Shown here piece by piece: positions 1 to 64,000 of a stretch of DNA of 64,000 bases. The stretch spans positions 19,123 through 83,122 of the forward strand of contig JAZNSL010000056.1 in the NCBI GenBank assembly GCA_045591225.1. Reading direction: 5' to 3'. Each line of letters starts with the position of its first letter. Positions within the stretch are counted from its first letter, which is position 1. The notes beneath the pieces were generated by a model that worked only from the letters and a program-made list of their open reading frames with translations, did no database searches and was not told the origin of the DNA. The translations under genes were made by a program, and so were the position numbers. This stretch comes from Acutalibacteraceae bacterium (GTDB lineage Bacteria; Bacillota; Clostridia; Oscillospirales; Acutalibacteraceae).

Positions 1-1
1 C

Positions 2-943
2 GTTCATGGAGGAGGCCTCGGCGGCGGTCCACTTCTGAATACCGTCCATCTGCACGTAGGTGTAGTTGTCGCTCAGGCCGGCCTTAAAGTCGGCGATACA
101 GGCGTTGATGATTACCAGCTGCGCATCTACCTCGTCCTGGGTGGCGTTGTCGTTTTGCAGCACGGCCTGGGCGGCGGCGATCTCGTCAGCATAGGTGGTG
201 GCGTCCAGAGCCGCCAGTTTGCCCACGGCGGCGGTCAGGTCACCCTTGCTGACGTTACTGCCGGTGGCGGAGCGGTACAGCTCCACGGCGGAATAGTAGC
301 AGGTGTTCTCGTCGGTGCCGCCGTAGCACAGCATAGAAATGCCGGAGGCATAATTCTTCATATAGTCGTAGATGTCGGTGCCGGGGGCGGAACCGTTGGC
401 TTTGAAAGAGGCGAAATCAAAGTAGAAATAGCCCTGGCTGTCCTTCACCGGGGTGCCCTCCCAATACCACATCTTGGAGGAATAGTTGGCGGCATTGGTG
501 ACACGGAAGGTGATCTTGGTGAAGTTTGCAGGCTGAACGTTGCCGTTGAGCACCGCCACGCGGATACCCTCGTAGTCGGCGTAGTTCACACTGCCGGACT
601 GGGGTGCCCACACGTTGCCGGCGGTGCAGGGACCGCCGGTGCCGTAGGTCCAGTTGACAATACAGTTGTTGTAGTTCTGGGAGCCACCCTTAACAGCCTT
701 GATGGCCTGCTTGCCATTGCCCACGATGTACTGGGCGTCGGTGACCACCGTCAGCTTGGTGATACAGCCGTTGGCATAGCCGTTGTTGCCGCTGGACTTG
801 TCCAGTTCGGTCTGGGTCCAGGTGGTGAAACCGTTCAGGTCAACGGTTTCGTACCCGTCTGCCGCCACGGTGAAAACGCCCAGACCGCCAAACAGGCTGA
901 GCAGCATACACAGGGACAGCATCATGGAAAGAACCTTTTTCAT
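2..943 (-). CDS. secreted protein with N-terminal signal peptide (C-terminus beyond window edge)
   Basis: Absent from the ORF track because it runs off the window. Reverse complement from ATG 943-941 reads MKKVLSMMLSLCMLLSLFGGLGVFTVAADGYETVDL... and I found no stop down to position 2. RBS AAAGGAAG lies upstream. The listed + ORF 155..997 is its antisense shadow. Confidence 0.6.
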   Translation of the reverse strand, partial: MKKVLSMMLSLCMLLSLFGGLGVFTVAADGYETVDLNGFTTWTQTELDKSSGNNGYANGCITKLTVVTDAQYIVGNGKQAIKAVKGGSQNYNNCIVNWTYGTGGPCTAGNVWAPQSGSVNYADYEGIRVAVLNGNVQPANFTKITFRVTNAANYSSKMWYWEGTPVKDSQGYFYFDFASFKANGSAPGTDIYDYMKNYASGISMLCYGGTDENTCYYSAVELYRSATGSNVSKGDLTAAVGKLAALDATTYADEIAAAQAVLQNDNATQDEVDAQLVIINACIADFKAGLSDNYTYVQMDGIQKWTAAEASSMN

Positions 944-1099
944 ATGCATCTTCCTTTCTTATCGGTAATACTATATACCCAATTAATGATACCATAACCG
1001 AATGGGAAAGTAAACATAAAAAACAGCTTTTTTGTTGCGATTTTGGGTATTTTTCCAAACAAAAAACCGCCACCCACACGGGTGGCGGTTTTCATAAGC

Positions 1100-1321
1100 T
1101 TACATCAGGTCGTCGATGAGCTCCTTAATGGCTTCGGCGGAGTTGAAGTTGTCCGGGATGATCTCGTCGTTGGGGATCACGATGCCATACTGCTCGGCGA
1201 TCTCAGCGATGATGGAGATAACGTCCAGAGAATCAATGACGTTATCGTCTACCAGAGCCTCTTCGTTGACAAAATCCACGTTGGGCTTGACCTTGTTCAG
1301 CAATGCGATCAGCTTATCCAT
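1100..1321 (-). CDS. acyl/D-alanyl carrier protein (DltC-like)
   Basis: 73 aa with a DSLDVISII phosphopantetheine-Ser motif. Its ATG overlaps the stop of the upstream ligase gene by 1 nt (TAATG). Confidence 0.8.
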   Translation of the reverse strand: MDKLIALLNKVKPNVDFVNEEALVDDNVIDSLDVISIIAEIAEQYGIVIPNDEIIPDNFNSAEAIKELIDDLM

Positions 1322-2811
1322 TATATCTTACCTCCTTCGTACCAGTCTTTTACCATATTTTTGACCTCTCTGCGCAACAGTTTACCGTTAAAGGTTTTGG
1401 GCAGGGAGTCAACGGTGACAATGGTTTTGGGCACCTTATAGCCCTCCAGATGCTCGATGAGGTAGGCCTCAAAGGCGTCCTCGGAATAGCCCTCTTTGGG
1501 GATGATCAGCATCACCGGAGCTTCGCCGGTGAGGGGGTCCGGGCGGGAGGTATAGGCGCACTCCATCAGATAGGGATATCCCATGGCGCAATCCTCCACC
1601 TCGCCGGGGGCGATCTTACTGCCGCCGAAGTTGATGACGTCGTCGGCGCGGCCTTTCAGAATGCAGCGGCCCTCTTCATCCAAATAAGCCAGGTCGCTGG
1701 TCTTGACGTAGCCGTCGCAGATGGTGTCGGCGGTCATCTCGGGGGCGTTGTAATAGCCCTCCATTACGATATCGCCGCCCCACAACAGCAGGCAGGGGTT
1801 GTCCTCGCTGGCTTTGTCGGTGACGTTGCCGTCGCCGTCGATAAACCGCACCTTGGAGTTGACGGTGGGTCGGCCCACGCAACCGGGACGGTTATCGGGG
1901 CTGTTGAAGTTCAGGATGCAGGAACAGCCCGCCTCGGTAGAGCCGTAGAGGTTGTACATCCGCTTATCCGGCAACAACTCCATCAGCCGCTTTTTATCGT
2001 GCTCCGGCAGGGGCGCAGAACCCAGCTGGATGTAGTCGATCTGGTCACGATAGGTGGCCAGACGGTCGTCGGACAGCTGGAAGATCATGCTCAGCGCCGC
2101 CGGCGCCAGCGCCATAGCGGTGGCGTGGTATTTGTCCATCAGTTTCCACAGCACGCCGATAAAGGCCACGCCGTCCATCAGGCAGACGGTACTGCCGTTG
2201 ACCATATTGGTCTGGTAGCGGCGCATGGCAAAGGAATGGTTCAGCGGCATGGGGATGATCTCCACGTTATCGGGTTTCATCTCGGTGCCGTACATCACGT
2301 TTTCCGCGATGGCCACGTCGTTTTTGTGCAGGACCATCACGCCTTTGGACACGCCGGTGGTACCGGTGGTGTACAGCAGCATCGAGCGGTCCAGAGAACC
2401 GGGGAAGGCGGTGTCGTACAGCTCTTGCTCCGGCAGGGATTTGCACAGGGCCTTTATATCGATAAAGGGATAGGCGCCCACCGGCTGGTCGTTGATGACC
2501 GCCGCTGCATCGGCGGTACCGGCCACGTCGTTCAGACGGTCGATGCCGGTGGTCTTCTCCAGCGGCACCGGCACGGCGCCGATATACTGCAGGGCGGTGA
2601 ACACCGTCAGAAAATCAATGTTCTGCAGGTTGCGCATCACCACGTGGTCGCCCTTTTTGATGCCGTGGGCCACCAAGGCGCCGGCGGCCTTGCGGATGTT
2701 GTCCCAGTACTCGCCATAGGTAACGCTGCGCCGCACTTCACAGACCGCCAGTTTATCCGGCTGGGACTGGGCGTAGTCGGCGATGTATTGAAGGATCGTG
2801 TCTTTTTTCAT
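1321..2811 (-). CDS. AMP-dependent adenylate-forming ligase (DltA-like carrier-protein ligase)
   Basis: 496 aa. Has the AMP-binding motif LLYTTGTTGVSKGV, the later YGSTEAG and GDxxxxDEEG motifs, and a C-terminal LPKTFNGK. Confidence 0.85.
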   Translation of the reverse strand: MKKDTILQYIADYAQSQPDKLAVCEVRRSVTYGEYWDNIRKAAGALVAHGIKKGDHVVMRNLQNIDFLTVFTALQYIGAVPVPLEKTTGIDRLNDVAGTADAAAVINDQPVGAYPFIDIKALCKSLPEQELYDTAFPGSLDRSMLLYTTGTTGVSKGVMVLHKNDVAIAENVMYGTEMKPDNVEIIPMPLNHSFAMRRYQTNMVNGSTVCLMDGVAFIGVLWKLMDKYHATAMALAPAALSMIFQLSDDRLATYRDQIDYIQLGSAPLPEHDKKRLMELLPDKRMYNLYGSTEAGCSCILNFNSPDNRPGCVGRPTVNSKVRFIDGDGNVTDKASEDNPCLLLWGGDIVMEGYYNAPEMTADTICDGYVKTSDLAYLDEEGRCILKGRADDVINFGGSKIAPGEVEDCAMGYPYLMECAYTSRPDPLTGEAPVMLIIPKEGYSEDAFEAYLIEHLEGYKVPKTIVTVDSLPKTFNGKLLRREVKNMVKDWYEGGKI

Positions 2812-2829
2812 AACGTTTGTTCCTCTGAA

Positions 2830-4266
2830 TTACAGGTTAAACCAACCAGTCTGCATCAGGCCCCAAGACAGCAGGCTCATCAGCAGAATGATCACAACGG
2901 TCAAGAGGATACCCTTCTTAAACATAAAGGAGGGCTTCATGCCGTAGCCCACCGGCACGGAACGCACGGAGGTGGGCAGGGTGTAGGACAGGTTAACGCC
3001 GATGGTGGCGATGAATACGTAGGGGATGGGGTTCAGACCGGCACCCTGGGTAATGGAGATAACAATCGGAATGGCCACGGCGGCGGTGGCGGTGTTGGAG
3101 GTCACGTCGGACAGGATGATGGTCACGGTCACGATGATCAGGATGGTGACGAAACCGCCGGCCAGACCCATGTTGGAGATGGCATCGCCGATGCACTTAT
3201 CGGCACCGGAGCCGGTCAGCAGTTTACCTGCGGCCAGACCGCCGGCGAAGACGTACATCAGGGACCACACGATCTTGGTCTGCACCATGTTCCACTTCAT
3301 CAGCTGAGAGCCGTCCTTGTTCTTCACCAGGAAGGACAGCACCGCGCAGATGATGAACATATAAGCGGGCTTCAGACCGGGCAGAAGGTCGGCGTACAGC
3401 TCGCGGGCAAAGGACATCACGGTGGCAACCACGAACAGGGACAGGCAGACGATCTCCTGGGTGTTCATTTTGCCCATCTCGGCACGCATCTGCTTAAAGT
3501 ACTCCTTGGAGCCATCCAGCTGAACGCCCTTGGGCTTGATGATCAGCAGGTACACGATGTTGGAAACGATCAGCACCAGCATAATGGGCAGGAACTTGAC
3601 CACCCAGTCGGTGTACATATACTCGGTACCGGTGAGTTGCTGGATGTAATCCACCACCACCAGGTTCATGGCGCCGCCCAGGGGCGAGGCCAGACCGCCC
3701 ATACCGGCACCCCAGGCGATGGTCATCAGGATCAGAGAACCGGTCTGGTTGCCGGAGATCTCCTTGATACCCACGTATTTCAGCATAGAAACCGCGATGG
3801 GGGTAATGGTGGCGCACACCACGGCGTTGGGCAACACAGCGGACAGCAGGGTGGACAGCAGGAACCAGAAAATGATGTGGGAGGTGAGGGAGGTACCCAG
3901 CATACCCAGGAACATAGCGGCAATACGCTTGTCCAGGCCGGTCATCTCCCAGGACACGGTGAGGATGGAGGCACCCAGCAACAGCAGGATGGTCTCGGAG
4001 GCATACTGGGAGATGATCTCCTTCATATCCACCAGGGACAGCAGGGCGTTGACGGCGATGGGCAGGAAGGCGGTGACGGCATAGTCCACCGGACCGGTGA
4101 CCCACCAATAGGCCATCCACACCACCGTACCGATGGCGGCACGGGCCTCAAAGGCCGGGAACAGGCTTTCCGGGATGAGCAGGGTACACAACAGCATCAG
4201 GATCGGACCGATGGCAATGTGCATCCAAAAGAGGCTCTTCTTGGTTGCTTTTGACATACATTTCAC
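2830..4266 (-). CDS. DASS/SLC13-type (ArsB/NhaD superfamily) anion permease
   Basis: 478 aa, hydrophobic throughout with many predicted TM segments. The N-terminal AYWWVTGPV..AFLPIA pattern is typical of Na+/anion symporters. Confidence 0.6.
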   Translation of the reverse strand: MKCMSKATKKSLFWMHIAIGPILMLLCTLLIPESLFPAFEARAAIGTVVWMAYWWVTGPVDYAVTAFLPIAVNALLSLVDMKEIISQYASETILLLLGASILTVSWEMTGLDKRIAAMFLGMLGTSLTSHIIFWFLLSTLLSAVLPNAVVCATITPIAVSMLKYVGIKEISGNQTGSLILMTIAWGAGMGGLASPLGGAMNLVVVDYIQQLTGTEYMYTDWVVKFLPIMLVLIVSNIVYLLIIKPKGVQLDGSKEYFKQMRAEMGKMNTQEIVCLSLFVVATVMSFARELYADLLPGLKPAYMFIICAVLSFLVKNKDGSQLMKWNMVQTKIVWSLMYVFAGGLAAGKLLTGSGADKCIGDAISNMGLAGGFVTILIIVTVTIILSDVTSNTATAAVAIPIVISITQGAGLNPIPYVFIATIGVNLSYTLPTSVRSVPVGYGMKPSFMFKKGILLTVVIILLMSLLSWGLMQTGWFNL

Positions 4267-4285
4267 TCCTTTGAACGTTTAGGGT

Positions 4286-5401
4286 TTATTTCGAGGCCTT
4301 TTTCAGGGCTTTCTCACAGTTCTTTTCCCAAGTCTTTTTCATTTTCTTATACTCAGTGTTCCAGGCCTTGCAACTCTTTTTCCATTCTTTTTTCTGCGAA
4401 TCGGAGAGGGTTACGTTATCCAAGGTATAGTTTTCGGCCAGGTAGTTGGCAACGTAGCGGGTAACCTTTTCCGCACCCACCACGTTGACGTGCAGCGAGT
4501 TGTAGAAATCGGTTTTATAATCGATGCCGGTTTCCTCCATAGCGTCCGCCAGGTTCAGATAAGGATACTGTTTCTCGGCGACGTAATCCGCAAAACTCTT
4601 TTGCATAGAGGCCATATTCTCGTCCATATAGTAGGGGGTGGACAGGAACAGCAGCTCCACGTTGTTGTCGGCGGCGTACTGCACCACCTTGTCGATGAGG
4701 GCCTTATGCTGGTCGGTCAGTTCAAAACCCTCTTTCAACTTCTGTTCCGGGTTTTTATCGGGCATCACCTTTACGCCGTCGTGGAGGTAGGTGGATTTAT
4801 AGGTGTCTTTTTCGGGGGAGATACGCCACATACGCTCTTCCAAGGGTAGGGTGTACTCCAGCGAGTGCCATTTCAGCACCGGGATATGCCAATTCAGTTC
4901 GCAATCCCCCTCGGTGTCCACGTAGTTTTCGTGGATGAGGTTGAAGCGGGTGGAGGAGTGGCGCATACCGCCGGCGATGACCCCCAGCACCCAGCTCTGC
5001 ATATCCGGGTCGGCAAATTCGTGGTCGGTGACTTCGTATACGTGTTGGTTGAGCAGGGAACGGATCTCCACCACCACCACGTCGGGGGTTTGGGTCTTGG
5101 CTACCTCCTCGATGATGTAGGGTACCGTGCCAAAGGGCTGGCGGTTGCTGCCGATGGTGAAGGAGGTGAACCCCTGCTCCTCATAGGCCAGGGTGGGCAT
5201 CCAGTAGCGGTAGATGGCGCTGGAGCCGATGGTGACCACGTTGAGCGAGTCGTCATCCTCTTGATAGAAATACTCCCAGATGTCGTAGCTGTAAGAGCCG
5301 TCGAAATAGGGACGGCCGATGTAACCGGCATACTGGATCGCCGCAAAGAAGATAGCGAAAAACGAGATACCGGCAATTATGCGTTTGATGGTCTGTTTCA
5401 T
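4286..5401 (-). CDS. membrane-anchored DltD/SGNH-like accessory protein of the acylation operon
   Basis: 371 aa with a single N-terminal TM (IIAGISFFAIFFAAI) and then a soluble domain. It lies directly downstream of the MBOAT gene, as in dlt/alg-type operons. Confidence 0.45.
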   Translation of the reverse strand: MKQTIKRIIAGISFFAIFFAAIQYAGYIGRPYFDGSYSYDIWEYFYQEDDDSLNVVTIGSSAIYRYWMPTLAYEEQGFTSFTIGSNRQPFGTVPYIIEEVAKTQTPDVVVVEIRSLLNQHVYEVTDHEFADPDMQSWVLGVIAGGMRHSSTRFNLIHENYVDTEGDCELNWHIPVLKWHSLEYTLPLEERMWRISPEKDTYKSTYLHDGVKVMPDKNPEQKLKEGFELTDQHKALIDKVVQYAADNNVELLFLSTPYYMDENMASMQKSFADYVAEKQYPYLNLADAMEETGIDYKTDFYNSLHVNVVGAEKVTRYVANYLAENYTLDNVTLSDSQKKEWKKSCKAWNTEYKKMKKTWEKNCEKALKKASK

Positions 5402-5417
5402 ACCCTATCTCCTTTCC

Positions 5418-7016
5418 TTAGAACTGCTCGTAGATGAAGGACCGACCGGCACCGGCGCCGTAATGGCCCAGCACGAACACGGCAATGAGTCCCACCAACA
5501 GAACCACCCAGCGCAGCCAGATGTTCTGCTCAGCCAGCCAATCCCGGACGGTGGCGGTGTTGCCGGCCTTTTTCATCAGTTCCTGGGCCAGGGACACGCC
5601 AAACAGCACCACACAGCCGAAGACGATGACGTTGACCAGCTGGTAGTAGTGCTCCTCACTGCTGCAGAAGACCAGATGATCCGGGGCAACCGGGGTGTCG
5701 GAAAACACCTTTTTCAGCATGGTGAAGGCGGCGTCTACGGTGGGGGCAATAAAGATGATGCGGCCGATCACGCACAGCATGAAGGTGCGGAGCATACGGA
5801 ACAGGCTGAAACTGAAGCAGTCCCGTTTGATATGTAATTTATCGGACAGGGTGTTGATGGGATTCTCAAAGGCGGTGGACAGGGAGATGAGAATGCCGTG
5901 GAACAGACCCCAACAGATAAAGTTCCAGCTGGGACCGTGCCACAGACCGGTCAACAGCCACACCGACAGAATCGGCACGCAGGAGGCCAGAATACGCCCC
6001 AGCTCACTGCCCAGCAGTTTGCGGGCGTTGGTGTTGATCTTGAGGAATATCTTGGAGGTGGACACCGGGTAGAAGATGTAATCCTTGAAGAAAGTACCCA
6101 GAGAGATGTGCCACCGACGCCAGAACTCCGGCAGGGTCTGGGAGAAATAGGGACGGGCAAAGTTCTCGGACAGGCGGATGCCGAAGCACTCGGAGGCACC
6201 GCGGACGATGTCCATACAACCGGAGAAATCGCAGTAGATCTGGATGGAATACAGCACACCCGCCCACAGGAAGATGAGACCGGCGTATTCCTCCCAGCCG
6301 CCGAAGATGCCGTCGGTGAAGATGGCAATGCCGTCGGCGATGACCGCCTTCTTGAAATAACCCCACAGCATCAGCCAGGCGCCTTTGATGAAGGTATCGT
6401 AGTCGAATTTGCGCTGGGCGTAGATTTGGGGAGCCACCAGGTTAAACCGGGCGATGGGGCCTTGGGTCACGTGGGGGAAATACAGCACGTAGGCGGCGTA
6501 TTTGAGGAAGTTCTTTTCTGCCGTGATCTTACCGTTGTACAGGTCGGTCAGATAGGAGATCATCATAAAGGTGTAGAAGGAGATGCCCAGCGGCACCACC
6601 AGCGTCATCCCGGGGATCTGGCTCAGATTCAGGGCGCCGAGGACGGTGTTCAGGTTGGTGACCATAAAGCCGGTGTACCGCAACACCGCCAGAATGGCGA
6701 TGACGATCACCAAGGCCCAGACGAAATACTTCTTGCGCTTACGCTTCATTTCGTCCTTGATGCCGCGGGCCTGCTTGCGGTCCAGGTCTTTGATCCGCCG
6801 GGCGGTCTCGTCCAGATTTTTCTGCATCTTCTGGGCGAAGAAGTACACGATGACCGCGGTGGCCAACACGATCAGCAGATTTTCCCACCCGGAAAAGGTG
6901 TAGAATACCACACTGGCCGCCAACAATATATAGGGCTGTGTCTTTTTGGGGAAGGTGTAGTACACCAACAGAGAAATCGCCAAAAAGGCCAAAAAGGACA
7001 GCGAGATCACAGACAT
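5418..7016 (-). CDS. MBOAT family O-acyltransferase (DltB/AlgI-like)
   Basis: 532 aa polytopic membrane protein. It carries the MBOAT signature FWRRWHISLGTFFKDYIFYP. Confidence 0.85.
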   Translation of the reverse strand: MSVISLSFLAFLAISLLVYYTFPKKTQPYILLAASVVFYTFSGWENLLIVLATAVIVYFFAQKMQKNLDETARRIKDLDRKQARGIKDEMKRKRKKYFVWALVIVIAILAVLRYTGFMVTNLNTVLGALNLSQIPGMTLVVPLGISFYTFMMISYLTDLYNGKITAEKNFLKYAAYVLYFPHVTQGPIARFNLVAPQIYAQRKFDYDTFIKGAWLMLWGYFKKAVIADGIAIFTDGIFGGWEEYAGLIFLWAGVLYSIQIYCDFSGCMDIVRGASECFGIRLSENFARPYFSQTLPEFWRRWHISLGTFFKDYIFYPVSTSKIFLKINTNARKLLGSELGRILASCVPILSVWLLTGLWHGPSWNFICWGLFHGILISLSTAFENPINTLSDKLHIKRDCFSFSLFRMLRTFMLCVIGRIIFIAPTVDAAFTMLKKVFSDTPVAPDHLVFCSSEEHYYQLVNVIVFGCVVLFGVSLAQELMKKAGNTATVRDWLAEQNIWLRWVVLLVGLIAVFVLGHYGAGAGRSFIYEQF

Positions 7017-7228
7017 AATGGTAAGCCTCCTTAAAGAGAGAGTTCCGCGTTTGGATAAAAATAGATATATTCATACCATTTTATCCTACCATAAAATTCC
7101 GCAGAAATCAACAGTTTTCTCGGTGGGGGTACCGATATTGTAGGATGCTCCAAATCGTGGAAAACGGCCCTGCCGAAAATAGCGGTTTTGACGAGCCGGG
7201 GGATTATATGCGGGCAAAGCCCATGATA

Positions 7229-7488
7229 CTAATAAAGGCGCTTTAATTGACGACACCTGCATACAAAAAGTCTGCAGAAACCGGGGAAGGCTCCCCTTGA
7301 GGACGCAAGGGGAGCTGTCGGCGATAGCCGACTGAGGGGATTCGATAAGAACACAACCCCCCCGTCATCGGCAACGCAGTTGCTACGGAGAATGGAGCAA
7401 AGCGACAACGAGACACCTCCCAAAGGGAGAGACAAGGCAACGCTGAAAGCTTTGCGAACCCCCCCGGCTCAGCCGGGGGGCGCATACA
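7229..7488. repeat. GC-rich hairpin-array repeat, copy A (chromosomal)
   Basis: A chain of short GC hairpins: ctccccttgaggacgcaaggggag, gtcggcgatagccgac, gcaacgcagttgc, cccccccggctcagccgggggg. It has the same modular style as copies at 25190-25648 and 54212-54650. Confidence 0.7.
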
Positions 7489-7518
7489 ACAAAATAAGGC
7501 AGGGCGAAAAGCCCTGCC
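7489..7518 (-). terminator. rho-independent terminator of 7549..7785
   Basis: On the minus strand, ggcagggc-ttttc-gccctgcc is followed by ttattttgt. Confidence 0.7.
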
Positions 7519-7548
7519 GTTGCGGTTTGTTTATCGTTATTTGGGTGG

Positions 7549-7785
7549 TCAATAGGCCAACAGGTTATCAATAACCTCTAATAGATGAAACGAGGCAACC
7601 TCTTCCCGGTTGCACATATCCACAAAGTCCTCGCACCGCTCTTTGGATACAAAAAGGTCCGGTACTGTATGTAGGCATTTTCGCCCGGTACCGGATCCGC
7701 TCCACGCCCGGATACCGTAACCGGTATAGGCGTTTCCCTGTTCATCTGTTTCGTTGGTTATGATCATCTCGTAGACACAATCCAA
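7549..7785 (-). CDS. small hypothetical protein
   Basis: 78-aa ORF immediately downstream of the XRE gene on the same strand and followed by a terminator. I recognise no motif. Confidence 0.5.
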   Translation of the reverse strand: MDCVYEMIITNETDEQGNAYTGYGIRAWSGSGTGRKCLHTVPDLFVSKERCEDFVDMCNREEVASFHLLEVIDNLLAY

Positions 7786-7791
7786 AATCCT

Positions 7792-8007
7792 TCATTCCGT
7801 TTCTGTGTTTAGTAGGTCGGATACCGTATAGTCTGTATAAGCGGCCAGTTTTTGCATGGTGCTCAGTTTTGGATCGCTTCGCTCTCGCTCTAGCAAACTG
7901 AGCGCCTCGGTGCTGATACCGCAGTGGGCTGCGAACTCTATTTGCGATTCTTGCATTTGCTTGCGAATCGCTTTTATGTTTCGAGCTAACGCAACCATTT
8001 CCGGCAT
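7792..8007 (-). CDS. XRE-family HTH transcriptional regulator
   Basis: I chose the internal start MPEMVALARNIKAIRKQMQESQIEFAAHCGISTEALSLLERE... because an RBS (agaggt) precedes ATG 8007-8005. The HTH_3 pattern is classic. Confidence 0.75.
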   Translation of the reverse strand: MPEMVALARNIKAIRKQMQESQIEFAAHCGISTEALSLLERERSDPKLSTMQKLAAYTDYTVSDLLNTETE

Positions 8008-8132
8008 AATACGACCTCTGTTCCATTGTAGCCCGAGGGTTTGCTTTCCGTCTACGGAATGCATTACGGATTTTGAAGTAAAAAGAATGTTGGGTTGGGG
8101 ATATCTCCAACCCAACACGCCTTGTCACTCGG

Positions 8133-8573
8133 TTATGGCTTGGTGTAATAATCTTCTTGACTGGTTCCGATGATTTCCTCAGAAGCACTGCCGCTGTACA
8201 CCGTGTAGGTAGCCCGGACACGGTAACGGCCGCTGCTGGTGAGGGTTTTGGTTTTAGAGAGCACACCATCCACTCCGTTAAAGGTGCCTTGCCAGGAGGC
8301 GATGGTGGTCCACTGCAACGCCAGATACTGTTGCAGGGTCATTTTGATATGAACTTTGGTGGTGATACCGTCATAGCCTTCGACATCTGCAGTACAAACG
8401 GCCACTCCGGCGGTGGTGATGTTTAGCCCGGTAGCGGTGTAGTTGGTGTAACTAAACCGGGGCTGTGCGCCGGTTCCTTCGGCGGAGACGATGCCGCCGG
8501 ACCACACGTTCATAGACAGCAGCAGTACCACACTCATTACCAAACATAGCAACGAGCGTATTCGTTTGGACAT
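8133..8573 (-). CDS. secreted hypothetical protein
   Basis: 146 aa with signal peptide MSKRIRSLLCLVMSVVLLLSMNVWSGGIVSAEG. Confidence 0.6.
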   Translation of the reverse strand: MSKRIRSLLCLVMSVVLLLSMNVWSGGIVSAEGTGAQPRFSYTNYTATGLNITTAGVAVCTADVEGYDGITTKVHIKMTLQQYLALQWTTIASWQGTFNGVDGVLSKTKTLTSSGRYRVRATYTVYSGSASEEIIGTSQEDYYTKP

Positions 8574-8666
8574 AACAAAAACCTCTCTTCTATTGTTGTT
8601 TCCAGACAGTTGTCAATTGTCTGAATTCCTATAACGGCAGTCGAAAGGTTTTTGTGACAAATTTTA

Positions 8667-9344
8667 TTAAAAAATTAAAGATTCTGCCATTTTTTGCAAT
8701 TCGTTGATAGAAACACTGCCGGAAAGGGTATAAGTGTATTTGTTATCTGAAAAAGTGATAGTGATAATATCTTCATTTTTATAGGTTAAGCCTTGCAGGT
8801 CGCCAATCGTTATGGTGGTATATTGGATATCTTCTGTATCTACTTGCATTTCTATATGTTTTTTCCATCGTTGAGCATAGCGTATTTTTTCGTTCTTTTC
8901 ATTCACATAGACAACCTTATAATATGTGTCCAAATCCGATTCTTCTTCCATCACATACCCCTCCGAGATATACGTAGGGGTGCGTTTTTCTATTTCCGTT
9001 ACCAGCACTCGGGGCTCCTGGTCCACAAAGAGCACCTGGGTAAATCTCTCATAGATTTCAGCGAAGAATTGGAATACCGGCTGGCGCAACGCCTCCACGC
9101 TGACGGTGGTTACGGTGGCCGCCGCCAAGACGGCGATCGCAACAGAGGCTACCCGGCGGCCAACCGTGCCGAACAGCACGTAGAAGCCCCGTTTCCGCCG
9201 GGCAAGCAACCGCTCCATCTGCCGGCGGTATTCCTGGGAGAGCGTTACGCGGGAGAGGGCACCATCGTCCGGTAACAGGGTGTTTTGACGGCGGACGTAT
9301 TCCGCCAGGGCGGCTGTCAGTTTATCGCTTTTATACAGATTCAT
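8667..9344 (-). CDS. putative anti-sigma factor / DUF4367-like membrane protein
   Basis: 225 aa with a single TM (VASVAIAVLAAATVTTV). Overlaps the upstream ECF sigma gene by 14 nt. Confidence 0.55.
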   Translation of the reverse strand: MNLYKSDKLTAALAEYVRRQNTLLPDDGALSRVTLSQEYRRQMERLLARRKRGFYVLFGTVGRRVASVAIAVLAAATVTTVSVEALRQPVFQFFAEIYERFTQVLFVDQEPRVLVTEIEKRTPTYISEGYVMEEESDLDTYYKVVYVNEKNEKIRYAQRWKKHIEMQVDTEDIQYTTITIGDLQGLTYKNEDIITITFSDNKYTYTLSGSVSINELQKMAESLIF

Positions 9345-9891
9345 ACGCTTCTCCTTTCAGCTGGCGGTTCATAGCCTCTGTCAGCATCATGCGGGCTCGC
9401 TCCAGCCGCTTGCGCACGGTGGCGTGGCTGATGCCCAGCACGATGGCGATCTGCTTGTCGCTCAGTTCGTGATAGGCCCGCAATTCCAGCACGGTGCGGT
9501 AGATTTCCGGCATTGCGGTGATGATCTCCACCAATTCCTCCACGGCGATCTGCTCCAGCAGGTCCGGGGTGGTTGCCATACCCCATTCGATGCGGTCATA
9601 GCTGACCCGCTTGTCCGGCTTTTCTTTCCGCAGAATGTCAATGGCGGTGTTCTCGGTAACAACAACGAGAAAACGCTTGGTTTTGTGACTGTCTATTTCC
9701 TCAATTTTGTAAAAACTATTGATGACCTTGATAAAGGCATCTTGCACCGCTTCTTCTGCCAGATGCTCGTTTTGCAGTTTTTGGTAGGCCACGTATTTCA
9801 TCAGCGGGGAATACAGGTGATAGAGTTGTTCAAATTTATCTTTATCTTCTTGTGAGTCTAATAAACTTAAATAAAATGATAGCATGTTCAA
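9331..9891 (-). CDS. RNA polymerase sigma-70 family (ECF-type) sigma factor
   Basis: 186 aa. The region 4 HTH reads LSDKQIAIVLGISHATVRKRLERAR, and there is a region 2-like N-terminus. Confidence 0.85.
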   Translation of the reverse strand: MNMLSFYLSLLDSQEDKDKFEQLYHLYSPLMKYVAYQKLQNEHLAEEAVQDAFIKVINSFYKIEEIDSHKTKRFLVVVTENTAIDILRKEKPDKRVSYDRIEWGMATTPDLLEQIAVEELVEIITAMPEIYRTVLELRAYHELSDKQIAIVLGISHATVRKRLERARMMLTEAMNRQLKGEAYESV

Positions 9892-9995
9892 TTCCTCCTC
9901 GCGGTGATTTGCCTTTGTTTATTATAGTATTTTGGGGGATAAATGCAAGAATTCCGCCGTGCGGTACACGGCGGAAGCCATATATGCGGATGAAA

Positions 9996-10226
9996 TTAGT
10001 CCTCTTCCAACAATTTGGACGGTGGTACGTTCAGTACCTGCGCCATTTTAAACAGCGTTTCCAGCGAAACACCGCGGATGGTGCCTGTGCCCTCGACCTG
10101 ACCCACAAAACTGACACTTTTGCCGATAAGCTCGGCAAAATATTCTTGGGTAAAGCCGGCTTTTCGGCGGTAATAGGCGATTTTCAGTCCCAGCGTGATG
10201 TATTTGTTTGTGAATTCGGTTTTCAT
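9996..10226 (-). CDS. XRE-family HTH transcriptional regulator
   Basis: Starts at MKTEFTNKYITLGLKIAYYRRKAGFTQEYFAELIGKS... with RBS GGGAAGGTGA upstream. Confidence 0.75.
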   Translation of the reverse strand: MKTEFTNKYITLGLKIAYYRRKAGFTQEYFAELIGKSVSFVGQVEGTGTIRGVSLETLFKMAQVLNVPPSKLLEED

Positions 10227-10480
10227 CCTATCACCTTCCCTCGCTTGTATTTTACCCAAAACCGGGAAGAAATGATATAGACTATAAGTGCGTATTTATT
10301 TACTCAAAGTGAAAGATGATGTATTTTAAATAAAAAATCATTCACTTATTCGCGCTTGTGTGCTTTTTGTCACAAATTGTCACGGGTATTTTTGTGGTGG
10401 CGGCACACAATAGGTTTGCAAACGCAAATGAAATTTGCGGTGGCAAAACCGCCGCAGTGTGACAGAGAGGTGTGAACAGT

Positions 10481-10635
10481 ATGAACAGCAACAAGAACGT
10501 GGTGCCCGAGGCTCGCGAGGGTATGAACCGCTTCAAGATGGAGGCCGCCAACGAGGTGGGCGTCAACCTGAAGCAGGGCTACAACGGCGACCTGACCTCC
10601 AAGCAGGCCGGCTCCATCGGCGGCCAGATGGTCAA
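10481..10635 (+). pseudogene. alpha/beta-type small acid-soluble spore protein gene, 5' part (interrupted by island)
   Basis: Reads MNSNKNVVPEAREGMNRFKMEAANEVGVNLKQGYNGDLTSKQAGSIGGQMV, which carries both SASP signature blocks. After GGQMV the ORF continues into AT-rich unrelated sequence (NIMTPVRT...). The missing KKMVEAYENGLK* tail is found at 57443-57481. Confidence 0.85.
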
Positions 10636-10656
10636 CATAATGACACCCGTACGAAC
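10613..10656 (+). other. attL junction (core AA at 10634-10635)
   Basis: Composition and SASP homology both break at cagatggtc|AA|cataatgacacccgtacgaac. Confidence 0.7.
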
Positions 10657-10763
10657 TTTACGATTTGATCGACATTATCGGTGGCTGAATGGGCATAAAA
10701 CTACGGTGAAGTATGCGTTTTCCTTTGCAGTGTGAAGCAAAAATGAAGAGATAAATAGAAAAA

Positions 10764-10795
10764 AGGTAGGCGAAATGCCTACCTTTTCTTTTGTT
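10764..10795 (+). terminator. rho-independent terminator at left end of island
   Basis: aggtaggc-gaaat-gcctacct followed by ttttcttttgttttt. In a circularised element it would terminate the recombinase ORF. Confidence 0.7.
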
Positions 10796-10878
10796 TTTAC
10801 ATTAAAAATTAAATTTAACTTGCTATTTTGATAAAAAAAGTGTATATTATTTTTATCAAAACGCTAACGAGGTAGCTT

Positions 10879-11487
10879 ATGAGTAACACAAGTCTTGCCA
10901 ATAGAATAAAAGAGCAAATTAATCGCTCTAAATATGGGACAGTATTTGTTTCTGTGGATTTTGCTGAATATGCAGACAAGAGTAGAATTGGCGTGATTTT
11001 GTCACGTCTTGAAGCAGATGGGATGATTCGTCGCATTTTGCGTGGGGTCTATTATAAACCCGAATACAGTCAATTCCTTCAAGAATATATTGCTCCGCTT
11101 CCGGATGATGTTGCACATGCTATTGCACGAAATTATGGGTGGACAATCGTTCCTTGTGGAGATACCGCATTAAATCTTTTAGGATTGTCCACACAAATCC
11201 CTGCAGCTTGGGTTTATGTGAGTGATGGTAAATACGAGAAATATTCTTACGAAAACACAACCATTCAGTTTAAGCATACAACTAACAAAGAGATTTCTAA
11301 ACTTTCGTATAAAACAGCATTGGTCGTTCAAGCACTAAAAGCTTTGGGAAAAGAAAATGTTAAAGATGCAATGATTAAAAAATTACAGTCTACCTTGACT
11401 TTGCCTGAAAAAGAGGCAATGTTGCTGGAGGCAAAAGCAGCAACATCATGGGTCTATGAATATATTAAATTGATTTGTAGAGGTTAA
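10879..11487 (+). CDS. abiEi: AbiEi-family antitoxin (type IV TA/abortive infection)
   Basis: 202 aa. The N-terminal wHTH-like segment is GTVFVSVDFAEYADKSRIGVILSRLEADGMIRRILRGVYYKP. The gene sits 4 nt upstream of the AbiEii gene. Confidence 0.7.
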   Translation: MSNTSLANRIKEQINRSKYGTVFVSVDFAEYADKSRIGVILSRLEADGMIRRILRGVYYKPEYSQFLQEYIAPLPDDVAHAIARNYGWTIVPCGDTALNLLGLSTQIPAAWVYVSDGKYEKYSYENTTIQFKHTTNKEISKLSYKTALVVQALKALGKENVKDAMIKKLQSTLTLPEKEAMLLEAKAATSWVYEYIKLICRG

Positions 11488-11491
11488 ACTT

Positions 11492-12490
11492 ATGCGTAAC
11501 ATAGCTAAATTGAGCGAAAAAGAGCGAAAGGCGCTCTTTCAAAATACAGCTGCAAAGATGGGACTTACAAATGCCATTATCGAAAAAGATTTTTGGGTTT
11601 GTTTTATGCTAGACTATTTGTTCCATCGTTGTAAGTGGAAAGATAATATTGCATTTAAAGGCGGTACAAGCCTTTCGAAGTCCTATAGTCTCATTGAGCG
11701 TTTTTCTGAAGATATCGATTTAATTCTGGATTGGAGAGTTATTGGTTTTTCTATAAATGAGCCGTGGGAAGAGCGTAGTAATACCAAGCAAGATGTTTTT
11801 AACAAAGAGGCAAATAGGCGTACTGAGGAATTTTTAAAGGAAACCTTTATGCCTCGAATGATTTCTGATCTACAAGAAGAACTAAACACGTCTATCAATT
11901 GTTATATTGAAGAAACAGACCCTCAAACGGTGGTGTTTGCGTACGATCGTAGCTTTGATGATTCTGCCATTTTGCCGGTTATTCGTCTTGAAATTGGTGC
12001 TTTAGCAGCATGGACTCCAGCGGAGCATCTTCCCATTACATCGTATGCGGCCAAACAATATCCGCAATTGTTTCAGGAACCTAGTACAAGCGTTTTAACA
12101 GTGCTCCCTAAACGGACTTTCTGGGAAAAGGTTACTATTTTACATCGCGAAGCATATAGACCTGACGATAAAGCATTTCCGCCGCGGTATTCTCGGCATT
12201 ACTATGATTTGTATTGTATGATGAATTCTCCAGTGAAAGAATCTGCTTTTGCTGACATTGATCTGTTGACAAAAGTTGTAGAGTTTAAAGAGAAATTCTA
12301 TCGTTGCTCTTGGGCCCGATATGATGAAGCCAAAGTAGGAACGATGAAACTGCTGCCTCCCGAAAGAAATCTACCGGTTTTGAGAGATGACTATAATCAT
12401 ATGCAAAATATGATATTTGGTGATAAACCTGATTTCGATGTGATTTTGCAGGGCGTTGGACAACTTGAGAAAGAAATAAATGCGCTTTGA
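11492..12490 (+). CDS. abiEii: AbiEii/AbiGii-family nucleotidyltransferase toxin
   Basis: 332 aa. FKGGTSLSKSYSLIERFSEDIDL is the characteristic NTase motif of DUF1814/AbiEii. Confidence 0.8.
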   Translation: MRNIAKLSEKERKALFQNTAAKMGLTNAIIEKDFWVCFMLDYLFHRCKWKDNIAFKGGTSLSKSYSLIERFSEDIDLILDWRVIGFSINEPWEERSNTKQDVFNKEANRRTEEFLKETFMPRMISDLQEELNTSINCYIEETDPQTVVFAYDRSFDDSAILPVIRLEIGALAAWTPAEHLPITSYAAKQYPQLFQEPSTSVLTVLPKRTFWEKVTILHREAYRPDDKAFPPRYSRHYYDLYCMMNSPVKESAFADIDLLTKVVEFKEKFYRCSWARYDEAKVGTMKLLPPERNLPVLRDDYNHMQNMIFGDKPDFDVILQGVGQLEKEINAL

Positions 12491-12569
12491 ATCGTTACAT
12501 TATGTAATGTTTTTCGTTGCAATAACGATTACAAGGACTGTAAAACCCTTTGTGGAAGGAATGTGTATT

Positions 12570-13502
12570 ATGAGTGATTTGTATATCAATAAGTGCAAAG
12601 CGTTCATAGGTTTTATGCTTTCGCAACAACAGTGGTCTGGTATCACACAAGCCAATATTGATTCTTGGATAAGCAATTTTAAAGGGCTGAGCCAAGAGGA
12701 ACAAAAGTTGGTTTATAAGTTACTTACAAACATTATATACTTTTCCGAAAATGATATTGTAGATGCGTTGAAAATGGGAGTCTATAAATGTTTGTCATAT
12801 GGGAGTATCCTTGCAAGACAAAAAGAATCCAATTTTTCAACAAGTCCGCATACTTTGCAGAGTGTTCATAATTCCAATGTGAACAAGGCGTGTTTTGTTC
12901 CTTTGCTAGATAGTGGTGGACCTCATGAAAGTGCAAACAATATGTGTCGCATATTAGTACAGCAAGGGATTATTCCTAGTGGAAAATCAATGTTTTTGGA
13001 TCAAGTTCCTGCATTGTTGCGGTCGGGTCAAGTAAATAATTTGGTGATAGTCGACGATTGTGTAGGTAGTGGAGATCAATTGAGGACATTTTGGGAAGAA
13101 GCAAGAGTTATTGACGAAGGCGTTTCGGTTTCTATAAGAGAATTGTGTGAAAAGTACCACGCAAATGTTAACTACCTTACTTTATTTGGGTACAATAAAA
13201 GTATTGCTGACTTAAGGAGTGAGTTTCCGGGTTTAAATATTTTTTGTGTGCGTGAACTTAACGATCAACATCGGGTGTTTTCTGCTTCTTCATATATGTG
13301 GGAGAATGAAGAAGAGAGAATCAAAGCCTTTACTTTATTTAATTCACTTGCCCAAAATGCTGGAATACCCATATATGGACATAAGGATTTGGATTTTGCT
13401 TTTATTATGCATAAAACTATTCCTGATTGGTCTCTTCCTATATTTTGGAAAGAGAATAGCGATTGGAAACTGTTGCTGAGGAGGAAAAATTCTCATGACT
13501 AA
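12570..13502 (+). CDS. phosphoribosyltransferase-like (PRTase-fold) protein
   Basis: The PRPP-loop-like motif is LVIVDDCVGSGDQL. I chose start ATG 12570 for RBS spacing (ggaagga). The stop overlaps the next gene (ATGACTAA). Confidence 0.55.
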   Translation: MSDLYINKCKAFIGFMLSQQQWSGITQANIDSWISNFKGLSQEEQKLVYKLLTNIIYFSENDIVDALKMGVYKCLSYGSILARQKESNFSTSPHTLQSVHNSNVNKACFVPLLDSGGPHESANNMCRILVQQGIIPSGKSMFLDQVPALLRSGQVNNLVIVDDCVGSGDQLRTFWEEARVIDEGVSVSIRELCEKYHANVNYLTLFGYNKSIADLRSEFPGLNIFCVRELNDQHRVFSASSYMWENEEERIKAFTLFNSLAQNAGIPIYGHKDLDFAFIMHKTIPDWSLPIFWKENSDWKLLLRRKNSHD

Positions 13503-15420
13503 TCAATACAACCCTTTTAAAGAAAATCGCACCGAGCAAATGCGCGATCTATGGAAATATTATGTACCTTTCCCAGGATTGGATGCTGCGGGGAAACCTT
13601 TAGTAGTAGAGGGCGGTCGTGGAAGTGGGAAAACTATGTTTTTTCAATGCAATTCTTGGCGCCAAAAAATCCTCGAGTTCCAAAAGAGTAGTAAGCCCAT
13701 TACTAATCTCATTGATAGCGAAGACTTCATAGGTATTTATTATCGTGTTGATACGACATTTGTATCATCAATGCGTGAGCGCGAAGAAGAGAATTGGGGA
13801 GCTATTTTTGAAACGTATTTAGGGATATGCATTTTGAAAGAGATTCTCGATTTGATTAGCACTCTAAATCAAAGTATGGCATTGAACGAAAGCGCTTTAT
13901 CTGATTTCTCGCTGGCATTTTCCAAAAAATTAAACACAAATAGTACTACGGATTCAATCGAGGCGTTTCGAAAGGATTGCGATGTTTATTTAGACATCAT
14001 AGAGGATAAGATAAATGGCTCCGAAACATTATCAAATCTAAGGTGTATAAATGCCAACCGATTTATCACGGATGTATGTGTTGCAACCAGAGAATTGCTG
14101 GGAGAAGAAGAGTTACTGTTTAAGATTTTTATCGATGAATACGAAACATTGCAAGAATATCAACAAAAAATAGTTAACACGTTGATAAAGCATAGTTCAC
14201 TTCCTGTGATTTTTAACATTGGATTACGTCCGGAAGGAATGAAAACAGCGGAGACTATTTCTGAGACGGAAACGATTGAAGCACCTCATGATTATGAATT
14301 GCTATTACTAGGGTTTGATCAAGACCAGTATCCTCAAATAATTAAAGCTATCTGTCAAAAACGTATTGCACTGGGAAAAGAACAGGGCAAAATACCTGAA
14401 TCTGCTTCTGATGATATCGAGTTTTATCTAGGAAACTATTCACTGGAGGAGGAATTGGAAAAGATTAATCAAACTAGCAAATCATTGCCTCACATAGAGA
14501 AACTACGCAAACTGATTTTGGAAAGAGCACCAGAGGAAGGAATCGCTGAGTATGATGTAGAGCAATATTGTCGAGTATTATGTGACGAAGCTCCCATATT
14601 AAATTCTCGAATGCACTACGCTTTGTTGTGTAAAAAAACGCAGTATACTCCGAGCATTCAAGATTTGTATGCATTTTATACAACTCTTGATAAAAGGTAC
14701 AGTGATTGGTTGCATAACAGGAAAAACGGCGTGATTTATTTGTTGTGCAAAGAGACTAAGCGTGACAAAATGTATTTTGGTTTTGATGTTTTTTCGGCAT
14801 TGTCTTCGAACATTGTTAGATATTTCTTAGAACTTTGCGAGCAGTCGTTTAAAATTGCCTTCTTGAACGATTACGATTGGACTACGAGAATTCCTCCAGA
14901 AATACAAACAGAGGCGGCACGTTACGTAAGCGAGTACAAAATTGTTGATATTGCTGGATATGAACCGTACGGAAAAGAACTGCGAATATTTGTTCAATAT
15001 TTGGGCCAAATGTTTAACAAATTGCATACGGCAGAAGATAGCACGTTAGGAGAACCGGAGCCTAATCATTTTTTTACCAAAGATTTATCGTTACCTGATG
15101 AGTCTAGAAAAAAGATCGCATCTGCAATTATGTGGAACGTCTTGCAAGAGGGAGAAACTACCAAGAAGAAGCAATCAAAATTGTCTCCTGAAACCGTGGA
15201 CTATTATTTGAATAAAATTTACGTTCCGTATTTTGGAATATCCTATCGCAATCAGCGGAAAATATTCCTTTCGGTTGATATTTTGCAAGAGCTTTTTTCT
15301 GGAAATGAAGAATTGGCTACATCTGGATTCAAAAAATTCTTCAGGGGAGATTCGGTGCCTGAGGCGGATGGTAGCCAACTTAATTTTTTCAATGTGGGGA
15401 CGGAGGAGAACGATGATTAA
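13495..15420 (+). CDS. P-loop NTPase (AAA+/STAND-like), 641 aa
   Basis: Walker A is VVEGGRGSGKTMF and Walker B-like is LFKIFIDEYETL. It has 8-nt start/stop overlaps with both neighbours. Confidence 0.65.
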   Translation: MTNQYNPFKENRTEQMRDLWKYYVPFPGLDAAGKPLVVEGGRGSGKTMFFQCNSWRQKILEFQKSSKPITNLIDSEDFIGIYYRVDTTFVSSMREREEENWGAIFETYLGICILKEILDLISTLNQSMALNESALSDFSLAFSKKLNTNSTTDSIEAFRKDCDVYLDIIEDKINGSETLSNLRCINANRFITDVCVATRELLGEEELLFKIFIDEYETLQEYQQKIVNTLIKHSSLPVIFNIGLRPEGMKTAETISETETIEAPHDYELLLLGFDQDQYPQIIKAICQKRIALGKEQGKIPESASDDIEFYLGNYSLEEELEKINQTSKSLPHIEKLRKLILERAPEEGIAEYDVEQYCRVLCDEAPILNSRMHYALLCKKTQYTPSIQDLYAFYTTLDKRYSDWLHNRKNGVIYLLCKETKRDKMYFGFDVFSALSSNIVRYFLELCEQSFKIAFLNDYDWTTRIPPEIQTEAARYVSEYKIVDIAGYEPYGKELRIFVQYLGQMFNKLHTAEDSTLGEPEPNHFFTKDLSLPDESRKKIASAIMWNVLQEGETTKKKQSKLSPETVDYYLNKIYVPYFGISYRNQRKIFLSVDILQELFSGNEELATSGFKKFFRGDSVPEADGSQLNFFNVGTEENDD

Positions 15421-16327
15421 AGAAGAGTACTCGTTTTGCCATATTGAAGATTATTTGTATGATAATATCGATTTGCTTATTGCAGGATTTGCAACCGCGG
15501 AGGAACGAAGCGGTTATTTTTCAGAATTATGGACAATCAAGAACAAAGATGTCCTCTTCCTTATGTTAGACGGCAACGAAACTGTTGTGTACCGATTTGT
15601 TCGTAATAACAATGTTGTGATGAAGGGTAGATGTGATCTTTGCGTTGGATTACCAAGGATATTAAGCCAAATTGGTATTGTTGAAAAAGAGGTATTACTT
15701 GATATGTCAAGCCTTGATAATGTATTGATCATGTTCATCACTAAACAATTGTTGACGAAAGTAACTCCCCGATCTTTTTTTGCATCGTATATTAGACCTG
15801 AAAAATATGTTAGTGAATCAGGAAATATAGGTTATGAATTATGTCAACAAATCGGCGCTGTTGATGCAGTCCCTGGCTTTGCAAAAAGAGAAACTGATAA
15901 TCAAACCTTATGTGCTTTTCTGGGCTTTGAAGGCGTTCGGTTAAAAGGCGTTTTGGAAGCTGTACACAGTTTTGAAAAATTAATACCTATTGTGGCTTTC
16001 CCTTCCGGCACACCACAATGGTATAACGTCACAATGTGGAATAGTATGGACATCCTTCAAAGCGAGGGGAAAAACCTCTCTGTTCACAAGTGTTATTCGG
16101 AAAGTGTATTTGAGGCGTTTGACCTTCTAAATAGCACTATCTCGCAAGATGAGACCGTTGTCTTGGCACCACTTGGAACGAGACCACATTCTATGGCTTG
16201 TGCCATTTATGCGTGCCATCATGGAGCCACGAGAATAGTATATGATTTTGTAGTAGAGAATGATCGTCGAGCAATGGGGATTGCAGACATAACTGTTTAT
16301 CATCTTTCTTCGTTTATTAAATCATAG
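15413..16327 (+). CDS. hypothetical protein, third gene of the operon
   Basis: 304 aa from MIKEEYSFCH, with RBS ggaggag and an ATGATTAA overlap with the ATPase gene. I recognise no motif with confidence. Confidence 0.55.
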   Translation: MIKEEYSFCHIEDYLYDNIDLLIAGFATAEERSGYFSELWTIKNKDVLFLMLDGNETVVYRFVRNNNVVMKGRCDLCVGLPRILSQIGIVEKEVLLDMSSLDNVLIMFITKQLLTKVTPRSFFASYIRPEKYVSESGNIGYELCQQIGAVDAVPGFAKRETDNQTLCAFLGFEGVRLKGVLEAVHSFEKLIPIVAFPSGTPQWYNVTMWNSMDILQSEGKNLSVHKCYSESVFEAFDLLNSTISQDETVVLAPLGTRPHSMACAIYACHHGATRIVYDFVVENDRRAMGIADITVYHLSSFIKS

Positions 16328-16344
16328 GTAAAGGGGGTGAGGAT

Positions 16345-17406
16345 ATGGATTATAGCAAGTTCTATACTCCGCCTGAAATCGCAACTGCTCTAGTTAAGGA
16401 GCTTTCTATTCCTGCACCACAAAAAATCGTTGATATTTGTTGTGGAAGTTGCAATTTGCTTTTTGCAGCTAAAAAGCGATGGGCTGAAGCAAAACTATAT
16501 GGAGTGGATGTAGCAGAACAGTGCTTTACTGAAGATGTGATGTTTGAAAAAGGGGATGGCAGACAATTTGCAATTAAGCATCCCCGAGAATTTTCTTTGG
16601 TTGTGGCCAATCCTCCTTTTGACTATGTCAAGAGAAAGAAAGAATTTCCAAAACTATTCACGCAAGAGTTTGAGGATATTTCTACTTCTCGTTTGGAAGT
16701 AGAAATGCTAATAGCTAATTTGAAACTTTTGCAACCAGCTGGAGTTTTGTTGGTTATTGTGCCAAGCAGTTTGGTTGAAGCCAAAACGCATCAAAAAATC
16801 AGAAAAGTTGTTGCAGAGCATTATTTCGTTGAAAGCATAATAAAACTTGATGAATCCACTTTTGGTGCTTCCAAAATCAATAGTTACGCATTGATAATAC
16901 ATAATGAATTGCCAAATAACCAAACAACAAAATTGGGACATTCAGTCGGAAACCGTATCTCATATACAGCGTCTCTTGGGAGTGATAGCCTTAAAGAAGG
17001 CAATTGGACCATTGGTAATGTGCATAACGGTTTGCTTACTATGGAAATTAAACGAGGAAATATCTCTAGCGCTTCTTTTCTCACTAGAGGTCAACCCATT
17101 TTGCATACTGCCAAATGTAGCAGCCGTTGGAAACCTAGCAAAAGATATATTTCAACGAAAGTTGTTCCTACCGTTTTTGCGGAAACAGGAGATATAGTCG
17201 TGAGCCGAATTGGTAAATCGGCTGGACAATGGTGTGTGTATAATGGCCCCAAAACTCCAATTTCGGATTGTTTATATCGTATCAAGGATCCTGATGGTTC
17301 AATAGCAAATTTGATCAGTGGAAAAACTTTTGATAGGGCTTTAAAAGGGGTTGCAACGAGATATATAACTATAGACGATTTATGTATGTGGTTATCGAGT
17401 CAGTAA
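16345..17406 (+). CDS. N6-adenine DNA methyltransferase (gamma class, TaqI/Eco57I-like)
   Basis: FYTPPEIA, motif I VDICCGSCNLL and motif IV VVANPPFDY are present. The C-terminal ~150 aa are a plausible target-recognition domain. Confidence 0.8.
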   Translation: MDYSKFYTPPEIATALVKELSIPAPQKIVDICCGSCNLLFAAKKRWAEAKLYGVDVAEQCFTEDVMFEKGDGRQFAIKHPREFSLVVANPPFDYVKRKKEFPKLFTQEFEDISTSRLEVEMLIANLKLLQPAGVLLVIVPSSLVEAKTHQKIRKVVAEHYFVESIIKLDESTFGASKINSYALIIHNELPNNQTTKLGHSVGNRISYTASLGSDSLKEGNWTIGNVHNGLLTMEIKRGNISSASFLTRGQPILHTAKCSSRWKPSKRYISTKVVPTVFAETGDIVVSRIGKSAGQWCVYNGPKTPISDCLYRIKDPDGSIANLISGKTFDRALKGVATRYITIDDLCMWLSSQ

Positions 17407-17926
17407 AAGGCTAAAAATTCTTATAGATGGCCACTAAAAGAGGCGACAACTACATATGCGACATGGCTTGATAAACGCTCGATTCTCAACATTTCTAACA
17501 GTGTATAAGTTTATATAACTCTACGTTTTTCTGTGCGAAAACGGCGTAGAGAAAGCTAGTGAAAAGTTTGCAACAAAGGGTATCTTGCTACAAAAAAGCC
17601 ACCCAGCGGTGAGTCCTTTTGGGCTTATCGCTGCGTGCTTTTTATCGCGCATTCTTCTTGTACGCTATGGTATATGTTTACCAATCACACTTTGCTGCTT
17701 TGTGGCTATTGCCATATTACAATCGTGTGCGAGTTGCGTGATATGTTCTTTTAATATCTTGTCTTCTATATTGAATTGATATATCGCATAATGTGAAACG
17801 ACTTTAAAATTATTATGGAAATTTGGACTAAATAAGTTGATATATTTGACGGAATTTGCTAATATTGTACTAAATGATTCTGAAGCGTCACATCTGTTTA
17901 TGGAAAATGTTATGAGGAGGTTCCAA

Positions 17927-19126
17927 ATGAATCAGGAAGCTAAATTACTGGATGCTTTTAACCAAAAAGCATTTCAAGAGGAACTAACATCTGTTCGCTT
18001 GAAAATTGAATCTGAATTGAATACCTTTCTAACATATTTGAAAAAGCGATTATTACCAGAGCAGAAACTGTTTGACAACATTGAATCCCGTATCAAATCA
18101 TTGGATAGTTTTAAGGAGAAGATACATAGAAAAGATTATCTTCATATTTGGGCAATAGAGGATGATATAGTAGCGAATCAACGTCTTATTGCTACAAACT
18201 TACCTGACTTGATTGGTTTTCGGATAAATTGCTTTTTCTGGACAGATGAAAGTAAAATATATAAAATTCTTGAAGAATACTATAAGGAAGACAATTTCCC
18301 CAATTTTCAACTTGATTTTTCTGAGAATAAAACGCAGAAAAATGGACATACAATTTACAAACTTACAGGGAAATACTCAAACCCATTCGATGGGGATAAA
18401 GCGTATAACTTTGAAATACAGATAAAGTCAATTATGCATAACATCTGGGGTGAGGTTGATCATAAAACTATTTTTAAGAGTAGGGAATATGATGCGGACT
18501 GTTCAAGTAAAAAAGTAATTACCGAAGAGTTGTTTCACATCTTACAAGCATCTGATAAACAACTACTTACTTTATTGGGCAGAAAAAACGAAGAAAAGCG
18601 TTTGATATATTCACTTTTCTACAGTCAAACTAAGGAACAAATGATGAAAAAGTGTGGGACAGATATTTTGGCATCACATTACACAGGCTTTTTTGATTTT
18701 TTTGAAAAACACGAACCAACATATAGTTGCATTAAAAAATATGTTGCGCACACTCTTTTGGGAAAACCATATAATCGAGAATTACTGAATAAACTAGAAC
18801 CTAATGAAAGAATATCTCGTCTCCAAGCATCAATTTCTCGTGAGTTTTATCAGTATAATTTGCGGTGTATATTCTGTATTTTTGATTTGTTATACTCAAC
18901 AATTGATACTCCAGATCCCCTTGAGGAGGATTTGTTCAAGAACTTTCTAACTCATTTATCCGCATGGGCAATTGAGTTCGCCGGCGTGGGAGAAGATGAA
19001 GACTGTGAGGAGTTTGATGAGTTTGATTCTGACGATCTAAAGTCTGATGAAACGGCTTATAAAGATTCCACTGAAGATATTCTTAGATTTCTGAGTCAAA
19101 GGATAGGGGGGCGGAAAAATGATTGA
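17927..19126 (+). CDS. RelA/SpoT-homologue (small alarmone synthetase-like nucleotide pyrophosphokinase) with acidic C-terminal tail
   Basis: Synthetase motifs are IESRIKSLDSFKEKIHRK, DLIGFRINCF and FEIQIKSIMHNIWGEVDHKTIFK. The tail is EDEDCEEFDEFDSDD. RBS gaggagg lies 6 nt before ATG 17927. Confidence 0.7.
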   Translation: MNQEAKLLDAFNQKAFQEELTSVRLKIESELNTFLTYLKKRLLPEQKLFDNIESRIKSLDSFKEKIHRKDYLHIWAIEDDIVANQRLIATNLPDLIGFRINCFFWTDESKIYKILEEYYKEDNFPNFQLDFSENKTQKNGHTIYKLTGKYSNPFDGDKAYNFEIQIKSIMHNIWGEVDHKTIFKSREYDADCSSKKVITEELFHILQASDKQLLTLLGRKNEEKRLIYSLFYSQTKEQMMKKCGTDILASHYTGFFDFFEKHEPTYSCIKKYVAHTLLGKPYNRELLNKLEPNERISRLQASISREFYQYNLRCIFCIFDLLYSTIDTPDPLEEDLFKNFLTHLSAWAIEFAGVGEDEDCEEFDEFDSDDLKSDETAYKDSTEDILRFLSQRIGGRKND

Positions 19127-20150
19127 TATAAAACAACACGGTAAACATCATCTGGTCCAAACTCAAAAAACCGTTGAATGGCTAGTCACTCATACGGAAG
19201 TAGCGGTATTTGATCCCATTACTTTTCAAGGTTATCAAAGGCAGATAGATGATAAACATTGCGCTAGAATTGTAGATTTCCTGAAAAAAGATGATTTCTT
19301 CCTTCCTACAGCAATTGTTTGTGCGGTCAATGGAGTTTTAAACGAGGATACCGTTTTGCGCATTGTAGATGGACAGCACCGAGTGAAAGCGTTTGAAATG
19401 CTTCGAACTTGTGATACAGATCGTTTTCAACAGATAAAAGATTTCGAAGTACCGGTTATTATTTTAGTTGATGTTGATGAAACAACAGAAATAGATACTT
19501 TTATTACCATTAACAAGACTTCTAAGAAAGTTGATACTTCTCTTGCACTGGTTTTGAGAAATAAAATTAATAAATATTCTGATCCAGAAACCCTTTCTAT
19601 GTCTAAGGCTGAGTATGTAGCAGTGGAACTAGCACAAGAATTATGTTTCAACGAAACACTATCTACTTTGTGGACTAATCGGATCTCATTTGATGGTCCA
19701 CCTAAAAATTCTTATCAGTTAATAAGTCTTAATGCCTTCGTTAAATCAACTCGACAACTACTGAGCAGATTACATCGTAACCAGCTCATTTCGTTGTCGT
19801 GGACAGATAGGAAAGAATTGGATGAATGTCTCAATGCTAGTCGTGATATAATTCTCTTCATTTGGAACACTATCCGTAATAAATGGCCAAAATTATTTGG
19901 CTCATACATTGAGGAACAACGAATCATTCAGGGGGCTATTGGGTATTCGGCGTTTAATCGTGTAATTATGAGTTTAATTGATTCTTATCATATTAATGAT
20001 GTGGATACTCTGCTTAAAAAGTTTGCTTATGCTATTAGTAACATTTCGATTTCTGAGGAGAAATGGCTACCTGGCGGAGAGTTTTCTAAATATTCCTCCG
20101 AATCAGGCTATCGCATTGTTGCTCAGGAATTGATTCGTAGTATGGAGTAG
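19119..20150 (+). CDS. DGQHR-domain protein (DndB/ParB-Srx superfamily)
   Basis: Contains FQGYQRQIDDKHCARIVDF ... LRIVDGQHRVKAFEML. The start overlaps the upstream stop (ATGATTGA). Confidence 0.7.
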   Translation: MIDIKQHGKHHLVQTQKTVEWLVTHTEVAVFDPITFQGYQRQIDDKHCARIVDFLKKDDFFLPTAIVCAVNGVLNEDTVLRIVDGQHRVKAFEMLRTCDTDRFQQIKDFEVPVIILVDVDETTEIDTFITINKTSKKVDTSLALVLRNKINKYSDPETLSMSKAEYVAVELAQELCFNETLSTLWTNRISFDGPPKNSYQLISLNAFVKSTRQLLSRLHRNQLISLSWTDRKELDECLNASRDIILFIWNTIRNKWPKLFGSYIEEQRIIQGAIGYSAFNRVIMSLIDSYHINDVDTLLKKFAYAISNISISEEKWLPGGEFSKYSSESGYRIVAQELIRSME

Positions 20151-20482
20151 TTATTGAATTTCCTCTATGCCTGAATGGTGAAATACAAATATTAATGATA
20201 AGACCGGCAAGGTGTTCCACCCTGCCGGTCTTACTCTACAGACGTATCAATTGACAATCTCTCGACACTACAATCTTACACATACATGTCGGCAAGTTTC
20301 TGTAACTTGTTGGAAACCGCCTAAAAGCAGGAGTTCGTTTCTAAGGCCGTGAAGAAATTTGCTTTTTCACTTATCTGATTGGCTATGAGAGGTTGCCCTT
20401 TTTCCTCGGTTTTGCTAAGACCCTGCTACACCTACACAGCTGGACCTTAGCAATGGTTTTTATGTGCCGAATGCACACGGAC

Positions 20483-21268
20483 TTATGTTTTTGGGGTACT
20501 ATCCCAAATGAGTTTTAGAAAACTGACAGGCATCTTCCCGAAAATTGTTTCATACTTACACTTGAAGAATTGTTCCTTCTTTTCTGTTAACGGGATGTAT
20601 CCTTCTCTGCAAATTGTTTGCAACTGATCTTCTATACGCTGTCTTTCTAATGCGAAGGAATGAAATTCATTCAGTGTATCATATTCGCTTTGTTTCGATA
20701 TAGCTGTGAGCCTATCTAAGTAAACACTTTCTTGTAATGCTGAATACAACGCCTCAATCTCTAAGAGATTATTGCAAACAATAACAAAGTCATCTATCAG
20801 TTTTTCGAGTTGCTGATCATTCACACGGTTAATCGATCGTTTGATTCTGTCAACAGATTTGTTTACCGCAACCCGGTAGGAAACGGTTTCTGATAACAAC
20901 TTATATGCATCTTTTTCTGAGAGCATATCAATGAAAGCATATCGCAAATTACTCGGATGGATTTCGTCAAGACAATTGTCGATTACCTCCTCGACTTCTT
21001 GCCAGGTTTTCTGCGCTAACTGAATGTTCTGTTGATGGCTTATCTGTGATACTGTAATGCCTACTCCGATTGCAAAAGTTGCGGCAGCTACTAATGCACC
21101 TAGCACAGATCCATAGTAGCTCAACACGTCTGAAGCATCCCATTTTGTGTAAATAATCGGATTGTTACAAGAATAGCACCAGTTAATTATAAGAGGGACA
21201 CCGATTACCAGTATCACAACCACAAATAAAGAAGCCATTATGTGTGCAGAAACTTTTTTTCGCTCCAT
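20483..21268 (-). CDS. membrane protein with two N-terminal TM helices and a long helical C-terminal region
   Basis: Start MERKKVSAHIMASLFVVVILVIGVPLII has RBS aggaggtg 7 nt upstream. The second TM is VLGALVAAATFAIGVGITV. Confidence 0.55.
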   Translation of the reverse strand: MERKKVSAHIMASLFVVVILVIGVPLIINWCYSCNNPIIYTKWDASDVLSYYGSVLGALVAAATFAIGVGITVSQISHQQNIQLAQKTWQEVEEVIDNCLDEIHPSNLRYAFIDMLSEKDAYKLLSETVSYRVAVNKSVDRIKRSINRVNDQQLEKLIDDFVIVCNNLLEIEALYSALQESVYLDRLTAISKQSEYDTLNEFHSFALERQRIEDQLQTICREGYIPLTEKKEQFFKCKYETIFGKMPVSFLKLIWDSTPKT

Positions 21269-21293
21269 TGATATACACCTCCTGATGGCATTT

Positions 21294-21944
21294 TTAAGCA
21301 ACATATTTTACCCTCAAAACATTTTTGGAAAACTGAGGCTTATATAATTTGTTCGAGGCAAGTCGGAAGTGAGGTGTTACTGAAAAAATAAAAAAACGAT
21401 TAAGTTTTACTCCTAGTGCACTGTACTTTGTACAAAAACTTATCATACTATGTATAAATGAATCTGCACATGCTTTTTGATTTATGCTTGTATCATTCCA
21501 TTTTTCACATATAGACACCATTTTACTTCCATTCTTGTAATCCTTATGCCGTTTTTCGTTTTCATACATTGCCACAAATCGTCCCTTCGATTCTATAGAG
21601 CCAAAAAGTTCCTTTGGTATACGATTAATGAGATTTTTTAAAAATACATTGATTTGGTTTGTTTTTGCAATCCGATCAGAACTAATTCTCTTGATTAGCG
21701 AAAAAAATAAAATAAGCCTATAGTCTTTGCCTAGTGATTTACTGTGCACACCTTGTTTGTTTAAGTTGCCTTTATTAAAATCGCCTATAAACCATTTTGT
21801 TCCATTGTTCGTCGTTAAACGCGTGCATTTACTTAAAGTGGTTTTTGATGCTTTGCCCACTTCCCCTATGTCAATAATGTACAAACAAAAAATAGATTTT
21901 TCAAGAGATTGATGATTCGATAAATCGGAAATAAAGCTACACAT
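21294..21944 (-). CDS. hypothetical protein (upstream partner of the 2-TM protein)
   Basis: 216 aa with RBS aggaaggagg upstream. No confident motif; LYIIDIGEVGKASK..RL gives only a weak GIY-YIG/T5orf172-like impression. Confidence 0.45.
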   Translation of the reverse strand: MCSFISDLSNHQSLEKSIFCLYIIDIGEVGKASKTTLSKCTRLTTNNGTKWFIGDFNKGNLNKQGVHSKSLGKDYRLILFFSLIKRISSDRIAKTNQINVFLKNLINRIPKELFGSIESKGRFVAMYENEKRHKDYKNGSKMVSICEKWNDTSINQKACADSFIHSMISFCTKYSALGVKLNRFFIFSVTPHFRLASNKLYKPQFSKNVLRVKYVA

Positions 21945-22086
21945 TTTCAGCGTTTCCTCCTTCCTAAATATTTAGGGAGATTTCCATATGGAACGGCCAC
22001 CTACGCGGGCTCCTGTTAAGGAGCCCGCGAGGCTGTCGGTTTGCACAACGTGCGATGGAGGTAAGTCCGATGGACCCATTTATGTT

Positions 22087-22272
22087 TTAGTGATCGCTGG
22101 ACCAGAGGGAATCAGCGGCTTCATTCAATAAACACCACTGAAGATAGGCAGTCAATCCGAATCGTTGGATCATGGCTTGTGCTTCAGTTTGTGCCTTCAG
22201 AGAACCGTCGAGGGCGCTTTGGTCGGTGGGCTCAGGCTTACCTTCAATGGGCACATTCCGATAATGTTCCAT
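22087..22272 (-). CDS. small hypothetical protein
   Basis: 61 aa from MEHYRNVPIEGK with RBS AAGAGGTGA 5 nt upstream. The segment is locally richer in GC than its surroundings. Confidence 0.35.
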   Translation of the reverse strand: MEHYRNVPIEGKPEPTDQSALDGSLKAQTEAQAMIQRFGLTAYLQWCLLNEAADSLWSSDH

Positions 22273-22388
22273 AAAGGTCACCTCTTACTATTCAATTGTC
22301 TCAGCGATTATGCTGCCAGTGGGGTTTGCGCATACGGTAATGCCAATCTTGGTTTTCTATTGCTGGTTGGATGTCCTTCACAAAGAGC

Positions 22389-23237
22389 TCATTCTACTAC
22401 TTTTTGTTTAACCTCCTCTGTTAGATTTGACTTCTTTCCGGAAGTCACACGGCACACAAGATTTACAGGGAATTTGAGGCCGTCTCCATTTCCCTCCTCA
22501 ACATTTGTACCTAACGGGGGGATAATAATCTGGTCATCGAAACTAACCCCATCTGATGTGTTTAGAATAGCTACTTTATATGCTAAATTAGGAACAAGTT
22601 TAAGCCTGTCACGAGCTGCGGCGGAGTTTGTAAATAAAAAGTAAACGGTTTGATCGTTCCAGAGTGTAATGGCTTTAGCTAGGCCTTGTACACCCCGTTT
22701 CCATGCTCCTTCAGTATCGTTGTCATCACAGAGCGCCGGAATACAAGCGAGAGTCCAACCGTCCACTGCAGAACAGATTGCAAACAAATTAGGTGTTCTG
22801 TAATCAATGTTAAACTGCTTTCCATAACCCAATGATTCTAGTTGCTCAACAAGCATTGTCAATAACCCTGCTGGTTTTTTAATCGTTATAGCGCATAAAT
22901 CTTTTTCGGAATTTGTTGCTATGCCAACCGGCTCATTACGAAATTTTGCAAGATATTCCACTGCTGCAGCCGGATATCCACATGCCTTTAGCATTTCATC
23001 AATCATTTTGGGGTTGTTTGAGCCAGCAAGTCGATAGATTGAACGAATTGAAGGTGGTGCGACCAAATTGCCATTAAGCAATCTGCTGACAAGGGAACGG
23101 CTTAACTTGGTTTCTTCGCAAAACGCTTGGATACTCTTTGTTCCTAAAACAGATCTACATAGGAGAGCGAGTTTCTTTGAATCAAATCTAACTGCATTAG
23201 TCGCCTCGATGGAGGCATTAATATCATCGCTGTTCAT
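22389..23237 (-). CDS. HTH-domain protein with uncharacterised C-terminal domain
   Basis: Start MNSDDINASIE has RBS GAGGAG. The HTH-like segment is IQAFCEETKLSRSLVSRLLNGN. Confidence 0.5.
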   Translation of the reverse strand: MNSDDINASIEATNAVRFDSKKLALLCRSVLGTKSIQAFCEETKLSRSLVSRLLNGNLVAPPSIRSIYRLAGSNNPKMIDEMLKACGYPAAAVEYLAKFRNEPVGIATNSEKDLCAITIKKPAGLLTMLVEQLESLGYGKQFNIDYRTPNLFAICSAVDGWTLACIPALCDDNDTEGAWKRGVQGLAKAITLWNDQTVYFLFTNSAAARDRLKLVPNLAYKVAILNTSDGVSFDDQIIIPPLGTNVEEGNGDGLKFPVNLVCRVTSGKKSNLTEEVKQKVVE

Positions 23238-23832
23238 TTTGTACTCCTCATAAATAATAGTGAAATGGTGTATCTGTCTAAAGCAAGTCGCACACGAAAA
23301 GTACATATAAATGTACATTGCCAACTAGTGTGCATGCTTCTTGTATATATAATAATACAAAAAATGGTTGCTGTCAATAGAAAAATCATAGAATCTCCTT
23401 AAAAATGCACAAAAATGCACACAAATACTTATTTTGCTTTATGGCCGTTTTAGAAGGGCATTCTATAGGTCTTATGCATACAGCATAAAAGCAAAATCAT
23501 TATGCTCTGAAATGATTTTTGTTTGCACTATCTCCGTCTCGTTTTAGTAAAAATTCGTAGCGGGAAAATCAAGTTGAAATATTCAATCCGATCTGATAAT
23601 ACGGATGGCAACGTGGCTGGAGAAATTGCATTACAGTAATTTTGTATTTGGCGGCAGAGAGTTGTGTTTCTCTCTGCCGCCTTTTCATGTAGATGGAAAT
23701 CGTAAAATGTGATATAATTATCCAAAGTATACCGCAAAATGAGATTAATTGAATTTCGTGTAATCTTTTGCGTGAGGAAATGATTGGTTGTTTCGTGTAA
23801 CAGGTGAAAGAACTGCGAATGGAGGTGTGTAT

Positions 23833-23958
23833 ATGGATAGTGGCAATAGCAGCTACCGTCGTTTTTTAGACGGCAATGAAGCGGGCTTGATTGAAATCGT
23901 GCGTGATTATGATTATAAAGATGGACTGATTCTGTCAATCAATACCTTTAACACATAA
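23833..23958 (+). pseudogene. truncated 5' fragment of an ICE/transposon-type sigma-70 family gene
   Basis: A good RBS (ggaggtg) precedes MDSGNSSYRRFLDGNEAGLIEIVRDYDYKDGLIL, which then stops after 41 codons. That N-terminal pattern is typical of sigma factors of Tn916-like elements. Confidence 0.4.
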
Positions 23959-24095
23959 GCATTTAGCGAAGGAATAAAACCATTTAGTATTGCCAAAGAT
24001 AGTCTGCCACCAAAAAGAGTTTTACTAAATCGCCACATCTCTGCAAAGATATAGAGCATATTTGATAGGATAGAACGGATTTTTTCATATAACAC
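23913..24095 (-). pseudogene. truncated N-terminal fragment of an ABC exporter permease gene
   Basis: The 60-aa ORF MLYEKIRSILSNMLYIFAEMWRFSKTLFGGRLSLAILNGFIPSLNAYVLKVLID resembles the first TM region of ABC exporters. It ends abruptly and overlaps the sigma fragment. Confidence 0.3.
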
Positions 24096-24349
24096 ACCTC
24101 TCTATAGCCGTCACAGCAGTTGTGCTGTCACGGCTATTTTATCTTGATGGCGAGGTGACATTGATCACGTAACCGATGTTAGTGCCTCACATCGATGTTT
24201 ATAGTATATCGTAAATAATAGCCAATGCAAATACATCAAACGGAGAGTGCATTCCAAGAAAAATCTCCGTTTGGTTGGAAGTTTTAAGAAGGTAATTATG
24301 AAGAAATTGGAAAGATGTGTTTGTTTACTGTGACAAAAATGAAGAAGTG

Positions 24350-24395
24350 TCGTTCAAATAAAAGAGGAGCCTTGCTGCTGGCAGGGCTCCTCTTT
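24350..24395 (-). terminator. terminator of the 24768/24407 gene pair
   Basis: An 11-bp stem aaagaggagcc/ggctcctcttt is followed on the minus strand by ttatttg. Confidence 0.6.
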
Positions 24396-24406
24396 CGGTG
24401 AATAAC

Positions 24407-24751
24407 TTACTCTAGCTCACCATTAAGAAATTTGGCAATAGCTTTATCATCACTAGTGCCAGTTAAGAATTCTTTTCGTATCTCATCAATGGCAGTGCTA
24501 AAGATGGGATACAGACCGTGTATCGGTGAGTTTTCCAAATCATTTACCCACCAAGCAAAGTCGTTCGTCTCACAGAGCAGAGCACACACAGATTTAGGTA
24601 TGTATCTTTTCTCTCTGAGAGCGTGTAATGTGGTATAGGTCTCCAGTAAGAGCAAACGGACTTTTTCAATCGGCACTTTACGCAATTCAATGACTTCCCA
24701 AGTCATAGAGTGCCAATCTTTTGTTAATTTTATTATGGATCGTATTTTCAT
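24407..24751 (-). CDS. small cytoplasmic protein, possible orphan immunity protein
   Basis: 114 aa, no signal peptide or TM. Paired with a second small gene and has no adjacent toxin gene. Confidence 0.4.
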   Translation of the reverse strand: MKIRSIIKLTKDWHSMTWEVIELRKVPIEKVRLLLLETYTTLHALREKRYIPKSVCALLCETNDFAWWVNDLENSPIHGLYPIFSTAIDEIRKEFLTGTSDDKAIAKFLNGELE

Positions 24752-24767
24752 AGGCCCGCTCCTTAAT

Positions 24768-25124
24768 TTAGAACCAATTGTCGTTATAGATGTCTACGTT
24801 GGCATAATAGTTTTCTATAATCTCGGCAATGGTGAATTTCCTTTTAATCAGAACGACGGCTGAGAGCAAACTCATGTGGTCGTCCGTGTACGCAATGAGA
24901 TTGTCAGTCAGTTGTTGCTTAAAGGTTTTATCGTCGGTGCAACGAAAAGGGTTTTTGTCAAAGGCTCTTAAAAACTGATCAAACCTATCACAGGTTGTTA
25001 GATTATGGTGATAGTGATTAATCTTGTAGTAGAACATAAATAAATCGTGGAGTTCTTCGGTGTTGAGGGATTCAATTTCCTGAATCAAGACATCGGTAGA
25101 TTTTTCTTTGTTTTGCATAGTCAT
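24768..25124 (-). CDS. small cytoplasmic protein, possible orphan immunity protein
   Basis: 118 aa, no signal peptide or TM, 16 nt upstream of 24407..24751. Confidence 0.4.
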   Translation of the reverse strand: MTMQNKEKSTDVLIQEIESLNTEELHDLFMFYYKINHYHHNLTTCDRFDQFLRAFDKNPFRCTDDKTFKQQLTDNLIAYTDDHMSLLSAVVLIKRKFTIAEIIENYYANVDIYNDNWF

Positions 25125-25189
25125 TCTCGCTTTCTGTAAATATTGTTGTGGAGCAGCAACAGCGCGCTATTGTTGCCACTCGTATAATT

Positions 25190-25648
25190 TAGCGAATATA
25201 ATAGCCCGCCGAACAAATTCGGCGGGCTTTATTGCTGTAAACGAAAACCACGCGATAGTCGCGTGGTTGGATAAAGCTTTAGCGATGAAAAATCTCGCCG
25301 CAGCGATAAGACCCCCTTGTGTAAAGGGGGCTGTCTCCGCATAAGCGGAGACTGGGGGATTGTCCGCGCTCCGCGACCACCTCATCCGTCACGGCTAACG
25401 CCGCGACACCTTCCCCTCGAGGGGAAGGGGGACCGCCGAACGGCGGTGGATGAGGTGTTTTAAAAACAATCCCTCCGACCTCCTCAGCTGGGGAGGCTTT
25501 ATAGGCGCTACCCTTAACCCATTTATGGGTGGCTAGTAATCCATGCACGGCTGGCAGGCCAATAAAAAGCGCACTTGTGCGCAGCCAGTAGTATTAGGGC
25601 TATGCCCGAAAATGAAATACCCCCCGCTATGCGGGGGGATATTTATTT
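25190..25648. repeat. GC-rich hairpin-array repeat, copy B (inside island)
   Basis: Has 10 or more short hairpins, including agcccgccgaacaaattcggcgggct, aaccacgcgatagtcgcgtggtt, cccccttgtgtaaaggggg, gtctccgcataagcggagac, ccttcccctcgaggggaagg, gaccgccgaacggcggt, gcgcacttgtgcgc and ccccccgctatgcgggggg. It shares 24-nt and 15-nt identical blocks with copy C. Confidence 0.75.
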
Positions 25649-25816
25649 TTAAAAGAGTTGTGTGCAGGTATCGATGGTGTGATACTGCCCTGCGCACATC
25701 TGCTGGAACGTGTAGATGGCACACTGTTTAGTGTCAGCCTCAACAATGGCAACACCACGAATACCTCCATTCATTACCTTCGGGATATAAGTAATCTTCC
25801 AAGTCTTGCTAGCCAT
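25649..25816 (-). CDS. small hypothetical protein (55 aa) downstream of the resolvase gene
   Basis: Not in the ORF track (<60 aa). Strong RBS AAGGAGG lies 6 nt before the ATG. It reads MASKTWKITYIPKVMNGGIRGVAIVEADTKQCAIYTFQQMCAGQYHTIDTCTQLF*, and the stop abuts the terminal hairpin of repeat B. Confidence 0.55.
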   Translation of the reverse strand: MASKTWKITYIPKVMNGGIRGVAIVEADTKQCAIYTFQQMCAGQYHTIDTCTQLF

Positions 25817-25832
25817 AAGTACCTCCTTAATA

Positions 25833-26537
25833 TTAAGTCGTTTCCTCTTTTAGTTCTCGTTTATACTTGTAGTACGAATTCCTAGAAATCTTGCAAAGAG
25901 TCATCACCTCCTTATCACTGAGAGTGCCACCAAAATCTACGGAGTGTTTCTGAATAATGCTTTTGCATTGCAAAGATTTTTGAGTCACTAGAGTGGTTCC
26001 TTTAGTGAGACCGATCTGTTTGCCGTTCCTTTTACTCTCTCGCATACCCTGACTGATACGCGTGTGTAAGTCGGTAACTTCTTTCTCGGATTGTTGGAAA
26101 GCGGATTTGATTTGTTCTTCAGCCAATGCCATAAGCAGGTTGTTAATCAGCGTGATGTTCCCCGTGAAGTAATCGTCGATGGCTGTGTTGCCAGTCTCAA
26201 CTGAGATTTCTAGCAGATTGGTTTTTGTGGAATCAAAGATGGAAGTGTTGATGAGTGGCTCGTTAAGAAATATCAAATTGATACCGGCTTCATATAGCAT
26301 TTTATAATCTTTAAATCCCTCTTCAGCATTACGGGACATACGAGACACGCTATCAAACACGATGGTGTCTTCAGGTTCTAATTGCTTGATGAGCTTGTCC
26401 CACTTGGGCCTGCTCTGTGTGGTGCCGGTGTAGAACTCTTTAATCAGTGTGGCTTCAGGATATAACTCAGTGATGTTTGTAACCTGACGAGTAATCCGTT
26501 GATGTTTGGTGCTGACACGACAATAACCATAAATCAT
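25833..26537 (-). CDS. small serine recombinase (resolvase/invertase family)
   Basis: 234 aa. Has MIYGYCRVSTKHQ (catalytic Ser), DSVSRMSRN and a C-terminal HTH. Confidence 0.85.
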   Translation of the reverse strand: MIYGYCRVSTKHQRITRQVTNITELYPEATLIKEFYTGTTQSRPKWDKLIKQLEPEDTIVFDSVSRMSRNAEEGFKDYKMLYEAGINLIFLNEPLINTSIFDSTKTNLLEISVETGNTAIDDYFTGNITLINNLLMALAEEQIKSAFQQSEKEVTDLHTRISQGMRESKRNGKQIGLTKGTTLVTQKSLQCKSIIQKHSVDFGGTLSDKEVMTLCKISRNSYYKYKRELKEETT

Positions 26538-27009
26538 ATTGGGGGCTCCTTTCAGTATTGAAACAACCTATACTCAGATCTGATACGTATATTATGTCGT
26601 GTTTTTGTTGTTTCGGGAGCCCCTTTAATACAACTTTTTCCAACTTATTTTTAATACTATCTATACCTTATTTATAGAACGAAAAGTACCCACAGCCCGT
26701 TGTCGATGGTTGTGGGTACTTTTTTATCTTTTTTTGAATTTTTTTAGAAGAAATGCTAAAATTTGAAATTTTTTACCGTATAGTACAATATAAAAATTTT
26801 TTAATTAAATTTTTTGGGTTTTGTTATACCCATTTGAGGGGGGATTGTATGATTGTTTATTAGCCCGAGAGGGCGTCGACTCAACCGCACCTTGAAAATT
26901 GAATACTGACACTTTGTACCACTCGTCTTTCCCCTTTTATTTTCACCATTTGAACGATATACCTTAATTTCTTTAATAATCACTAACTATAAAAAGCGAG
27001 GTAAAAAAC

Positions 27010-27399
27010 ATGAACACTAAAAATTACATTTCGACTCGTTCTCTCTCTTATTACATCCTGGGCGATGCGTATATGTTTTATGTACACGATAATCGTTATG
27101 ATCGACTCTGTATAGCGGATGAGGAAACGATCAATACGTACTCCTCAATCATTACTGAGATTATCAACGACGGAACGTATAGTCAAAATGATGGCAAATG
27201 GGCCGCGTACACGCGAGTGATTGGCGTCGTCGTTGATAAACACAAAGCGACTAGTCGTAACGACATTGATACTATCACGGTGATGTTTAAGACCGACCGA
27301 GAAGATTATGTACTCAAAAAGTACGCAGTTAAGTCGAACCAAGTCGTTGTAAAGAAGAAAAGAGACGTTCCGCCCTCCGCTGTGCTCCGCACAGTGTGA
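27010..27399 (+). CDS. hypothetical phage-like protein
   Basis: 129-aa ORF heading a same-strand gene series. No motif recognised. Confidence 0.45.
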   Translation: MNTKNYISTRSLSYYILGDAYMFYVHDNRYDRLCIADEETINTYSSIITEIINDGTYSQNDGKWAAYTRVIGVVVDKHKATSRNDIDTITVMFKTDREDYVLKKYAVKSNQVVVKKKRDVPPSAVLRTV

Positions 27400-27447
27400 G
27401 GCGGGATAACACAAAACACTATATTTTAAGAAAGGATGACAGTTATT

Positions 27448-27915
27448 ATGAATTGGAATTTTAACCCCAGCGAATACACAGCGAGAGATTTTGCACTTAT
27501 CCCCGAGGGGGATCACAAGGTACGTATTAATAGTGTGGTCGAGAAGGTCTTTAGCACCGGCAACGAGGGCTTTGAGATTATGTTGGATGTTTCCGGTTTC
27601 AACAGCAAACTCTGGTATTACCTGGTTTTGGACCCTAAAGAGAGCGCTAAAACGAATCAGCGTCTTGGTATGTTCTTTGATTCGTTTGACATCCATGATT
27701 ACAATCTGTCTCGCTATAACGATTGGATTGGCAAGGATGGTGCTGTACGCGTAAAACATAGCCTATACAACGGCAATATGTCGGCTAACGTGATTTTCTG
27801 TCTCAGCCGTAAGCAGCAGGACAAGTTTTACGTACAGAAAACGGAGCCTTATGCTGTACAGACGCAGAAAACTAATGTGCGTCCTCAGTGGAACTTCGAT
27901 GGGCTGAGCTTTTGA
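27448..27915 (+). CDS. DUF669-like phage protein
   Basis: MNWNFNPSEYTARDFALIPEGDHKVRINSV..GNEGFEIMLDV matches the general N-terminal pattern of DUF669 phage proteins. This is recognition by eye only. Confidence 0.4.
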   Translation: MNWNFNPSEYTARDFALIPEGDHKVRINSVVEKVFSTGNEGFEIMLDVSGFNSKLWYYLVLDPKESAKTNQRLGMFFDSFDIHDYNLSRYNDWIGKDGAVRVKHSLYNGNMSANVIFCLSRKQQDKFYVQKTEPYAVQTQKTNVRPQWNFDGLSF

Positions 27916-28005
27916 TTTATACAAACTCGGGGCTATGGTCACGATGCTGTAGTCCCGAGAAATTACTAAAATGATTCAAATACAACAACAAAGGAGAACT
28001 TTATT

Positions 28006-28719
28006 ATGGACAATAAAAAGTACAACTATATTGAGAACAATGATGGCACTGTGACCCTAGACTTCTGTGAGGGAGTTAAAGATTTGAGTGAGCCTGTGAT
28101 TTGGGATTTGGATAATATCGATAGGCGTATCACCCAAGTAAACATTCCGTCTACCGTGGAAAGCATTAGCTGTCGCTTCGTTGAGGATATGATGTATGTA
28201 GAGCGTTTTCGGGTCAATCCTGCTAACGAGCATTTCATTGAGGTGGACGATTGCGTGTATAGTGCAGATATGCGTGAGCTTATTGCTTATCCGCCCAATA
28301 AGTCGGATCGTTTCTTTGAGCTCCCTTCTGCGGTAGAGGGTATTGCTCCGTGGGCATTCTGTTGCAATAATCACTTGTGTTGTATCAACATTGGTTCCAA
28401 TGTAAAGGTTATCGGTCGCAGAGCTTTTGATAGAGCCTTTTCGTTACAGCACATTTACATTGATAAAAGTGTGAGCGAGATCGAAGATTTCTTTTGTCAG
28501 TGTGGCGATTTGGATTTGTATATTTCTGTTCGTGCCAGTCTGATTGTTGCTGGAGTAGCCGGCAGTGCTATTGAGCGTTGGTGCCGCGAGAATGCTACCT
28601 ATTTCTTGGCGCTGAAGGATGATCAGGTGGATGACTTTATCACTTCGCCTGTTTGGACTAGAGATATACCCGAATTGAGTAATGAGGAATATCTGGCATG
28701 TTGGAAACGCACTTTGTAA
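28006..28719 (+). CDS. leucine-rich repeat (BspA-type) protein
   Basis: Repeated units are IPSTVESI..F, LPSAVEGIAPWAF, IGSNVKVIGRRAF and IDKSVSEI. Confidence 0.6.
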   Translation: MDNKKYNYIENNDGTVTLDFCEGVKDLSEPVIWDLDNIDRRITQVNIPSTVESISCRFVEDMMYVERFRVNPANEHFIEVDDCVYSADMRELIAYPPNKSDRFFELPSAVEGIAPWAFCCNNHLCCINIGSNVKVIGRRAFDRAFSLQHIYIDKSVSEIEDFFCQCGDLDLYISVRASLIVAGVAGSAIERWCRENATYFLALKDDQVDDFITSPVWTRDIPELSNEEYLACWKRTL

Positions 28720-28822
28720 TGGGAAAAAGAGAAAGTGTGTATTAGTTGACAATGAGAAAGGAGGTGCTCTATGGACACACCGCTTTAACACCGAGAAACT
28801 ACAAAAAGGTATTAATGTATAT

Positions 28823-29296
28823 ATGAAAGGATTAGATATTATGTTTAGTGGTTTTTGTGATTGTTCCGTTCCTATGATTCCGGATATGGATAACGTGGAT
28901 TTGTTTTTTCATGATGAGGGCGATGAGATCTTCGAGATTCCTAAAATGCATTATGATGGCGTTGTCGATATAAATGATGAAAAACCGATGTATGACTATA
29001 AAGAGGATATCATTACCCTAAAAAGAGGTGATTGTATTGTGGAGCATAAGCAATTCTCTAATTTTGATGTGCTAGTCAAAGACGAGAATGGTCAGCCCAT
29101 CTGGTTGAACGGGATGGAAGCAAACATGTGCGGATATTCTGCGGATGAGGTTATCGATTATCGTCCTGCTAAAACTTATTGGCTAACGGAGTATGATTTA
29201 GAGAAATCCGAGAAAAAGCAATACAAGGTTACTCTCGAGGAAACTTTAGAAATGGATATGTGGGATCATAAGCGCTTAAGTGACCGGTTTAAGTGA
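28823..29296 (+). CDS. hypothetical phage-like protein
   Basis: The ORF is open from 28682. I chose the internal ATG (MKGLDIMFSG) to avoid overlapping the LRR gene; the start is uncertain. Confidence 0.35.
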   Translation: MKGLDIMFSGFCDCSVPMIPDMDNVDLFFHDEGDEIFEIPKMHYDGVVDINDEKPMYDYKEDIITLKRGDCIVEHKQFSNFDVLVKDENGQPIWLNGMEANMCGYSADEVIDYRPAKTYWLTEYDLEKSEKKQYKVTLEETLEMDMWDHKRLSDRFK

Positions 29297-29329
29297 AAAA
29301 TAATTTGTGAATCAAAAGGAGATTATATT

Positions 29330-30037
29330 ATGAATAAAACGGAAATTATTAATGCAATCAATGAGATTTATGAACTTGAAACGATTGGCGTTGATTTTGA
29401 TATGAACAAACTTCTTACAGCTGTTAACAACTATGACTATTATGTAAAGCCGGGCAACCAACGGGCAACGTTTATGGAAAGATTTGGGGAGGTTCTTTGT
29501 AGGAAGGCAGAAAACAAAATGAATTATATGGATTGGCTGAACCAGATAGTAGGAATGATTCATTTGGTCAAGAGTACATTTGATAAAGAATACTTTGAAG
29601 CGCAATTGGCTGTTTCCGAAGTGCCTGTGAATAAAGAGTTTGTCAAAAACCATTTGAACGGTTTGACTCGCAAGCAACTTGAAAAATTTATCACTTTCGT
29701 GATTGAGGGACGACTACATTATGGTCTCTTCATAAGTAATGCTAGTTCAGTCGATATGTGGGCTGAATTGAACGAGAGATGTGTTCGTAAGGATAGTCGC
29801 ATTCCTAGATTGGATAGAGTTGATTATGGTGACTTGCGCCCTAAGGATCCGTTTTATTATTTTGATTATTTGAGCAAACAGGTAATTGTTGATGTTTTCT
29901 GTAATCACATCGATAAAGATGCAGCCTTGATGGAGGCAGCAGTAGTAGCTTTTTGTGATTCGGGAATTTTGGGTCTTCGTAAATGTGTGATTACCGAATT
30001 GCAACGGCGCGAGCGGTCATTGGAATTAAATCAGTAA
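29330..30037 (+). CDS. hypothetical phage-like protein
   Basis: 235 aa with RBS aaaaggag. Its ~30-nt leader is nearly repeated upstream of the next gene. Confidence 0.45.
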   Translation: MNKTEIINAINEIYELETIGVDFDMNKLLTAVNNYDYYVKPGNQRATFMERFGEVLCRKAENKMNYMDWLNQIVGMIHLVKSTFDKEYFEAQLAVSEVPVNKEFVKNHLNGLTRKQLEKFITFVIEGRLHYGLFISNASSVDMWAELNERCVRKDSRIPRLDRVDYGDLRPKDPFYYFDYLSKQVIVDVFCNHIDKDAALMEAAVVAFCDSGILGLRKCVITELQRRERSLELNQ

Positions 30038-30066
30038 TTAATTTGTGAATGAAAGGAGATTGTGTT

Positions 30067-30447
30067 ATGAAAGCAATGATTAAGCGAAATAAAGTTAGTA
30101 GAAATGACACGTTTTGTATGTTACATGGACTTGTCGATGAAGATGGCAAATATACTCAGTATTGTATTAGCGACGTCCCGCTCAAAAATCTACCGGCAGA
30201 TACGGTAAGGGAGCTGCGGGAGGGGAATGATGTTACCCTCCATGTCCTTCCGCCGAATGAAGTGGTTGCTTTTGTGAAAAGCTGGGACGTTTGGGAACGC
30301 TATTTGGTAGAGATGGATGCGGATAAAGATCATCTTTTGGGCATGCTAGAAGCCTTCTCTAAATATAACAACCCGCCTCTGTGGGGCACTTATAACTTGG
30401 GCGATATCAACCGGTATAGTAGTCCCGTTTCTGATGAAGTTGCGTAA
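30067..30447 (+). CDS. hypothetical phage-like protein
   Basis: Start MKAMIKRNK has RBS aaaggag 8 nt upstream. A hairpin acagccgccc..gggcggctgt follows the gene. Confidence 0.45.
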   Translation: MKAMIKRNKVSRNDTFCMLHGLVDEDGKYTQYCISDVPLKNLPADTVRELREGNDVTLHVLPPNEVVAFVKSWDVWERYLVEMDADKDHLLGMLEAFSKYNNPPLWGTYNLGDINRYSSPVSDEVA

Positions 30448-30611
30448 CGTCCAACAGCCGCCCCTATTTTAAGGGCGGCTGTCAATCACAGAAGAAAGAG
30501 ATGGTACATTATTTTAATAGGGGAATATGGATAAAGGGCTATTCCGCCCGTCCATTTTCCCATTCATTTAATTTAGCTAATATACAGAGAGGGGATTTGA
30601 AATAATCAATT

Positions 30612-31028
30612 ATGAAGAGTAAATTGGATAAGATGTTTGAAAGTGATTTTATGAGATTGCCGAGGCCTTTTATCCGTCGGTTTAACTTAGCCACAGCAGT
30701 GATGTTGTCTGAGATCTATTCCGAGTATACTTACTGGAAAGAACGTGATGGACTGCAGGATGGAGGTTGGTTTTATAGTACGATTGAGAACATGTACTAC
30801 AACACCGGGCTCAGTAAACATCAGCAGTTGACCGCCTGCAAGGAGCTTCAGGAGTATGGCATCATTCAGGTGAAGTATCACGGTATGCCCAAGAAAAGAT
30901 ATTTCAAATTTAATGTAGGCAAGTTTAATCAGTTGCACAGTGATTTTCAGTTGTATTCTAATGGCGGAAAAGACAAGATGGAGCCAGCCAAAGATGTGTT
31001 GCCTAGAGTGTTTCAGCAGTCATTCTAA
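30612..31028 (+). CDS. replication-organiser/DnaD-like winged-helix phage protein
   Basis: 138 aa. The pattern FMRLPRPFIRRFNL..AVMLSEIYS...WFYSTIENMYYNTGLSKHQQLTACKELQEYGII is typical of phage replisome-organiser N-terminal domains. A decayed paralogue lies at ~54830-55080. Confidence 0.45.
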   Translation: MKSKLDKMFESDFMRLPRPFIRRFNLATAVMLSEIYSEYTYWKERDGLQDGGWFYSTIENMYYNTGLSKHQQLTACKELQEYGIIQVKYHGMPKKRYFKFNVGKFNQLHSDFQLYSNGGKDKMEPAKDVLPRVFQQSF

Positions 31029-31420
31029 GTATAGTAGGCTACAGCCCGCGCAAGCCGCGTGCTGTAGCCTGTTGTGTGTTTTTGAAGATTGCGCTACTGG
31101 GTGATGGTGGGAAAGACAATCATAAAATGACAAGGGAAAGGGAAACAGTTACAAGATGTTTTATTGTTCAAATTTTTAGCCTCAAATATTAGGTGGCAAT
31201 AATAGAAAAACTGCAATAAATTTTTTGAAAATTTATTGCATTAGCAAAGAGGTGTTGCCAAACCGACAGTTATTATTTTGAGTTTGCGAACAAGAACAAA
31301 TATAATGATTAGCTAATCGAAGATTTAGGTAGAGTGCGGATTATTTGGAATTGAACTTAAACCTGACTTTTTCTGTCGCGGTTACTCACTACAATGAGAG
31401 TGCAGCCGAGAAAGGAGGGA

Positions 31421-31711
31421 ATGATGGATATTGAGATTATCATTGAAAGCCATGAGCAACGTATCAAAACCTTGGAACGTGATATGAGTGCTATGAAAGA
31501 AGTGCAGGCGGAAATTCGCTCTATGAACGAGACTCTTGTAACGCTTGCAAATGAAATGAAGCATACGAACGAGCATCTGGCAAGGCATGAGCGAAAAATA
31601 GATGAAATTGATTCGATGCCCAAACAACGTATGCAGCAAATTGTCACGGCAATTATTGCAGCATTGGCGGGTGGTTTGATTTCGACAATCATTGGGATGG
31701 CATTTACTTAG
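31421..31711 (+). CDS. XhlA-like lysis-associated membrane protein
   Basis: A coiled-coil N-terminus is followed by one C-terminal TM (IVTAIIAALAGGLISTIIGMAF). It lies directly before the holin and amidase genes. Confidence 0.55.
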   Translation: MMDIEIIIESHEQRIKTLERDMSAMKEVQAEIRSMNETLVTLANEMKHTNEHLARHERKIDEIDSMPKQRMQQIVTAIIAALAGGLISTIIGMAFT

Positions 31712-31723
31712 AAAGGAGAATGT

Positions 31724-32011
31724 ATGAATTATAAGGATTATATCAAAACTGAATTGCTTATACTAGTTCCGGTTTTGTATTTAATAGGTGTTGGTTTGAA
31801 GAGAAGCAAAGTGCCCGATAAGTGGATACCGGTTTTGTTGGGAGTTTCTTCTGTTGCACTATCTTCTGTGTGGGTTTTTGCAACTGTAGAAGTGTTTGGA
31901 GTACAGGAAATTGCATCTGCAATCTTTACGGCTGTAACGCAGGGCATTCTTGTGGCTGGAGCTAGTGTGTATGCTAATCAATTATATGTCCAGGCGAAGA
32001 AGGAGGAGTAA
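31724..32011 (+). CDS. phage holin
   Basis: 95 aa with 2-3 TM segments (LLILVPVLYLIGVGL, IPVLLGVSSVALSSVWVFA). It sits between the XhlA-like gene and the endolysin gene. Confidence 0.7.
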   Translation: MNYKDYIKTELLILVPVLYLIGVGLKRSKVPDKWIPVLLGVSSVALSSVWVFATVEVFGVQEIASAIFTAVTQGILVAGASVYANQLYVQAKKEE

Positions 32012-32014
32012 AGA

Positions 32015-33097
32015 GTGGTGCCTATTATCAAAGCGCACGCAGTAAAAAATCTTTGTTACATAGTTGCACAGAAAATGGTTCCAACGGGAATTGTTGTTCA
32101 TTCTACCGGAGTAAATAATCCTTATTTGAAACGATATGTAGATGCTTCTGATGAAGTGGGAATTAACCGATATGGCAACCATTGGAACACTGCCATGCCG
32201 GGAGGTAAAAAGGTTTGTGTTCATGCATTTATTGGATATGATGATAATAATCAAGTACGTGTTGCTGAAATACTACCACTTGATATTTGTTGTTGGGGAG
32301 TAGGTAACGGAAATAAAGGTAGTTATAACTATAATCCAGCATATATCCAATTTGAGATTTGCGAGGACAAGCTTACCGACAAAACATATTACAACAAGGC
32401 CTTTGAAGTTGCAGCAGAGTATTGTGCCCTGCTTTGTCAAAAGTATAACATTGCGGTGGATAGAATTGTTGGTCATTGTGAAGCAGCTCAACTAGGGTAT
32501 GGTAGCAATCATGCGGACCCCGAGCACTGGATGAAGAATTTCGGGGAAACGATGATTGATTTTCGAAAAAAAGTTTCTAGTCTTTTAAGAAATAAAGATA
32601 GGGAAAGCGAAGGCGTTGAGGAATCAACCTCCAATCAAGTGATCATCCAAAAAGGAGATTTGGTTTCCATTGCGAGTAATGCTACTTACTATAATGGTGC
32701 TACAATTCCTTCTTGGGTGAAATCTCAAAATTGGTATGTGAAAAACAATCCTGTGAGTAATCGAGTAGTTATTGATAAGAATGAAAAAGGAACCAATTCT
32801 ATCTGTAGTCCGATAAATATTCAATTTCTCTCGGTCGTAAGGAAAGCAAACAGTTTTAAAGAAAAAGATGCAAGGAATGAACCCAATGCTCAAGAGTGTC
32901 CTTATTTAGTGAAGGTAACCACTTCGTTACTGGCAATTTTTCAAGATGCTGATGCTAAAAGTGTGCGTGTTGGTACAATTAGTGACCAAGGAGTATATAC
33001 TATCGTAGCGACTAAAATGGATGCACAGTCTGTTTTATGGGGAAAGCTTAAGTCCGGCGTTGGTTGGATTTTGTTGAATCAAACAAAGAAAATTTGA
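32015..33097 (+). CDS. endolysin: N-acetylmuramoyl-L-alanine amidase (Amidase_2/PGRP) with C-terminal binding repeats
   Basis: Has IVVHSTGVNNP and HCEAAQLGYGSNHADPEHW. The C-terminal half has two SH3-like repeats (GDLVSIASNATYYNG..., VGTISDQGVYTIV). Confidence 0.8.
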   Translation: MVPIIKAHAVKNLCYIVAQKMVPTGIVVHSTGVNNPYLKRYVDASDEVGINRYGNHWNTAMPGGKKVCVHAFIGYDDNNQVRVAEILPLDICCWGVGNGNKGSYNYNPAYIQFEICEDKLTDKTYYNKAFEVAAEYCALLCQKYNIAVDRIVGHCEAAQLGYGSNHADPEHWMKNFGETMIDFRKKVSSLLRNKDRESEGVEESTSNQVIIQKGDLVSIASNATYYNGATIPSWVKSQNWYVKNNPVSNRVVIDKNEKGTNSICSPINIQFLSVVRKANSFKEKDARNEPNAQECPYLVKVTTSLLAIFQDADAKSVRVGTISDQGVYTIVATKMDAQSVLWGKLKSGVGWILLNQTKKI

Positions 33098-33232
33098 TTT
33101 TACTGAGCGAAATATGTATATGATTATTCGTCTGCGTTGTGAAAGGGATTCTGTATTCTGCAAAAATAGATTTATTGCTTGTGATTCTCATAGAAAGTTA
33201 TTTTACGCACCGTGTTCTTGAGAATTTATAAT

Positions 33233-33270
33233 AAATCCCCCTACGGCAGATTGAACCGTAGGGGGATTTT
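33233..33270 (+). terminator. rho-independent terminator after lysis cassette
   Basis: aaatccccctacgg-cagattgaa-ccgtagggggattt plus a T-run. Confidence 0.8.
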
Positions 33271-33290
33271 GTGAGCGAACCTCTCTATTA

Positions 33291-33317
33291 CTTACAATAA
33301 CTATTTATTATTGTGAG
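33291..33317 (+). repeat. left inverted recombination-type site (IR-L)
   Basis: CTTACAATAA-ctattta-TTATTGTGAG: two 10-bp inverted arms around a 7-bp spacer. 24 nt (33290-33313) are a perfect inverted copy of 35181-35204. Confidence 0.8.
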
Positions 33318-33377
33318 GTTTAAATCAAAGGTAGTATGTAGTTTTTTGAAGATTTAATATGAGAGGAAATATAGGTA

Positions 33378-34463
33378 ATGAATGTTTTTATTAGTTGGTC
33401 TAAAGCAAAAAGTATGCAATATGCGCTCAAAACAAAGGCACTTTTAGAAAGTCTTGACCCTTCTATAAATGCATTTGTTTCAGAAGTAGACATACATGGT
33501 GGAGAAGATGTTCAAGAAAAAATAATACATAAAATTATCGAATGTGATAAGTTGGTTCTATGTTTCACTAAGGAAAACAAAAAATCTCCATGGTTGCTAT
33601 TTGAAGCGGGATATGCAAGAGGATTACGTAAAACTGTTATTCCAATTCTTTTTGACGATGATCCCAATTGGCATTCATGGGTCGATAATCCAATGAATAT
33701 AGCACGTGAAATTAATTTCAACGACAAAAATTTTTCTAATGTTTTCTTTGACTGCTTTGGAATTGTTAGTTCCGAGAAAAACAAACAAAAGTTACAAAGA
33801 TATAGGAAAACCATCCTTGATATTAAAGATAAATTTCGCCAAGTTGATATTCAGTGTGAGGATTTCGTAGATAAATTAACACATAATGAAACTTTTATTG
33901 TGGAAAATCCTTTTTATAGAGGCAGAACTGCATTTTTTCTGTCCGGATTTGAAAGCTTTGATCTATATAAAACGATAATCGAATCATTTATGTACACAGG
34001 AAAATATCTGTGGATATATGGGCGAAAAAACATGAAGTTATTTGGGGGAAGTTTCAACTCATTTTTTAAATATCTAGAAGAAAAGGCCTCTTTTGATGGG
34101 ATGGAAGGAATTGATTTTAGGTGTTTGTTCCTCGACCCCGATTCGCCTGAAGTTGAAAAGGCGCATCTTCAACAAGACATTTTCAAATCTGAATTAACTG
34201 CAACTATATTGCGAGCAAAGTCAGTGGTCCAAGACAATCTACAATTACAGAAATGTTTTAGATTATACTCCAATAAGCGAGAAGAAATCATTATTCGTCT
34301 TGATAATTGCATTATTTATGCCAGGCCCAATTTTGATGCAAATGGATATCCGCAATTATTAACTAATAGCGGATTTGAGGTTTTTAGTGTAAAATCCGAT
34401 AAAGGAAAAGAATGTATTAAGAAATATGAAAATGTATGGAATGCAGCAAAAAATATGTTTTAA
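33378..34463 (+). CDS. TIR-domain protein with uncharacterised ~230-aa C-terminal domain
   Basis: N-terminus VFISWSKAKS...DKLVLCFTKENKKSPWLLFEAGYARG shows the bacterial TIR pattern, including the conserved Glu in FEAG. Confidence 0.65.
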   Translation: MNVFISWSKAKSMQYALKTKALLESLDPSINAFVSEVDIHGGEDVQEKIIHKIIECDKLVLCFTKENKKSPWLLFEAGYARGLRKTVIPILFDDDPNWHSWVDNPMNIAREINFNDKNFSNVFFDCFGIVSSEKNKQKLQRYRKTILDIKDKFRQVDIQCEDFVDKLTHNETFIVENPFYRGRTAFFLSGFESFDLYKTIIESFMYTGKYLWIYGRKNMKLFGGSFNSFFKYLEEKASFDGMEGIDFRCLFLDPDSPEVEKAHLQQDIFKSELTATILRAKSVVQDNLQLQKCFRLYSNKREEIIIRLDNCIIYARPNFDANGYPQLLTNSGFEVFSVKSDKGKECIKKYENVWNAAKNMF

Positions 34464-35125
34464 CTTTTGGATATTAAACCTTTTATTCGTTGCATAATTT
34501 TAGAAATCGTTTCATCAACACTTAGTTCTGTTACATCGACATTGTTGAACAAGTACGGGAATTTTACTGAAAGTTTTTCAGTACTAGTATATAAGTCCAT
34601 ATTTGCTTTGTAGATGAATGGTATATGGTTAATCATATAGGATTCAGGATTCCTATTAAATAGCCGAGTGTAAAGTGCTTGCTCGCTGGTTACATATAAG
34701 TTAATGTATATCACATTGCGATTTTCTGCTAATCCATTGAGTGTTTCTGGAATAATATGAACACCATTGATTATCGAAGATATTCCTTTTCTCTTCTGTC
34801 TGTCTACTATGCTCTCAAAAGAAGAACGCATGAAATAACACTGTTGTTTCGCTTCTTCAAGACACAATAATTTTGTGTGATCGGTAATTTCTATTTGACT
34901 TAGGATATCATTACTTTGCGTCGGAAATTCCCGTTTTAAAAAAGAATTATATCCACGAAGAACCTCTCGAATAAGGTCTGTTTCTTCGATAATTCTAAAT
35001 TCATTAAATCTCTTCAGCAATTCGTATGAGATCGTAGTCTTTCCTACTCCCGGGACGCCAGAAATAAATATTATGAATCCGTCAGGAATTTCGATTTTTA
35101 TATTACTTAATTGGATTGCTTCCAT
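34460..35125 (-). CDS. P-loop kinase-like protein (AAA_33 / 2-phosphoglycerate-kinase-like)
   Basis: Walker A is IIFISGVPGVGKTTISYELL. It is convergent with the TIR gene and the stops overlap by 4 nt. Confidence 0.55.
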   Translation of the reverse strand: MEAIQLSNIKIEIPDGFIIFISGVPGVGKTTISYELLKRFNEFRIIEETDLIREVLRGYNSFLKREFPTQSNDILSQIEITDHTKLLCLEEAKQQCYFMRSSFESIVDRQKRKGISSIINGVHIIPETLNGLAENRNVIYINLYVTSEQALYTRLFNRNPESYMINHIPFIYKANMDLYTSTEKLSVKFPYLFNNVDVTELSVDETISKIMQRIKGLISKS

Positions 35126-35176
35126 AATTCTATACCTTAATCATTTGGAGCCGATATCGTAAATTTTATTTAAGAA

Positions 35177-35203
35177 CTTGCAATAATAAATAGTTATTGT
35201 AAG
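35177..35203 (-). repeat. right inverted recombination-type site (IR-R)
   Basis: The forward strand reads CTTGCAATAA-taaatag-TTATTGTAAG, which is the reverse complement of IR-L except at 3 positions in one arm. Confidence 0.8.
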
Positions 35204-35217
35204 TTTTGACTTTTCCA

Positions 35218-35246
35218 ATTATAGCGTACTTTGATAAAATAATCAA
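35218..35246 (-). promoter_or_regulatory. near-consensus sigma-A promoter outside IR-R, firing into the cassette
   Basis: The minus strand reads TTGATT (35246-35241), a 17-nt spacer, then TATAAT (35223-35218). It lies 14 nt upstream of IR-R. Confidence 0.6.
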
Positions 35247-35272
35247 TAACTTATCGAAATACGAGGTGCAAA

Positions 35273-36187
35273 ATGAAAGAAAAAAATTTACTTGTTGAGG
35301 AATTCCTTGGTGTAGTCGAATCCACCAAAAACTTATCTGAGAATACAATGGTTGCTTATCGTTCGGATTTAATGGATTTTATGAGCTCGGTTGATATGAA
35401 CGCTTTGTACGACAATACGATACTGACCTATGTTCAAACTCTATCGCAGGAAAGAGGTCTAAAGGTTAGTACTATCAACAGAAAATTAGTCGTTTTAAAA
35501 ATGTTATTTGAATATGCTTATGAGCATAATTATTGTGACAAGAACTATTTTTTGTCGCATAGTTTTAAACTTAAAAAAGGAAAAAGATTACCTAAGACCT
35601 TAGCACTTTGTGAAACAAGGAAACTCTTATTATTTCTAACTGACAGATGTAAAAATGCAGAAAGCGATTTCGACCTGTGGAAAGCAACTCGGGATTTGGC
35701 GTTGATTGACATACTAATAAGTACTGGTATACGAATTGCAGAAGCATCAAATATGGCATTGACAGATATTATACCATCTGAACATACAATTCTAATTCAT
35801 GGGAAAGGTCAAAAGCAACGATTGATATATATTTCCTGCTCTGAGACATGGACAAATTTGTTGAAGTGGATTAAGATGAGAAAAAAGTATTCAACAGATA
35901 CCAGTAAAGTTTTTGTGAATCGTCATGGAAAGCAATTAAGCATACATGGAATTGAGTATATATACAACAATCTTAAATCTCAAACAGGTATTAACCCAAA
36001 ATCTACTCCCCATTATTTGCGGCATACTTTTGCAACAAATCTTTTGGCAAATGGTGCTGATTTGCGATCAGTTCAAGAAATATTAGGTCATAGTAGTGTT
36101 TCAACTACAGAAATATATACGGAGGTTACTGGCCAAAGGAAAAAGCAAGTATTGAAAAAATATAATTATCGTAACCGCTTAGTGTAA
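35273..36187 (+). CDS. Xer-like tyrosine recombinase
   Basis: 304 aa. Has ATRDLALIDILISTGIRIAE (Arg I), HYLRHTFATNLL (H-x-x-R) and LGHSSVSTTEIYT (catalytic Tyr). Confidence 0.85.
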   Translation: MKEKNLLVEEFLGVVESTKNLSENTMVAYRSDLMDFMSSVDMNALYDNTILTYVQTLSQERGLKVSTINRKLVVLKMLFEYAYEHNYCDKNYFLSHSFKLKKGKRLPKTLALCETRKLLLFLTDRCKNAESDFDLWKATRDLALIDILISTGIRIAEASNMALTDIIPSEHTILIHGKGQKQRLIYISCSETWTNLLKWIKMRKKYSTDTSKVFVNRHGKQLSIHGIEYIYNNLKSQTGINPKSTPHYLRHTFATNLLANGADLRSVQEILGHSSVSTTEIYTEVTGQRKKQVLKKYNYRNRLV

Positions 36188-36233
36188 TTTTGGTGATCGA
36201 AAATAGTTTTTTCACTGGATAAGTTGTATATAG

Positions 36234-36280
36234 CAAAACCTCCTATGGTAGTTTGGGTTCTACCATAGGAGGTTTTGTTG
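36234..36280. terminator. bidirectional terminator
   Basis: An 18-bp stem caaaacctcctatggtag/ctaccataggaggttttg lies between convergent genes. Confidence 0.75.
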
Positions 36281-36317
36281 ATATATGCGAATGCTTAAAG
36301 AAGCGTGAGCGCTTTTC

Positions 36318-37649
36318 TTACTCAAAATACGGACGAATAAATTCCATCGTAATATCTTCCACTTGTTGAGCTAAGTTTTCAGACACACCACAATAATTGG
36401 CCCCTATGGCAGCAGTGTTGGGGTCCGTTTCGTATAGCATGCCATAAATCATTACAGCACCGCAGTATCCAGCTAATGGTTTAGAGTGAAGCACTCCATC
36501 GTAGTAGATTAACTCGCCTTCGGGTACGCCAGCATCGAGAAGTGCGTAAATGACATCTCGCCAAAATGCCAGTTTCACGTTAGTGTTTCGATAGGCCAAA
36601 GCAGGGTTGGGACCTGTTTCGTTGTGGGCGGGGAATAACACTAATTCAGTTCCGGAGGTGCTGCAAGCGTTCTCCAAGACAGAGAGGTTGCCGGCATCCT
36701 CGGGAGTATAAGCACCGTTGATAAACAGAATGTCATAGTCACCGCCACACAACATATCCAGTTTTTTCGCATCGTGTGCAAAGTCTGTGATAGTGATATT
36801 GGGGAACCAATGCTCATCTACAATAGCATCCTTATGATTGGCCTTCAATATCTGTCGCAGTTGCTGTACCACATCAGAATAACCGATAAAACTGTTGCCT
36901 GCTATGGCAATACGCAGATTCTTTTTGTTGCGGGAGTCCAGCCGGTTGTTTCTCTCTAACAACTGGAAAGATTTCAGCGATTCCAAACAAGCCGCCAAAT
37001 CGTTCGCACTAATATAATCGGCAGAGATCTCTAGCATATAAAAAAACGACTCATTTGTCATCGTATAACTGCTGTAAGTCAATGCGGTGTCAGTACCTGC
37101 TGTGTAGCAGAAAGTCTGTACGGAAAAATCACCAACTTCGGTTTTGCCTACTACATCGTTGGGGACGATATCGGCGAATATAAAATTGGGAATTAATCGT
37201 CCAATTCGTACTTTGTTGCAATAGATGACGGCGTACGATCGGGAACCGTTTTCCTCAATTTGCATGGTCATGTTTTTGGGCAACTGCATTCGAATCCGTT
37301 TCTGTGCGTAGTCGAAGGATAGAGAAATATCCTTCATTGTAGCTTTATCGGGCGCTTTCAACGTTGCATTGTGAACAGGGAAGAAGAGGTCGGCGGCGGT
37401 GTAGGAGTTGGTTGTTTGGGCAGTTGTAGTAGACTTGACTGCTTGCGTCGTTTCAGAGCAAAACGAAGTGGTTAAGCCCTCGCTTGTGGTGTTAGGGCGT
37501 TTGGTGGTTAATTTAGTAGTGTTCTGGCTAGTAAGCGTGGTAGCATTTATGATGGAATCAATACTACTACTGTTTTGTACGTCATTGCATCCAATTAAGA
37601 GAAAACAAGAGCAAAGGAAAATGCATATTATACATTTGATGTGTTTCAT
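36318..37649 (-). CDS. lipoprotein with possible SGNH-like C-terminal domain
   Basis: Start MKHIKCIICIFLCSCFLLIGCNDV carries a lipobox (LIGC) and has RBS GGGAGGG. A Thr/Ser-rich linker follows. The C-terminal segment LRIAIAGNSF... supports the hydrolase call only weakly. Confidence 0.55.
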   Translation of the reverse strand: MKHIKCIICIFLCSCFLLIGCNDVQNSSSIDSIINATTLTSQNTTKLTTKRPNTTSEGLTTSFCSETTQAVKSTTTAQTTNSYTAADLFFPVHNATLKAPDKATMKDISLSFDYAQKRIRMQLPKNMTMQIEENGSRSYAVIYCNKVRIGRLIPNFIFADIVPNDVVGKTEVGDFSVQTFCYTAGTDTALTYSSYTMTNESFFYMLEISADYISANDLAACLESLKSFQLLERNNRLDSRNKKNLRIAIAGNSFIGYSDVVQQLRQILKANHKDAIVDEHWFPNITITDFAHDAKKLDMLCGGDYDILFINGAYTPEDAGNLSVLENACSTSGTELVLFPAHNETGPNPALAYRNTNVKLAFWRDVIYALLDAGVPEGELIYYDGVLHSKPLAGYCGAVMIYGMLYETDPNTAAIGANYCGVSENLAQQVEDITMEFIRPYFE

Positions 37650-37973
37650 AACTATCCCTCCCGTTCCAGTATACCATGGAAGAGAGAGAATGCAATGGAA
37701 ATTTGCAAGAACACGCACTCGTTACTTTGTTTAAGAAATATTAGTATTAATTGTTGTGACGGTTTCGTTATAAGTTCCGAAGAGAGGGTCATCTGCACTT
37801 TTTAAGAAAATCTATTTTACTAATTTCAATTAGCAATCAAGGAAAACCTTCCGAATTGGTGTTTTTATTGTATCAATTCGCCAGGTTTTTTCTTTTTTTC
37901 TTTTATTCTTTTAACTATGACAAAATCTGTCAGAGTTAAAGATTAAACTAAAAAGGCAGAAAGGAGGCGAAAA

Positions 37974-38321
37974 ATGGGAACTGCCGAACGAAGAACCGAA
38001 ATAATGCGTATTCTCTGTAGAAGACGTCACGAAACTGTCGCAAATTTGGCGATTGAGTTCGGCGTTTCCACGAGAACCATTCAACGCGATATAGAAGCAC
38101 TTAGTCTAACAGAGCCTATTTATACTCAGTGTGGGCGATACGATGGAGGAGTTTATGTGGACGAAGACTATGTTATGGATCGCATGTATATGAACAACGC
38201 TGAACTTGAAGTGTTACATAAATTGTCTTCTTTTGCTGAAAGAAAATCGGTTTGTAACTTGGATAAATCAGAAGTGGTTATCCTACAGCGAATGATAGCT
38301 CAGTACACAAAACCTAGATGA
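37974..38321 (+). CDS. HTH (DeoR/HTH_11-type) transcriptional regulator
   Basis: Reads TAERRTEIMRILCRRRHETVANLAIEFGVSTRTIQRDIEAL. Confidence 0.7.
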   Translation: MGTAERRTEIMRILCRRRHETVANLAIEFGVSTRTIQRDIEALSLTEPIYTQCGRYDGGVYVDEDYVMDRMYMNNAELEVLHKLSSFAERKSVCNLDKSEVVILQRMIAQYTKPR

Positions 38322-38339
38322 GAAAAGGAGTAAATAACG

Positions 38340-39407
38340 ATGAAACAAGAAGAAAAAGAATTGTTTAAAAATTTGTGCAGTTTCAAGGCGAAAGATTTTA
38401 ATGAAAACTTACTATCGTATTCAACGCCGGCCGTCTTAGGGCATTTATTTTTTAATCGAATGCAGGCGGTAGCATATGGAGTGCTATTGGAACATGGACT
38501 GTTAGGTAAAGTCAATCGTGAATTTCGCAATTCCGTAAAATCAGCTTACACAAATAACATAGAGAAAAATGATAGCTTTTTTCATTGCGTTCAATATTTG
38601 GAACAAGTGCTGTCTGCATGTGGTTGTAAATACGCTATGTTGAAAGGTGCGTATCTGTGTAAATTGTATCCTAAAGGATATCGAACATCTAACGATATTG
38701 ATTTGTTAGTACTTCCGCAGGATGTTACGATTATTGGTAACACGCTGATTCGGGCTGGATTTAAACAGGGAAACATTCGCAATGGAAAGTTTGAACAGGC
38801 AACACGCAAAGAGATCATTGAGTCTAAAATGATGCGAGGGGAAACGGTTCCCTTTATCAAGGAAGTAAATTTACCAGGATTAACCTATCTGGAAGTTGAT
38901 ATCAATTTTTCTCTTGATTACAAACCAGGAGATACAGAATTGTTGGTAGAAATGCTCGATAATGTGGTGGTGGAAGAATTGCCTGGTTATATGGTACATA
39001 CTCTGCGGCGAGATGACTTCTTTGTGCATTTGTGTTGTCATCTGTATAAAGAAGCTTCCACATTACCTTGGGTAGATATGATGCGCGACATGACGCTCTA
39101 CAAATATAGTGATATCTATATGCTTTTGAATGACGAATCGAAAGAAAACATCAACTATCTGATGTCGCGAGCCAAAGAGCTTGGTGTGGAAAAAATATGC
39201 GCTTTTGCTGTGCTTCAAACATCGGAATTGTTCAACTTTAAAAATGAATATGCGGTTAAAGTAGCAAGAGAGATTCTTGTTGATAACGTTGATTTTATCC
39301 ACACAGTCGTTTCGCCGAAAGATAAAAAAACATATCAATTCTCTAATAAAAATATAATGGATCGCTTTTTTGCTGATAGCAGAAAAGAGCTGTTGCAGGA
39401 GGTGTGA
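38340..39407 (+). CDS. nucleotidyltransferase-family protein (NTP_transf_5-like)
   Basis: LKGAYLCKLYPKGYRTSNDIDLLV is paralogous in pattern to the chromosomal 61746..62903 (LKGSVLRPYYPEAWMRTSCDTDILI). Confidence 0.55.
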   Translation: MKQEEKELFKNLCSFKAKDFNENLLSYSTPAVLGHLFFNRMQAVAYGVLLEHGLLGKVNREFRNSVKSAYTNNIEKNDSFFHCVQYLEQVLSACGCKYAMLKGAYLCKLYPKGYRTSNDIDLLVLPQDVTIIGNTLIRAGFKQGNIRNGKFEQATRKEIIESKMMRGETVPFIKEVNLPGLTYLEVDINFSLDYKPGDTELLVEMLDNVVVEELPGYMVHTLRRDDFFVHLCCHLYKEASTLPWVDMMRDMTLYKYSDIYMLLNDESKENINYLMSRAKELGVEKICAFAVLQTSELFNFKNEYAVKVAREILVDNVDFIHTVVSPKDKKTYQFSNKNIMDRFFADSRKELLQEV

Positions 39408-39411
39408 TTAA

Positions 39412-40053
39412 TTGAAAGAACTTAAGATGCGTCCAAACAATACCCCAGGATATTTGATCACATTCTGTGGATTGGATGGTTGCGGGAAAACGACTATGTT
39501 GACAAAATTGATTGAGGACTTGGAAAAACGATATCAGGTGTTTCTTACTAAACAGCCTACTAATGCTGTTCGTCAATCAGAGATTTTTCGCACATATATG
39601 GATAAGCCTGATCATGATCAATATGATTATAGAAGTTTATCTTTGCTTGCAGCTAGCGATAGACTACAACATGTTAATAAGGTGATTGAGCCGGAGATGT
39701 CGTTAGGGAAGATCGTTGTTAGTGATCGATATTTTTATTCTTGTTTGGCTAATCTGTACGCTCGAGGTTTTGTACAAGATGATTGGATCTATGAAATCGC
39801 AGAATCGATAGTTAAACCAGATGTGGCTTTTTTCTTTGATGTGCCGGTAGAAACAGCTGTAGCACGAGTCCGTAGCCGCCCGGCGGAGAAAGATCGCTAC
39901 ATTGATATGGAATTGCAGTATCGTTTGCGTGAGGCGTACCGTACTATTTGTGAGTTGAATAATGGTGTTCTTGTTTCGACAGAGATGCCTATTGAGAAAT
40001 GTTATGCCCTTGTTAAAAAGGAAGTAGAGAGGGTGATGAGAGATGCAGATTGA
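39412..40053 (+). CDS. thymidylate-kinase-like nucleotide kinase
   Basis: Has ITFCGLDGCGKTT (P-loop), TKQPT, LLAASDR and SDRYFYSCLA. A TTG start fits RBS aggaggtg; the alternative is ATG at 39427. Confidence 0.7.
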   Translation: MKELKMRPNNTPGYLITFCGLDGCGKTTMLTKLIEDLEKRYQVFLTKQPTNAVRQSEIFRTYMDKPDHDQYDYRSLSLLAASDRLQHVNKVIEPEMSLGKIVVSDRYFYSCLANLYARGFVQDDWIYEIAESIVKPDVAFFFDVPVETAVARVRSRPAEKDRYIDMELQYRLREAYRTICELNNGVLVSTEMPIEKCYALVKKEVERVMRDAD

Positions 40054-40279
40054 AGATAAAGTGAAAGAGATTGTAGCAGAACTGAGTGGTGAAACAAACG
40101 TTTCCGTTTACGCATCATTGCAAGAGGATTTGGCGTTGGATAGTTTGGCGATGGTTACGCTATTGCTTGAGGTGGAAGACGTCTTTTCTATTGAATTAGA
40201 TGAATCAGATATGAATCCTTTTGACTTAACCACAGTTCAGAGCGTTATTAATCTTGTCAACAAATACGATGGTGACTGA
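40043..40279 (+). CDS. acyl carrier protein
   Basis: 78 aa with the LALDSLAMVTLLLEVE phosphopantetheine-Ser motif. Confidence 0.8.
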   Translation: MQIEDKVKEIVAELSGETNVSVYASLQEDLALDSLAMVTLLLEVEDVFSIELDESDMNPFDLTTVQSVINLVNKYDGD

Positions 40280-40280
40280 T

Positions 40281-41300
40281 ATGAAGAAAAAGGCCGAGCT
40301 GCCTCTCGTAGATCCGTTGTTTAGCACCTATCATTCTTTGGGACCTTGCACTGCAATTGCTGCAAATAATCCAAGTATCAGAAATTGGTATCTTAATGAG
40401 ACGGCGACTTTGATGTGCAGTCGTAAATTTTTAAATGGATTTACATCTCCAGAGATTTTCATTCCGTATGCCGCCTGGTGGGATTGTCCACATTTTGAAG
40501 TTTTAGAGCTTTCCTCGCAATTTTTAAAGGGGTATACGAGCTATGTTATACGAGAGATGATTGATCAGGGCTATTATGTGTTGTTTAGCAATGTGGATGA
40601 TTATTACGTAAAAGGTAAAAGTTGGTATAAAGAGCACCATTTCAGTCACGATGGAATGATTTGTGGTTATGATCAAGAAAAGAAATCATACTGCATATAC
40701 GCTTATGATAGTCGGTGGATCTATCAAAAGTTTTGGACGTCGCAGAAGTCTTTTAACGCTGGCTGCAGAGCGATGATTCGGCAAGGCGTTTTCCCGATAT
40801 TCTACGCATTAAAAGTAAATGATGAAAAAATTGAGTTGATGCCACATGTTATGTGCAATAACCTAAAGAAATACCTTGATTCAAATCTGGAAAAGTATCC
40901 GTTCGGAGGTGATGGGGATGTTTTCGGTATCGTTGTTCATCTTTATATTGCTGAATATGTTGACAAACTTTATAAAGGTGAGATCCCATACGAACGTATG
41001 GATAGACGCGTTTTCCGTGCGATTTGGGAGCATAAAAAGGTTATGTTGGAACGGATAAAAGCTATTGAAAAAACTCTTTGTTTAGGCCGTCAAATTAGTA
41101 GCAAATACGCCGATCTTGTTTCTGAATCGGATACGATGAGGATGCTGTATGCTTCTCATAACAAAAAAAGACGAGATTCTGTTTTGCTTCTAATTAAGAA
41201 GAAGTTACTTCAAATTATGGAAGACGAGCGAGATTTGTTAAATGAATTGATTGTGGAAATGGAAAGGAGCTTTGCAAATGGAATTGTGGGGATATCTTAG
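40281..41300 (+). CDS. BtrH-like / papain-fold putative carrier-protein-dependent acyltransferase
   Basis: Has an N-terminal Cys (LGPCTAIAAN) and HFSHDGMICGYDQEKKSYCIYAYD, resembling the BtrH_N/peptidase C39-like pattern. Recognition is by eye only. Confidence 0.4.
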   Translation: MKKKAELPLVDPLFSTYHSLGPCTAIAANNPSIRNWYLNETATLMCSRKFLNGFTSPEIFIPYAAWWDCPHFEVLELSSQFLKGYTSYVIREMIDQGYYVLFSNVDDYYVKGKSWYKEHHFSHDGMICGYDQEKKSYCIYAYDSRWIYQKFWTSQKSFNAGCRAMIRQGVFPIFYALKVNDEKIELMPHVMCNNLKKYLDSNLEKYPFGGDGDVFGIVVHLYIAEYVDKLYKGEIPYERMDRRVFRAIWEHKKVMLERIKAIEKTLCLGRQISSKYADLVSESDTMRMLYASHNKKRRDSVLLLIKKKLLQIMEDERDLLNELIVEMERSFANGIVGIS

Positions 41301-42654
41301 AAACCAGATGGATAAGCACAAAGAACAGGTGATCTGTGAAGAAGAGAATGTCATAACTTTTGAGAAGGCAAAAGAATTAGTGGAAGAGTTTGCCAAAAAA
41401 CTGGTAGGAATAAAATGCTGTGCAATTTTATGTGATTCGGAAATGGCTGCTGGTTTAGCTCTCTTAAGTTGTTTTGCTGCTGGAGTAACAGCGTTACCTC
41501 TATCTAAAAGATATGGAACTATGCATTGTCAAAAAATTATAGATGCTATCGATCCGGATGCTGTGATAACAGATACAGACAACGAATTAAACGTACATTC
41601 TAGAGAGAATGCTTCCTTTAAATTGCCTGAAAAGCATCCTGCTTTAATAATGTGTACTTCGGGAACCACCGGTACTCCCAAAGGGGCGATGCTGACAGAA
41701 GAGAATGTTCTGACTAATGTAGCGGATATCGCAAGATATTTTCAAATGGATGTGTCGGACACTATACTCATTGCACGTCCGCTATACCACTGTGCTGTCC
41801 TAACCGGTGAGTTTTTAACAGCGCTTGTGAAGGGCGTTAGGATTCGATTTTACTCAGGTTCTTTTAATCCGTCCCAAGTCCTGGCGCTAGTAAAGAAGCA
41901 TAGCATTACCACTTTTTGTGGAACCCCCACATTGTTGAGTATGATGTCACGGTTGAAGCGCGATTCACAAGACAATTTAAAGCACATTTGCATTAGCGGA
42001 GAATGTATGAGCTTTGAAACAGGAACAGCTATTGCCGATGCATTTCCACAGACAGATATTTATCATATCTATGGGCTTACAGAAGCGTGCCCCCGCGTTT
42101 CATACTTGCCGCCGTATTTGTTTCGAAAATATGCGGATTGCGTTGGTGTGCCCTTGAACAATGTGTCGTTGAAAGTGATCACTGACCGCGGAACGTTGGC
42201 ACAACCTAATGAAATCGGTATCCTTTGGGTGAAGGGGGGCAATGTAATGGCCGGATATTACAATAACCCTGAAAAAACATCGGAGGTCTTGAAAGATGGA
42301 TGGTTGTGCACGGGGGATCGAGCGCTCATTAATGAGGTGGGACTTTTGAAGATTAAAGGCAGAAATGACGATTTGATCATAAAGGCCGGCATGAATATAT
42401 ATCCCCAAGAGATTGAAGGTGTTCTGAAAACAGATCCGCGTGTAAGGGAATTGTTTGTGTGTGGTAAGCACGATGACAAATTAGGTGTGCAGATTATTTT
42501 AAATGTTGTGGGCGATTTTTCTGACACCAGTGAGGTAAAAGAATTATGTCGTAACCTTTTACCCTCCTATCAAATTCCAAACAAAATCTATCTGGTGGAT
42601 GAATTGCCTAAAAATGGATCCGGTAAAATTGTTAGGAGGGCTCCGTGTGTTTGA
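41278..42654 (+). CDS. AMP-dependent adenylate-forming enzyme
   Basis: Has IMCTSGTTGTPKGAM, YGLTEA, GDRALINEVGLLKIKGRNDD and LPKNGSGKI. RBS aaaggag precedes ATG 41278. Confidence 0.8.
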   Translation: MELWGYLRNQMDKHKEQVICEEENVITFEKAKELVEEFAKKLVGIKCCAILCDSEMAAGLALLSCFAAGVTALPLSKRYGTMHCQKIIDAIDPDAVITDTDNELNVHSRENASFKLPEKHPALIMCTSGTTGTPKGAMLTEENVLTNVADIARYFQMDVSDTILIARPLYHCAVLTGEFLTALVKGVRIRFYSGSFNPSQVLALVKKHSITTFCGTPTLLSMMSRLKRDSQDNLKHICISGECMSFETGTAIADAFPQTDIYHIYGLTEACPRVSYLPPYLFRKYADCVGVPLNNVSLKVITDRGTLAQPNEIGILWVKGGNVMAGYYNNPEKTSEVLKDGWLCTGDRALINEVGLLKIKGRNDDLIIKAGMNIYPQEIEGVLKTDPRVRELFVCGKHDDKLGVQIILNVVGDFSDTSEVKELCRNLLPSYQIPNKIYLVDELPKNGSGKIVRRAPCV

Positions 42655-43222
42655 ATACGAAAAGAAGATTATGCTGACAGAAGGAGAATATAACGCGATA
42701 TTAACTGTTTTCGGAAGTGGTGTCGACACAATCTTTCAAACCAATTACTACTTCGATACAGAAGATCTTTCAATGGATGCACATGATGTAACATGTAGAA
42801 TTCGAGGAAAAGATGGCAAATATAAAACTACTATCAAGCATCATAACTCCGGAGAGGTAGAGCGAAGTGTCGAAGAATATATATGTGAAAGTTTTACTTT
42901 TGATCCGTCACCCTTTAAGGTCCTCGGGCTGCAGTATCAAGGGGAATTGTCCACGGAAAGGAAAATGCTGTGTCGCTGTAAGCAGTATCAAGTAATGCTG
43001 GACAAAAATACATTTTTAGGCTGTGTGGATTATGAGCTGGAGGTTGAATATCTTCCCGGATATAGTCGAAAAGCGTTGAATTATATTTGTAACATTGGGA
43101 TGACTTTAGCAGAAACCGGTCTCTTAAACCATGCTGATGATTTGATGAAACGTATTGGGCAAGGACAAACGAAATCTAAGCGCTTTTTTGAAAAATTAAA
43201 AAACACTAAGAAAAAAGTTTAA
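42647..43222 (+). CDS. CYTH-domain (triphosphate tunnel metalloenzyme) protein
   Basis: A GTG start lies 6 nt after RBS aggaggg. The N-terminal FEYEKKIML fits the ExExK signature of CYTH. Confidence 0.55.
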   Translation: MFEYEKKIMLTEGEYNAILTVFGSGVDTIFQTNYYFDTEDLSMDAHDVTCRIRGKDGKYKTTIKHHNSGEVERSVEEYICESFTFDPSPFKVLGLQYQGELSTERKMLCRCKQYQVMLDKNTFLGCVDYELEVEYLPGYSRKALNYICNIGMTLAETGLLNHADDLMKRIGQGQTKSKRFFEKLKNTKKKV

Positions 43223-43249
43223 CTATGACAAAGATTGTCACAGTTGAAT

Positions 43250-43292
43250 TTTATAATAAACTTGCAGCTGTGAAAAGGAACTGACGAGTTCC
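43250..43292 (+). promoter_or_regulatory. conserved leader element, copy 1
   Basis: ataataaacttGCAGCTGTgaaaagGAACTGACGAGTTC matches the copy at 45222-45264 at 32/39 positions and contains the hairpin ggaact-gacg-agttcc. Confidence 0.55.
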
Positions 43293-43324
43293 AAAGATTA
43301 GCTTAACTGAAAGGAGGTGAAAGA

Positions 43325-43795
43325 ATGGATAACATGACTTATTATGCATACAATCGCTCTACCTGTATTCCCAGTATGAGCGCATCTGAGTACCTGGAGA
43401 ATATCGAGAATACTGATCTGATCCCGAGAAACGGTTATACGACTTATTGCAATATTTGGGCGCAAAATGTTATGAAGAAATGTAATGTACCTTTCCCTGC
43501 CAAGGGGTGCACTAAGACGCTGGAACTGCTGACTGATGGTTATGATAATTGGGTTCATTTGGATAATGATGAATTCAAGAATGCGCAGGCGAAAGCCAAT
43601 GCAGGCTTTGCTACAATCGCTATTACTTCTGATCATGTTGTGGTAGTTACTCCTAATGACGGTAGTGTTCCCTCTGTTATTGGTGAGGTGTTTGTATCTC
43701 AGTCTGGTTGGGATTGTTTCTATGGCGAAAAACTTTCGTATGCATGGAAGCCTGAGGATCGAGGGGAAATTCAGTTCTTCTATTATTGTGGCTAA
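43325..43795 (+). CDS. papain-like (NlpC/P60-CHAP superfamily) putative cell-wall amidase
   Basis: 156 aa. The candidate catalytic Cys is in TTYCNIWAQNVM and the His in TSDHVVVVTPNDG. Confidence 0.4.
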   Translation: MDNMTYYAYNRSTCIPSMSASEYLENIENTDLIPRNGYTTYCNIWAQNVMKKCNVPFPAKGCTKTLELLTDGYDNWVHLDNDEFKNAQAKANAGFATIAITSDHVVVVTPNDGSVPSVIGEVFVSQSGWDCFYGEKLSYAWKPEDRGEIQFFYYCG

Positions 43796-43833
43796 AGCAG
43801 TATAGCCCGCAATCGTTTCTTAATGAAACAAAG

Positions 43834-43869
43834 AACACCGCACTTCTTAACAAGAAGTGCGGTGTTTTA
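43834..43869 (+). terminator. rho-independent terminator
   Basis: aacaccgcacttctt-aac-aagaagtgcggtgtt plus T's. Confidence 0.75.
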
Positions 43870-44175
43870 CTTGTTACCTTTAAGCGTGAAAATAACCCTC
43901 AGTTCTATCAAGGAAAGAAAAACAGAGCAAGATCTTAGCCTCATATCAGGGGAGGGGGTGCAGGCAAAAAGACGGAGGGGTAATTATCTATTCGACAGCC
44001 CTCGCATTCTCTTGGATAACGCATTTGTCCAAGAAAACTGAACAAGATAGTGTACTTTCAACCTGTTTACGGGTGGCAGTGTGATTGATGAGATGTGAAG
44101 TTCAGAGGCTCTTTCACATGCTGAGTCAGACTATCCCTCTTTAGGGGTTAGTCAAACCATTAGTTATATCGGTAG

Positions 44176-45114
44176 TTATGACTTTGCAATTTTATAGAAA
44201 GTTAACTGTTCCTTCTGCATACAAACGATATACTCATTGCAAATTAAAGGAGTGTTATTGTCAATGGGAACATCGATCTCAATTTGCGGTTCGACAACCA
44301 TCGTTCCATTGGCGTCAATTAAACCCATTTTAGTTCCTATCGTAACCACGGCCACCTCATCGGAGAAAGAACTGATGGAGCTAAAGGCGGTCTGGTTCAA
44401 CACGGTGCCTTGCATATCCAACAGCCGATAAGAACCGTCTTGATACTTGCACACAATGTGAGTATCCATAGCATAAGCGTCTGTTGCTTCGTCGGGCAAC
44501 GTCACTATTACTTCGCCGCGAGGAGAAATCATGACCTGTGGATGTTCGCTTTCCGCTAAGACGGCGTAGTTCATCGGGCTGGATAGGTCACTAATCCATT
44601 CGAAGATGGGCTGAGTAATCAGGTTGCCGGTGGCGACGTCTTTGATGCCAAACAGGTACTCGTCATCTTTTTTTACACCAGTTGTCTCGGAGGAATCGTA
44701 CAGTGCAGTGGCATTACTCGCAGTAGGAGCCTCTGCTTTTCCAACCACTACGCCCGTGGTGTCGATCCACACCCAGTCGCTGTCTGGTTCTAGCTGAGCT
44801 TTAGCTCGACCATCTTCTCCAAAACTATACAGCATATGATAATTGTTTTTGCCAATTTGTTTACCTTCGGTATCAATCAGTATGAATCCATTGGGAGTAG
44901 CAGTGGTTACAATATTGTAATCAAAACTGTAGAGTGCTATAGGTGCATAGGCGGTTTCAAGGTGAGTATGAATGGTAATAGAATTGCCGTTTTGAGTAGT
45001 GGTAGTGGTCGTTTGATTGTCGCCACTATCATTTGGCGCTTTTGGGTTAGCGCTACAGGCTGTCATACACATTAGCAGTGCAAGCGTCATAATTAGTGTT
45101 AAGTATTTTTTCAT
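44176..45114 (-). CDS. WG-repeat lipoprotein
   Basis: Signal plus lipobox is MKKYLTLIMTLALLMCMTACS. It has repeated G.ID..G..V units. Confidence 0.6.
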   Translation of the reverse strand: MKKYLTLIMTLALLMCMTACSANPKAPNDSGDNQTTTTTTQNGNSITIHTHLETAYAPIALYSFDYNIVTTATPNGFILIDTEGKQIGKNNYHMLYSFGEDGRAKAQLEPDSDWVWIDTTGVVVGKAEAPTASNATALYDSSETTGVKKDDEYLFGIKDVATGNLITQPIFEWISDLSSPMNYAVLAESEHPQVMISPRGEVIVTLPDEATDAYAMDTHIVCKYQDGSYRLLDMQGTVLNQTAFSSISSFSDEVAVVTIGTKMGLIDANGTMVVEPQIEIDVPIDNNTPLICNEYIVCMQKEQLTFYKIAKS

Positions 45115-45221
45115 ATTAAAACCTCCTTAAAAATTATATGTAAATTATAACATGCATGAGGGTGATATGCAATAGTTAAATTACAATGTTTCTAACAATG
45201 ACATAAACCGTCGGATTTAGT

Positions 45222-45264
45222 GCTTACAATAAATCCGCAGCTGTTAAATTGAACTGACGAGTTC
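45222..45264 (+). promoter_or_regulatory. conserved leader element, copy 2
   Basis: acaataaatccGCAGCTGTtaaattGAACTGACGAGTTC lies 22 nt upstream of the ATG at 45286. Confidence 0.55.
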
Positions 45265-45285
45265 TGGTGAAGAAAGGAGATTATT

Positions 45286-45960
45286 ATGAAAACAATTATG
45301 GGTATTCATTCCCTAGAGAATTTAAACCACAAATTGAAAAATGGATACACGATGCATGACTGGGTCAAAAGGCAAAGAGGTTATCCTCATTTTTGCTTGC
45401 GAGCACTCACCGGCGAAGACGAGCTGACAGAGACAGAAGTGGCTTTCTTGCATGACAGAAAATGCAAAATTGGTTTGCTATTGTGTGATTTAACCGAGGT
45501 ACAAGTTTCTAGCAGACGAGACAAGGGCGTTGCAGAAAAAGCGGTACAAGCAGCAAAGAAATTGGGGGTACCACAAAATGCAGGGATTGCTATTTTCGCC
45601 GAAATTAAACCGGAGTGGAGTGTCAATCATAACTGGATGTTATCGTTTGCCAATCATTTGATTGCGAATGGCTATATTCCCGGATTTATCGGCAACACAG
45701 ATTCGTCCAAAAACTTTGTTTTCGATCGCGAAACCAGCCATTATGTAGAGGCGACGATGGACACCAACGGATATAGTGCAGTATATGGGGCAACGGAACC
45801 TAAATGCGACGGCTTTCCGTTGGAATGGGCACCTTTTTGTCCCTCGGCACTCAATCCGGATGAGATGAGTTTGTGGGTATGTGGAACCACTACGTTCGAC
45901 GCGGAACAGGTAGAAATCGCATATGCACGAGACGAACAGGTGCTAGAAAGATTTTGGTGA
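45286..45960 (+). CDS. DUF1906-like (glycoside-hydrolase-like) protein, paralogue 1
   Basis: 224 aa. Colinear similarity to 47704..48513, for example LTETEVAFLHDRKCKIGLL vs LTKSEIEFIHSKGCKIAAL, and GYIPGFIGNTDS vs GFTPGFKVNTDA. Confidence 0.5.
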   Translation: MKTIMGIHSLENLNHKLKNGYTMHDWVKRQRGYPHFCLRALTGEDELTETEVAFLHDRKCKIGLLLCDLTEVQVSSRRDKGVAEKAVQAAKKLGVPQNAGIAIFAEIKPEWSVNHNWMLSFANHLIANGYIPGFIGNTDSSKNFVFDRETSHYVEATMDTNGYSAVYGATEPKCDGFPLEWAPFCPSALNPDEMSLWVCGTTTFDAEQVEIAYARDEQVLERFW

Positions 45961-45977
45961 GGAAGGAGAAAAGAATA

Positions 45978-46325
45978 ATGGATAAGAAGCAGTATAACAA
46001 TATCATTGATTGGACTTTAAATAACGAAACCCAGGCAAAGTCGGAGGATTCTCTTACGGTGGCCCGTGTTGTGTGCGCCAATTTGGGTGTTGTCCTACCG
46101 CAAGGGAATCTGTCAGAGGTGGCTGAAATTCTCGCCACCGATGACTATATGGGTTGGCACCCTTGTACTAAAGAAGAAGCACAAGCGGCGGCGAATGTTG
46201 GCACGCCTGTCATTGGCGTGGATAAAGAACAAATCGTTGTACTCGCTGCCGTCGATGAGGAGCAACCGGTAACAAGTCATCCTAATGTAATTACTATGAC
46301 AAACGATACTGTTAATGAGGAGTAG
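45978..46325 (+). CDS. small hypothetical protein
   Basis: Start MDKKQYNNIIDW has RBS ggaaggag. It lies 17 nt after the DUF1906-like gene. Confidence 0.45.
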   Translation: MDKKQYNNIIDWTLNNETQAKSEDSLTVARVVCANLGVVLPQGNLSEVAEILATDDYMGWHPCTKEEAQAAANVGTPVIGVDKEQIVVLAAVDEEQPVTSHPNVITMTNDTVNEE

Positions 46326-46577
46326 GCATTGGTCCGATGTTCAGTCATAGGTGCAAAAACCATAAAAGATATTCAGACAGACCCTGGGGGTGACCATGTT
46401 TTTTTAAGTGTTTTTATGCCTTTCACATTCATACAATAATTGTTCTATCAAACAGTTAGTATCATTTTAATTGTGGAATATTTGTTTGGAACTGTTGTGC
46501 CAATCATTAACAAACTTGAAATCGCACAGTAATGAATGATGAATTACTAGATAAATATAAACGAAAGGAGAAGATGA

Positions 46578-47474
46578 ATGGACGAAGGTTATAATCATTG
46601 CCGATCTACAAGTTCTCATATTGAATGGAACGAATTGATTTATAGCAAATTAGATATTCTTCATACATTGGCACGACAATATGATCATACTCGCGAGATT
46701 TTTTTGCTTTTTCAATTTTTGTATCAAGTAATGCTAGTTCGAGAATGTAATTACGAAAGCGCTCCTGAGGATGACATCCAAGAGTTTATAGATTTCGTTA
46801 AGGAAAGTGATCATACTGTCTTTGACTTTTTTGATAACAAAGTAATAACCGTATATGATTATGACGGCAGTCCTGTTGATTTTACGCATCTATGTGTGAT
46901 GATATACAATATCATTACAGAAAGCGGGAAGCTTTCTGGATCACAATTTGTTGAACATACATATGTTCGAAATTTAGCGTGTTGCACCCGCGATTTACAA
47001 AAGTTAGTTGTCGATGCGTATCTTTTGACAAACGCCTCTAATGACTATACGTACTTTTACAATTCGTTGTATTCTATTATTGGAAATGAACGCTATTCTA
47101 TGGGTATGAAAAAATTACTGGCTGATATTGATGCTTATAATTTCGTTGACAATTTGGTGTCTCCTGATGGTCAGCCGTATTTGTTTGGTTCAGCATGTCG
47201 ATACTATTACAACAATTTGGACAATGGTGGGAAGAGTAAATCATGCCTACGGTTTAGCCAATTCATTGGTAAGGATATGTATGAGCAGTTTGCTGATACT
47301 GTGAGATCTTGTGCAAGAAAATATTGGCTATCTTCCGCAGAAGTATTCACTCGTTCGAACGGAAAAAATGATCACAAAGAGTCACTTCAATTAACGAAGA
47401 ACCAATGTGATGCAGCATGTAATGCTTTTGTTGAGTATATATGGCGAAAATATCAAAAAGAGAGGACTGAGTAA
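46578..47474 (+). CDS. hypothetical protein
   Basis: 298-aa ORF with RBS gaaaggag. No motif recognised. Confidence 0.45.
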   Translation: MDEGYNHCRSTSSHIEWNELIYSKLDILHTLARQYDHTREIFLLFQFLYQVMLVRECNYESAPEDDIQEFIDFVKESDHTVFDFFDNKVITVYDYDGSPVDFTHLCVMIYNIITESGKLSGSQFVEHTYVRNLACCTRDLQKLVVDAYLLTNASNDYTYFYNSLYSIIGNERYSMGMKKLLADIDAYNFVDNLVSPDGQPYLFGSACRYYYNNLDNGGKSKSCLRFSQFIGKDMYEQFADTVRSCARKYWLSSAEVFTRSNGKNDHKESLQLTKNQCDAACNAFVEYIWRKYQKERTE

Positions 47475-47703
47475 ACGATAAGCAGTTCCTTCTAATTATA
47501 TTTTATGGGGAAATGCGGTATGAAAGGATTAAATCGGTCACACGTCGTTTTTGCTTGAATATATATCCGAAGTGAAACTATATGCTATGCAGGATAGAGA
47601 AGAGTGAATCTAAAAAATAATAAAACGAAACTTAACCCTGACATTCATTGTCAGGGTTAAGTTATATGCTGAAGATGCAGCTGCAAAAAAATTAAGGAGT
47701 GAA

Positions 47704-48513
47704 ATGATTATGGCTTGCAGAGATAAATATCAAGCAAAAACAGACAATACAAATAATGTTGTTCATGCTGTAGAGGCGCGAACAACTTCCGCGAAGAATG
47801 CTAGACGCTTGCTTTTCGGAGTTGACTCCAAAAGTAGAGTAGACGAGTTGTTGCAGAACAATCTAAACAAATTTGAATGGGTTGTACGAAATAAGATTGT
47901 CCCCAACTTTTTCGGTAGATATATTTCAGGAGACGAATGCCTAACTAAATCTGAAATCGAGTTTATTCATAGTAAAGGGTGCAAAATAGCTGCTTTGTTT
48001 TCTGATGAAAGTCAAAAATTAACAAAAGAACAGGCGGTATCGCTCGTTGAAAAAATTGATAATTGTGCATTTGAACTAGGCATACCTGAAGGTGTAGCGA
48101 TTTTTCTTGAAATTAGCGAGTCTGAGACAGTAAGTTATGATTTCTTGAAAGAGTTTGCGAGCAGCCTTCTTTTCGCTGGTTTCACACCCGGTTTCAAAGT
48201 GAATACGGATGCGAAGTATGCATTTGACCGCGAATTTAGCAGAGGTATGCAAAACAACAGAGATTTGTTCAGTCAGTGCCTCGTGTGGGCAACAGCACCG
48301 ACGGTGGAGGAATATAACGGCATCACAACTTCGCACCTCATTCATCCGGATGATTGGAAGCCATACGCTCCCTCCGGAATGTCGCGCAAAAATATTGCAG
48401 TGTGGCAATATGGTAACAATTGCCACCCAATAGAGAATGACAATGAAATAGTTACGACTTTTAATCTTAATCTTGTTTGTGACGAACAAGTTATTATTAA
48501 TCGAATGTTTTAA
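47704..48513 (+). CDS. DUF1906-like (glycoside-hydrolase-like) protein, paralogue 2
   Basis: 269 aa, paralogous to 45286..45960, and directly upstream of the RHS gene. Confidence 0.5.
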   Translation: MIMACRDKYQAKTDNTNNVVHAVEARTTSAKNARRLLFGVDSKSRVDELLQNNLNKFEWVVRNKIVPNFFGRYISGDECLTKSEIEFIHSKGCKIAALFSDESQKLTKEQAVSLVEKIDNCAFELGIPEGVAIFLEISESETVSYDFLKEFASSLLFAGFTPGFKVNTDAKYAFDREFSRGMQNNRDLFSQCLVWATAPTVEEYNGITTSHLIHPDDWKPYAPSGMSRKNIAVWQYGNNCHPIENDNEIVTTFNLNLVCDEQVIINRMF

Positions 48514-48528
48514 TTAGGAGGGTATAGT

Positions 48529-51500
48529 ATGGAAAATGAAATTGTAAAAGATATTGCTAATGAACCTACGAACCTTGAGCAGACAACTATGTGTGTTGGT
48601 GAATCTGCTTTTTTTCACAATCCGATGGGTGATGAAACCACCGTTGATAATGAGACAACTTGGAGCAGTGACAATCCAGCTGTCGCGACTGTTAATGAAG
48701 TAAGTGGTCTTGTTTATGCGCAGCAAGAAGGCGAAACGGTTATTCGAGCAAATGGCGCAGGTCAGAGTTACGCGGTTACTGTGACTAATCGTGTGCTTGT
48801 AGAGGATATCATTTTAAGTGACACACATCTTGAACTCAATAGGGGAGATAGACGGGGTCTTAGCGCCACAATTTGTCCTTCGAATGCATCAAACAAAGGG
48901 ATTCGATGGTATAGCGGTAATGAGAATGTTGTTGTCGTTCATTCGTCTACGGGTTGCGTAACAGCCAAAAACGCCGGCAGAACTTACGTGTATGCTACTG
49001 CAAAAGACGAAAGCGGAATTCGATCTTGCTGTGAAGTTGTTGTGAAACAGACTGTCCCCAATAATGCTGAAGAAACTCCTGACAACAAAGTGCCGAATAG
49101 TACATTCGCAGACCCAGTTGATGTGTTTAGTGGAGCGCATTTGCTGAAAAATACTGTAATGACTTTGTTCGGCGGTCAAAGCGTACAGCTGATTGCTCAT
49201 TATAATTCCACTTATCTTGCGTGTGGAGTGTTCGGTTCTGGCTGGTATCACAATTTTGAAAAGCGAATTGTAATTGATGGCTCTGACGCGTTTGTTTATA
49301 ACAATCCTTCTATTTTCTCGCATTATATTGCAGAAAATGAGCAATGCACAACTTTTGTTTGTAACAGTGCAAATAAAAACGGGTATGTGCTCACTGTTGA
49401 TTATGCCAGTCAGTATCCGTATGTTGTCAATTGCAATTTTGCGAGAACTGAATACTATAACACTGAGGGTAATCTTGCAAAAATTGTTGATCATCAAGGG
49501 CATGAAATTACGATTGAGTATGCAGAGCTTCAAGTTGCGATTACTGATGGGGTATCCGGCAAAAAGATTTATCTAGATAAAGATGCGAATGGTAAGGTTG
49601 TTTGTGTACGTGATGATGCAGATAGATCCGCAACGATGACATATAACGGTAATCTGCTTTCTTCTATCAGTGATGTGAATGGTAACACCCTGACCTTTGT
49701 CTATGACGAAGAGGGCAGAGTGAAGAAGGGTTATGATTCCAAGGGCATTTGCTATTTTGAAAATACATACGATGAATACGGTCGTGTGATTCAGCAAAAA
49801 GATGCTATTCCCGGCTCTGCAAAGTCGGTGTTTGTTTACGATGATAATCTTCGAGTCACTACTGACCGAAATGGTAAACAGAGCGTCCGTGAATATGATG
49901 GCAATGGGCTTCTGATTCGTTATACCGATGAGAATGGTAATATCATCACCTACGAGTACGACGAACATTGTAATGTTGTCAAAGAGACTGATGCTATTGG
50001 AAATTCTGTAACGAAAGTATACAATGATTTTAACAAGCCTACTGAAATTACGGATAAAAACGGTAACAAGACTTGCTTCACCTATGATGCCAATGGTAAC
50101 GTGACAAAGATTCAGTATCCTGCAATTAATGGCCTGGTACCTGAGGAGACTTTCGTTTATAATAGTTGCAATCAGCTGATTCAACACTCTGACATTCGAG
50201 GGACTGTAACTACCTATACCTATGACGCCAATGGGATGCCGAAAACTAAGAAAGTGGGCAGTAAGAATGCGATTGTTTATTCTTATGAGGATGGTCTGCT
50301 AAAATCTCAGACCGACGCCATGGGTAACACGACAAGATATACTCACAACGCTATTGGACAGGTAAGCACTGTTACTGCTGCAGATAACAAAGTAACGCAA
50401 TATGTCTATGATAACTATGGAAATCTGCTTCGTTTGATCGATGCTGACGGAAACACTGTGACTACTGTCTATGATGGCAACTATCAAAAGGTTTCTGTGA
50501 CCGATGCTAATGGAAACACAACTGAATATTCTTACAATGGCAATATGAAGAACGATGTTGTTATGCTACCTGATGGTCATGTTATTCGATACGAGTTTGA
50601 TGGCGAGGATAGAGTTGTCAAGATTACCGATCAAGCAAATAATGTTACTGATATTACCTATGACAATGGGGGGAGAGTGGTCTCTAAACGGTTTGCCGAC
50701 GGCGCGCTCGTTCAGTATGAGTATGATGCAGTTGGCAACGTGGTAAAAGAAACGAACCCTAAGGGTGCCGTTACTGTTAAGACTTATGATAACCTCGGTA
50801 ACATTTTGAGTGTCACTGATGCTGAAGGTAATGTGACCACCTATGAGTACAATGCTATGTCGAAGGTTGTGAGGAGCGTAAATGCAAAAGCTGGTGCTAC
50901 CGTATATGTCTATTCCAAGTCCGGTGACCTTCTCTCTGAGACGGATGCCATGGGCCACACCAAAACCTATACTTACGATGCGTATGGCAACCGACTCACG
51001 ATGACGGATGCACGGAATTATACGACCACTTATACCTACGATCAGAACAACAATTTGCTCACGGTCAAGGATCCGCTGAATCACGTTACCACCTATACCT
51101 ACAACTGCCTCAATCAGTGTGTGTCTGTTAAGGATGCTCTGAACAATACGATTCAGTATGGCTACGATGCTCTCGGCAGACGAACGACCATTACTGATGC
51201 CCGTGGCAATGTGTTTACGACCACCTATGATGGCAACGGTAACGTTATCAAGACCACCGATGCTAAGGGGAATATCGTCAGTGAAACGGTGTACAACTGT
51301 TTGAACTTGCCTCTTACTGTTACCGATGCGATGGGCAAGGTAACCACCTACACCTACAATGCACTCGGCAAAGTGGAGAGTGTCACTGACTCTATGCATC
51401 ATCGTCAGGAATATTCGTACAATTCCCGTGGTCAGAACACTGCTGTTCTGGATTCGGCAAACAATACCAGCACGGCTACTTATGACCTGCTTGGTAATGT

Positions 51501-53523
51501 GATTCGTCTCGCGGGACCTCTCGGTGGTGCTACCAATTATACCTACGATAATATGGGGCGTCTCGTATCTGAGTCCACCGTTTCTGGTGGTACCAAGAAC
51601 TACGAATACAATGAGTTGAATATCCGCAAGAAGATCACTAACGCACGGGGGCAGATCCGCCAGGTATTCCATGATGCCATGGGTCGAATCACCGGCTATA
51701 CTTCTCCCGAAGGTGCGGTGAGTTATACTTATGATGCCAACGGCAACGTGTTGACGGTGACGGATAGCCACGGCACGATTACGAGAACTTATGATGCTTT
51801 GAATCGTATTGCAAGTTATACCGATACCTATGGTAAAATGATTCGGTATGAGTATGACGCAGTGGGGAACCTGTCCAAGCTAATTTATCCCGATAATACG
51901 GCAGTAACCTATGCGTATGATGCTAACCATAATTTGATTCGGGTTACTGACTGGGCGAATCGAGTGACTGCTTATACCTACGACGCGAATAATCGAATCG
52001 TTGAAGTGACCAAGCCGGATGGTAGCGTAACTACTACTACCTATGACAATATGCAGCGTGTCACCTCTACGGTAGTAAGAGCAATGTCCGGTGCTGTTAT
52101 TGCCGGATTTGAGTACACCTATGACAATCTGTCGAGAATTGTGGAAGAAAAACATCTTGCAGATGGTGTTAAATTGTGCTATATTTATGATAACCTGAGT
52201 CGTGTGATCAAGCGTACCGTGAAGTGCCTGGAGAGCAACACGGTGTTGTCTGAGGAAACCTTCACCTACGATGCGGCAGGTAACATCACCGATGCACCCG
52301 ACAGTTGTTTCCAGTATGACACCAACAACCGACTGGTAGTGTTTAATGGCCATGCAGTAACCTACGACCTTGACGGCAATATGCTGAATGATGGTGAGCG
52401 GAACTTTAGTTACGATTCGGCTAACCGACTGGTAACCGCCGACAGTCATACGTACACCTACAACGCCGAGGATATGCGCATCCGCAATTGTTGCGAGAGT
52501 GGTGAGGACACGACTTATACCCATGATGCCAGTGTAAAACTTAGCAGATTGCTCTGCAAGACTACCAACGGTGTTGTTACCAAGTATGTCTATGGACGTG
52601 GACTCATCGGTGAGGAGGTAAGCGGCACATTTAAGACTTACCACTGCGATTGCAGAGGCAGCACCATTGCAATCACCGATGCAAGCGGAAGTATCACCGA
52701 TACCTTTGCATACGATACCTATGGAAAGATGATTGAGCATTGTGGCAATAGTGCGGTTATTTTCGGCTACAACGGCCGGGATGGTGTCGTGACGGATGAT
52801 AACGGGCTGATCTATATGCGTGCCCGGTATTACAGCCCCGATATGAAGCGATTCATCAATGCGGATATTGTTGCCGGCGAGATCTCCAACGCCATCACCC
52901 TCAACCGCTTCTCCTACGCCAACGGCAACCCGGTTTCCTTCGTGGATCCGTTTGGACTGAGTGCAGAGAGGGGCAGTGTAGATTTGTCAACTGTGTTGTC
53001 TGCAGATGACTTGAAAAAACTTAAACAGCTCTATGATTTAACCTCTCTTGAGCTAGATGCTTTTGATATAAGCCTACAAGTATTGCACTCTTCTCTCAAA
53101 GATGGCCTTAATAAGGCTGTTCGACCAAACAATATCCCTAAAGGTGTGTGGCAGAAGCAAATAGACGCTGATTTGAAATGGTTAGATGATATTCTTGGAC
53201 CAGCATCTAAACTTTCAAAGACGCTTGATACAGTATCTATGCCATTGATTGATGCAACTATGGTTTTTGTTGATGCAGGGATTGGATATTATGAAAATAT
53301 TCAAAATAATGAATCTTCACAGGAAGTATATACCGACCTTGCAATAGATCTAGGGGTAGGTGCAACTACTGCTGGTCTCTCTTTTATAGTTACTTCGGCG
53401 ATTACAGGATCTGCTTTTGGTACAGCCTGTCCGGTCGTAGGAAATGTCTTAGGTTTTCTTGTGGGTCTGGCGATAGGCGTTGGAGGATATTATTTAGGTC
53501 AGGCACTGGATGACGCAATGTAA
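48529..53523 (+). CDS. RHS/YD-repeat polymorphic toxin with N-terminal Big_2 domains and glycine-zipper C-terminal toxin domain
   Basis: 1664 aa. Two Ig-like Big_2 units come first (SSDNPAVATVNE.., GIRWYSGNENVVVV). Then FADPVDVFSGAH and dozens of YD repeats (YTYDANGN, YEYDAVGN...). The core ends ..YANGNPVSFVDPFGL (52945-52959). The following 187-aa tail ends in a Gly/Ala-rich hydrophobic segment. Confidence 0.9.
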   Translation: MENEIVKDIANEPTNLEQTTMCVGESAFFHNPMGDETTVDNETTWSSDNPAVATVNEVSGLVYAQQEGETVIRANGAGQSYAVTVTNRVLVEDIILSDTHLELNRGDRRGLSATICPSNASNKGIRWYSGNENVVVVHSSTGCVTAKNAGRTYVYATAKDESGIRSCCEVVVKQTVPNNAEETPDNKVPNSTFADPVDVFSGAHLLKNTVMTLFGGQSVQLIAHYNSTYLACGVFGSGWYHNFEKRIVIDGSDAFVYNNPSIFSHYIAENEQCTTFVCNSANKNGYVLTVDYASQYPYVVNCNFARTEYYNTEGNLAKIVDHQGHEITIEYAELQVAITDGVSGKKIYLDKDANGKVVCVRDDADRSATMTYNGNLLSSISDVNGNTLTFVYDEEGRVKKGYDSKGICYFENTYDEYGRVIQQKDAIPGSAKSVFVYDDNLRVTTDRNGKQSVREYDGNGLLIRYTDENGNIITYEYDEHCNVVKETDAIGNSVTKVYNDFNKPTEITDKNGNKTCFTYDANGNVTKIQYPAINGLVPEETFVYNSCNQLIQHSDIRGTVTTYTYDANGMPKTKKVGSKNAIVYSYEDGLLKSQTDAMGNTTRYTHNAIGQVSTVTAADNKVTQYVYDNYGNLLRLIDADGNTVTTVYDGNYQKVSVTDANGNTTEYSYNGNMKNDVVMLPDGHVIRYEFDGEDRVVKITDQANNVTDITYDNGGRVVSKRFADGALVQYEYDAVGNVVKETNPKGAVTVKTYDNLGNILSVTDAEGNVTTYEYNAMSKVVRSVNAKAGATVYVYSKSGDLLSETDAMGHTKTYTYDAYGNRLTMTDARNYTTTYTYDQNNNLLTVKDPLNHVTTYTYNCLNQCVSVKDALNNTIQYGYDALGRRTTITDARGNVFTTTYDGNGNVIKTTDAKGNIVSETVYNCLNLPLTVTDAMGKVTTYTYNALGKVESVTDSMHHRQEYSYNSRGQNTAVLDSANNTSTATYDLLGNVIRLAGPLGGATNYTYDNMGRLVSESTVSGGTKNYEYNELNIRKKITNARGQIRQVFHDAMGRITGYTSPEGAVSYTYDANGNVLTVTDSHGTITRTYDALNRIASYTDTYGKMIRYEYDAVGNLSKLIYPDNTAVTYAYDANHNLIRVTDWANRVTAYTYDANNRIVEVTKPDGSVTTTTYDNMQRVTSTVVRAMSGAVIAGFEYTYDNLSRIVEEKHLADGVKLCYIYDNLSRVIKRTVKCLESNTVLSEETFTYDAAGNITDAPDSCFQYDTNNRLVVFNGHAVTYDLDGNMLNDGERNFSYDSANRLVTADSHTYTYNAEDMRIRNCCESGEDTTYTHDASVKLSRLLCKTTNGVVTKYVYGRGLIGEEVSGTFKTYHCDCRGSTIAITDASGSITDTFAYDTYGKMIEHCGNSAVIFGYNGRDGVVTDDNGLIYMRARYYSPDMKRFINADIVAGEISNAITLNRFSYANGNPVSFVDPFGLSAERGSVDLSTVLSADDLKKLKQLYDLTSLELDAFDISLQVLHSSLKDGLNKAVRPNNIPKGVWQKQIDADLKWLDDILGPASKLSKTLDTVSMPLIDATMVFVDAGIGYYENIQNNESSQEVYTDLAIDLGVGATTAGLSFIVTSAITGSAFGTACPVVGNVLGFLVGLAIGVGGYYLGQALDDAM

Positions 53524-53557
53524 TAATCATATTTTATCATGAAGGGGGCAATGTGTA

Positions 53558-54181
53558 ATGAGGAAAGATGTGATTGTTGAATATTTAAACAGCGGGCTGA
53601 TGGCCAGGAAGAACTACAAAACATTCACTCTTGGTTCAGGGTTTGTGGTAATGTGGGGAATACTTCCGGGAATATATCTAAAATCCTATTGGCTAAATAT
53701 CGGAATTGTTATGCTTTTGACATTTGTTGTCTGTGTGTGTATAGTTTTTATGCTTATGTCTAAGGACCTAACGTTAAAAAGAAAAATAAAGATTGAAGCG
53801 ACAATTTTTACCTCTTGGTATTTGCAATTTGGCTTATTATGCGCCATTCTATTTATCCACGAGTATGGTATCAACTATAAATTGAGTTTTCTATATTTGC
53901 CAAGTTTGTTGGTTTGCATATTATTGTTTTTTCTAACATCTGCAATGCTTAGAAGTGAAAAGTTAACGTTTAAAAAGAGAATCTCAATCAAGGGCTTAGG
54001 CATTGGTGTTGTTGCGCCACTAATCGGATGGCGATTGGCCGGACTATTGGACAATAGCACAACGGAAGATGTTGCTGTGCCAATAGCATTAACGTGTTTC
54101 ACTTTTGTTAACACTGTGATTTCTTTTGGATTTTTAAATTTTCAGAAACTGTATTATTTGCATAAGATAGAAAGGTCATAA
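53558..54181 (+). CDS. polytopic membrane protein, candidate immunity protein for the RHS toxin
   Basis: 207 aa with about 6 TM segments. It starts 35 nt after the RHS stop. Confidence 0.55.
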   Translation: MRKDVIVEYLNSGLMARKNYKTFTLGSGFVVMWGILPGIYLKSYWLNIGIVMLLTFVVCVCIVFMLMSKDLTLKRKIKIEATIFTSWYLQFGLLCAILFIHEYGINYKLSFLYLPSLLVCILLFFLTSAMLRSEKLTFKKRISIKGLGIGVVAPLIGWRLAGLLDNSTTEDVAVPIALTCFTFVNTVISFGFLNFQKLYYLHKIERS

Positions 54182-54211
54182 GAGAGCTAATAACACAGGT
54201 GGCAGATCTCT

Positions 54212-54650
54212 ATGTTCTGCATTTCCCCCTATCAACCTAATCTACACGAACGCTCCATCCTACCTACGCAGGATGGAGCGTTTGCTTTTGCGGAAGAACC
54301 TCCAAACTTTGCCAGTTGTTCTACGTATCTTTCCGCGTTCCTTGGTCTCTCAATTGGAGAGAGGTGTCGCCGCAGACTATGGAGAGGGAGCCTCCCTTGT
54401 GTAAAGGGAGGGGGACCGCCGAACGGCGGTGGAGGGGTTGTGATGATTCGGCTACGCCGTCTAATGACGGCTACAATCCCCCAGTCAAAACCTGCGGTTT
54501 TGCCAGCCCCCTTTACACAAGGGGGCCTTTTTGGGGGATCATTCGTACGCAAGTGTCGGCTAATTTGAGCGCACTTGTGCGCCGCTAGTATCATAGGGCT
54601 TTGCCCGCATATGGAAAACCCCCGGCTTAGCCAGGGTTTTTTTATTTATG
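54212..54650. repeat. GC-rich hairpin-array repeat, copy C (inside island)
   Basis: Hairpins include aacgctccatcctacctacgcaggatggagcgtt, cctcccttgtgtaaagggagg, gaccgccgaacggcggt, caaaacctgcggttttg, ccccctttacacaaggggg and gcgcacttgtgcgc, with a terminal cccggcttagccaggg plus T-run. Confidence 0.75.
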
Positions 54651-54829
54651 CATCCGAAGACTTTAAGCAGATAAGAGTAAAGGGGCGAATCAAGTTATCG
54701 TTCTATGAATTCGAGCTGAATTCTACGTTTTATCATATTATTATAGACGAGTTTCCACTTGTAATTATATTGGTGATTACTATGATCACTTGTTCACCAA
54801 TATTAAGATCTAAATTATGTATTTGAGAT

Positions 54830-55080
54830 GGGAGTAAGCGTATAGTCTGGATTGCCTGCAGAGAGGCGGATTGCTTTTAAGCACGGTTAAAATACATATT
54901 GCGGTACAGGACTCAGTAAACGTCAATTGTGAATCGCGTGTAAAAAGCCGAAAGTGTACGGTATCACCAAACTTAAGCATTCTAGGATTTAAAAGAAGCT
55001 TTACTTCAACTTTGATGAACGCAAGTTTAATCAGTTGTACAGTGAATTTCAGTTGTATTTGTATCAAGCGCCGCGGGTAA
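54830..55080 (+). pseudogene. decayed paralogue of the replication-organiser-like gene 30612..31028
   Basis: TGLSKRQL*IACKKPKVYGI...KKLYFNFDERKFNQLYSEFQLY aligns with TGLSKHQQLTACKELQEYGI...KKRYFKFNVGKFNQLHSDFQLY, but it carries in-frame stops. Confidence 0.55.
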
Positions 55081-55161
55081 CACCTGAACCGTCTGAACGT
55101 CAACACCCCGGTTTTGCAGGTTTTAGTTTCTAATTTCATTAGATAAATGTTGAACGAATAT

Positions 55162-55205
55162 AGTCCAGAAATCAAATTCCGGTTGTTTGATTTCTGGACT
55201 TTTTC
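55162..55205 (+). terminator. rho-independent terminator
   Basis: agtccagaaatcaaa-ttccggttg-tttgatttctggact plus tttt. Confidence 0.7.
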
Positions 55206-55508
55206 AGTTCAGAAACTAAACATAAATAATAGTAATCAATAATAATAAAAAATAATATTTGTGCTATAAAACTTCTGCGAAGCTTTATAGCATTTATAGA
55301 TAGAAATTGCTAGAAAATGTATTGTTAATTATCTTTAGCTATTTAATGAAAGTAAAGGAAGTGGTTCAAAAAATGAACAATTGGGGAGGGGGTAAAAAGT
55401 GATGAAAGGTGTGAAAAATAGAAATTCTATACTGTATTATATAGTGTGGGGTATATTTTGAGTTTTATATTTAAAAATTAAAATTGTGTAATGAAAAGAG
55501 GTGAGTGG

Positions 55509-55673
55509 ATGAAGAAGACTTTGTCGACTGATGAGCAAGAGAGAAGATGGGCAGAAGATACTTGGCTTAATTATTTTAATAGGTATCTTTTCGAGAATGG
55601 TACGATTTCGGAAAAAGAGTATAAGAAAATGACTGAGAAGATTGCGATCAGAAAGGCAAAGTTTTCTTGTTAA
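55509..55673 (+). CDS. small basic protein upstream of the large serine recombinase (possible directionality/accessory factor)
   Basis: 54 aa, MKKTLSTDEQERRWAEDTWLNYFNRYLFENGTISEKEYKKMTEKIAIRKAK.., with RBS gaggtgag. The function is inferred from position only. Confidence 0.4.
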   Translation: MKKTLSTDEQERRWAEDTWLNYFNRYLFENGTISEKEYKKMTEKIAIRKAKFSC

Positions 55674-55810
55674 GAACATGCTATCTGATCGCATTTTCTT
55701 TGATCTGAGAAATTATGACAAAGTTTGTTTGGGGCATTGCTTTTTCGCTTCATTTACGATATAATCATAATTAATAATGATGATACGACGAACTTTGCGA
55801 GGTGAAATGA

Positions 55811-57481
55811 ATGGATATTTTGAGTATTCGCACGTCGCTGCGGACTAAAACAATATATGACATCCCTTTGCGGGTAACGTTCTATGCTCGTGTGTCTTCG
55901 GATACCGATGAGCAGTTGAATTCCTTGGATAACCAGGTGTCTTATTACGAGAATTTTATCAAAAAGAATAGAGCCTGGACTTTTGTGCCCGGCTATATTG
56001 ACGAGGGTCTGTCGGGTATCTCCACGAAGAAGAGAAAACACTTCAATGAGATGATTGCCGATGCCGAAGAGGGTAAGTTCGATTTGATTATCACCAAGGA
56101 GATCTCCCGTTTTGCCCGTAATACTTTGGACTCTTTGCAGTACACCCGTGAACTACTCGGTAAAGGTGTGGGTGTGTTCTTTCAAAACGATAACATCAAT
56201 ACGCTAGACGAGGACGCAGAACTGCGTCTGACCATTATGTCCTCCATCGCACAGGACGAATTGCGAAAGCTTTCTTCTCGTGTGAAGTTTGGTCATCAGC
56301 AGGCCATCAAGTCCAACGTGGTGTTGGGTAACAGCCGCATCTTTGGATACAAGAAAGAGGATAAGCGCCTGGTCATTGACGAGAGCCAGGCACCGATGGT
56401 GCGGGATCTGTTTCGGCTGTATGCTACCGGCGAGTACAGTATGAAGCAGTTGGAGACGCTGTTCTATGAGCAGGGATATCGCAACTACAACGGTAATAAG
56501 ATTGCCCACACCACTATGTCCGGTATTATCTCTAATCCTAAATATAAAGGATATTATGTAGGCAACAAAGTGCGCATCGTGGATATGTTCACCAAGAAGC
56601 AGAAGTTCCTTCCGCCTGAGGAATGGGTGATGTTCAAGGACGAGACGGGTGAGATTGTGCCTGCCATCGTGTCCGAGGAAGTGTGGGATAGAGCGAACGA
56701 GGTTTTGGCTCGCAGAAGCGAGGACGTGAAGAGCCGTAAAGGTGTGTGCAACCACGCCAACCTGCTGACGGGAAAACTGTTCTGTGCCCATTGTGGCGCG
56801 GCCTATTACCGCAGAGAATCCCGCAGCAAGGACGGCACGGTGAACTCCAAATGGGTGTGCTCCAATAAGATTAACAACGGAGCGGATGCCTGCCCGTCTT
56901 TCCCGATCTACGAAAGTGAGATAAAGCCGATTCTGTTCGAGGTGTTCAGTGAAACACGGGTGGACGTGGAAGCGCTGTTAGCGAGCTATGAAGAGATGTT
57001 CCGCTCGCTGGAGGCGGATGACGAGACCGCCAAACTCATCGAAGAGCAGAAGCGGATTATCGAATTGGCGGATCAGAAGAAGAACAAACTCTTGGAGTTG
57101 GTTACTACAGGTTCCATCACCAACGCAAACTTCAAATCGATGACCGACAAGTGCGACCGGGAGATTGAGGAAGCACAGAAAGTCCTCTTGGAGCTGGAAG
57201 AGGAGATGTTCACTCGCGAAGAGTACCAGAAGCATATGAACGAGGTGAAATCTCGTTTGGAGGCGGCGGTTCGAGATGCTGCCTCCGGAATGATTACCAA
57301 CGAGTTTGTGGCGCAGTATATTGATCGGATTTTCGTCACGATTGAGGAGGATGGTACGGCACGGCTGGAAATCAAGATTTTCACCGGCAAAAGTACCGAG
57401 AAATGGCTCCTGAAATTAAAAGGTCGTATGGGTCACACGTCTAAGAAGATGGTTGAGGCTTACGAGAACGGTCTGAAATAA
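55811..57481 (+). CDS. large serine recombinase (integrase of the island)
   Basis: 556 aa. Has TFYARVSSDTDEQ (catalytic Ser), ISRFARNT, a recombinase domain, the zinc ribbon CAHCGAAYY...WVCSNK and a coiled coil. The last 13 codons including the stop (57443-57481) are the 3' end of the SASP gene. Confidence 0.9.
   Translation: MDILSIRTSLRTKTIYDIPLRVTFYARVSSDTDEQLNSLDNQVSYYENFIKKNRAWTFVPGYIDEGLSGISTKKRKHFNEMIADAEEGKFDLIITKEISRFARNTLDSLQYTRELLGKGVGVFFQNDNINTLDEDAELRLTIMSSIAQDELRKLSSRVKFGHQQAIKSNVVLGNSRIFGYKKEDKRLVIDESQAPMVRDLFRLYATGEYSMKQLETLFYEQGYRNYNGNKIAHTTMSGIISNPKYKGYYVGNKVRIVDMFTKKQKFLPPEEWVMFKDETGEIVPAIVSEEVWDRANEVLARRSEDVKSRKGVCNHANLLTGKLFCAHCGAAYYRRESRSKDGTVNSKWVCSNKINNGADACPSFPIYESEIKPILFEVFSETRVDVEALLASYEEMFRSLEADDETAKLIEEQKRIIELADQKKNKLLELVTTGSITNANFKSMTDKCDREIEEAQKVLLELEEEMFTREEYQKHMNEVKSRLEAAVRDAASGMITNEFVAQYIDRIFVTIEEDGTARLEIKIFTGKSTEKWLLKLKGRMGHTSKKMVEAYENGLK
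57422..57465 (+). other. attR junction (core AA at 57443-57444)
   Basis: ggtcgtatgggtcacacgtct|AA|gaagatggttgaggcttacgag. To the right of the core the sequence is the SASP 3' end. Confidence 0.7.
57443..57481 (+). pseudogene. alpha/beta-type SASP gene, 3' part
   Basis: KKMVEAYENGLK* is the canonical C-terminal continuation of ...GSIGGQMV at 10633. Joined, the two parts give a 63-aa SASP. Confidence 0.8.
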
Positions 57482-57496
57482 GGCTTTTGATGTAAA

Positions 57497-57524
57497 ACAG
57501 CCGGGGATTTCCCCGGCTGTTTTG
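57497..57524 (+). terminator. rho-independent terminator (native SASP terminator)
   Basis: acagccgggg-attt-ccccggctgt plus ttt. Confidence 0.75.
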
Positions 57525-57680
57525 CTGTGGTAAAAAGGATGTGAAGGCTGTAACGAAACGGAACTAGGAATCAGAACCTTGGTTTTGCGCCGAGTGGGCG
57601 CTTGTCCTACTTTCTACCAGCGCAAAACCCTGGAAAAGCCTGACGGCTTTTCGAGGGTCATCTTCTCGAAGTCTGTAACA

Positions 57681-57719
57681 AAAAAGAAAACAGCCACCCA
57701 AAGGGTGACTGTTTCTTTT
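57681..57719 (-). terminator. terminator downstream of tRNA-Gln
   Basis: The hairpin acagccaccc/gggtgactgt is flanked by A- and T-runs and directly abuts the tRNA 3' end. Confidence 0.65.
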
Positions 57720-57793
57720 TGGCTGCGGAACTAGGAATCGAACCTAGACAAAGAGATTCAGAGACTCTCGTGCTACCTTTACACAATTCCGCA
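57720..57793 (-). tRNA. trnQ: tRNA-Gln (anticodon CTG)
   Basis: The minus strand folds by hand as TGCGGAA-TT-GTG-TAAAGGTAG-CAC-G-AGAGT-CTCTGAA-TCTCT-TTGT-CTAGG-TTCGATT-CCTAG-TTCCGCA-G-CCA. It is 74 nt with a perfect 7-bp acceptor and 5-bp T stem, a U1-A72 pair plus G73 typical of bacterial tRNA-Gln, and an encoded CCA. Confidence 0.8.
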
Positions 57794-57822
57794 AAATTGT
57801 ATTCGCTGTTGCGAACAGGTCT

Positions 57823-57850
57823 ATTATACTCTAAATTTCTCGTTTGTCAA
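57823..57850 (-). promoter_or_regulatory. sigma-A type promoter of tRNA-Gln
   Basis: The minus strand reads TTGACA (57850-57845), a 16-nt spacer, then TATAAT (57828-57823), about 30 nt upstream of the tRNA 5' end. Confidence 0.65.
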
Positions 57851-57913
57851 GGGCTTTTTTGCAAAAAACAAAAGATTCTCGAAATTATAAATGCGACCGT
57901 CATCCGCGATTCT

Positions 57914-58645
57914 TTACTGCCGCTTCATCTGCCGCAGGAAAAGGCACACGGCGCCCAGCGTGGTGACCGCCCCATACCCCAAAACAGGCCACAGGTGGGG
58001 GAGTGCCTCTGCCAGATCCCCGTTCAAAAGCGCCCGTTCCCATTCCACCGCGTGGACGAAGGGCAACCAGTTGGCGATGCGTTTGAAGTTTTCACCCAAC
58101 AGCTCCAGGTCAAACCATACGCCGGAAAGCCAGGCGGACAGGTTGGTGAGCAACGCGCCGCAGATACCGCCCACCTGCTTGACGTTGAAGAGGCTTCCGC
58201 ACAGCAGTCCGAGAGAAACGTAGAACACCGCCACCGGGAGCATCCCCGCCACCGCATACAGCATCCCCATCGTGAGCGGCAGGCCGATGCCCACGGCCAA
58301 CACATAACACGCGATGCATTGGAGCAGGGCCAGAGGGAGCATGGGCAGCAGATAGCCGAGAATGAAATCCCCCGGGATGAGCGGGGTTGTGTACAGCCGT
58401 TGCAGCAGGGCGCTTTCCCGGTCCTTGGCGATCAGGGTGGCGGAAAACAGCGTCATAAAGGCAAGACCAAACACCGTCACGCCGGGTGTCAGCCGCTGAA
58501 TGGCAAACAGTTCCACCGGCACGTTTTTCTGTATCCCGCTGAGCAGAAGCAGCAGTACCAGCGGAAATCCCAACCCAAACAGCAGGTTGAGCGGATCCCG
58601 CAGCATCTCTTTTGCACAGCGCCGGGAAAAGGTAAGCATTCTCAT
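57914..58645 (-). CDS. ABC-2 type transporter permease
   Basis: 243 aa with about 6 TM segments. Overlaps the upstream ATPase gene by 4 nt. Confidence 0.75.
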   Translation of the reverse strand: MRMLTFSRRCAKEMLRDPLNLLFGLGFPLVLLLLLSGIQKNVPVELFAIQRLTPGVTVFGLAFMTLFSATLIAKDRESALLQRLYTTPLIPGDFILGYLLPMLPLALLQCIACYVLAVGIGLPLTMGMLYAVAGMLPVAVFYVSLGLLCGSLFNVKQVGGICGALLTNLSAWLSGVWFDLELLGENFKRIANWLPFVHAVEWERALLNGDLAEALPHLWPVLGYGAVTTLGAVCLFLRQMKRQ

Positions 58646-59370
58646 ACGTCCGCCTCCTTCACAATAGCCACAAAGGCCTTTTCAAAGGTATCGGTGCCGG
58701 TCTGCTCTATCAGTTGATCGGCGGTTCCCACCACCAGCAGTTGCCCGTCCTTCATAATGCCGATGCGGTCGGACAGCGCCTGCGCTTCTTCCATATAATG
58801 GGTGGTGAGGATCACCGTCACCCGGCCTTTCAGGGCGCGGATATGTTCCCACAGTTCCTGCCGCGCCAGCACGTCCAGGCCCAGGGTCGGCTCGTCCAGA
58901 AACAGCACCGACGGCTGGCTGATCAGCGCCATGGCGATGCTCAGCCGCCGGGCAAAGCCGCCGGACAACTTGCCGGCTTTTTGGGAGAGCGCCGGCTCGA
59001 GGCCGAATTGCTCTGCCAGTTGGCGGATTTTGTCCCGGCTTTCCTCTTTGGAAAAGCCGTGGAGACCGCAGATGAGCTCCAGATTTTCCCGCACCGTCAG
59101 GAGCGGCGCCACCGCCGTTTCCTGAGGGGATACGCCGATGCGGGTCTTTACGTGTTGGGGCTGTTTCGTGACGCTGTACCCCTCTACGTAGGCTTCGCCG
59201 TCGGTGGGCGCGGTCAGGCAGGACAGCATCTTAATGGTGGTGGTTTTGCCGGCACCGTTGACCCCCAACAGGGCAAACAGCTCTCCCGAAAAAACCTCTA
59301 GATTCAGTTGACGGACGGCGGCGGTGTTCCCGTACCGTTTGGTTAGGTTGTCGGTTTTTATAGCGTTCAT
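58642..59370 (-). CDS. ABC transporter ATP-binding protein
   Basis: Walker A is GVNGAGKTT, the signature is LSGGFARRL and Walker B is VLFLDEPT. I chose start MNAIKTDNLTKRYG for RBS spacing. Confidence 0.85.
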   Translation of the reverse strand: MNAIKTDNLTKRYGNTAAVRQLNLEVFSGELFALLGVNGAGKTTTIKMLSCLTAPTDGEAYVEGYSVTKQPQHVKTRIGVSPQETAVAPLLTVRENLELICGLHGFSKEESRDKIRQLAEQFGLEPALSQKAGKLSGGFARRLSIAMALISQPSVLFLDEPTLGLDVLARQELWEHIRALKGRVTVILTTHYMEEAQALSDRIGIMKDGQLLVVGTADQLIEQTGTDTFEKAFVAIVKEADV

Positions 59371-59540
59371 ACTCATTCCCCTTTCGGGTACAGCATAAGC
59401 TTTCACGGGGCGGGATGCAACCGCTTTTGGCTTTTCGGTTGGTTTGATAACCTAATCGGCAGGAATACGAAAACAAAAAGACCGCCCATGGGGCACCCTC
59501 CGCAAGGAAGGTGCCCCAATTAAGTTTGCCCTTACGGGCA

Positions 59541-59671
59541 AGTGAAGTTATCTTCGATAGTGAAGTTGTCCTACGGACAGTGAAGTTTCGCCTGCGGCGA
59601 AGATGGCAAACTTAACTTCACTTAGGTCTGTAAGACTAAACTTCACTGCGAACACAATGAGCAACTTCACT
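59541..59671. repeat. six copies of a 9-mer (three AGTGAAGTT then three AACTTCACT) interleaved with mini-hairpins
   Basis: AGTGAAGTT occurs at 59541, 59559 and 59579. AACTTCACT occurs at 59614, 59639 and 59663. The array lies upstream of the ABC operon. Confidence 0.7.
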
Positions 59672-59858
59672 TTTGCGACAGCAAAAATTTCACATTCAAA
59701 ACAGGGGAAACCATTTTTTGTGTGTGGTAATGTTACTTTCTTAAAACGTATAACGTACTATGACACTTTCATCAATTGAAAGTGTTTTTTCTTTATAAAA
59801 AACGATGGAAGACAACTTCTTTACGAAGTGTCTTCCATCGGCGTCGGCGGTCTTGTGA

Positions 59859-60188
59859 TCAGTCTTTTGTAAAGGTCAAGGTCTTGCTTCCGTCAAAGCT
59901 GGTGACGGTGAGGGTGTCTTTTTCAATGGTATAGCTGACGTTATCCAAAAACACGTAGTTGGAGCCGTCGATGATCTGCACCACCGAGAGGCGGTCGTCC
60001 TTGATCTCCCAGGTGCAAGGGCGGGAAATACCGTTCGAAACGATGGTTCCGGTGCCGTCTTTGGCGAGGGTCATCTGCCCGTCCAAGCCGTCGATGGTGG
60101 TGTTCCAGCTACCCACCACGGGGCTGGCACAGGCGGTTAAGCAAACCAGCATAACCACGATTACAATGAGGCAAATCGCTTTCTTCAT
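59859..60188 (-). CDS. small lipoprotein
   Basis: MKKAICLIVIVVMLVCLTAC carries a lipobox, and RBS ggagga lies upstream. Confidence 0.65.
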   Translation of the reverse strand: MKKAICLIVIVVMLVCLTACASPVVGSWNTTIDGLDGQMTLAKDGTGTIVSNGISRPCTWEIKDDRLSVVQIIDGSNYVFLDNVSYTIEKDTLTVTSFDGSKTLTFTKD

Positions 60189-60330
60189 ATCCCATTCCTC
60201 CAATGATGCACGAATACAGTACTCATTATATAATCATTCCGCCTAAATGTCAATGAACCTACGGTTTTTCTTGACATTACGGCCCGGGTGGGGTTTAATA
60301 GAATCATACTAACAGAAACGAGGTGCCCTT

Positions 60331-61710
60331 ATGCAATATTTTGTGGACGGTATTTACGGTTGTGACGGTCAAGACGGCTTGACCCCGCTGACGGCGTGGA
60401 AGACCTTGGGTAAGGTGAACGCCGCCACCTTCCTGCCCGGTGACGAGATTCTGCTGCGCACCGGCTGTACCTACAAAGGACAACTGCATCCTCTGGGCGA
60501 TGGCACCGCCCAGGCACCCATCCGCATCCGCTCTTACGGCGGCGGCAAAAAGCCGATTATCGATGCCGGCGGCACCCACGGCACCCCGGAGGGAGATTTT
60601 GTGGATGGCGCGGCGGTGCTGTTCTATAACCAGAATTATTGGGAAGTAGAGGGCTTGGAGATTATCAACCACAATCCCTACTACAAGCAGGAATACGTCC
60701 ACGAGCTACATCCCCACACCCACAGCGTGTTCAAGAAATCCCCGGAGAACCGCTATCGCTACGGCGTGCTGATCCGCTGGCACAACTACGGCACCGGCCA
60801 CCATATCTACGTGAAGAATTGCCACATCCACGACGTCAACGGCGAGTGCAGTCGGTTCTGCGCCGAGGGTATCCTGGTGGTGTCCACCGGCACCGACGGC
60901 GGTACCCCCACCCATTTTGACGACGTGCTGATCGAGGGCAACCTTATCGAGGACATCGACCGCACCGGCATCTCGGTGTGGTCGGCCTGGGCCGAGGGCC
61001 GCGGTATCGAATACCACGGCAATCCTTATGAGTCCAACAACTTCTACCACACCACCGTTGGCCCTTGGATCGGTAGCACCAATGTGGTGGTCCGGGGCAA
61101 CCAAATTTACCGCACCGCCGGTGACGGCATTTTGATCAACAGCACCATCGGTGCCATCATTGAACATAACTACGCGGAGCATTGTTGCTGGGATAACCGC
61201 ATTGCCCCCAATGCGGCGGTGTGGTGCCACAATGCCGACGGCACCATCTTCCAGTACAACGAGGTGTGTTATACCCACGGCGTGCAGGACGGCCAGGCCT
61301 TTGATATCGACATTTCCTGCAACGATTCCGTGGTCCGTTACAATTACAGCCACCACAACGAGGGCGGTTTCCAGCTGCTGATGTACAAGACCACCAACAA
61401 CGACATTTACGGCAACATCAGTGAGCACGACCGCAACGGCCTCATCTGGGTACACGAAAACGAGGGCGGTACCCGCTTCCACGATAACCGCTTCTATCTG
61501 GATATGGAAAACGTGCAGGTGTTCCGCGGACCCTTCGACAGCGACGATTGGGTGTTTGAAAACAACGTGTTTTATGCCCGTGTGCCGGATACCGAGATCG
61601 AGTGGCGGGAGCGGGCCAAGTACAAGGGCAACACCTACTACAACATCAAAAACCTGCCGGATGACCCGGAGGCAAAAACCGAAAAACCCACCTGGCAACC
61701 CAAAGACTAA
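60331..61710 (+). CDS. right-handed beta-helix (pectate-lyase-fold) protein
   Basis: 459 aa. The N-terminus YFVDGIYGCDGQDGLTPLTAWKTLGKVN is typical of this fold. Repeated ...GI.V / N...N turns follow. Confidence 0.55.
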   Translation: MQYFVDGIYGCDGQDGLTPLTAWKTLGKVNAATFLPGDEILLRTGCTYKGQLHPLGDGTAQAPIRIRSYGGGKKPIIDAGGTHGTPEGDFVDGAAVLFYNQNYWEVEGLEIINHNPYYKQEYVHELHPHTHSVFKKSPENRYRYGVLIRWHNYGTGHHIYVKNCHIHDVNGECSRFCAEGILVVSTGTDGGTPTHFDDVLIEGNLIEDIDRTGISVWSAWAEGRGIEYHGNPYESNNFYHTTVGPWIGSTNVVVRGNQIYRTAGDGILINSTIGAIIEHNYAEHCCWDNRIAPNAAVWCHNADGTIFQYNEVCYTHGVQDGQAFDIDISCNDSVVRYNYSHHNEGGFQLLMYKTTNNDIYGNISEHDRNGLIWVHENEGGTRFHDNRFYLDMENVQVFRGPFDSDDWVFENNVFYARVPDTEIEWRERAKYKGNTYYNIKNLPDDPEAKTEKPTWQPKD

Positions 61711-61745
61711 AAAAGAAAGCCGACCCATCGGGTCGGCTTTCTTTT

Positions 61746-62903
61746 TTATATCCCTAAATGTTTTAGCAATACGTCGGCGGGGATGTTGTCGGAATTGTCA
61801 AAGCTGGTGGCAGCGTGAAATTCGGACATAGAGTGACCCAGGTCGCCCTTGGTCAGCAGATTCCACCAACGGACGATCTGATACCAGGGGGTCAGCCACT
61901 TTTTCTCCTGCAGAATGGGGAAGTAGTATTTGATCAGGTCATAGGGCAGGATGATACGGGTCATCAGGAATTTCACCTTTCCGCCCTCTTTGGTGCGGCG
62001 CAGAGCCACCCGATTGGTCAGGTTGCCGAAGTTACCGCCCCGCAGGATATATTGGGCGAAATAGGCGGTGCTTTGATCCATTTCCTTGTCGGAGAGCCAG
62101 CATTCGGTCAGGTCCTCGGCGGCCTTGGCAAAGGTCAGGCGATAGCCCTTTTCCAAAAAGGCTTCCCGCTCCTCACGGTTGTGGGGGACCTTGTGGTTGA
62201 GGATCCAGGTATCGATGAAGAAACGGATACTGCAACCGCCGTTGGCCACGTGCTTGGCCATATGCACCATGTGGTAGTAATAGAACAGGTCGTCCGGCAG
62301 GGCGTACTGGCAGGGGTTGCCCTCCACCGGCACGGCGTACCGCCAGATATTCTCCAGAATCTCCCGGGCCTTGGGCAACACAAAATCCTCAATGATGGCA
62401 AAGTGAAGCTCCAGCAATTCGTTGGAGGGGGAGATGAGGCTCACGTCGTGGGGAGAGATCCGCCGCTCGGTATAATGGAGTTTGTCCTGGATGAGGGTCT
62501 GTGCCCGCTCCAGATCCTCTTTGTGAATGAGGATGTCGGTGTCACAGCTGGTGCGCATCCACGCCTCGGGATAATAGGGGCGCAGAACCGATCCCTTCAG
62601 CGGGATGTAGGGGATGTTGGCCTCTTCCAGCACCCGGCAAACGTCCTTAAACTCAAAGTCCTGACGGACGTAGCGGTACACCGCCTGTAACATACGGTTA
62701 CGGCAACGGGTCAGCCACTCGTTGTCCGGCAGGTCCAGTTTATCCAGCGCCTGTCCCGCCAAATGGCTCACGTCGTGCATATCCGCTAGTTTATACAGTT
62801 GTTCCAGCATTTCCGGGGTGCAGGCGGCCTTGGTGGCGTCGTCCACCGTCTCGCCGAACATCGCCGACCGGATAAGCGTAAACAACAGGGATTCCACAGT
62901 CAT
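61746..62903 (-). CDS. nucleotidyltransferase-family protein (NTP_transf_5-like)
   Basis: 385 aa with IPLKGSVLRPYYPEAWMRTSCDTDILIHKED. Same family pattern as island gene 38340..39407. Confidence 0.55.
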   Translation of the reverse strand: MTVESLLFTLIRSAMFGETVDDATKAACTPEMLEQLYKLADMHDVSHLAGQALDKLDLPDNEWLTRCRNRMLQAVYRYVRQDFEFKDVCRVLEEANIPYIPLKGSVLRPYYPEAWMRTSCDTDILIHKEDLERAQTLIQDKLHYTERRISPHDVSLISPSNELLELHFAIIEDFVLPKAREILENIWRYAVPVEGNPCQYALPDDLFYYYHMVHMAKHVANGGCSIRFFIDTWILNHKVPHNREEREAFLEKGYRLTFAKAAEDLTECWLSDKEMDQSTAYFAQYILRGGNFGNLTNRVALRRTKEGGKVKFLMTRIILPYDLIKYYFPILQEKKWLTPWYQIVRWWNLLTKGDLGHSMSEFHAATSFDNSDNIPADVLLKHLGI

Positions 62904-62944
62904 AGTCTTGCTGTCCTTTCTGTAAAGGGATTGGGCTTGTCACA

Positions 62945-64000
62945 TCAATACTTGCGCCAGACCATCCGATCCACCACACCGGTGTAGGACTGGATGATCT
63001 TGACCACCTTGGTGGATACGTTTTCTTCCACGTAATCCGGCACCGGGATGCCGTGCTGACCGTCGGCGTTGAGCCGGACGGCGGTGTCCACCGCCTGGAG
63101 CAGGTTGCCCTCGTCAATGCCCGCCAGCACAAAGCAACCCTTGTCCAGTGCCTCCGGGCGCTCGGTGGAGGTGCGGATGCACACGGCGGGGAAGGGCTTG
63201 CCGATGGAGGTGAAGAAGCTGCTCTCCTCCGGCAGGGTGCCGCTGTCGGACACCACCGCAAAGGCGTTCATCTGCAGGCAGTTGTAGTCGTGGAAGCCCA
63301 AGGGTTCGTGGCGGATCACCCGACTGTCCAGCACGAAACCGCTGTTGTCCAGACGGTTGCGGGAGCGGGGATGGCAGGAGTACAGAATGGGCATATCGTA
63401 TTTTTCCGCCATTTTGTTGATGGCGGTAAACAGCGAGGTGAAATTCTTTTCGGTATCGATGTTTTCCTCCCGGTGGGCAGAGAGCAGGATGTACTTGCCC
63501 TTGGTGAGACCCAGCCGGGCATGGATATCGGAGGCCTCGATTTGGCTGAGGTTGTTATGCAGTACCTCCGCCATAGGGGAACCGGTGACGTAGGTGCGCT
63601 CCTTAGGCAGACCGCAATCCGCCAGATAGCGGCGGGCGTGCTCGGAATAGCACATATTCACGTCCGAGATGATGTCCACGATACGGCGGTTGGTCTCCTC
63701 CGGCAGGCACTCGTCCTTACAGCGGTTGCCCGCCTCCATATGGAAGATGGGGATATGCAGCCGCTTGGCGCCGATGACCGACAGGCAGGAGTTGGTATCG
63801 CCCAGCACCAGCACGGCGTCGGGCTTGATCTCCACCATCAGCTCATAGCTTTTGGCGATGATGTTGCCGATGGTGTCGCCCAGGTGGTTGCCCACCGCCT
63901 CCAGATACACGTCCGGGTCAGCCAGCCCCAAATCCTTGAAGAAAACGCCGTTGAGGTTATAGTCGTAGTTCTGACCGGTGTGGGCCAGGATGGTGTCGAA
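62945..64000 (-). CDS. wecB: UDP-N-acetylglucosamine 2-epimerase (N-terminus beyond window)
   Basis: The frame stays open to the window end (FDTILAHTGQNYDYNLNGVFFKDLGLADPDVYLE...). GDTNS and HMEAGNR motifs are present. Confidence 0.8.
   Translation of the reverse strand, partial: FDTILAHTGQNYDYNLNGVFFKDLGLADPDVYLEAVGNHLGDTIGNIIAKSYELMVEIKPDAVLVLGDTNSCLSVIGAKRLHIPIFHMEAGNRCKDECLPEETNRRIVDIISDVNMCYSEHARRYLADCGLPKERTYVTGSPMAEVLHNNLSQIEASDIHARLGLTKGKYILLSAHREENIDTEKNFTSLFTAINKMAEKYDMPILYSCHPRSRNRLDNSGFVLDSRVIRHEPLGFHDYNCLQMNAFAVVSDSGTLPEESSFFTSIGKPFPAVCIRTSTERPEALDKGCFVLAGIDEGNLLQAVDTAVRLNADGQHGIPVPDYVEENVSTKVVKIIQSYTGVVDRMVWRKY

Follow-up and report, generated by a model that had tools for sequence, protein, structure and literature searches.

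The locus raises the question of how an alpha/beta-type SASP gene came to lie in two pieces 46,809 bp apart, and whether the DNA between them serves as a developmental switch. SASPs are forespore proteins, and their sigma-G-dependent expression is assumed here on the basis of what is known for family members in Bacillus and Clostridium; the genes form a multigene, partly redundant family that is silent in growing cells. The initial annotation proposed that an island had split the gene and that joining the two parts would give a 63-aa SASP, and all of its coordinates and sequences were borne out. Codons 1-51 translate as MNSNKNVVPEAREGMNRFKMEAANEVGVNLKQGYNGDLTSKQAGSIGGQMV and then run into unrelated sequence, and the remaining codons lie at the far end of the island.

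10481-10633, plus strand: SASP 5' part, codons 1-51, ending GGQMV; assigned by translation, PF00269 and identity to proteins P0002 and P0003.
57443-57481, plus strand: SASP 3' part, codons 52-63 and stop, translation KKMVEAYENGLK; in frame with the SASP 5' part and with the recombinase, and contiguous with the 5' part in L001 and L002.
57498-57523, plus strand: SASP terminator hairpin CAGCCGGGG-ATTT-CCCCGGCTG-TTTT, read from the sequence and not listed by the consensus scan.

The DNA between codons 51 and 52 is a low-GC island, with GC at about 0.55 outside, 0.33-0.43 within and about 0.55 again past 57.4 kb. The rebuilt 63-aa protein matched PF00269 over the full profile (1-59 of 59; E 9.8e-30; 102.8 bits against a cut-off of 22), including both conserved blocks of the alpha/beta-type family. 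A search of other sequences for uninterrupted alleles, which the annotation had proposed as a check, found two, encoding the intact 63-aa proteins P0002 (98% identical) and P0003 (97%), which are nearly identical to the rebuilt SASP. In both, the DNA alignment spans the rebuilt junction without interruption and takes in the promoter and terminator regions. The region upstream of the SASP gene is conserved with L001, L002 and L025; read by eye, it yielded no convincing sigma-G motif. No second SASP gene was found within the 64-kb window (the whole stretch of DNA analysed).

The island entered at the AA of the Val51-Lys52 codons (GTC-AAG), in the conserved block GGQMVKKM. The left junction reads GGTC-AA-CATA and the right junction GTCT-AA-GAAG, with AA alone common to both. 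Because the bases flanking AA differ between attB and attP, the exchange can be placed only in this dinucleotide.

10610-10660, plus strand: attL, comprising attB left half GGCGGCCAGATGGTC, core AA at 10634-10635 and attP right arm CATAATGACACCCGTACGAAC; this attL is also present in L025 and L028.
57419-57470, plus strand: attR, comprising attP left arm GGTCGTATGGGTCACACGTCT, core AA at 57443-57444 and attB right half GAAGATGGTTGAGGCTTACGAG; the family consensus is drawn from 78 loci.

Joining 57419-57444 to 10636-10660 gives the predicted attP, whose arms are complementary at 9 of 10 positions at distances 10-19 from the core (calculated chance about 3e-5 at fixed register); outside the AA core, attB and attP are unrelated. 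The imperfect palindrome described in the initial annotation thereby held, and in relatives the arms are complementary at 10 of 10 positions (GGTCGTACGGGT / ACCCGTACGAAC). Natural contiguous attP sites in relatives L026, L027 and L013 have the predicted geometry of arm, 9 nt, AA, 9 nt and arm, and both att arms of the island match the family consensus save one natural variant base. Metagenome uninterrupted alleles carry exactly the rebuilt attB. TT-core variants (L073 and L082, with the attP form in L013) are inserted in the opposite orientation, as predicted by dinucleotide-determined polarity, which supports the core assignment. Independent attB alleles and natural attP sites thus establish the boundaries, the AA crossover core, attB and attP as originally reconstructed.

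Overlooked in the first reading, the large serine recombinase (LSR) ORF runs through attR and stops at the SASP stop codon.

55811-57481, plus strand: LSR ORF in its integrated form, 556 aa, of which the element encodes residues 1-544 and the SASP tail supplies the final 12.
10634-10735, plus strand: 33 codons and stop, translation NIMTPVRTLRFDRHYRWLNGHKTTVKYAFSFAV; native LSR C terminus when attP is unrecombined; in the island it continues the frame of SASP codons 1-51.
10761-10787, plus strand: intrinsic terminator 26 bp past the tail stop, with a 12-bp stem followed by a T run.
55737-55765, plus strand: housekeeping-type promoter motif TTGCTT-17 nt-TATAAT upstream of the LSR gene, conserved in a 60-sequence alignment.

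The LSR comprises a catalytic domain (PF00239 Resolvase, residues 24-169, E 1.8e-30) with a directly read YARVSS motif carrying the serine nucleophile at residues 25-30, then PF07508 Recombinase (residues 192-302, 2.1e-18), PF13408 Zn_ribbon_recom (residues 318-377, 1e-11) and a stretch at about residues 380-490, a candidate for the coiled-coil insert of the zinc domain, that by eye is rich in heptad-like charged sequence. A Pfam search detected no DUF4368, a domain common in multi-targeting LSRs (PMC10083194). The best PDB match (E 3.3e-40) was to 3g13, a catalytic-domain structure from the recombinase of a conjugative transposon. The closest LSR relative in the database is 93% identical, identity to any annotated phage recombinase in the searched collection is at most 34%, and no further copy of the exact island turned up in the database search.

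Because attP sits inside the LSR reading frame, 33 codons ahead of the natural stop, integration creates two in-frame chimeras. At attL, SASP(1-51) is joined to the 33-aa LSR tail and closed by the element's terminator; at attR, LSR(1-544) is joined to the 12-aa SASP tail and closed by the SASP terminator, which now also terminates the recombinase gene. The hairpin at 10761-10787 is predicted to end the LSR transcript in the attP state and to stop read-through from the SASP promoter once integrated; L013, L026 and L028 have comparable hairpins past the tail. Proteins P0258 and P0269-P0271 provide evidence for the native tail, which has 33 codons in 8 of 9 diverged elements, with a conserved pattern. 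In AA-core elements, codons 10-33 gave pS values of 0.45-1.06 and pN values of 0.04-0.49, so that pN lies well below pS outside the attP arm. These comparisons indicate that the tail is conserved and under selection, although that selection could act on the SASP chimera and not on the recombinase. An attP within the integrase gene, which integration alters or splits, is also found in myxophage Mx8 IntP, whose prophage enzyme gets a different C terminus, and in fusellovirus SSV1; those enzymes are tyrosine recombinases, whereas the island's is a serine recombinase. To our knowledge, and within limited text searches, no described serine integrase has its attP core in its own ORF together with a conserved post-core tail.

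This arrangement recurs in relatives. We surveyed 80 species-representative genomes with an LSR relative of 69-89% identity. The LSR ORF ends in a SASP tail at about 75 of the 80 loci and in all 16 metagenome proteins inspected, with diverse tails throughout, and a more distant relative (55% identical) also has a SASP tail. The 78 attR sites contained 50 distinct attB right (B') arms, this LSR clade occupies many different SASP paralogues, and two SASP genes are occupied in one binned genome (L052 and L065). SASP targeting is thus a family-wide trait, and this island is one member of a large family; in the literature searched, no description of a SASP gene serving as an attachment site came up. 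Cargo differs across the family: type III Wadjet and a pilus/adhesin operon occur in relatives, and this island has AbiE, TIR, Rhs and a PRTase-type candidate for defence. Some members are small complete elements of about 11.5 kb with unrelated cargo, three small relatives (L061, L098 and L100) lack recognisable phage genes, and at least one member, L013, is a real phage with the family's recombination unit. By these comparisons, the unit appears to be common to a large clade in gut Oscillospirales (Clostridia), with exchangeable cargo consisting mostly of defence systems.

Within the island itself, cargo and backbone alternate with remnants of other elements.

10879-12490, plus strand: AbiEi/AbiEii abortive-infection toxin-antitoxin pair, cargo (Pfam DUF6088 and AbiEii; PADLOC AbiEi 3e-64 and AbiEii 2.7e-107).
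12480-16327, plus strand: candidate defence cluster of PRTase-CE, ORC/CDC6-like ATPase and CARF-like protein, cargo (Pfam PRTase-CE 3e-48 and ORC-CDC6-like 2.3e-106; PADLOC PRTase_III-A and CARF6).
16345-20150, plus strand: N6 DNA methyltransferase, RelA/SpoT-like nucleotidyltransferase and DndB/DpdB-like protein, cargo.
25833-26537, minus strand: small serine recombinase of resolvase/invertase type (Pfam Resolvase 1.1e-18), belonging to a backbone that some relatives share.
27436-31028, plus strand: backbone block of SSB-like protein, 235-aa protein and N-terminal fragment of a RepO/DnaD-like replication initiator (PHROGs).
31394-33097, plus strand: phage-type lysis cassette of XhlA-like haemolysin, holin and N-acetylmuramoyl-L-alanine amidase (PHROGs haemolysin and holin 1.8e-20; Pfam Amidase_2).
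33378-36187: TIR-domain protein (plus), P-loop NTPase (minus) and Xer-like tyrosine recombinase (plus), inside a segment of about 24 kb missing from the relatives' backbone.
48529-53523, plus strand: 1,664-aa Rhs/YD-repeat toxin, cargo (Pfam RHS_repeat 9.7e-135, 22 repeats).
55002-55059, plus strand: direct repeat of 58 bp whose other copy (88%) is 30900-30957, at the 3' end of the RepO-like gene.

The small serine recombinase is 82% identical to its counterparts in L003 and L007, and the backbone block, in which the initiator gene is a 138-aa fragment, is collinear with L003, L007 and L009 at 66-75% (tblastx). On the far side, 54891-55055 matches L003 6430-6594 (tblastx), and because of the 58-bp repeat the segment from about 31 to 55 kb is read as an accretion between two related backbones. 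A PHROGs scan of 20 island ORFs recognised only the SSB-like protein, the lysis proteins haemolysin and holin, and the initiator fragment, while the amidase was identified by Pfam; no capsid, portal, terminase or tail genes were found, and no conjugation genes were recognised in the island.

Between this cargo and the recombinase lies one further conserved gene.

55509-55673, plus strand: 54-aa ORF (listed as 60 aa from 55491), with RBS and start read from the sequence.

At 69 of the 80 genome loci it directly precedes the LSR gene, with 72-79% identity at the sampled loci. The other 11 relatives lack it; L070 and L098 are among these and have the full upstream flank, and several others end at a contig edge. 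Its SHOCT_2 match was sub-threshold and the only one obtained, and we regard the ORF as a candidate for the directionality factor, or for a regulator, of the recombination unit. Promoters were assigned by consensus and conservation alone. The motif before the LSR gene, with a weak -35 whose hexamer matches at 3 of 6 positions, was missed by the consensus scan; a conserved housekeeping-type motif also precedes the 54-aa ORF, whereas no sporulation-type motif is conserved before either gene.

We consider it likely that this is a mosaic 46.8-kb integrative island placed by its own LSR in one alpha/beta-type SASP gene used as a safe harbour. The intact LSR domains and the independent sequences support the earlier proposal of LSR-mediated integration. 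A unit of the 54-aa ORF, the LSR gene and the in-ORF attP would insert the island at the AA of GTC-AAG, swapping the 33-aa LSR tail for the SASP tail. The SASP gene would be a conserved, probably redundant site and not a developmental switch, its target sequence held fixed by protein constraint over hundreds of species, and any excision would require a directionality factor, for which the 54-aa ORF is the candidate. We infer the safe-harbour logic, the role of this ORF and the island's present mobility from such comparisons, and favour the safe-harbour reading because the LSR gene and the 54-aa ORF have housekeeping-type promoter motifs.

A different fate would follow if the island were a programmed gene-intervening element that leaves the chromosome during sporulation, either within the forespore or shortly ahead of septation, so that the SASP gene is rebuilt, as with skin in sigK and SPbeta in spsM, and that is then kept as a circle or reintegrated at germination. 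The interruption of a sporulation gene is in frame and precisely removable, and a dedicated recombinase with a conserved small partner ORF recalls SprA/SprB and CD1231/CD1234 (PMC5499854, PMC5025042). The SSB-like and replication-initiator-like backbone genes could sustain an episome, and the LSR gets back its native, selected tail solely upon excision. However, excision in the forespore would strip the element from the germ line, and known cases are confined to the mother cell (PMC4191935); the initiator gene is reduced to a fragment here, and SASPs are multigene, so reconstitution is not obviously needed. The promoter motifs, the many occupied SASP paralogues and the absence of the small ORF from 11 of 80 relatives (at least two, L070 and L098, with full flank) also disfavour the developmentally meaningful forespore excision that the initial annotation had implied, and we find this reading improbable. 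We also think it unlikely that the island, having entered by serine recombination, has since lost its mobility and is decaying as a composite, a skin-like relic that plays no part in development and is kept by cargo selection alone. Such decay would fit the missing virion and conjugation genes, the mosaic make-up with its accretion, repeat and truncated initiator gene, the two additional recombinase genes and the heterogeneous GC content, but the LSR ORF is intact with all three domains, the att arms keep to the family consensus save the one natural variant base, neither the 54-aa ORF nor the 33-codon tail is disrupted, and empty sites in near-identical SASP alleles point to presence/absence polymorphism. 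An assembly artefact, or chance likeness of two unrelated SASP-like fragments, has next to no probability: the source is a single draft contig (a 105,852-bp NCBI contig), yet we found no point in its support, the architecture recurs in dozens of independent assemblies, the GC shift falls at the att sites, and the fragments, once joined, match the Pfam profile over its full length and agree with natural alleles in every base at the junction. For practical purposes, this explanation is refuted.

The island can be set beside several known elements. It resembles SPbeta in spsM (SprA/SprB) and skin in sigK (SpoIVCA; CD1231/CD1234 in C. difficile) in the precise insertion inside a sporulation gene, in the LSR at one end of a 40-130-kb prophage or remnant, in its phage-derived remnant with a lysis cassette and in a small protein controlling direction, for which the 54-aa ORF is the candidate counterpart. 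Excision of SPbeta and skin is confined to the terminally differentiated mother cell, and their targets are mother-cell genes (PMC4191935, PMC5025042). The gin element in gerE of Bacillus cereus ATCC 10987 has several serine recombinase genes and no phage-related genes, and splits a very short sporulation gene (PMC5595907). That known intervening elements occupy genes of the mother cell, as the annotation stated, is consistent with these sources (PMC4191935, PMC5595907). Like skin, SPbeta and gin, the island splits a sporulation gene precisely by means of its own recombinase, but its target is not a mother-cell gene: it is a SASP gene (PF00269), forespore-expressed by family knowledge and without an evident sporulation promoter. 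The small relatives resemble gin in having no recognisable phage genes, but gerE is a mother-cell regulator and gin is described from a single locus, whereas the island's clade is present in many species-representative genomes and in many SASP paralogues.

Listeria phage A118/phi10403S in comK ('active lysogeny') is a serine-integrase prophage whose precise excision restores the single-copy gene; excision is triggered during infection, and the prophage is kept in the lineage. The island shares with it the occupation of a conserved, conditionally needed host gene via a serine integrase. SCCmec-type islands, integrated and excised by CcrAB/CcrC LSRs, have no transfer genes of their own, swappable cargo and a conserved 3' gene-end target, the end of rlmH, where they insert without destroying the gene. 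The island is likewise defined by a serine recombinase unit, exchangeable cargo and a conserved 3'-end target, but it interrupts its target ORF 12 codons short of the end, and its attP is part of the recombinase reading frame.

The open reading frame beginning at 10481 translates as residues 1–51 of an alpha/beta-type SASP, ending in GSIGGQMV, and then enters unrelated sequence; on the same strand, 57443–57481 encodes KKMVEAYENGLK followed by a stop codon. As the initial annotation had claimed, these are two parts of one split gene: joined, they form a 63-amino-acid protein that matches Pfam PF00269 from end to end (1–59 of 59, E = 9.8e-30). The 46,809 bp of DNA between the SASP halves have a GC content of 0.33–0.43, against ~0.55 on either side, with the shifts at the junctions, and the flanking genes are ordinary chromosomal ones (an ECF sigma/anti-sigma pair, MBOAT, an ABC-2 transporter and tRNA-Gln). 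The junctions read GGTC-AA-CATA (left) and GTCT-AA-GAAG (right); because the bases adjoining AA differ between the rebuilt attB and attP, the crossover can be placed only in the AA. The SASP stop is followed 240 bp downstream by the tRNA-Gln gene (CTG; 57720–57793, minus strand), and a Gut-1 sRNA (Rfam RF01706, 60 bits) occupies 59517–59591 in the host flank. Two SASPs, P0001 (95 amino acids) and P0017 (74 amino acids), carry the conserved block tandemly duplicated internally; these duplications may be real, or may reflect assembly collapse or paralogue expansion.

Searching for uninterrupted SASP alleles, as proposed in the initial annotation, with the rebuilt protein as query returned two intact 63-amino-acid proteins (P0002 and P0003; 97–98% identity to the rebuilt SASP), whose DNA (L001 and L002) aligns unbroken over the rebuilt junction, beginning ~115 bp before the start codon and continuing past the terminator. 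Over the 32 bases about the core, GGCCAGATGGTC-AA-GAAGATGGTTGAGGCTTA, L001 is identical and L002 differs at one base. The L002 alignment reaches ~245 bp beyond the junction on the right side; blastn revealed no synteny for L001 outside the SASP gene. The rebuilt attP, GGTCGTATGGGTCACACGTCT-AA-CATAATGACACCCGTACGAAC, is complementary at 9 of 10 positions at distances 10–19 from the core (calculated chance ~3e-5 at fixed register), and the left arm reads GGTCGTACGGGT in relatives, which makes the arms perfectly complementary. Natural contiguous attP sites, ordered as arm, 9 nt, core, 9 nt, arm, were present in two metagenome contigs (L026 and L027) and a phage contig (L013). Together, the intact attB alleles and natural attP sites establish that the sites rebuilt in the initial annotation were correct to the base. 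In L027 the attP sequence is genuine, but a transposase-like fragment is joined to the upstream portion, making this contig weak evidence of an active circle. Exact-pattern scans of viral contigs found neither the rebuilt attP nor its right arm, and a metagenome scan with the right arm recovered one additional attL only (L025). Locus L075 was rejected as an unintegrated attP and left uncounted: its two convergent recombinase genes (8230–11525) share an 88-bp overlap at an attP-like palindrome, GGTCGTGTGGGCCACACTATG-AA-AAAAATGTCACCCGCACGACC, an arrangement that may be the product of two elements recombining.

The island entered by attP × attB exchange at AA, and precise removal via attL × attR could occur as it stands. 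The large serine recombinase is encoded at the island's right end by a 556-amino-acid reading frame (55811–57481) with resolvase, recombinase and zinc-ribbon domains. This frame, in a feature that the initial annotation had missed, crosses attR and ends on the SASP stop codon, so that the SASP tail supplies the final 12 residues of the recombinase. With attP intact, the frame would instead enter the island's left end and stop at 10735, 33 codons past the core and just before a strong terminator (10761–10787), placing attP within the recombinase gene; integration therefore gives two in-frame chimeras. Of nine diverged elements, eight have a post-core tail of 33 codons and one has 34, with a common pattern (P5, R7-T8, R13, R16, H21, T24-V25, Y27); outside the attP arm, among elements with an AA core, pS was 0.45–1.06 (near saturation) and pN 0.04–0.49. 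Judged from these comparisons, the 33-codon tail is real, selected coding sequence. Attachment sites inside the integrase reading frame are known for the tyrosine integrases of Mx8 and SSV1; we know of no described serine integrase with attP inside its own frame and a selected post-core tail, an arrangement that could bear on directionality control.

Use of SASP genes extends across the recombinase family. A protein search returned at least 8,000 candidates, and the best 120 are 87–100% identical and nearly all 556–560 amino acids long; in all 16 relatives read, the C terminus is a SASP tail, with differing sequences (for example, KKMIQAYEQGLK, KKMIESYENSMK and KKMVEAYENSIKTNG). At least 535 stretches of species-representative genomes encode a relative. 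The best 80 of these (69–89% identity) come nearly all from metagenome-recovered Oscillospirales of ruminant and human guts, with one isolate (Clostridiales bacterium NK3B98, locus L100), and in ~75 of the 80 the recombinase frame ends in a SASP tail. A pattern survey found 78 attR sites; their P-arm consensus is GGTCGTACGGGTcaCACGttn, and their attB right arms comprise 50 distinct sequences. SASP tails also occur on relatives at 65–70% identity in viral contigs and on a 55%-identical relative from a faecal virome record. In a single binned genome, two SASP genes are occupied and their tails differ (L052 and L065), a hint that these hosts have multi-copy SASP genes. In two loci, L073 (11571–11871) and L082 (11556–11856), the SASP 5′ part lies on the opposite strand right after the recombinase, joined through TT, and the phage contig L013 carries a matching TT-core attP (11680–11760). 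A TT core combined with opposite orientation is what dinucleotide-set polarity predicts, supporting the core assignment. In this inverted sub-lineage the SASP 5′ part is convergent with the recombinase gene, whose frame ends ...LTI*. A few relatives are inserted elsewhere: for example, the recombinase frame of P0259 (46-kb ENA contig) is continued by the C terminus of a ParE/RelE-type toxin (tail KIMKRIRQ...), and that of L070 (11607–11700) continues into non-SASP sequence; both resemble secondary or off-target attachment sites. Two recombinase–SASP tail fusions (L033 and L086) are on contigs binned as Coriobacteriaceae and Sphaerochaetaceae, which are non-spore-formers, so these contigs are probably mis-binned.

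Three complete small elements of ~11.5 kb (L100, L061 and L098) have the minimal order attL, cargo, recombinase, attR. Their cargoes are, respectively, a type III Wadjet system with two toxin–antitoxin-like pairs (putative, from translated reading frames); a putative sortase/pilin/adhesin operon, identified from such translations alone; and a defence candidate with a methyltransferase-like giant protein and a WYL regulator. A 54-amino-acid reading frame (55509–55673) adjoins the recombinase gene upstream in 69 of the best 80 of at least 535 loci, with 72–79% identity where sampled; a profile search gave no significant family match, and the product is a candidate directionality factor or regulator. 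L013 is a genuine 137.6-kb phage contig (DNA polymerase, NrdD, virion protein and endolysin) whose recombinase, 64% identical, is in the attP state, making the recombination unit common to phages and non-phage islands. A tyrosine integrase gene (12211–13200) adjoins this recombinase, giving a phage with two integration systems.

In its working, the window's element resembles SPbeta/SprA–SprB, skin/SpoIVCA and especially gin, the non-phage element in gerE; as a cargo island it follows the logic of SCCmec. The sporulation genes so far found split by intervening elements are all mother-cell genes (PMC4191935, PMC5595907), in which excision costs the element nothing. A SASP gene is not a mother-cell gene, and one defining feature of sporulation intervening elements therefore fails here: with so many related elements in forespore genes, the mother-cell rule is not absolute. 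The family permits a direct test of whether gene redundancy lets such elements be tolerated or whether they follow a new strategy. The literature searched, including a survey of large serine recombinases with its supplements (PMC10083194), did not mention SASP genes as attachment sites; coverage was incomplete and priority is uncertain. Three features are noteworthy: targeting of a forespore gene throughout the family, an attP inside the recombinase frame followed by a selected tail, and the host breadth. Protein constraint keeps the ~50-bp attB constant in a whole order of hard-to-engineer gut anaerobes, which makes the recombinase, 54-amino-acid reading frame and attP a candidate broad-host integration tool.

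SASPs form a multigene, partly redundant family that is silent in growing cells. These properties, together with a DNA-binding helix that would fix ~40 bp across the entire order, probably explain use of the gene as a landing site, where the element's terminator would block read-through from the strong spore promoter. Programmed excision at sporulation, rebuilding the SASP gene, is unlikely, because excision in the forespore would lose the element from the lineage, a loss that all described intervening elements avoid by acting in the mother cell (PMC4191935); replication-related genes and the tail swap nevertheless leave room for a cycle of excision, persistence and reintegration. Conserved housekeeping-type promoter motifs precede both the recombinase gene (TTGCTT-17-TATAAT, 55737–55765, omitted by a consensus scan because its first hexamer is weak) and the 54-amino-acid reading frame (TGGTATATT), and no sigma-F/G/E/K-type motifs were seen upstream of either gene by alignment and positional k-mer counts, a comparison that was not rigorous. 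The structural interpretation of the island is supported, and the developmental implication is not favoured.

We also consider it unlikely that the recombination unit is a self-contained switch on a forespore gene or, alternatively, that the SASP(1–51)–tail chimera is a functional spore protein. Because attP lies inside the recombinase frame, each recombination trades the selected 33-residue tail for the SASP tail; as a switch, the form of the enzyme would indicate which way the next reaction goes, and perhaps determine it, the native tail being integration-competent and the SASP tail excision-competent or silent. The element might then exit the SASP gene during spore development or when the spore germinates, persist as a circle and reinsert, which would make it the first element to interrupt a germ-line sporulation gene both heritably and reversibly.

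The window's island is a mosaic of the following parts.

Composition of the window's island
10.9–20.2 kb: defence block, with AbiE, PRTase-CE/ORC-CDC6-like/CARF-like, methyltransferase, RelA/SpoT-like and DndB-like genes
24.4–31.0 kb: backbone common to the related loci L003, L007 and L009, with a small serine recombinase, an SSB-like gene and a replication-initiator fragment
~24-kb segment not in L003, L007 or L009: lysis cassette, TIR protein, tyrosine recombinase, nucleotide-enzyme genes and a 1,664-amino-acid Rhs toxin
Right end of the island: recombination unit

A 58-bp direct repeat of the 3′ end of the initiator gene (88%; 30900–30957 and 55002–55059) brackets the ~24-kb segment, suggesting tandem accretion of two related elements; the island reading frames scanned include no virion genes. 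With Wadjet, AbiE, and PRTase/CARF and TIR candidates among its cargo, the family moves defence systems among gut Clostridia. The cluster at 12480–16327 (PRTase-CE, ORC/CDC6-like ATPase and CARF-like) matches candidate defence models only, and adjoins N6 methyltransferase, RelA/SpoT-like and DndB/DpdB-like genes. A second direct repeat (78% over 81 bp) lies at 25568–25648 and 54568–54647. The Rhs/YD-repeat toxin, which has Big_2 domains, is followed within 48529–54181 by a 207-amino-acid multi-pass membrane protein, a possible immunity or accessory partner of the toxin. The stretch 54212–54600 is GC-rich and visibly self-complementary within the AT-rich island (…GGGAGGGGGACCGCCGAACGGCGGTGGAGGGG… CCCCTTTACACAAGGGGGCC…), with long, spurious-looking reading frames on both strands; Rfam and tRNA scans gave no match within the island, this stretch included. 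Genes for NTP_transf_5, an uncharacterised nucleotidyltransferase, occur both in the island (38340–39407), next to genes for a thymidylate-kinase-like protein and an AMP-binding enzyme, and in the host flank (61746–62903).

Follow-up and report, generated by a model that had tools for sequence, protein, structure and literature searches.

Gene layout of the locus

The window, i.e., the whole stretch of 64,000 nucleotides analysed here, contains a run of four open reading frames, genes A to D, all on the + strand between positions 12570 and 17406. These genes and the features around them are:

10879-12490, upstream of the cassette: AbiEi/AbiEii
12570-13502, + strand: gene A, 310 aa, PRTase-CE family; predicted nucleotide/PRPP-targeting effector
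13495-15420, + strand: gene B, 641 aa, ORC/Cdc6-like AAA+ ATPase; predicted ATP-driven sensor or scaffold
15413-16327, + strand: gene C, 304 aa, stand-alone CARF/SAVED-like protein; predicted ligand-binding regulator
16345-17406, + strand: gene D, 353 aa, gamma-class N6-adenine DNA methyltransferase with a C-terminal target-recognition-like domain
17604-17633, + strand: terminator-like hairpin about 200 nt 3' of D, a 13-bp stem followed by a T-run (consensus scan only)
17837-20150, downstream of the cassette: RelA_SpoT-like and DGQHR pair

The tight coupling of the four genes through two overlaps, pointed out in an earlier sequence-only reading of this DNA, was recovered with all the ORFs in place: A and B are joined by the ATGACTAA overlap (13495-13502), with AGGAGGA upstream, and B and C by the ATGATTAA overlap (15413-15420), with GGAGGAG upstream. 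The gap before D had been put at 18 nt; the stop of C at 16327 and the start of D at 16345 leave 17 nt, which hold the ribosome-binding site of D, GGGGGTGAGGA. The mechanical ORF of A opens at 12480; in favour of a start at 12570 are a GGAAGGA ribosome-binding site 9 nt before it and homologues that start at the same residue. The hairpin downstream of D is a possible end of the transcription unit, for which it is weak evidence because the consensus scan returned eight terminator-like sites in the region against 4.5 expected. The cassette lies in a low-GC, recombinase-bearing island whose GC content differs from that of its flanks, and its proposed position between AbiE and a candidate defence pair is borne out by AbiEi/AbiEii on one side and the RelA_SpoT-like and DGQHR genes on the other.

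Domain composition of the four proteins

The motifs on which the initial assignments had been built, viz., LVIVDDCVGSGDQL in A, GRGSGKT and IDEYE in B, and FYTPPEIA, DICCGSCNLL and VVANPPF in D, are all present in the translations. The A protein matches the Pfam PRTase-CE profile over its entire length (PF24390, E 2.2e-48) and the PADLOC retron type III-A PRTase models (E 4.8e-20), with no PADLOC match beyond these. Its PRPP-loop-like LVIVDDCVGSGDQL corresponds to an hhhhDDxxxSGxQ motif kept across an alignment of 17 homologues, with identities down to about 17-20%, in which the invariant residues are W33, F37, S121, D162, D163, G168, Q170, P285 and W299. A PDB search with the A profile gave no significant match to any solved PRTase; the best was a uracil PRTase (PDB 2e55), whose PRPP loop aligns with that of A at a non-significant E of 1.2. 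Crystal structures of ShosT have been solved (PMC12961424), yet nothing significant emerged from this search. The PRTase assignment of A draws on profile names and one loop motif.

The B protein covers positions 1-571 of the 571 in the Pfam ORC-CDC6-like profile (PF24389, E 2.3e-106), and both its Walker A motif (G40-x-R42-G43-x-G45-K46-T47) and its Walker B motif (D214-E215, with E217) are conserved down to 16-27% identity. Its AF2 model (pLDDT 74.5) is all-helical beyond the AAA+ core, and its best Foldseek matches, all weak at E 4.5e-3 or worse, are RdrA of RADAR, ORC4, Cdc6, RuvBL and RFC.

Gene C had been described as an unknown protein. It has no Pfam match, but its full-length match to the PADLOC model CARF6--CARF_CARF_CARF (PDLC01913, E 8.7e-35), together with marginal fold matches, points to a CARF/SAVED-like protein. 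The AF2 model (pLDDT 83.7, pTM 0.86) has two alpha/beta lobes, and its top Foldseek matches in the PDB are the CARF/SAVED proteins Sso2081 ring nuclease, Cam1, Csm6, Can2, CalpL and Cad1, with probabilities up to 1.0 and a best E of 3.5e-3, which makes the fold evidence marginal. Further, the Desulfitobacterium orthologue is named a SAVED-domain protein in UniRef, and nearly all the representatives of the C family among those listed are stand-alone proteins of about 300 aa.

For D, Pfam (N6_Mtase, E 4.1e-14; Eco57I, E 1.5e-7), a full-length match to the PADLOC MTase_II model (PDLC03285, E 4.3e-24) and the motifs concur with the original call of a gamma-class N6-adenine methylase, one distantly similar to M.TaqI (PDB, E 6e-4). 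The family invariants are N89-P90-P91-(F/Y), G34 and D55. Conservation is about equal in the C-terminal and catalytic halves, and the recognition-like domain is without the diversification usual for R-M specificity domains. A, B and D have catalytic motifs that are invariant across the family and intact in the copy in the window.

A set without a recognisable nuclease

No nuclease domain was found in A, B or C with Pfam, PADLOC and NCBIfam profiles, and no nuclease fold occurs among the 50 Foldseek matches listed for B, in agreement with the impression gained from the letters alone. A classical R-M system with DNA cleavage as the output, in which the poorly modelled C-terminal region of B or the N-terminal domain of A conceals an unrecognised nuclease, might draw on two stretches: residues 518-590 of B, which are highly conserved (E522, F526, K557, D569, S583, R585, K589) despite a pLDDT below 50, and the uncharacterised N-terminal region of A of about 120 residues. 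However, besides the lack of profile and fold matches, B is modelled as all-helical after its AAA+ core, the N-terminus of A has just W33 and F37 as invariants and hence no catalytic-looking constellation, and the invariant acidic pair of the PRPP loop argues for A being the active enzyme. We consider a concealed nuclease quite improbable.

Distribution and linkage of the cassette

Genes A, B and C occur together in 14 of the 16 genome loci, and also in Desulfitobacterium and Methylomusa. The A-B-C-D order is identical in 13 of the 16, with the contig of one further locus ending right after C; it is also kept in Desulfitobacterium, where Tn7-like genes lie alongside, and in Methylomusa, where an IS is inserted. 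D is present wherever the contig extends far enough (the 14 genome loci with A, B and C, Desulfitobacterium and Methylomusa). The set is likewise found in the proteobacterial plasmid loci read, which come from six genera. Its carriers include Klebsiella, Moraxella, Cupriavidus, Paraburkholderia and Diaphorobacter plasmids, an Acinetobacter contig and an IMG/VR contig. A relative of B is carried by 163 plasmid records (130 from Klebsiella), 141 of them conjugative. Gut Clostridia lie at one end of the range of the cassette and resistance plasmids of Klebsiella at the other. In metagenomes, a methylase stands beside A-B-C in all 61 assessable loci, among which the identity of B spans 26-82%.

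The co-occurrence across genomes that the sequence-only reading had proposed to examine is therefore strong in genome, plasmid and metagenome loci alike. In total, the four families recur jointly in about 100 independent loci, which shows that their adjacency is not due to chance. The four genes are a real, self-contained cassette, conserved across phyla and independent of the neighbouring genes: nothing beyond the cassette itself is conserved within 10 kb on either side of the genome loci, and no metabolic genes are conserved alongside it.

Three lines of comparison also mark the methylase as a functional component of the set, not a passenger. Its identity drops in step with that of A, B and C (from 73% to 44% in the genome loci); its placement varies across the 61 metagenome loci (50 have it downstream on the same strand, 8 downstream but on the opposite one, and 3 upstream); and a non-homologous beta-class N6_N4_Mtase replaces it in Bradyrhizobium and Moraxella YV1. 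No methylase is recognisable in the Sinorhizobium variant. Two decayed copies, L014 and Methylomusa, have lost A, B or C or carry it in disrupted form and still keep the methylase; decay in this order would be expected of a methylase that protects against its partner genes.

Hence, we give almost no credence to an orphan methylase having landed beside a three-gene CARF6 module. D does have its own ribosome-binding site and a 17-nt gap in place of an overlap, but a methylase accompanies the module in every metagenome locus assessed and in every other sufficiently complete PRTase-CE locus inspected, in variable positions and in two cases from a different family. Chance adjacency is effectively refuted by the 61 metagenome loci, and the spread of identities excludes a single recent clone.

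A probable swappable effector directed at nucleotides

Classically, PRTases serve in biosynthesis or salvage. With two transferases and an ATPase, the cassette could accordingly be read as a pathway of DNA or nucleotide modification or salvage outside biological conflict, e.g., a PRTase-dependent base modification of which the methylase performs one biosynthetic step. This is highly improbable in view of the patchy spread across phyla, the location on plasmids and islands, a GC content of the cassette unlike that of its flanks, the relationship of A to retron type III-A effectors, the membership of C in a CARF family of the PADLOC defence model set and the lack of conserved linked metabolic genes. 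The replacement of A by a metallophosphoesterase in Sinorhizobium pSymA likewise speaks against it. Together with the extra all-alpha dUTPase gene ahead of A in four loci (Moraxella, Acinetobacter and two metagenome loci), this swap leads us to infer that A is a swappable effector directed at nucleotides, which lends weight to the nucleotide-targeting role first suggested for it.

The precedents invoked for such PRTase-fold effectors in retrons and ShosTA do exist (PMC11961720, PMC12961424, bioRxiv 10.1101/2025.09.30.679545). ShosT couples PRTase and pyrophosphatase activities and disrupts purine metabolism (PMC11961720), its toxicity requires PRPP binding (PMC12961424), and PRTases are also found in retron type III, PsyrTA and Ophion (bioRxiv 10.1101/2025.09.30.679545).

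Predicted mechanism and alternatives

We favor, with moderate confidence, a nuclease-free module of immunity or addiction that resembles R-M and, more precisely, BREX, in which self is marked by methylation and the nucleotide pool is attacked. Given its family and strict linkage, D would methylate a fixed DNA motif and so mark the resident DNA as self. B, using ATP, would assemble on DNA and, probably together with D, signal incoming DNA that is unmodified. C, translationally coupled to B, may act as a gate or adaptor binding a putative ligand. A would be the output, a PRTase-fold enzyme that, as its family and the effector swapping suggest, hits the nucleotide/PRPP pool and stops replication with no cutting of DNA. 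The general scheme of methylation-based self-marking coupled to an NTPase sensor and a nucleotide effector, already proposed from the sequence, finds support in the co-occurrence and the profiles; the mechanism itself is a prediction. The genomic context, namely the low-GC island by AbiE, the predominance of conjugative plasmids and the Tn7-like genes in Desulfitobacterium, fits a defence role. Counting against this reading are the basis of the PRTase assignment of A in profile names and one loop motif, fold matches for B and C that do not reach E 1e-3, the lack in the cassette of an enzyme to make a cyclic-nucleotide ligand, the undiversified recognition-like domain of the methylase and the Sinorhizobium variant, in which no methylase is recognisable.

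The same mobility bears on addiction through post-segregational killing, whereby loss of the element would dilute methylation and A-B-C would poison the cell, with phage defence a side effect at most. R-M systems are known for addiction behaviour. The 163 plasmid records, the recombinase-bearing island in the window, the Tn7-like genes and the retention of the methylase in decayed copies are all in line with this. However, classical R-M systems serve both addiction and defence, so that defence is still compatible with these observations, and many of the loci are on long contigs (>100 kb). As the primary function, addiction appears unlikely.

Profile searches of the cassette's genes revealed no enzyme making a cyclic-nucleotide ligand for a CARF/SAVED sensor. 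A nucleotide-sensor-like protein without a cyclase could instead respond to a danger signal: D would load the chromosome with m6A, phage-induced degradation would free m6A nucleotides, and C would bind these and activate the PRTase. A sensor working on this principle has been reported, the PUA-Calcineurin-CE-HAD module, which binds Dam-derived m6-dAMP and depletes dNTPs (PMC12871103), and a recognition-like domain that is not hypervariable would suit a role for which the precise motif is of little consequence. Against this, bulk m6A needs no dedicated methylase with a recognition domain, the beta-class N6_N4 methylase of two variants may make m4C and would thereby change the ligand, and the ORC/Cdc6-like ATPase is left without a role. 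We view such a trigger as distinctly unlikely.

Relationship to known systems

[quoted passage not shown] D is weakly similar to PglX across the catalytic motif (PADLOC, E 2.9e-6), but it is a 353-aa M.TaqI-like protein as against the 1200-aa PglX. Moreover, the cassette is without PglZ, BrxA, BrxB and BrxL, its B protein (641 aa) has no match to BrxC models, and its CARF/SAVED-like protein and PRTase are absent from BREX. With type II/III R-M systems it shares a gamma-class N6-adenine methylase with a recognition-like domain, strictly linked and retained in decayed copies, whereas its partner genes encode an AAA+ ATPase, a CARF-like protein and a PRTase, with no restriction endonuclease domain detectable in any of them.

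On the effector side, A resembles the retron type III-A PRTases in its matches to their models and in keeping the acidic pair of the PRPP loop, but the cassette has no reverse transcriptase or ncRNA. ShosT provides a precedent for a toxic anti-phage PRTase acting on purine metabolism (PMC11961720, PMC12961424); in contrast to ShosTA/PsyrTA and Ophion, the cassette lacks a DprA-like ShosA and an rSAM or PHP partner. RADAR similarly pairs a large ATPase, RdrA, with a nucleotide-modifying effector, the adenosine deaminase RdrB, and RdrA ranks with the best fold matches of B, weak as these are (E 5.5e-3 to 8e-3); however, the cassette has no deaminase, and a methylase and a CARF protein are both missing from RADAR. 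Judged by profile and best fold matches, C is CARF/SAVED-like, as are components of CBASS and the ancillary proteins of type III CRISPR, but Cas10, CD-NTase or any other cyclase is lacking, C is not fused to an effector, and it associates with a methylase and not with CRISPR.

Literature searches found no experimental work on any member of the cassette family (phage, toxicity, methylome), and RefSeq annotates the A, B and C proteins as hypothetical. The sequence-only reading had not recognised the set as a named system. Profile searches assign 12570-16327 to no classical R-M or housekeeping family but to the conflict-system families PRTase-CE, ORC-CDC6-like and CARF6; PADLOC v2 has no system definition for the gene set, but the component families were already catalogued in Pfam and PADLOC. 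These families go back to work by Nicastro, Burroughs, Iyer and Aravind (NAR 2023) and by Makarova et al. (NAR 2020). A, B and C match the models of this neighbourhood over their full length, and the combination is found in every related locus examined. As nothing differs at the family level, the cassette is, by its profiles, a member of the catalogued PRTase-CE/ORC-CDC6-like/CARF6 neighbourhood.

A four-gene cassette within a composite defence island

Four forward-strand open reading frames, here called A to D, fill 12570-17406 of the window, and they lie among several conflict-related genes.

Features of the window in and around the cassette
within 10879-12490, + strand: AbiEi antitoxin (DUF6088; PADLOC AbiEi, 3e-64)
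within 10879-12490, + strand: AbiEii nucleotidyltransferase toxin (PADLOC, 2.7e-107)
12570-13502, + strand: A, PRTase-CE protein, 310 aa
13495-15420, + strand: B, ORC-CDC6-like ATPase, 641 aa
15413-16327, + strand: C, CARF6-type protein, 304 aa
16345-17406, + strand: D, gamma-class N6-adenine methylase, 353 aa
about 200 nt past D: terminator-like hairpin (weak evidence)
within 17837-20150, + strand: RelA_SpoT-like nucleotidyltransferase, 429 aa (PF04607, 2.2e-12)
within 17837-20150, + strand: DGQHR/DndB/DpdB-like ParB-fold protein, 343 aa (TIGR03187, 2.1e-25)
33378-34463, + strand: TIR-domain protein, 361 aa
48529-53523, + strand: RHS-repeat protein with Big_2 domains, 1664 aa
55811-57481, + strand: large serine recombinase (Resolvase, Recombinase and Zn_ribbon_recom domains)
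57720-57793, - strand: tRNA-Gln
59517-59591: Gut-1 sRNA, beyond the tRNA

The tight coupling of the genes claimed in the sequence-only reading is evident at both of the first junctions: the stop codon of A overlaps the start codon of B within ATGACTAA (13495-13502), and B and C overlap by 8 nt in the same manner within ATGATTAA (15413-15420). The motifs quoted in that reading are all present in the four ORFs; its 18-nt gap before D is corrected to a 17-nt spacer, which runs between the end of C at 16327 and the start of D at 16345 and contains a GGGGGTGAGGA ribosome-binding site. The mechanical ORF of A begins at 12480, and we set its start at the ATG at 12570, which has GGAAGGA 9 nt upstream and agrees with the N-termini of its homologues. 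No Rfam RNAs were detected in the cassette or anywhere between 10 and 20 kb, and no PHROGs families for A, B or C.

The composite defence island to which the cassette contributes a single module is visible as a low-GC segment from ~10 kb to ~56 kb (0.33-0.45 vs ~0.55 in the flanks), at whose end stand the serine recombinase and, after it, the tRNA-Gln; the TIR-domain and RHS-repeat proteins are conflict-type cargo of the same island. Just beyond its left edge, the reverse strand encodes, within 8667-9891, an ECF-type sigma factor (186 aa) and, after it and overlapping it, a 225-aa ORF that is possibly an anti-sigma factor. The AbiEi/AbiEii genes end 79 nt before A, with no terminator-like site between. 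An all-against-all comparison of related loci recovered no further conserved genes within the ±10 kb flanks, and we therefore regard both AbiE and the downstream pair at 17837-20150 as neighbors and not as parts of the cassette. That pair, including its RelA_SpoT-like gene, is not conserved with the cassette and may represent a nucleotide-signalling defence pair in its own right. Its two genes share an 8-nt overlap.

Conservation of the cassette across genomes, plasmids and metagenomes

The four genes form a unit. Among the genome loci found with C, A-B-C-D are present with order and spacing kept in 13 of 16; the remaining three comprise a contig that ends just past C, a truncated C with D alone, and a fragment. 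The co-occurrence beyond this genome on which the earlier reading depended is borne out. Chance adjacency of the genes, one of the rival explanations, is effectively excluded. In Desulfitobacterium dehalogenans the same four genes adjoin Tn7-like tniQ/rve/tniB genes, and in Methylomusa anaerophila (locus L018, 9938-15038) an IS21-like element sits at the 3' end of C, before the methylase. The Methylomusa copy is one of two decayed ones; in the other (locus L014, 6656-8509), only a 5'-truncated C and an intact methylase remain.

Distant homologues of B (24-27% identity, full length) extend the distribution to 163 plasmid records, 130 of them from Klebsiella and 141 conjugative; the family as a whole spans Firmicutes as well as Alpha-, Beta- and Gammaproteobacteria. 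Gene order varies among the loci that were read.

Gene orders in distant relatives of the cassette
Klebsiella pKPHS2 and Cupriavidus pMTS2: methylase-A-B-C
Moraxella osloensis p4 and an Acinetobacter contig: dUTPase-A-B-C-D
Paraburkholderia and an IMG/VR contig: A-B-C-D
Diaphorobacter: A-B-C, with D on the opposite strand

The K. pneumoniae pKPHS2 version (locus L020, CP003224, KPHS_p200520-550), in which B is ~27% identical to its counterpart here, has the order methylase-PRTase-CE-ORC-CARF6 and is labelled in RefSeq as three hypothetical proteins and an N-6 DNA methylase. Cassettes of this type lie near the IncFII repA on 130 Klebsiella plasmid records, and occur at 99.9% identity in four assemblies of E. 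coli C600/J53 transconjugants.

A pattern scan of metagenomes, which used a narrower alignment of B, two diverse ones being too variable, recovered 80 loci with B identities of 26-82%. A D-type methylase adjoins in 61 of them (50 downstream on the same strand, eight downstream on the opposite strand and three upstream), while contig ends truncate the remaining 19, which are unassessable for the methylase; there is no methylase-less locus among the 61 assessable ones. Methylase adjacency as a criterion for the cassette is established in this analysis, with no published definition behind it.

The products of the four genes

Protein A matches the Pfam PRTase-CE family (PF24390) over the complete profile (1-253 of 253; E 2.2e-48), and its sole PADLOC matches are the PRTase models of retron type III-A (4.8e-20). 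A PRPP-binding loop of a type I phosphoribosyltransferase would consist of four hydrophobic residues, two acidic ones and a small/Ser-Thr-Gly turn. In the corresponding motif of A, LVIVDDCVGSGDQ (pattern hhhhDDxxxSGxQ), D162, D163, G168 and Q170 are invariant among homologues down to ~17-20% identity, as are S121, W33, F37, P285 and W299. A profile of A found no significant relative among PDB sequences; the best match, the uracil PRTase Upp (E 1.2), is in register at the PRPP loop. Likewise, hhalign comparisons with Upp, Apt and Hpt sequences brought the PRPP loops into register at 3-18% probability, and no housekeeping PRTases for profile-profile comparison were found in 1.2 Mb of gathered DNA. 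The PRTase fold of A is thus a prediction not independently confirmed, for which the PRPP-loop alignments are a lead only.

Protein B covers the entire Pfam ORC-CDC6-like profile (PF24389; E 2.3e-106). Its Walker A (G40, R42, G43, G45, K46, T47; GxRGxGKT invariant) and Walker B (D214, E215, E217; DE invariant) motifs are conserved, as are several C-terminal residues, including the basic K557, R585 and K589. The structural model (pLDDT 74.5) has an AAA+ core followed by helices, with weak fold matches to RdrA, ORC4, Cdc6, RuvBL and RFC; Foldseek returned nothing at E ≤1e-3 and no nuclease folds among the matches listed, and a profile of B retrieved no significant relative from PDB sequences.

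Protein C has no match in Pfam and matches the PADLOC model CARF6--CARF_CARF_CARF (PDLC01913) over its full length (E 8.7e-35). Its AlphaFold model (pLDDT 83.7, pTM 0.86) displays two alpha/beta lobes, and the top PDB folds recovered with it are all CARF/SAVED: the Sso2081 ring nuclease, Cam1, Csm6, Can2, CalpL and Cad1 (best Foldseek E 3.5e-3, with none at 1e-3 or better). The Desulfitobacterium orthologue bears the UniRef label of a SAVED-domain protein. Conserved residues of C include R32, T256 and R286. The family comprises 494 representative clusters, and in all related loci its gene directly follows B.

Protein D is a gamma-class N6-adenine methylase (Pfam N6_Mtase and Eco57I), which matches PADLOC MTase_II (PDLC03285) over its full length (4.3e-24) and is distantly related to M.TaqI; NPP(F/Y), G34 and D55 are invariant. 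Conservation of its C-terminal, recognition-like half is close to that of the catalytic half (for example, 68% vs 76% and 42% vs 44%): across 16 orthologues the recognition-like domain (16930-17406) evolves at a rate about equal to that of the catalytic domain, and some of its residues remain invariant as far out as the Proteobacterial homologues. The specificity-domain shuffling typical of R-M was not seen in the D family, and such even conservation would be unusual for an R-M specificity domain.

The earlier reading had seen no nuclease in the first three proteins and had favored something other than a classical restriction system. Both views hold up against Pfam, PADLOC and NCBIfam, which detect no nuclease domain in A, B or C and place them in the PRTase-CE, ORC-CDC6-like and CARF6 families, not in classical R-M. 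A rival explanation posits a nuclease hidden in the cassette; the same profile searches, and the model of B, whose listed fold matches include no nuclease, weigh against it.

Replacement of the methylase and the effector

Two plasmid loci, Bradyrhizobium p183_1 (L025) and Moraxella osloensis YV1 p1 (L028), have a beta-class N6_N4_Mtase instead of the gamma-class enzyme; it belongs to a different PADLOC family and is placed before A-B-CARF6. That an unrelated enzyme of the same activity substitutes for D suggests a requirement of the system for DNA methylation as such. On Sinorhizobium meliloti pSymA (L027), a calcineurin-like metallophosphoesterase occupies the PRTase position before the ORC-CDC6-like and CARF6 genes, which indicates that position A is a swappable effector slot; this variant also encodes an unassigned 577-aa protein and has no recognisable methylase. 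Further, an optional fifth gene for an all-alpha dUTPase (PF08761, dUTPase_2) is found immediately upstream of the PRTase-CE gene, and points at nucleotides as the target.

Loci with the dUTPase_2 gene (Proteobacterial and metagenome loci)
L021: 4326-4991
L022: 4293-4931
L060: 4533-5000
L070: 4284-4988

In comparative-genomic terms, the strict methylase linkage with its one non-orthologous replacement clearly signals that methylation forms an integral part of a nuclease-free system.

A proposed mechanism and its rivals

The best-supported model for the cassette is one of R-M/BREX-like logic with a metabolic output, all four steps of which we infer. D would mark the resident DNA; B, probably with D, would sense unmarked DNA in an ATP-dependent manner; C would gate or relay the signal; and A would poison the nucleotide or PRPP pool. 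The model is weakest at any reading of methylation by B, at the ligand and role of C in a cassette devoid of a cyclase, and at the reaction catalysed by A. It is favored because the methylase is obligatory, with a flexible, partly independent placement, because A, B and C are tightly coupled in translation, because effectors are swapped, and because decayed copies retain the methylase. Two less likely rivals make the cassette an addiction module or a modification pathway.

In a reading of the cassette as nuclease-free epigenetic immunity, B and D would detect unmethylated or otherwise foreign DNA, C would relay this with no need of a cyclase, and A would collapse the nucleotide/PRPP pool; we advance this tentatively, and place its chances a little below even. 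In a sub-variant, the CARF-like protein might instead read breakdown products of methylated nucleotides. A further, less likely rival holds that C senses a methylome-derived danger signal, and may be compared with PUA-Cal-HAD (PMC12871103).

In either version of this reading, if true, the wiring of an R-M/BREX-type input to a metabolic output would be a new mechanistic class, carried on clinical Klebsiella carbapenemase-era plasmids, and would join self-marking by DNA methylation with antiviral nucleotide depletion, which are usually treated apart. Since the pKPHS2-type version is already in E. coli C600 and J53 transconjugants, direct tests are cheap, and we consider the value of the cassette as an experimental target to be moderate to high.

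Comparison with known systems

The definition of PRTase-CE, as an effector predicted to target nucleotides, reportedly goes back to Nicastro et al. (2023), and that of CARF6 to Makarova et al. (2020). Apart from these two family-defining papers, a full-text search found no paper describing or testing the cassette. In keeping with the earlier view that the gene set is not a named system, PADLOC v2 has no definition for it; A, B and C belong to catalogued families (PF24390, PF24389 and PADLOC CARF6), and the cassette is thus catalogued and uncharacterised.

Membership of classical R-M, BREX, retron III-A, ShosTA and cyclic-oligonucleotide signalling fails in each case because defining components are missing. 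With classical R-M (types I-III) the cassette shares the methylase (N6_Mtase and Eco57I matches, with NPPF invariant), while Pfam, PADLOC and NCBIfam find in A, B and C no PD-(D/E)xK, HNH, PLD or GIY-YIG domain and no HsdR/Res helicase-nuclease. Cyclic-oligonucleotide signalling is rejected as there is no linked cyclase, neither Cas10 nor CD-NTase, in the cassette or conserved nearby.

Precedents for a PRTase in defence come from retron type III, from PsyrTA and from Ophion (bioRxiv 10.1101/2025.09.30.679545). Retron type III-A is rejected because a scan of eight genes showed no RT domain and no Rfam RNA that could be an msr/msd ncRNA lies between 10 and 20 kb, and the related loci have just the four genes in common. 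ShosTA is likewise rejected: there is no DprA-like gene, and in PADLOC A matches the PRTase_III-A models only. As a further precedent for the model, the defence PRTase ShosT is toxic through disruption of purine metabolism (PMC11961720) and requires PRPP binding (PMC12961424); its structures are solved, yet A has no significant PDB match. The gene sets of Ophion (rSAM, PHP and PRTase) and of DefensePredictor DS-32 (NADAR and PRTase) are unlike that of the cassette.

BREX membership is rejected, as PglZ, the large BrxC/PglY ATPase and the large PglX are missing: neither the four proteins nor their neighbors match PglZ, B matches no BrxC model, and the match of D to PglX (E 2.9e-6) is confined to ~110 residues in its catalytic core. 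The likeness to BREX lies instead in composition, for BREX (PMC12839542), a precedent for the model, and the cassette alike unite a methylase, an ATPase of the ORC/Cdc6 type and an enzyme other than a nuclease.

What the first reader, a model, noticed from the sequence alone, without database searches (positions are those of the whole stretch)
17927..20150. Translationally coupled RelA/SpoT-like synthetase plus DGQHR (DndB/ParB-like) protein
Gene 1 has a complete small-alarmone-synthetase motif set (RIKSLDSFKEKIHRK, DLIGFRI, EIQIKSIMHNIWGEVDH) followed by a strongly acidic tail (EDEDCEEFDEFDSDD). Gene 2 overlaps it by 8 nt (ATGATTGA). It carries the YQR...VDGQHR signature of DndB-type ParB/Srx-fold DNA-binding NTPases. 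Toxic RelA/SpoT homologues (toxSAS, CapRel) are established growth-arresting and antiphage effectors. Their known partners are small antitoxins or fused domains. I do not know of a DGQHR partner. No dnd or ssp sulfur-modification genes are nearby. A DNA-sensing ParB-like protein controlling a nucleotide or tRNA pyrophosphokinase would be a new architecture.
Basis: partly seen in the sequence, partly recalled or inferred. Interest (0 to 1): 0.8.

Follow-up and report, generated by a model that had tools for sequence, protein, structure and literature searches.

The report
Alarmone-synthetase-like enzyme paired with ParB-like protein
Two overlapping genes, a RelA/SpoT-type pyrophosphokinase with an acidic tail and a DGQHR (ParB-like) nucleotide- and DNA-binding protein, form a mobile two-gene cassette conserved across gut and dairy Firmicutes; it is probably an undescribed toxin-type or anti-phage module, but nobody has tested what it does.

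Summary
Gene 1 (17927-19126) has a RelA_SpoT domain. Gene 2 (19119-20150) is a DGQHR-domain protein. They overlap by 8 nt.

The pairing is not chance. In 67 of 70 fetched loci with enough downstream DNA, a gene-1 homologue is followed on the same strand by a gene-2 homologue, spaced -32 to +26 nt. Hosts include Clostridia, Erysipelotrichaceae, Streptococcus, Enterococcus, Trichococcus, Lactococcus plasmids and Campylobacter. No third gene is conserved and no dnd, dpd or ssp genes are nearby. The two protein trees are congruent (r = 0.90).

Gene 1 keeps the ATP/Mg catalytic residues but usually has His where other synthetases have the acceptor-stacking Tyr. It also has a family-specific helical C-domain and a disordered acidic loop with a conserved D-x-F-[DSG]-[DE] motif. 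Gene 2 is a separate DGQHR subfamily, not DndB or DpdB.

In this window the pair sits in a low-GC defence island. On Lactococcus plasmids it lies between an Abi gene and the LlaJI restriction system. Gene 1 is frameshifted independently in at least four lineages while gene 2 stays intact.

Best reading: a conflict module with an RSH effector controlled by the DGQHR protein. The closest precedent is PANGU (a nucleoid protein plus a toxSAS with a DNA-mimic domain). Function is untested. I rate it a new variant of a known kind.

The parts
17837..17865 (+). Promoter-like site (TTGATA-17-TAATAT with TG extension), about 60 nt upstream of gene 1
   Evidence: Consensus scan. A terminator-like hairpin at 17604-17633 lies between the upstream methyltransferase gene and this site. 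This suggests the pair is its own transcription unit, but it is a consensus match only.
17927..19126 (+). Gene 1: 399-aa RelA/SpoT-homologue (RSH) pyrophosphokinase
   Evidence: ORF with RBS. PF04607 at 47.8 bits. 114 homologue clusters, all with the same architecture. AF2 model pLDDT 88.3.
17927..18496 (+). SYNTH (nucleotidyl/pyrophosphate-transfer) domain, residues 1-190
   Evidence: Invariant R55 K57 K65 R68 D94 G97 R99 E163 Q165 K167 W174 H179 in 47 homologues. Foldseek best matches are RelP/RelQ (E 1e-7, TM 0.6-0.69 on the target), then FaRel2 at 8e-5 and CapRel at 1e-3. The G-loop reads NGH-x-IYK, with His in place of Tyr.
18497..18982 (+). Family-specific all-helical C-terminal domain, residues 191-352
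   Evidence: Confidently predicted helices with no structural match in the PDB. It occurs in only 63 clusters (50% identity) among 1.84 billion representatives, always behind an RSH domain. It is the fastest-evolving folded part, with 29% mean pairwise identity.
18983..19057 (+). Disordered acidic loop, residues 353-377, with the aromatic motif D-x-F-[DSG]-[DE] (EDEDCEEFDEFDSDD = 18992-19036)
   Evidence: pLDDT below 50 for residues 355-377. F366 is nearly invariant. The motif is present in nearly all of 29 non-redundant homologues and is repeated five times (DDEFDEIE) in Trichococcus. The C-terminal half carries a net charge of -5 to -34 in 27 of 29.
19058..19123 (+). C-terminal amphipathic helix (about residues 375-393, the last residues of the loop onwards) and basic end (IGGRKND)
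   Evidence: Helix 375-393 is predicted with pLDDT around 90. The IL-x-x-L...IGGRK pattern recurs in close homologues.
19119..20150 (+). Gene 2: 343-aa DGQHR-domain (ParB/Srx-fold) protein, start overlapping the gene 1 stop by 8 nt
   Evidence: TIGR03187 at 90 bits, above cut-off. It scores far below the DndB, DpdB and DGQHR_dnd_1 cut-offs. 58% mean column identity over 43 homologues. Invariant positions include G38 Y39 Q40 R41, V83 D84 G85 Q86 H87 R88, and most of the F128-A143 stretch FITINKTSKKVDTSLA. AF2 pLDDT 87.5. Only weak fold matches, all ParB-N, PadC, sulfiredoxin, KorB or SspE.
19368..19382 (+). DGQHR signature codons (residues 84-88)
   Evidence: Read directly from the sequence. 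Invariant in alignment A2.
20198..20234 (.). 17-bp G+C-rich hairpin 48 nt after the gene 2 stop, a likely end of the transcription unit
   Evidence: The scan listed it on the minus strand, and the T-run is weak on the plus strand.

Best explanation
The two genes form a self-contained, horizontally mobile conflict module of the toxin-antitoxin / abortive-infection type.

Gene 1 is the effector. It is an RSH enzyme that, when unleashed, transfers pyrophosphate from ATP to a nucleotide (making an alarmone such as (p)ppGpp or (p)ppApp) or to tRNA 3' ends, and so arrests growth.

Gene 2 is an NTP-binding, DNA-associated ParB/Srx-fold switch. It is made in fixed proportion by translational coupling and controls gene 1 by direct binding.

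The likely handle is gene 1's helical C-domain together with its flexible acidic, Phe-containing loop. The loop would act as a nucleic-acid or nucleotide mimic that occupies the DNA- or NTP-binding surface of the DGQHR protein. A change in the DNA that the DGQHR protein sees (foreign, modified or degraded DNA) would then be converted into release or activation of the enzyme.

Shown: domain identities, conserved catalytic residues, strict pairing, mobility, the conserved acidic motif, and asymmetric decay of gene 1.
Inferred: toxicity, the product, physical interaction, DNA sensing, and whether gene 2 restrains or activates gene 1.
For: 1. Strict conserved bicistron.
- 67 of 70 loci carry the partner.
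- Spacing is -32 to +26 nt in 29 non-redundant pairs.
- The two families have congruent divergence: pairwise-identity r = 0.90.
- Jimmy et al. 2020 (PMC7229694) found that such conserved TA-like arrangements of SAS genes predict toxicity.

2. No conserved third gene or small ORF.

3. Mobility and defence context.
- In the window the pair lies in a low-GC island.
- That island holds AbiE, a PRTase-CE/ORC-CDC6-like/CARF-like/methylase cluster, a TIR protein, an RHS toxin and recombinases.
- On Lactococcus dairy plasmids it lies between an 'abortive infection protein' and the LlaJI R-M system.
- Elsewhere it lies next to ToxN, AbiEii and an SLFN-like helicase, or next to AlwI R-M and helicases.

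4. Catalytic residues of the SYNTH domain are invariant. The fold matches RelP/RelQ, FaRel2 and CapRel.

5. Gene 1 is disrupted independently in L017, L020, L024 and L075-77 while gene 2 stays full length. The reverse was never seen. L075 has a 10-nt deletion between AAAATA repeats.

6. Gene 2 is highly conserved, with invariant QR / DGQHR / IN-x(6)-D-x-SL motifs. This fits an NTP-dependent switch, not a simple plug.

7. The acidic loop with a conserved Phe is repeated fivefold in one lineage.

8. Precedent: PANGU Pag1B is a toxSAS with an acidic DNA-mimicking C-domain that is bound and activated by a DNA-binding protein.

9. DndB-like proteins bind ATP/GTP. DUF262/ParB-type domains act as DNA sensors in SspE and GmrSD.
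Against: - There is no experimental datum for this family.
- In several lineages the cassette sits among housekeeping genes such as DegV, glycosidases, an MCP and sugar ABC transporters. Defence-island enrichment is not demonstrated statistically.
- Neither gene matches a PADLOC system model beyond DpdB-like similarity.
- The acceptor-stacking Tyr, which is essential in FaRel2, CapRel and Pag1B, is replaced, usually by His. The enzyme may therefore have another substrate or lower activity.
- The DGQHR proteins are near neutral overall, and DNA binding was not tested.
- The acidic loop is predicted disordered, and I could not run a complex prediction.
- The asymmetry in pseudogenes rests on four or five events (P about 0.05-0.09 under equal hazard). 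Some of them are in MAGs.
Confidence: 0.6

Rival explanations
1. Classical toxSAS toxin-antitoxin pair. Gene 1 is constitutively toxic. Gene 2 is simply its antitoxin, acting either by sequestration (type II) or by enzymatically destroying or reversing the product (type IV, like the SAH antitoxin of FaRel), using the ParB/Srx-fold nucleotide-hydrolysing pocket. No DNA sensing is involved. Activation would come from loss of the antitoxin.
For: - The overlapping bicistron is typical of TA loci.
- Gene 1 decays while gene 2 is retained, as expected if the toxin cannot be kept without its antidote.
- toxSAS families are known to recruit unrelated antitoxins, including an enzyme.
- ParB-superfamily proteins have been proposed to degrade nucleotides (PMC10853773).
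Against: - Gene 2 is large (343 aa) and much more conserved than gene 1: 46% against 43% (N-domain) and 29% (C-domain) mean pairwise identity in the 29 pairs, and 58% against 34% mean column identity in the two larger homologue alignments. Type II antitoxins usually show the opposite pattern.
- The retained DGQHR NTP-pocket motifs and the DNA-associated family history argue for more than a plug.
- This rival does not explain the conserved acidic aromatic loop.
Confidence: 0.2
2. Signal-and-effector system. The variable C-domain of gene 1 senses a phage protein, as in CapRel, and switches on the SYNTH domain. The resulting nucleotide is a second messenger that binds the NTP pocket of the DGQHR protein, which then acts on DNA by clamping, nicking or degrading it. 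Gene 2 would be the effector, not the controller.
For: - The C-domain of gene 1 is the fastest-evolving folded part (29% identity), as expected for a sensor in an arms race.
- Gene 2 is conserved like an enzyme.
- ParB-fold proteins bind CTP, ATP or GTP, and some are nucleases.
- By structure the SYNTH domain is closer to the alarmone-making RelP/RelQ than to the tRNA-modifying toxSAS.
Against: - No ParB/Srx-fold protein is known to read (p)ppNpp.
- No nuclease motif was identified in gene 2. Fold matches are weak and limited to the ParB/Srx core.
- If gene 2 were the killing effector, decay should hit gene 2 at least as often as gene 1. It never did.
Confidence: 0.12
3. Ordinary physiology. 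Gene 1 is an accessory small alarmone synthetase for stress responses, like RelP/RelQ. Gene 2 is its DNA-binding transcriptional regulator, as DndB is for the dnd operon.
For: - The best sequence and structure matches of gene 1 are RelQ/RelP.
- Some copies lie among housekeeping genes.
- A sister clade of 450-460-aa RSH proteins stands alone in housekeeping contexts.
- DndB is a repressor (PMC4507180).
Against: - Distribution is patchy across phyla, including Campylobacter.
- The pair is carried on a low-GC island and on mobilisable or conjugative plasmids.
- Gene 1 is pseudogenised repeatedly.
- The neighbourhoods differ at nearly every locus.
- A repressor does not need translational coupling, invariant NTP-pocket motifs or an acidic docking loop on its target enzyme.
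Confidence: 0.08

Closest known systems
PANGU type I (Pag1A YejK/NdpA-family nucleoid protein + Pag1B GRel toxSAS), bioRxiv 10.64898/2026.04.06.716658
   Same: - A two-gene operon.
- The effector has an N-terminal RSH SYNTH domain, a helical connector and an acidic C-terminal region.
- The partner is a DNA-associated protein of about 340 aa.
- The partner is a regulator and not a small antitoxin.
- Partner and effector co-evolve.
   Different: - The partner here has a ParB/Srx-fold DGQHR domain, not NdpA. No NdpA hit was found.
- Gene order is reversed: the effector comes first.
- The acidic element is a disordered 20-60-residue loop with a Phe motif, not a folded DNA-shaped domain.
- The RSH subfamily differs. 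It occurs in Firmicutes and Campylobacter, whereas GRel is gamma-proteobacterial. The G-loop Tyr (Y129 in Pag1B) is replaced.
- Decay of gene 1 with retention of gene 2 hints at restraint instead of pure activation.
toxSAS toxin-antitoxin modules (FaRel2/ATfaRel2, PhRel2/ATphRel2, FaRel/SAH, Phrann gp29/gp30), PMC7229694
   Same: - An RSH SYNTH-domain protein in a conserved, often overlapping bicistron on mobile DNA.
- Catalytic Asp and Glu residues are retained.
   Different: - None of the six described antitoxins is a DGQHR or ParB-fold protein.
- Gene 1 carries an extra 200-aa C-terminal domain.
- Sequence profiles reach only RelP/RelQ in the PDB, not FaRel2 or CapRel.
- Toxicity is untested.
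CapRel SJ46 (fused toxSAS-antitoxin phage sensor), PMC9712102
   Same: - An N-terminal SYNTH domain followed by a C-terminal regulatory domain in one polypeptide.
- The C-terminal region is variable.
   Different: - CapRel works alone. This family always has a separate partner.
- The C-domains are unrelated: the Foldseek match to 7ZTB is weak (E 1e-3, rmsd 24 Å).
DndB / DpdB (DGQHR proteins of phosphorothioation and 7-deazaguanine DNA-modification systems)
   Same: - The DGQHR domain (TIGR03187) with the QR and DGQHR motifs.
- A helical C-terminal half.
- Family members bind DNA and ATP/GTP.
   Different: - Scores are far below the DndB (15 vs 328), DpdB (53 vs 300) and DGQHR_dnd_1 (54 vs 450) cut-offs.
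- No dnd or dpd genes were found at any of about 80 loci.
SspE and GmrSD/BrxU (DUF262 ParB-like NTPase sensor fused to a DUF1524 nuclease)
   Same: - The logic is the same: a ParB/Srx-fold NTPase domain reads the state of DNA and licenses a toxic effector.
- There is weak GmrSD_N similarity (E 4e-4).
   Different: - The effector here is a separate RSH enzyme, not a fused HNH/DUF1524 nuclease.
- The motif is DGQHR, not DGQQR.
- Sensing of modified DNA is not shown.
RelP / RelQ housekeeping small alarmone synthetases
   Same: - They are the best sequence and structure matches of the SYNTH domain.
   Different: - RelQ equivalog score is 33 against a cut-off of 320.
- Gene 1 has an extra C-domain and an acidic loop.
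- It has an obligate DGQHR partner.
- It is mobile and patchily distributed.
- The G-loop Tyr is replaced.

Membership tests
RelA/SpoT homologue (RSH) SYNTH domain, Pfam PF04607 | Profile match above the gathering score | tested here: met
   47.8 bits against a cut-off of 27, residues 54-186. All 114 homologue clusters are annotated PF04607.
RelA/SpoT homologue (RSH) SYNTH domain, Pfam PF04607 | ATP-binding R-x-K...K/R motif, Mg-binding Asp (DxxG-x-R) and catalytic E-x-Q | tested here: met
   R55 K57 K65 R68 D94 G97 R99 E163 Q165 are invariant in 47 sequences and align to the RelQ/RelP motifs.
RelA/SpoT homologue (RSH) SYNTH domain, Pfam PF04607 | G-loop Tyr that stacks on the pyrophosphate acceptor (Y128 FaRel2, Y155 CapRel, Y129 Pag1B) | tested here: not met
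   The aligned position is His141. It is His in 22 of 29 homologues, otherwise N, R, K, F or M. A Tyr three residues later (Y144) is present in 22 of 29.
toxSAS (toxic small alarmone synthetase of a TA module) | Conserved bicistronic or tricistronic arrangement with a specific partner | tested here: met
   67 of 70 loci carry the partner, with a gap of -32 to +26 nt.
toxSAS (toxic small alarmone synthetase of a TA module) | Toxicity on expression, neutralised by the partner | not testable with these tools
   Only indirect evidence: at least four independent disruptions of gene 1 with gene 2 intact.
toxSAS (toxic small alarmone synthetase of a TA module) | Assignment to a named SAS subfamily (FaRel, FaRel2, PhRel, PhRel2, CapRel, GRel, FpRel2 and others) | not tested
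   The subfamily HMMs and datasets are not held. The host range (Firmicutes plus epsilon-proteobacteria) resembles that listed for fpRel2 in PMC3153485, but this is only a lead.
PANGU type I | Sensor is a YejK/NdpA-family nucleoid-associated protein | tested here: not met
   Gene 2 matches the DGQHR/DndB and ParB families only. No NdpA family appears in the Pfam or NCBIfam results.
PANGU type I | Effector is a toxSAS with an acidic DNA-mimicking C-terminal region bound by the sensor | tested here: inconclusive
   The acidic C-terminal half and a conserved acidic Phe loop are present.
DGQHR domain family (TIGR03187) | Profile match above cut-off, with the DGQHR motif | tested here: met
   90 bits against a cut-off of 58.85. 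VDGQHR is invariant. RefSeq annotates homologues as 'DGQHR domain-containing protein'.
DndB (DNA phosphorothioation regulator) | Equivalog score and dndCDE(A) neighbours | tested here: not met
   TIGR03233 scores 15.4 against a cut-off of 328. No dnd genes appear at any locus.
DpdB (7-deazaguanine DNA modification) | Equivalog score and dpdA/dpdC neighbours | tested here: not met
   NF041060 scores 53 against a cut-off of 300. No dpd genes are nearby.
ParB/Srx fold | Structural similarity of the N-terminal ~130 residues | tested here: inconclusive
   All top Foldseek hits are ParB-N, PadC, sulfiredoxin, KorB or SspE, with probability 0.87-0.98 for the top five (lower for the KorB and SspE hits), but E is at least 0.02. 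The sequence profiles (DndB, GmrSD_N, phrog ParB-like) agree.
Anti-phage defence system | Enrichment next to known defence genes and protection from phage | tested here: inconclusive
   The defence context is clear in the window and in L003, L075 and L080. Other loci are housekeeping. No statistics were possible, and protection is untestable here.

The most novel reading that the evidence does not exclude
The DGQHR protein is a sensor of DNA state (foreign, modified or damaged DNA). It gates a RelA/SpoT-type pyrophosphokinase through competition between DNA and the enzyme's own acidic, Phe-bearing nucleic-acid-mimic loop. This would be the first ParB/Srx-fold-controlled alarmone or tRNA-pyrophosphorylation immune system. 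It would also be a second, independently evolved case of the PANGU principle, in which a DNA-binding sentinel plus a DNA mimic on a toxSAS read out the state of DNA. The atypical His G-loop might point to a new acceptor substrate.
Probability: 0.3. Interest if true: 0.8.

Novelty: new variant of a known kind. Interest (0 to 1): 0.64.

Why it matters
RSH enzymes used as weapons (toxSAS, CapRel, PANGU) are a young field, and each new controller has revealed a different way in which cells detect infection. DGQHR/DndB-type proteins are known only as accessories of DNA-modification systems, and their biochemical role is disputed.

An obligate pairing of the two would give DGQHR proteins a readout (growth arrest or alarmone synthesis) that makes their ligand and DNA specificity testable. 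It would add a partner class to toxSAS biology. It would also identify an unannotated resistance determinant on dairy Lactococcus plasmids and in abundant human- and animal-gut Firmicutes. The conserved acidic Phe motif offers a simple mutational handle.

Tried and rejected
1. A linker-fused gene1-gene2 paired alignment (A3) for AlphaFold, to see whether the acidic loop orders on the partner.

2. The idea that the pair belongs to the upstream same-strand cluster (PRTase-CE, ORC-CDC6-like, CARF-like, methylase). Rejected for three reasons:
- There is a 520-nt gap with a terminator-like hairpin and a separate promoter-like site.
- None of those genes accompanies the pair elsewhere.

3. A conserved third gene or small antitoxin ORF. 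None was found: at most 4 of 132 neighbours share a family, and no small-ORF cluster occurs in more than 2 of 29 loci.

4. Membership of the Dnd, Dpd or Ssp systems. Rejected (and the neighbourhoods).

5. A phage origin. There are no hits in 50,697 phage genomes for gene 2 and only 25-27% identity RSH hits for gene 1. IMG/VR scans found only distant relatives.

6. Modularity of the gene 1 C-domain with other effectors. None: all 63 representative clusters have the same architecture.

7. Assignment to a named SAS subfamily through the supplement of Jimmy et al. The files are not held.

8. A sequence search of gene 2 against the PDB gave no hit. The fold search was only weakly informative.

9. 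Literature searches for RSH + DGQHR/DndB/ParB pairs found no description. The only prior co-occurrence noted is RelA-SpoT and DdrB-type ParB domains inside Helicobacter prophage polyvalent proteins (PMC5512222), which is a different architecture.
Full report
**1. The observation**

The window holds two same-strand ORFs exactly as described.
- Gene 1 runs from ATG 17927 (AGGAGG 7 nt upstream) to TGA 19124-19126 and encodes 399 aa.
- Gene 2 runs 19119-20150 and encodes 343 aa.
- The gene 2 ATG lies inside the last codons of gene 1, so they share the 8 nt ATGATTGA.

Profile searches confirm both domain calls.
- Gene 1 matches Pfam RelA_SpoT (PF04607) at 47.8 bits against a cut-off of 27.
- Gene 2 matches the NCBIfam DGQHR domain model TIGR03187 at 90 bits against 58.85, and Pfam DndB at 45.3 against 29.1.
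- Gene 2 scores far below the equivalog cut-offs for DndB (15 vs 328), DpdB (53 vs 300) and DGQHR_dnd_1 (54 vs 450). It is a DGQHR protein of a separate subfamily.

**2. Anatomy of gene 1**

An alignment of 47 homologues (A1) shows these positions to be invariant: R55, K57, K65, R68, D94, G97, R99, E163, Q165, K167, W174 and H179. They correspond to the ATP-binding R-x-K...K, the Mg-binding DxxGxR and the catalytic E-x-Q-x-[RK] motifs of RelQ/RelP (alignment).

There is one departure. The G-loop reads NGHTIYK. The residue aligned with the acceptor-stacking Tyr of 'SGYRSYH' is His141. It is His in 22 of 29 non-redundant homologues, and Tyr144 is present in 22 of 29. That Tyr is reported as essential in FaRel2, CapRel and Pag1B.

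The AlphaFold2 model is confident (mean pLDDT 88.3). It shows four parts:
- an alpha/beta SYNTH domain, residues 1-190;
- an all-helical domain, residues 192-351;
- a disordered stretch, residues 355-377 (pLDDT below 50), which is the acidic segment;
- a well-predicted terminal helix, residues 375-393.

Foldseek against the PDB gives RelP/RelQ first (E 1e-7 to 1e-5, TM 0.6-0.69 on the target). FaRel2 follows at 8e-5 and CapRel at 1e-3. Nothing matches the C-terminal domain. A profile search of PDB sequences also reaches only RelQ/RelP.

The C-terminal domain is specific to this family. A full HMMER scan of 1.84 billion representatives found 63 clusters (50% identity). In all of them the match lies behind an RSH domain in proteins of about 380-400 aa, or in fragments.

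The acidic loop is variable in length but conserved in kind.
- F366 is nearly invariant.
- A D-x-F-[DSG]-[DE] motif occurs in nearly all of 29 non-redundant homologues.
- It is repeated five times (DDEFDEIE) in a Trichococcus protein.
- The C-terminal half carries a net charge of -5 to -34 in 27 of 29 proteins.

**3. Anatomy of gene 2**

The family is strongly conserved: 58% mean column identity over 43 sequences. Invariant positions include G38 Y39 Q40 R41, V83 D84 G85 Q86 H87 R88, most of the F128-A143 stretch FITINKTSKKVDTSLA, several Trp residues, and a conserved C-terminal SKYSSESGY segment in which S327 and G330 are invariant.

The model is confident (pLDDT 87.5). It has an N-terminal alpha/beta part and a helical C-terminal half.

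No PDB sequence matches. Foldseek finds only weak hits (E at least 0.02), but the leading hits (ranks 1-12 and several below) are ParB-N, PadC, sulfiredoxin, KorB or SspE, with probability 0.87-0.98 for the top five. PHROGs and Pfam add ParB-like and GmrSD_N similarity.

From the literature:
- DndB is an ATP-modulated DNA-binding repressor (PMC4507180).
- A DndB-like protein binds ATP and GTP (bioRxiv 10.1101/2025.10.10.680097).
- The related DUF262 domain acts as the DNA-state sensor of SspE and GmrSD (PMC12065111).

**4. Is the pairing real?**

Homologue searches returned 114 clusters for gene 1 and more than 300 for gene 2, with many shared contig lengths.

I fetched loci through exact-protein look-ups, a scan of GTDB species representatives (18 loci), a metagenome scan (41 loci) and plasmid records. 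I scored them with HMMs built from A1 and A2.
- Of 70 loci with at least 500 nt downstream of a family RSH gene, 67 have a DGQHR gene directly after it on the same strand.
- The three exceptions are a truncated remnant (L021), a low-coverage fragment (L065) and an outgroup RSH of Clostridium butyricum (L081).
- In 29 pairs that are less than 90% identical, the spacing is -32 to +26 nt.
- Starting from the DGQHR side (P0151, P0228, Lactococcus plasmids), the upstream gene is again the RSH.
- Pairwise identities of the two families correlate at r = 0.90, as expected for co-inheritance as a unit.
- A sister clade of 450-460-aa RSH proteins (P0114, C. butyricum) has no DGQHR partner and sits among housekeeping genes. 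The association is therefore specific to this clade.

**5. Nothing else belongs to it**
- Among 132 flanking proteins from 24 non-redundant loci, no Pfam or PADLOC family is shared by more than four.
- No small ORF within 600 nt is conserved in more than two of 29 loci.
- No dnd, dpd or ssp genes occur.
- In the window, the upstream same-strand genes are separated from gene 1 by 520 nt containing a terminator-like hairpin (17604-17633) and a promoter-like site (17837-17865). A strong hairpin follows gene 2 at 20198-20234.

**6. Where it lives**

Hosts named in the records:
- Dorea, Lachnospiraceae, Oscillospiraceae, other Clostridia, Christensenellales, Erysipelotrichaceae, Streptococcus mitis and Campylobacter;
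- Trichococcus;
- Enterococcus thailandicus;
- two Lactococcus dairy plasmids.

It is essentially absent from phage collections.

In this window the pair lies in a 46-kb low-GC segment (0.33-0.45 against 0.55-0.58 in the flanks). That segment is a defence island on an integrated element. It contains:
- AbiEi-like DUF6088 plus AbiEii;
- PRTase-CE, an ORC-CDC6-like ATPase, a CARF-like protein and an N6 methylase;
- a TIR protein;
- an RHS toxin;
- a tyrosine integrase and two serine recombinases.

Other contexts:
- On plasmid pLLNCDO702C the pair sits between an 'abortive infection protein' and the LlaJI restriction system.
- Other copies lie beside ToxN, AbiEii and an SLFN-like helicase, or beside AlwI R-M and helicases.
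- The commonest gut lineages carry it as a clean two-gene insert among housekeeping genes.

I could not compute an enrichment statistic, so the association with defence islands is suggestive only.

**7. A hint about direction of control**

Gene 1 is disrupted independently in at least four lineages while gene 2 keeps full-length profile coverage:
- L017, frameshift near residue 110-128;
- L020, near residue 261-274;
- S. mitis SK569 (L024), two frameshifts;
- a widespread Erysipelotrichaceae lineage (L075-77), where a 10-nt deletion between AAAATA repeats splits off the first 55 codons.

No locus shows the reverse. With genes of similar length this asymmetry has a probability of roughly 0.05-0.09 under equal hazard, so it is weak evidence. 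It is what one expects if gene 1 is costly or toxic and gene 2 is harmless or protective.

**8. Mechanism**

The best-supported reading is a TA-like or abortive-infection module.
- The RSH enzyme is the growth-arresting effector.
- The DGQHR protein is its stoichiometrically co-translated controller.

The high conservation and intact NTP-pocket motifs of gene 2, and the DNA-linked roles of its relatives, argue for an NTP-dependent DNA-associated switch and against a passive plug.

The conserved acidic, Phe-bearing flexible loop on gene 1 is a plausible nucleic-acid or nucleotide mimic that docks on gene 2. This parallels PANGU type I. There the toxSAS Pag1B carries an acidic DNA-mimicking C-domain, and it is bound and activated by the nucleoid protein Pag1A once phage nucleases release Pag1A from the chromosome.

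Open questions:
- Whether gene 2 restrains gene 1 (favoured by the pseudogene asymmetry) or activates it (as in PANGU).
- The product. Structural proximity to RelP/RelQ and the lack of a markedly basic SYNTH domain (net charge -10 to +7) lean towards nucleotide alarmones. tRNA pyrophosphorylation is not excluded, and the His G-loop allows for a different acceptor.

The rivals are set out in the rival-explanations section with their confidences: a plain TA pair with an enzymatic or sequestering antitoxin, a signal-plus-effector system with gene 2 as effector, and ordinary stress physiology.

**9. Comparison with what is known, and novelty**
- Gene 1 is a member of the RSH SYNTH family by profile and catalytic residues, with an atypical G-loop.
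- It fits the operational predictor of toxSAS (a conserved bicistron, PMC7229694), but toxicity is untested and the subfamily could not be assigned.
- It is not a PANGU system, because the sensor family differs.
- Gene 2 is a DGQHR-domain protein but is neither DndB nor DpdB.
- PADLOC 2.0 has no model for gene 1.
- RefSeq calls gene 1 homologues 'hypothetical protein' and gene 2 homologues 'DGQHR domain-containing protein'.
- Eight full-text searches found no description of this pair.

I therefore rate it a new variant of a known kind: an RSH-effector conflict module with a new class of partner. The function still has to be shown experimentally.

Noticed in passing
window 10000-56000: A segment of about 46 kb with G+C 0.33-0.45 lies inside flanks of 0.55-0.58. 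It ends at a large serine recombinase (55811-57481) and also contains a resolvase (25833-26537, minus strand) and a tyrosine integrase (35273-36187). It is probably an integrated mobile element, or a composite of several, carrying a defence island.
   Followed up: partly
window 10879-12490: An AbiE-type pair: a DUF6088 protein (AbiEi-like, E 1.5e-36) followed by the AbiEii nucleotidyltransferase toxin (E 5.7e-36).
   Followed up: partly
window 12480-17406: A four-gene same-strand cluster with overlapping ends: PRTase-CE (PF24390), an ORC-CDC6-like ATPase (PF24389, E 2e-106), a protein matching PADLOC 'CARF6' models (E 8e-35) and an N6 adenine methyltransferase. It looks like a separate, poorly characterised defence system.
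   Followed up: partly
window 33378-35125: A TIR-domain protein (361 aa) converges on a small P-loop protein with weak ABC-3C CTD5 and nSTAND3 similarity. This is a possible further defence gene pair.
   Followed up: no
window 38340-43222: A same-strand run of NTP_transf_5, a thymidylate-kinase-like protein, an unannotated 348-aa ORF, an AMP-binding (adenylating) enzyme and a CYTH-domain protein. It is a nucleotide-centred cluster of unknown role.
   Followed up: no
window 48529-54181: A 1664-aa RHS-repeat protein with Big_2 and DUF6531 domains, followed by a 207-aa ORF with no family match. This is a likely polymorphic toxin and immunity pair.
   Followed up: no
window 20483-23324 (minus strand): Three ORFs downstream of the pair (273, 216 and 311 aa) match no Pfam, PHROG or PADLOC family at a meaningful level. 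The first has a predicted N-terminal hydrophobic segment. The first two also follow the pair in the near-identical contig L001.
   Followed up: partly
L081 3893-5989 (Clostridium butyricum megaplasmid NZ_CP073278.1): A sister-clade 460-aa RSH (35% identical over the SYNTH domain, G-loop NGFTIYR) has no DGQHR partner. It is followed 193 nt later by a 2'-5' RNA ligase-family (2H phosphoesterase) gene. I did not check whether this is a conserved alternative partner.
   Followed up: partly
L002 8001-9233 (Trichococcus sp. chromosome): The acidic loop of the gene 1 homologue contains five tandem copies of DDEFDEIE. This looks like expansion of a short linear binding motif. An IS (DDE_Tnp_1) lies directly upstream.
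   Followed up: partly
L075 4990-5020 (Erysipelotrichaceae isolate GCA_027662775.1): A 10-nt deletion between AAAATA direct repeats frameshifts the RSH gene after codon ~55. This disrupted allele, with an intact DGQHR gene, is seen in well over a hundred contigs in public data.
   Followed up: yes
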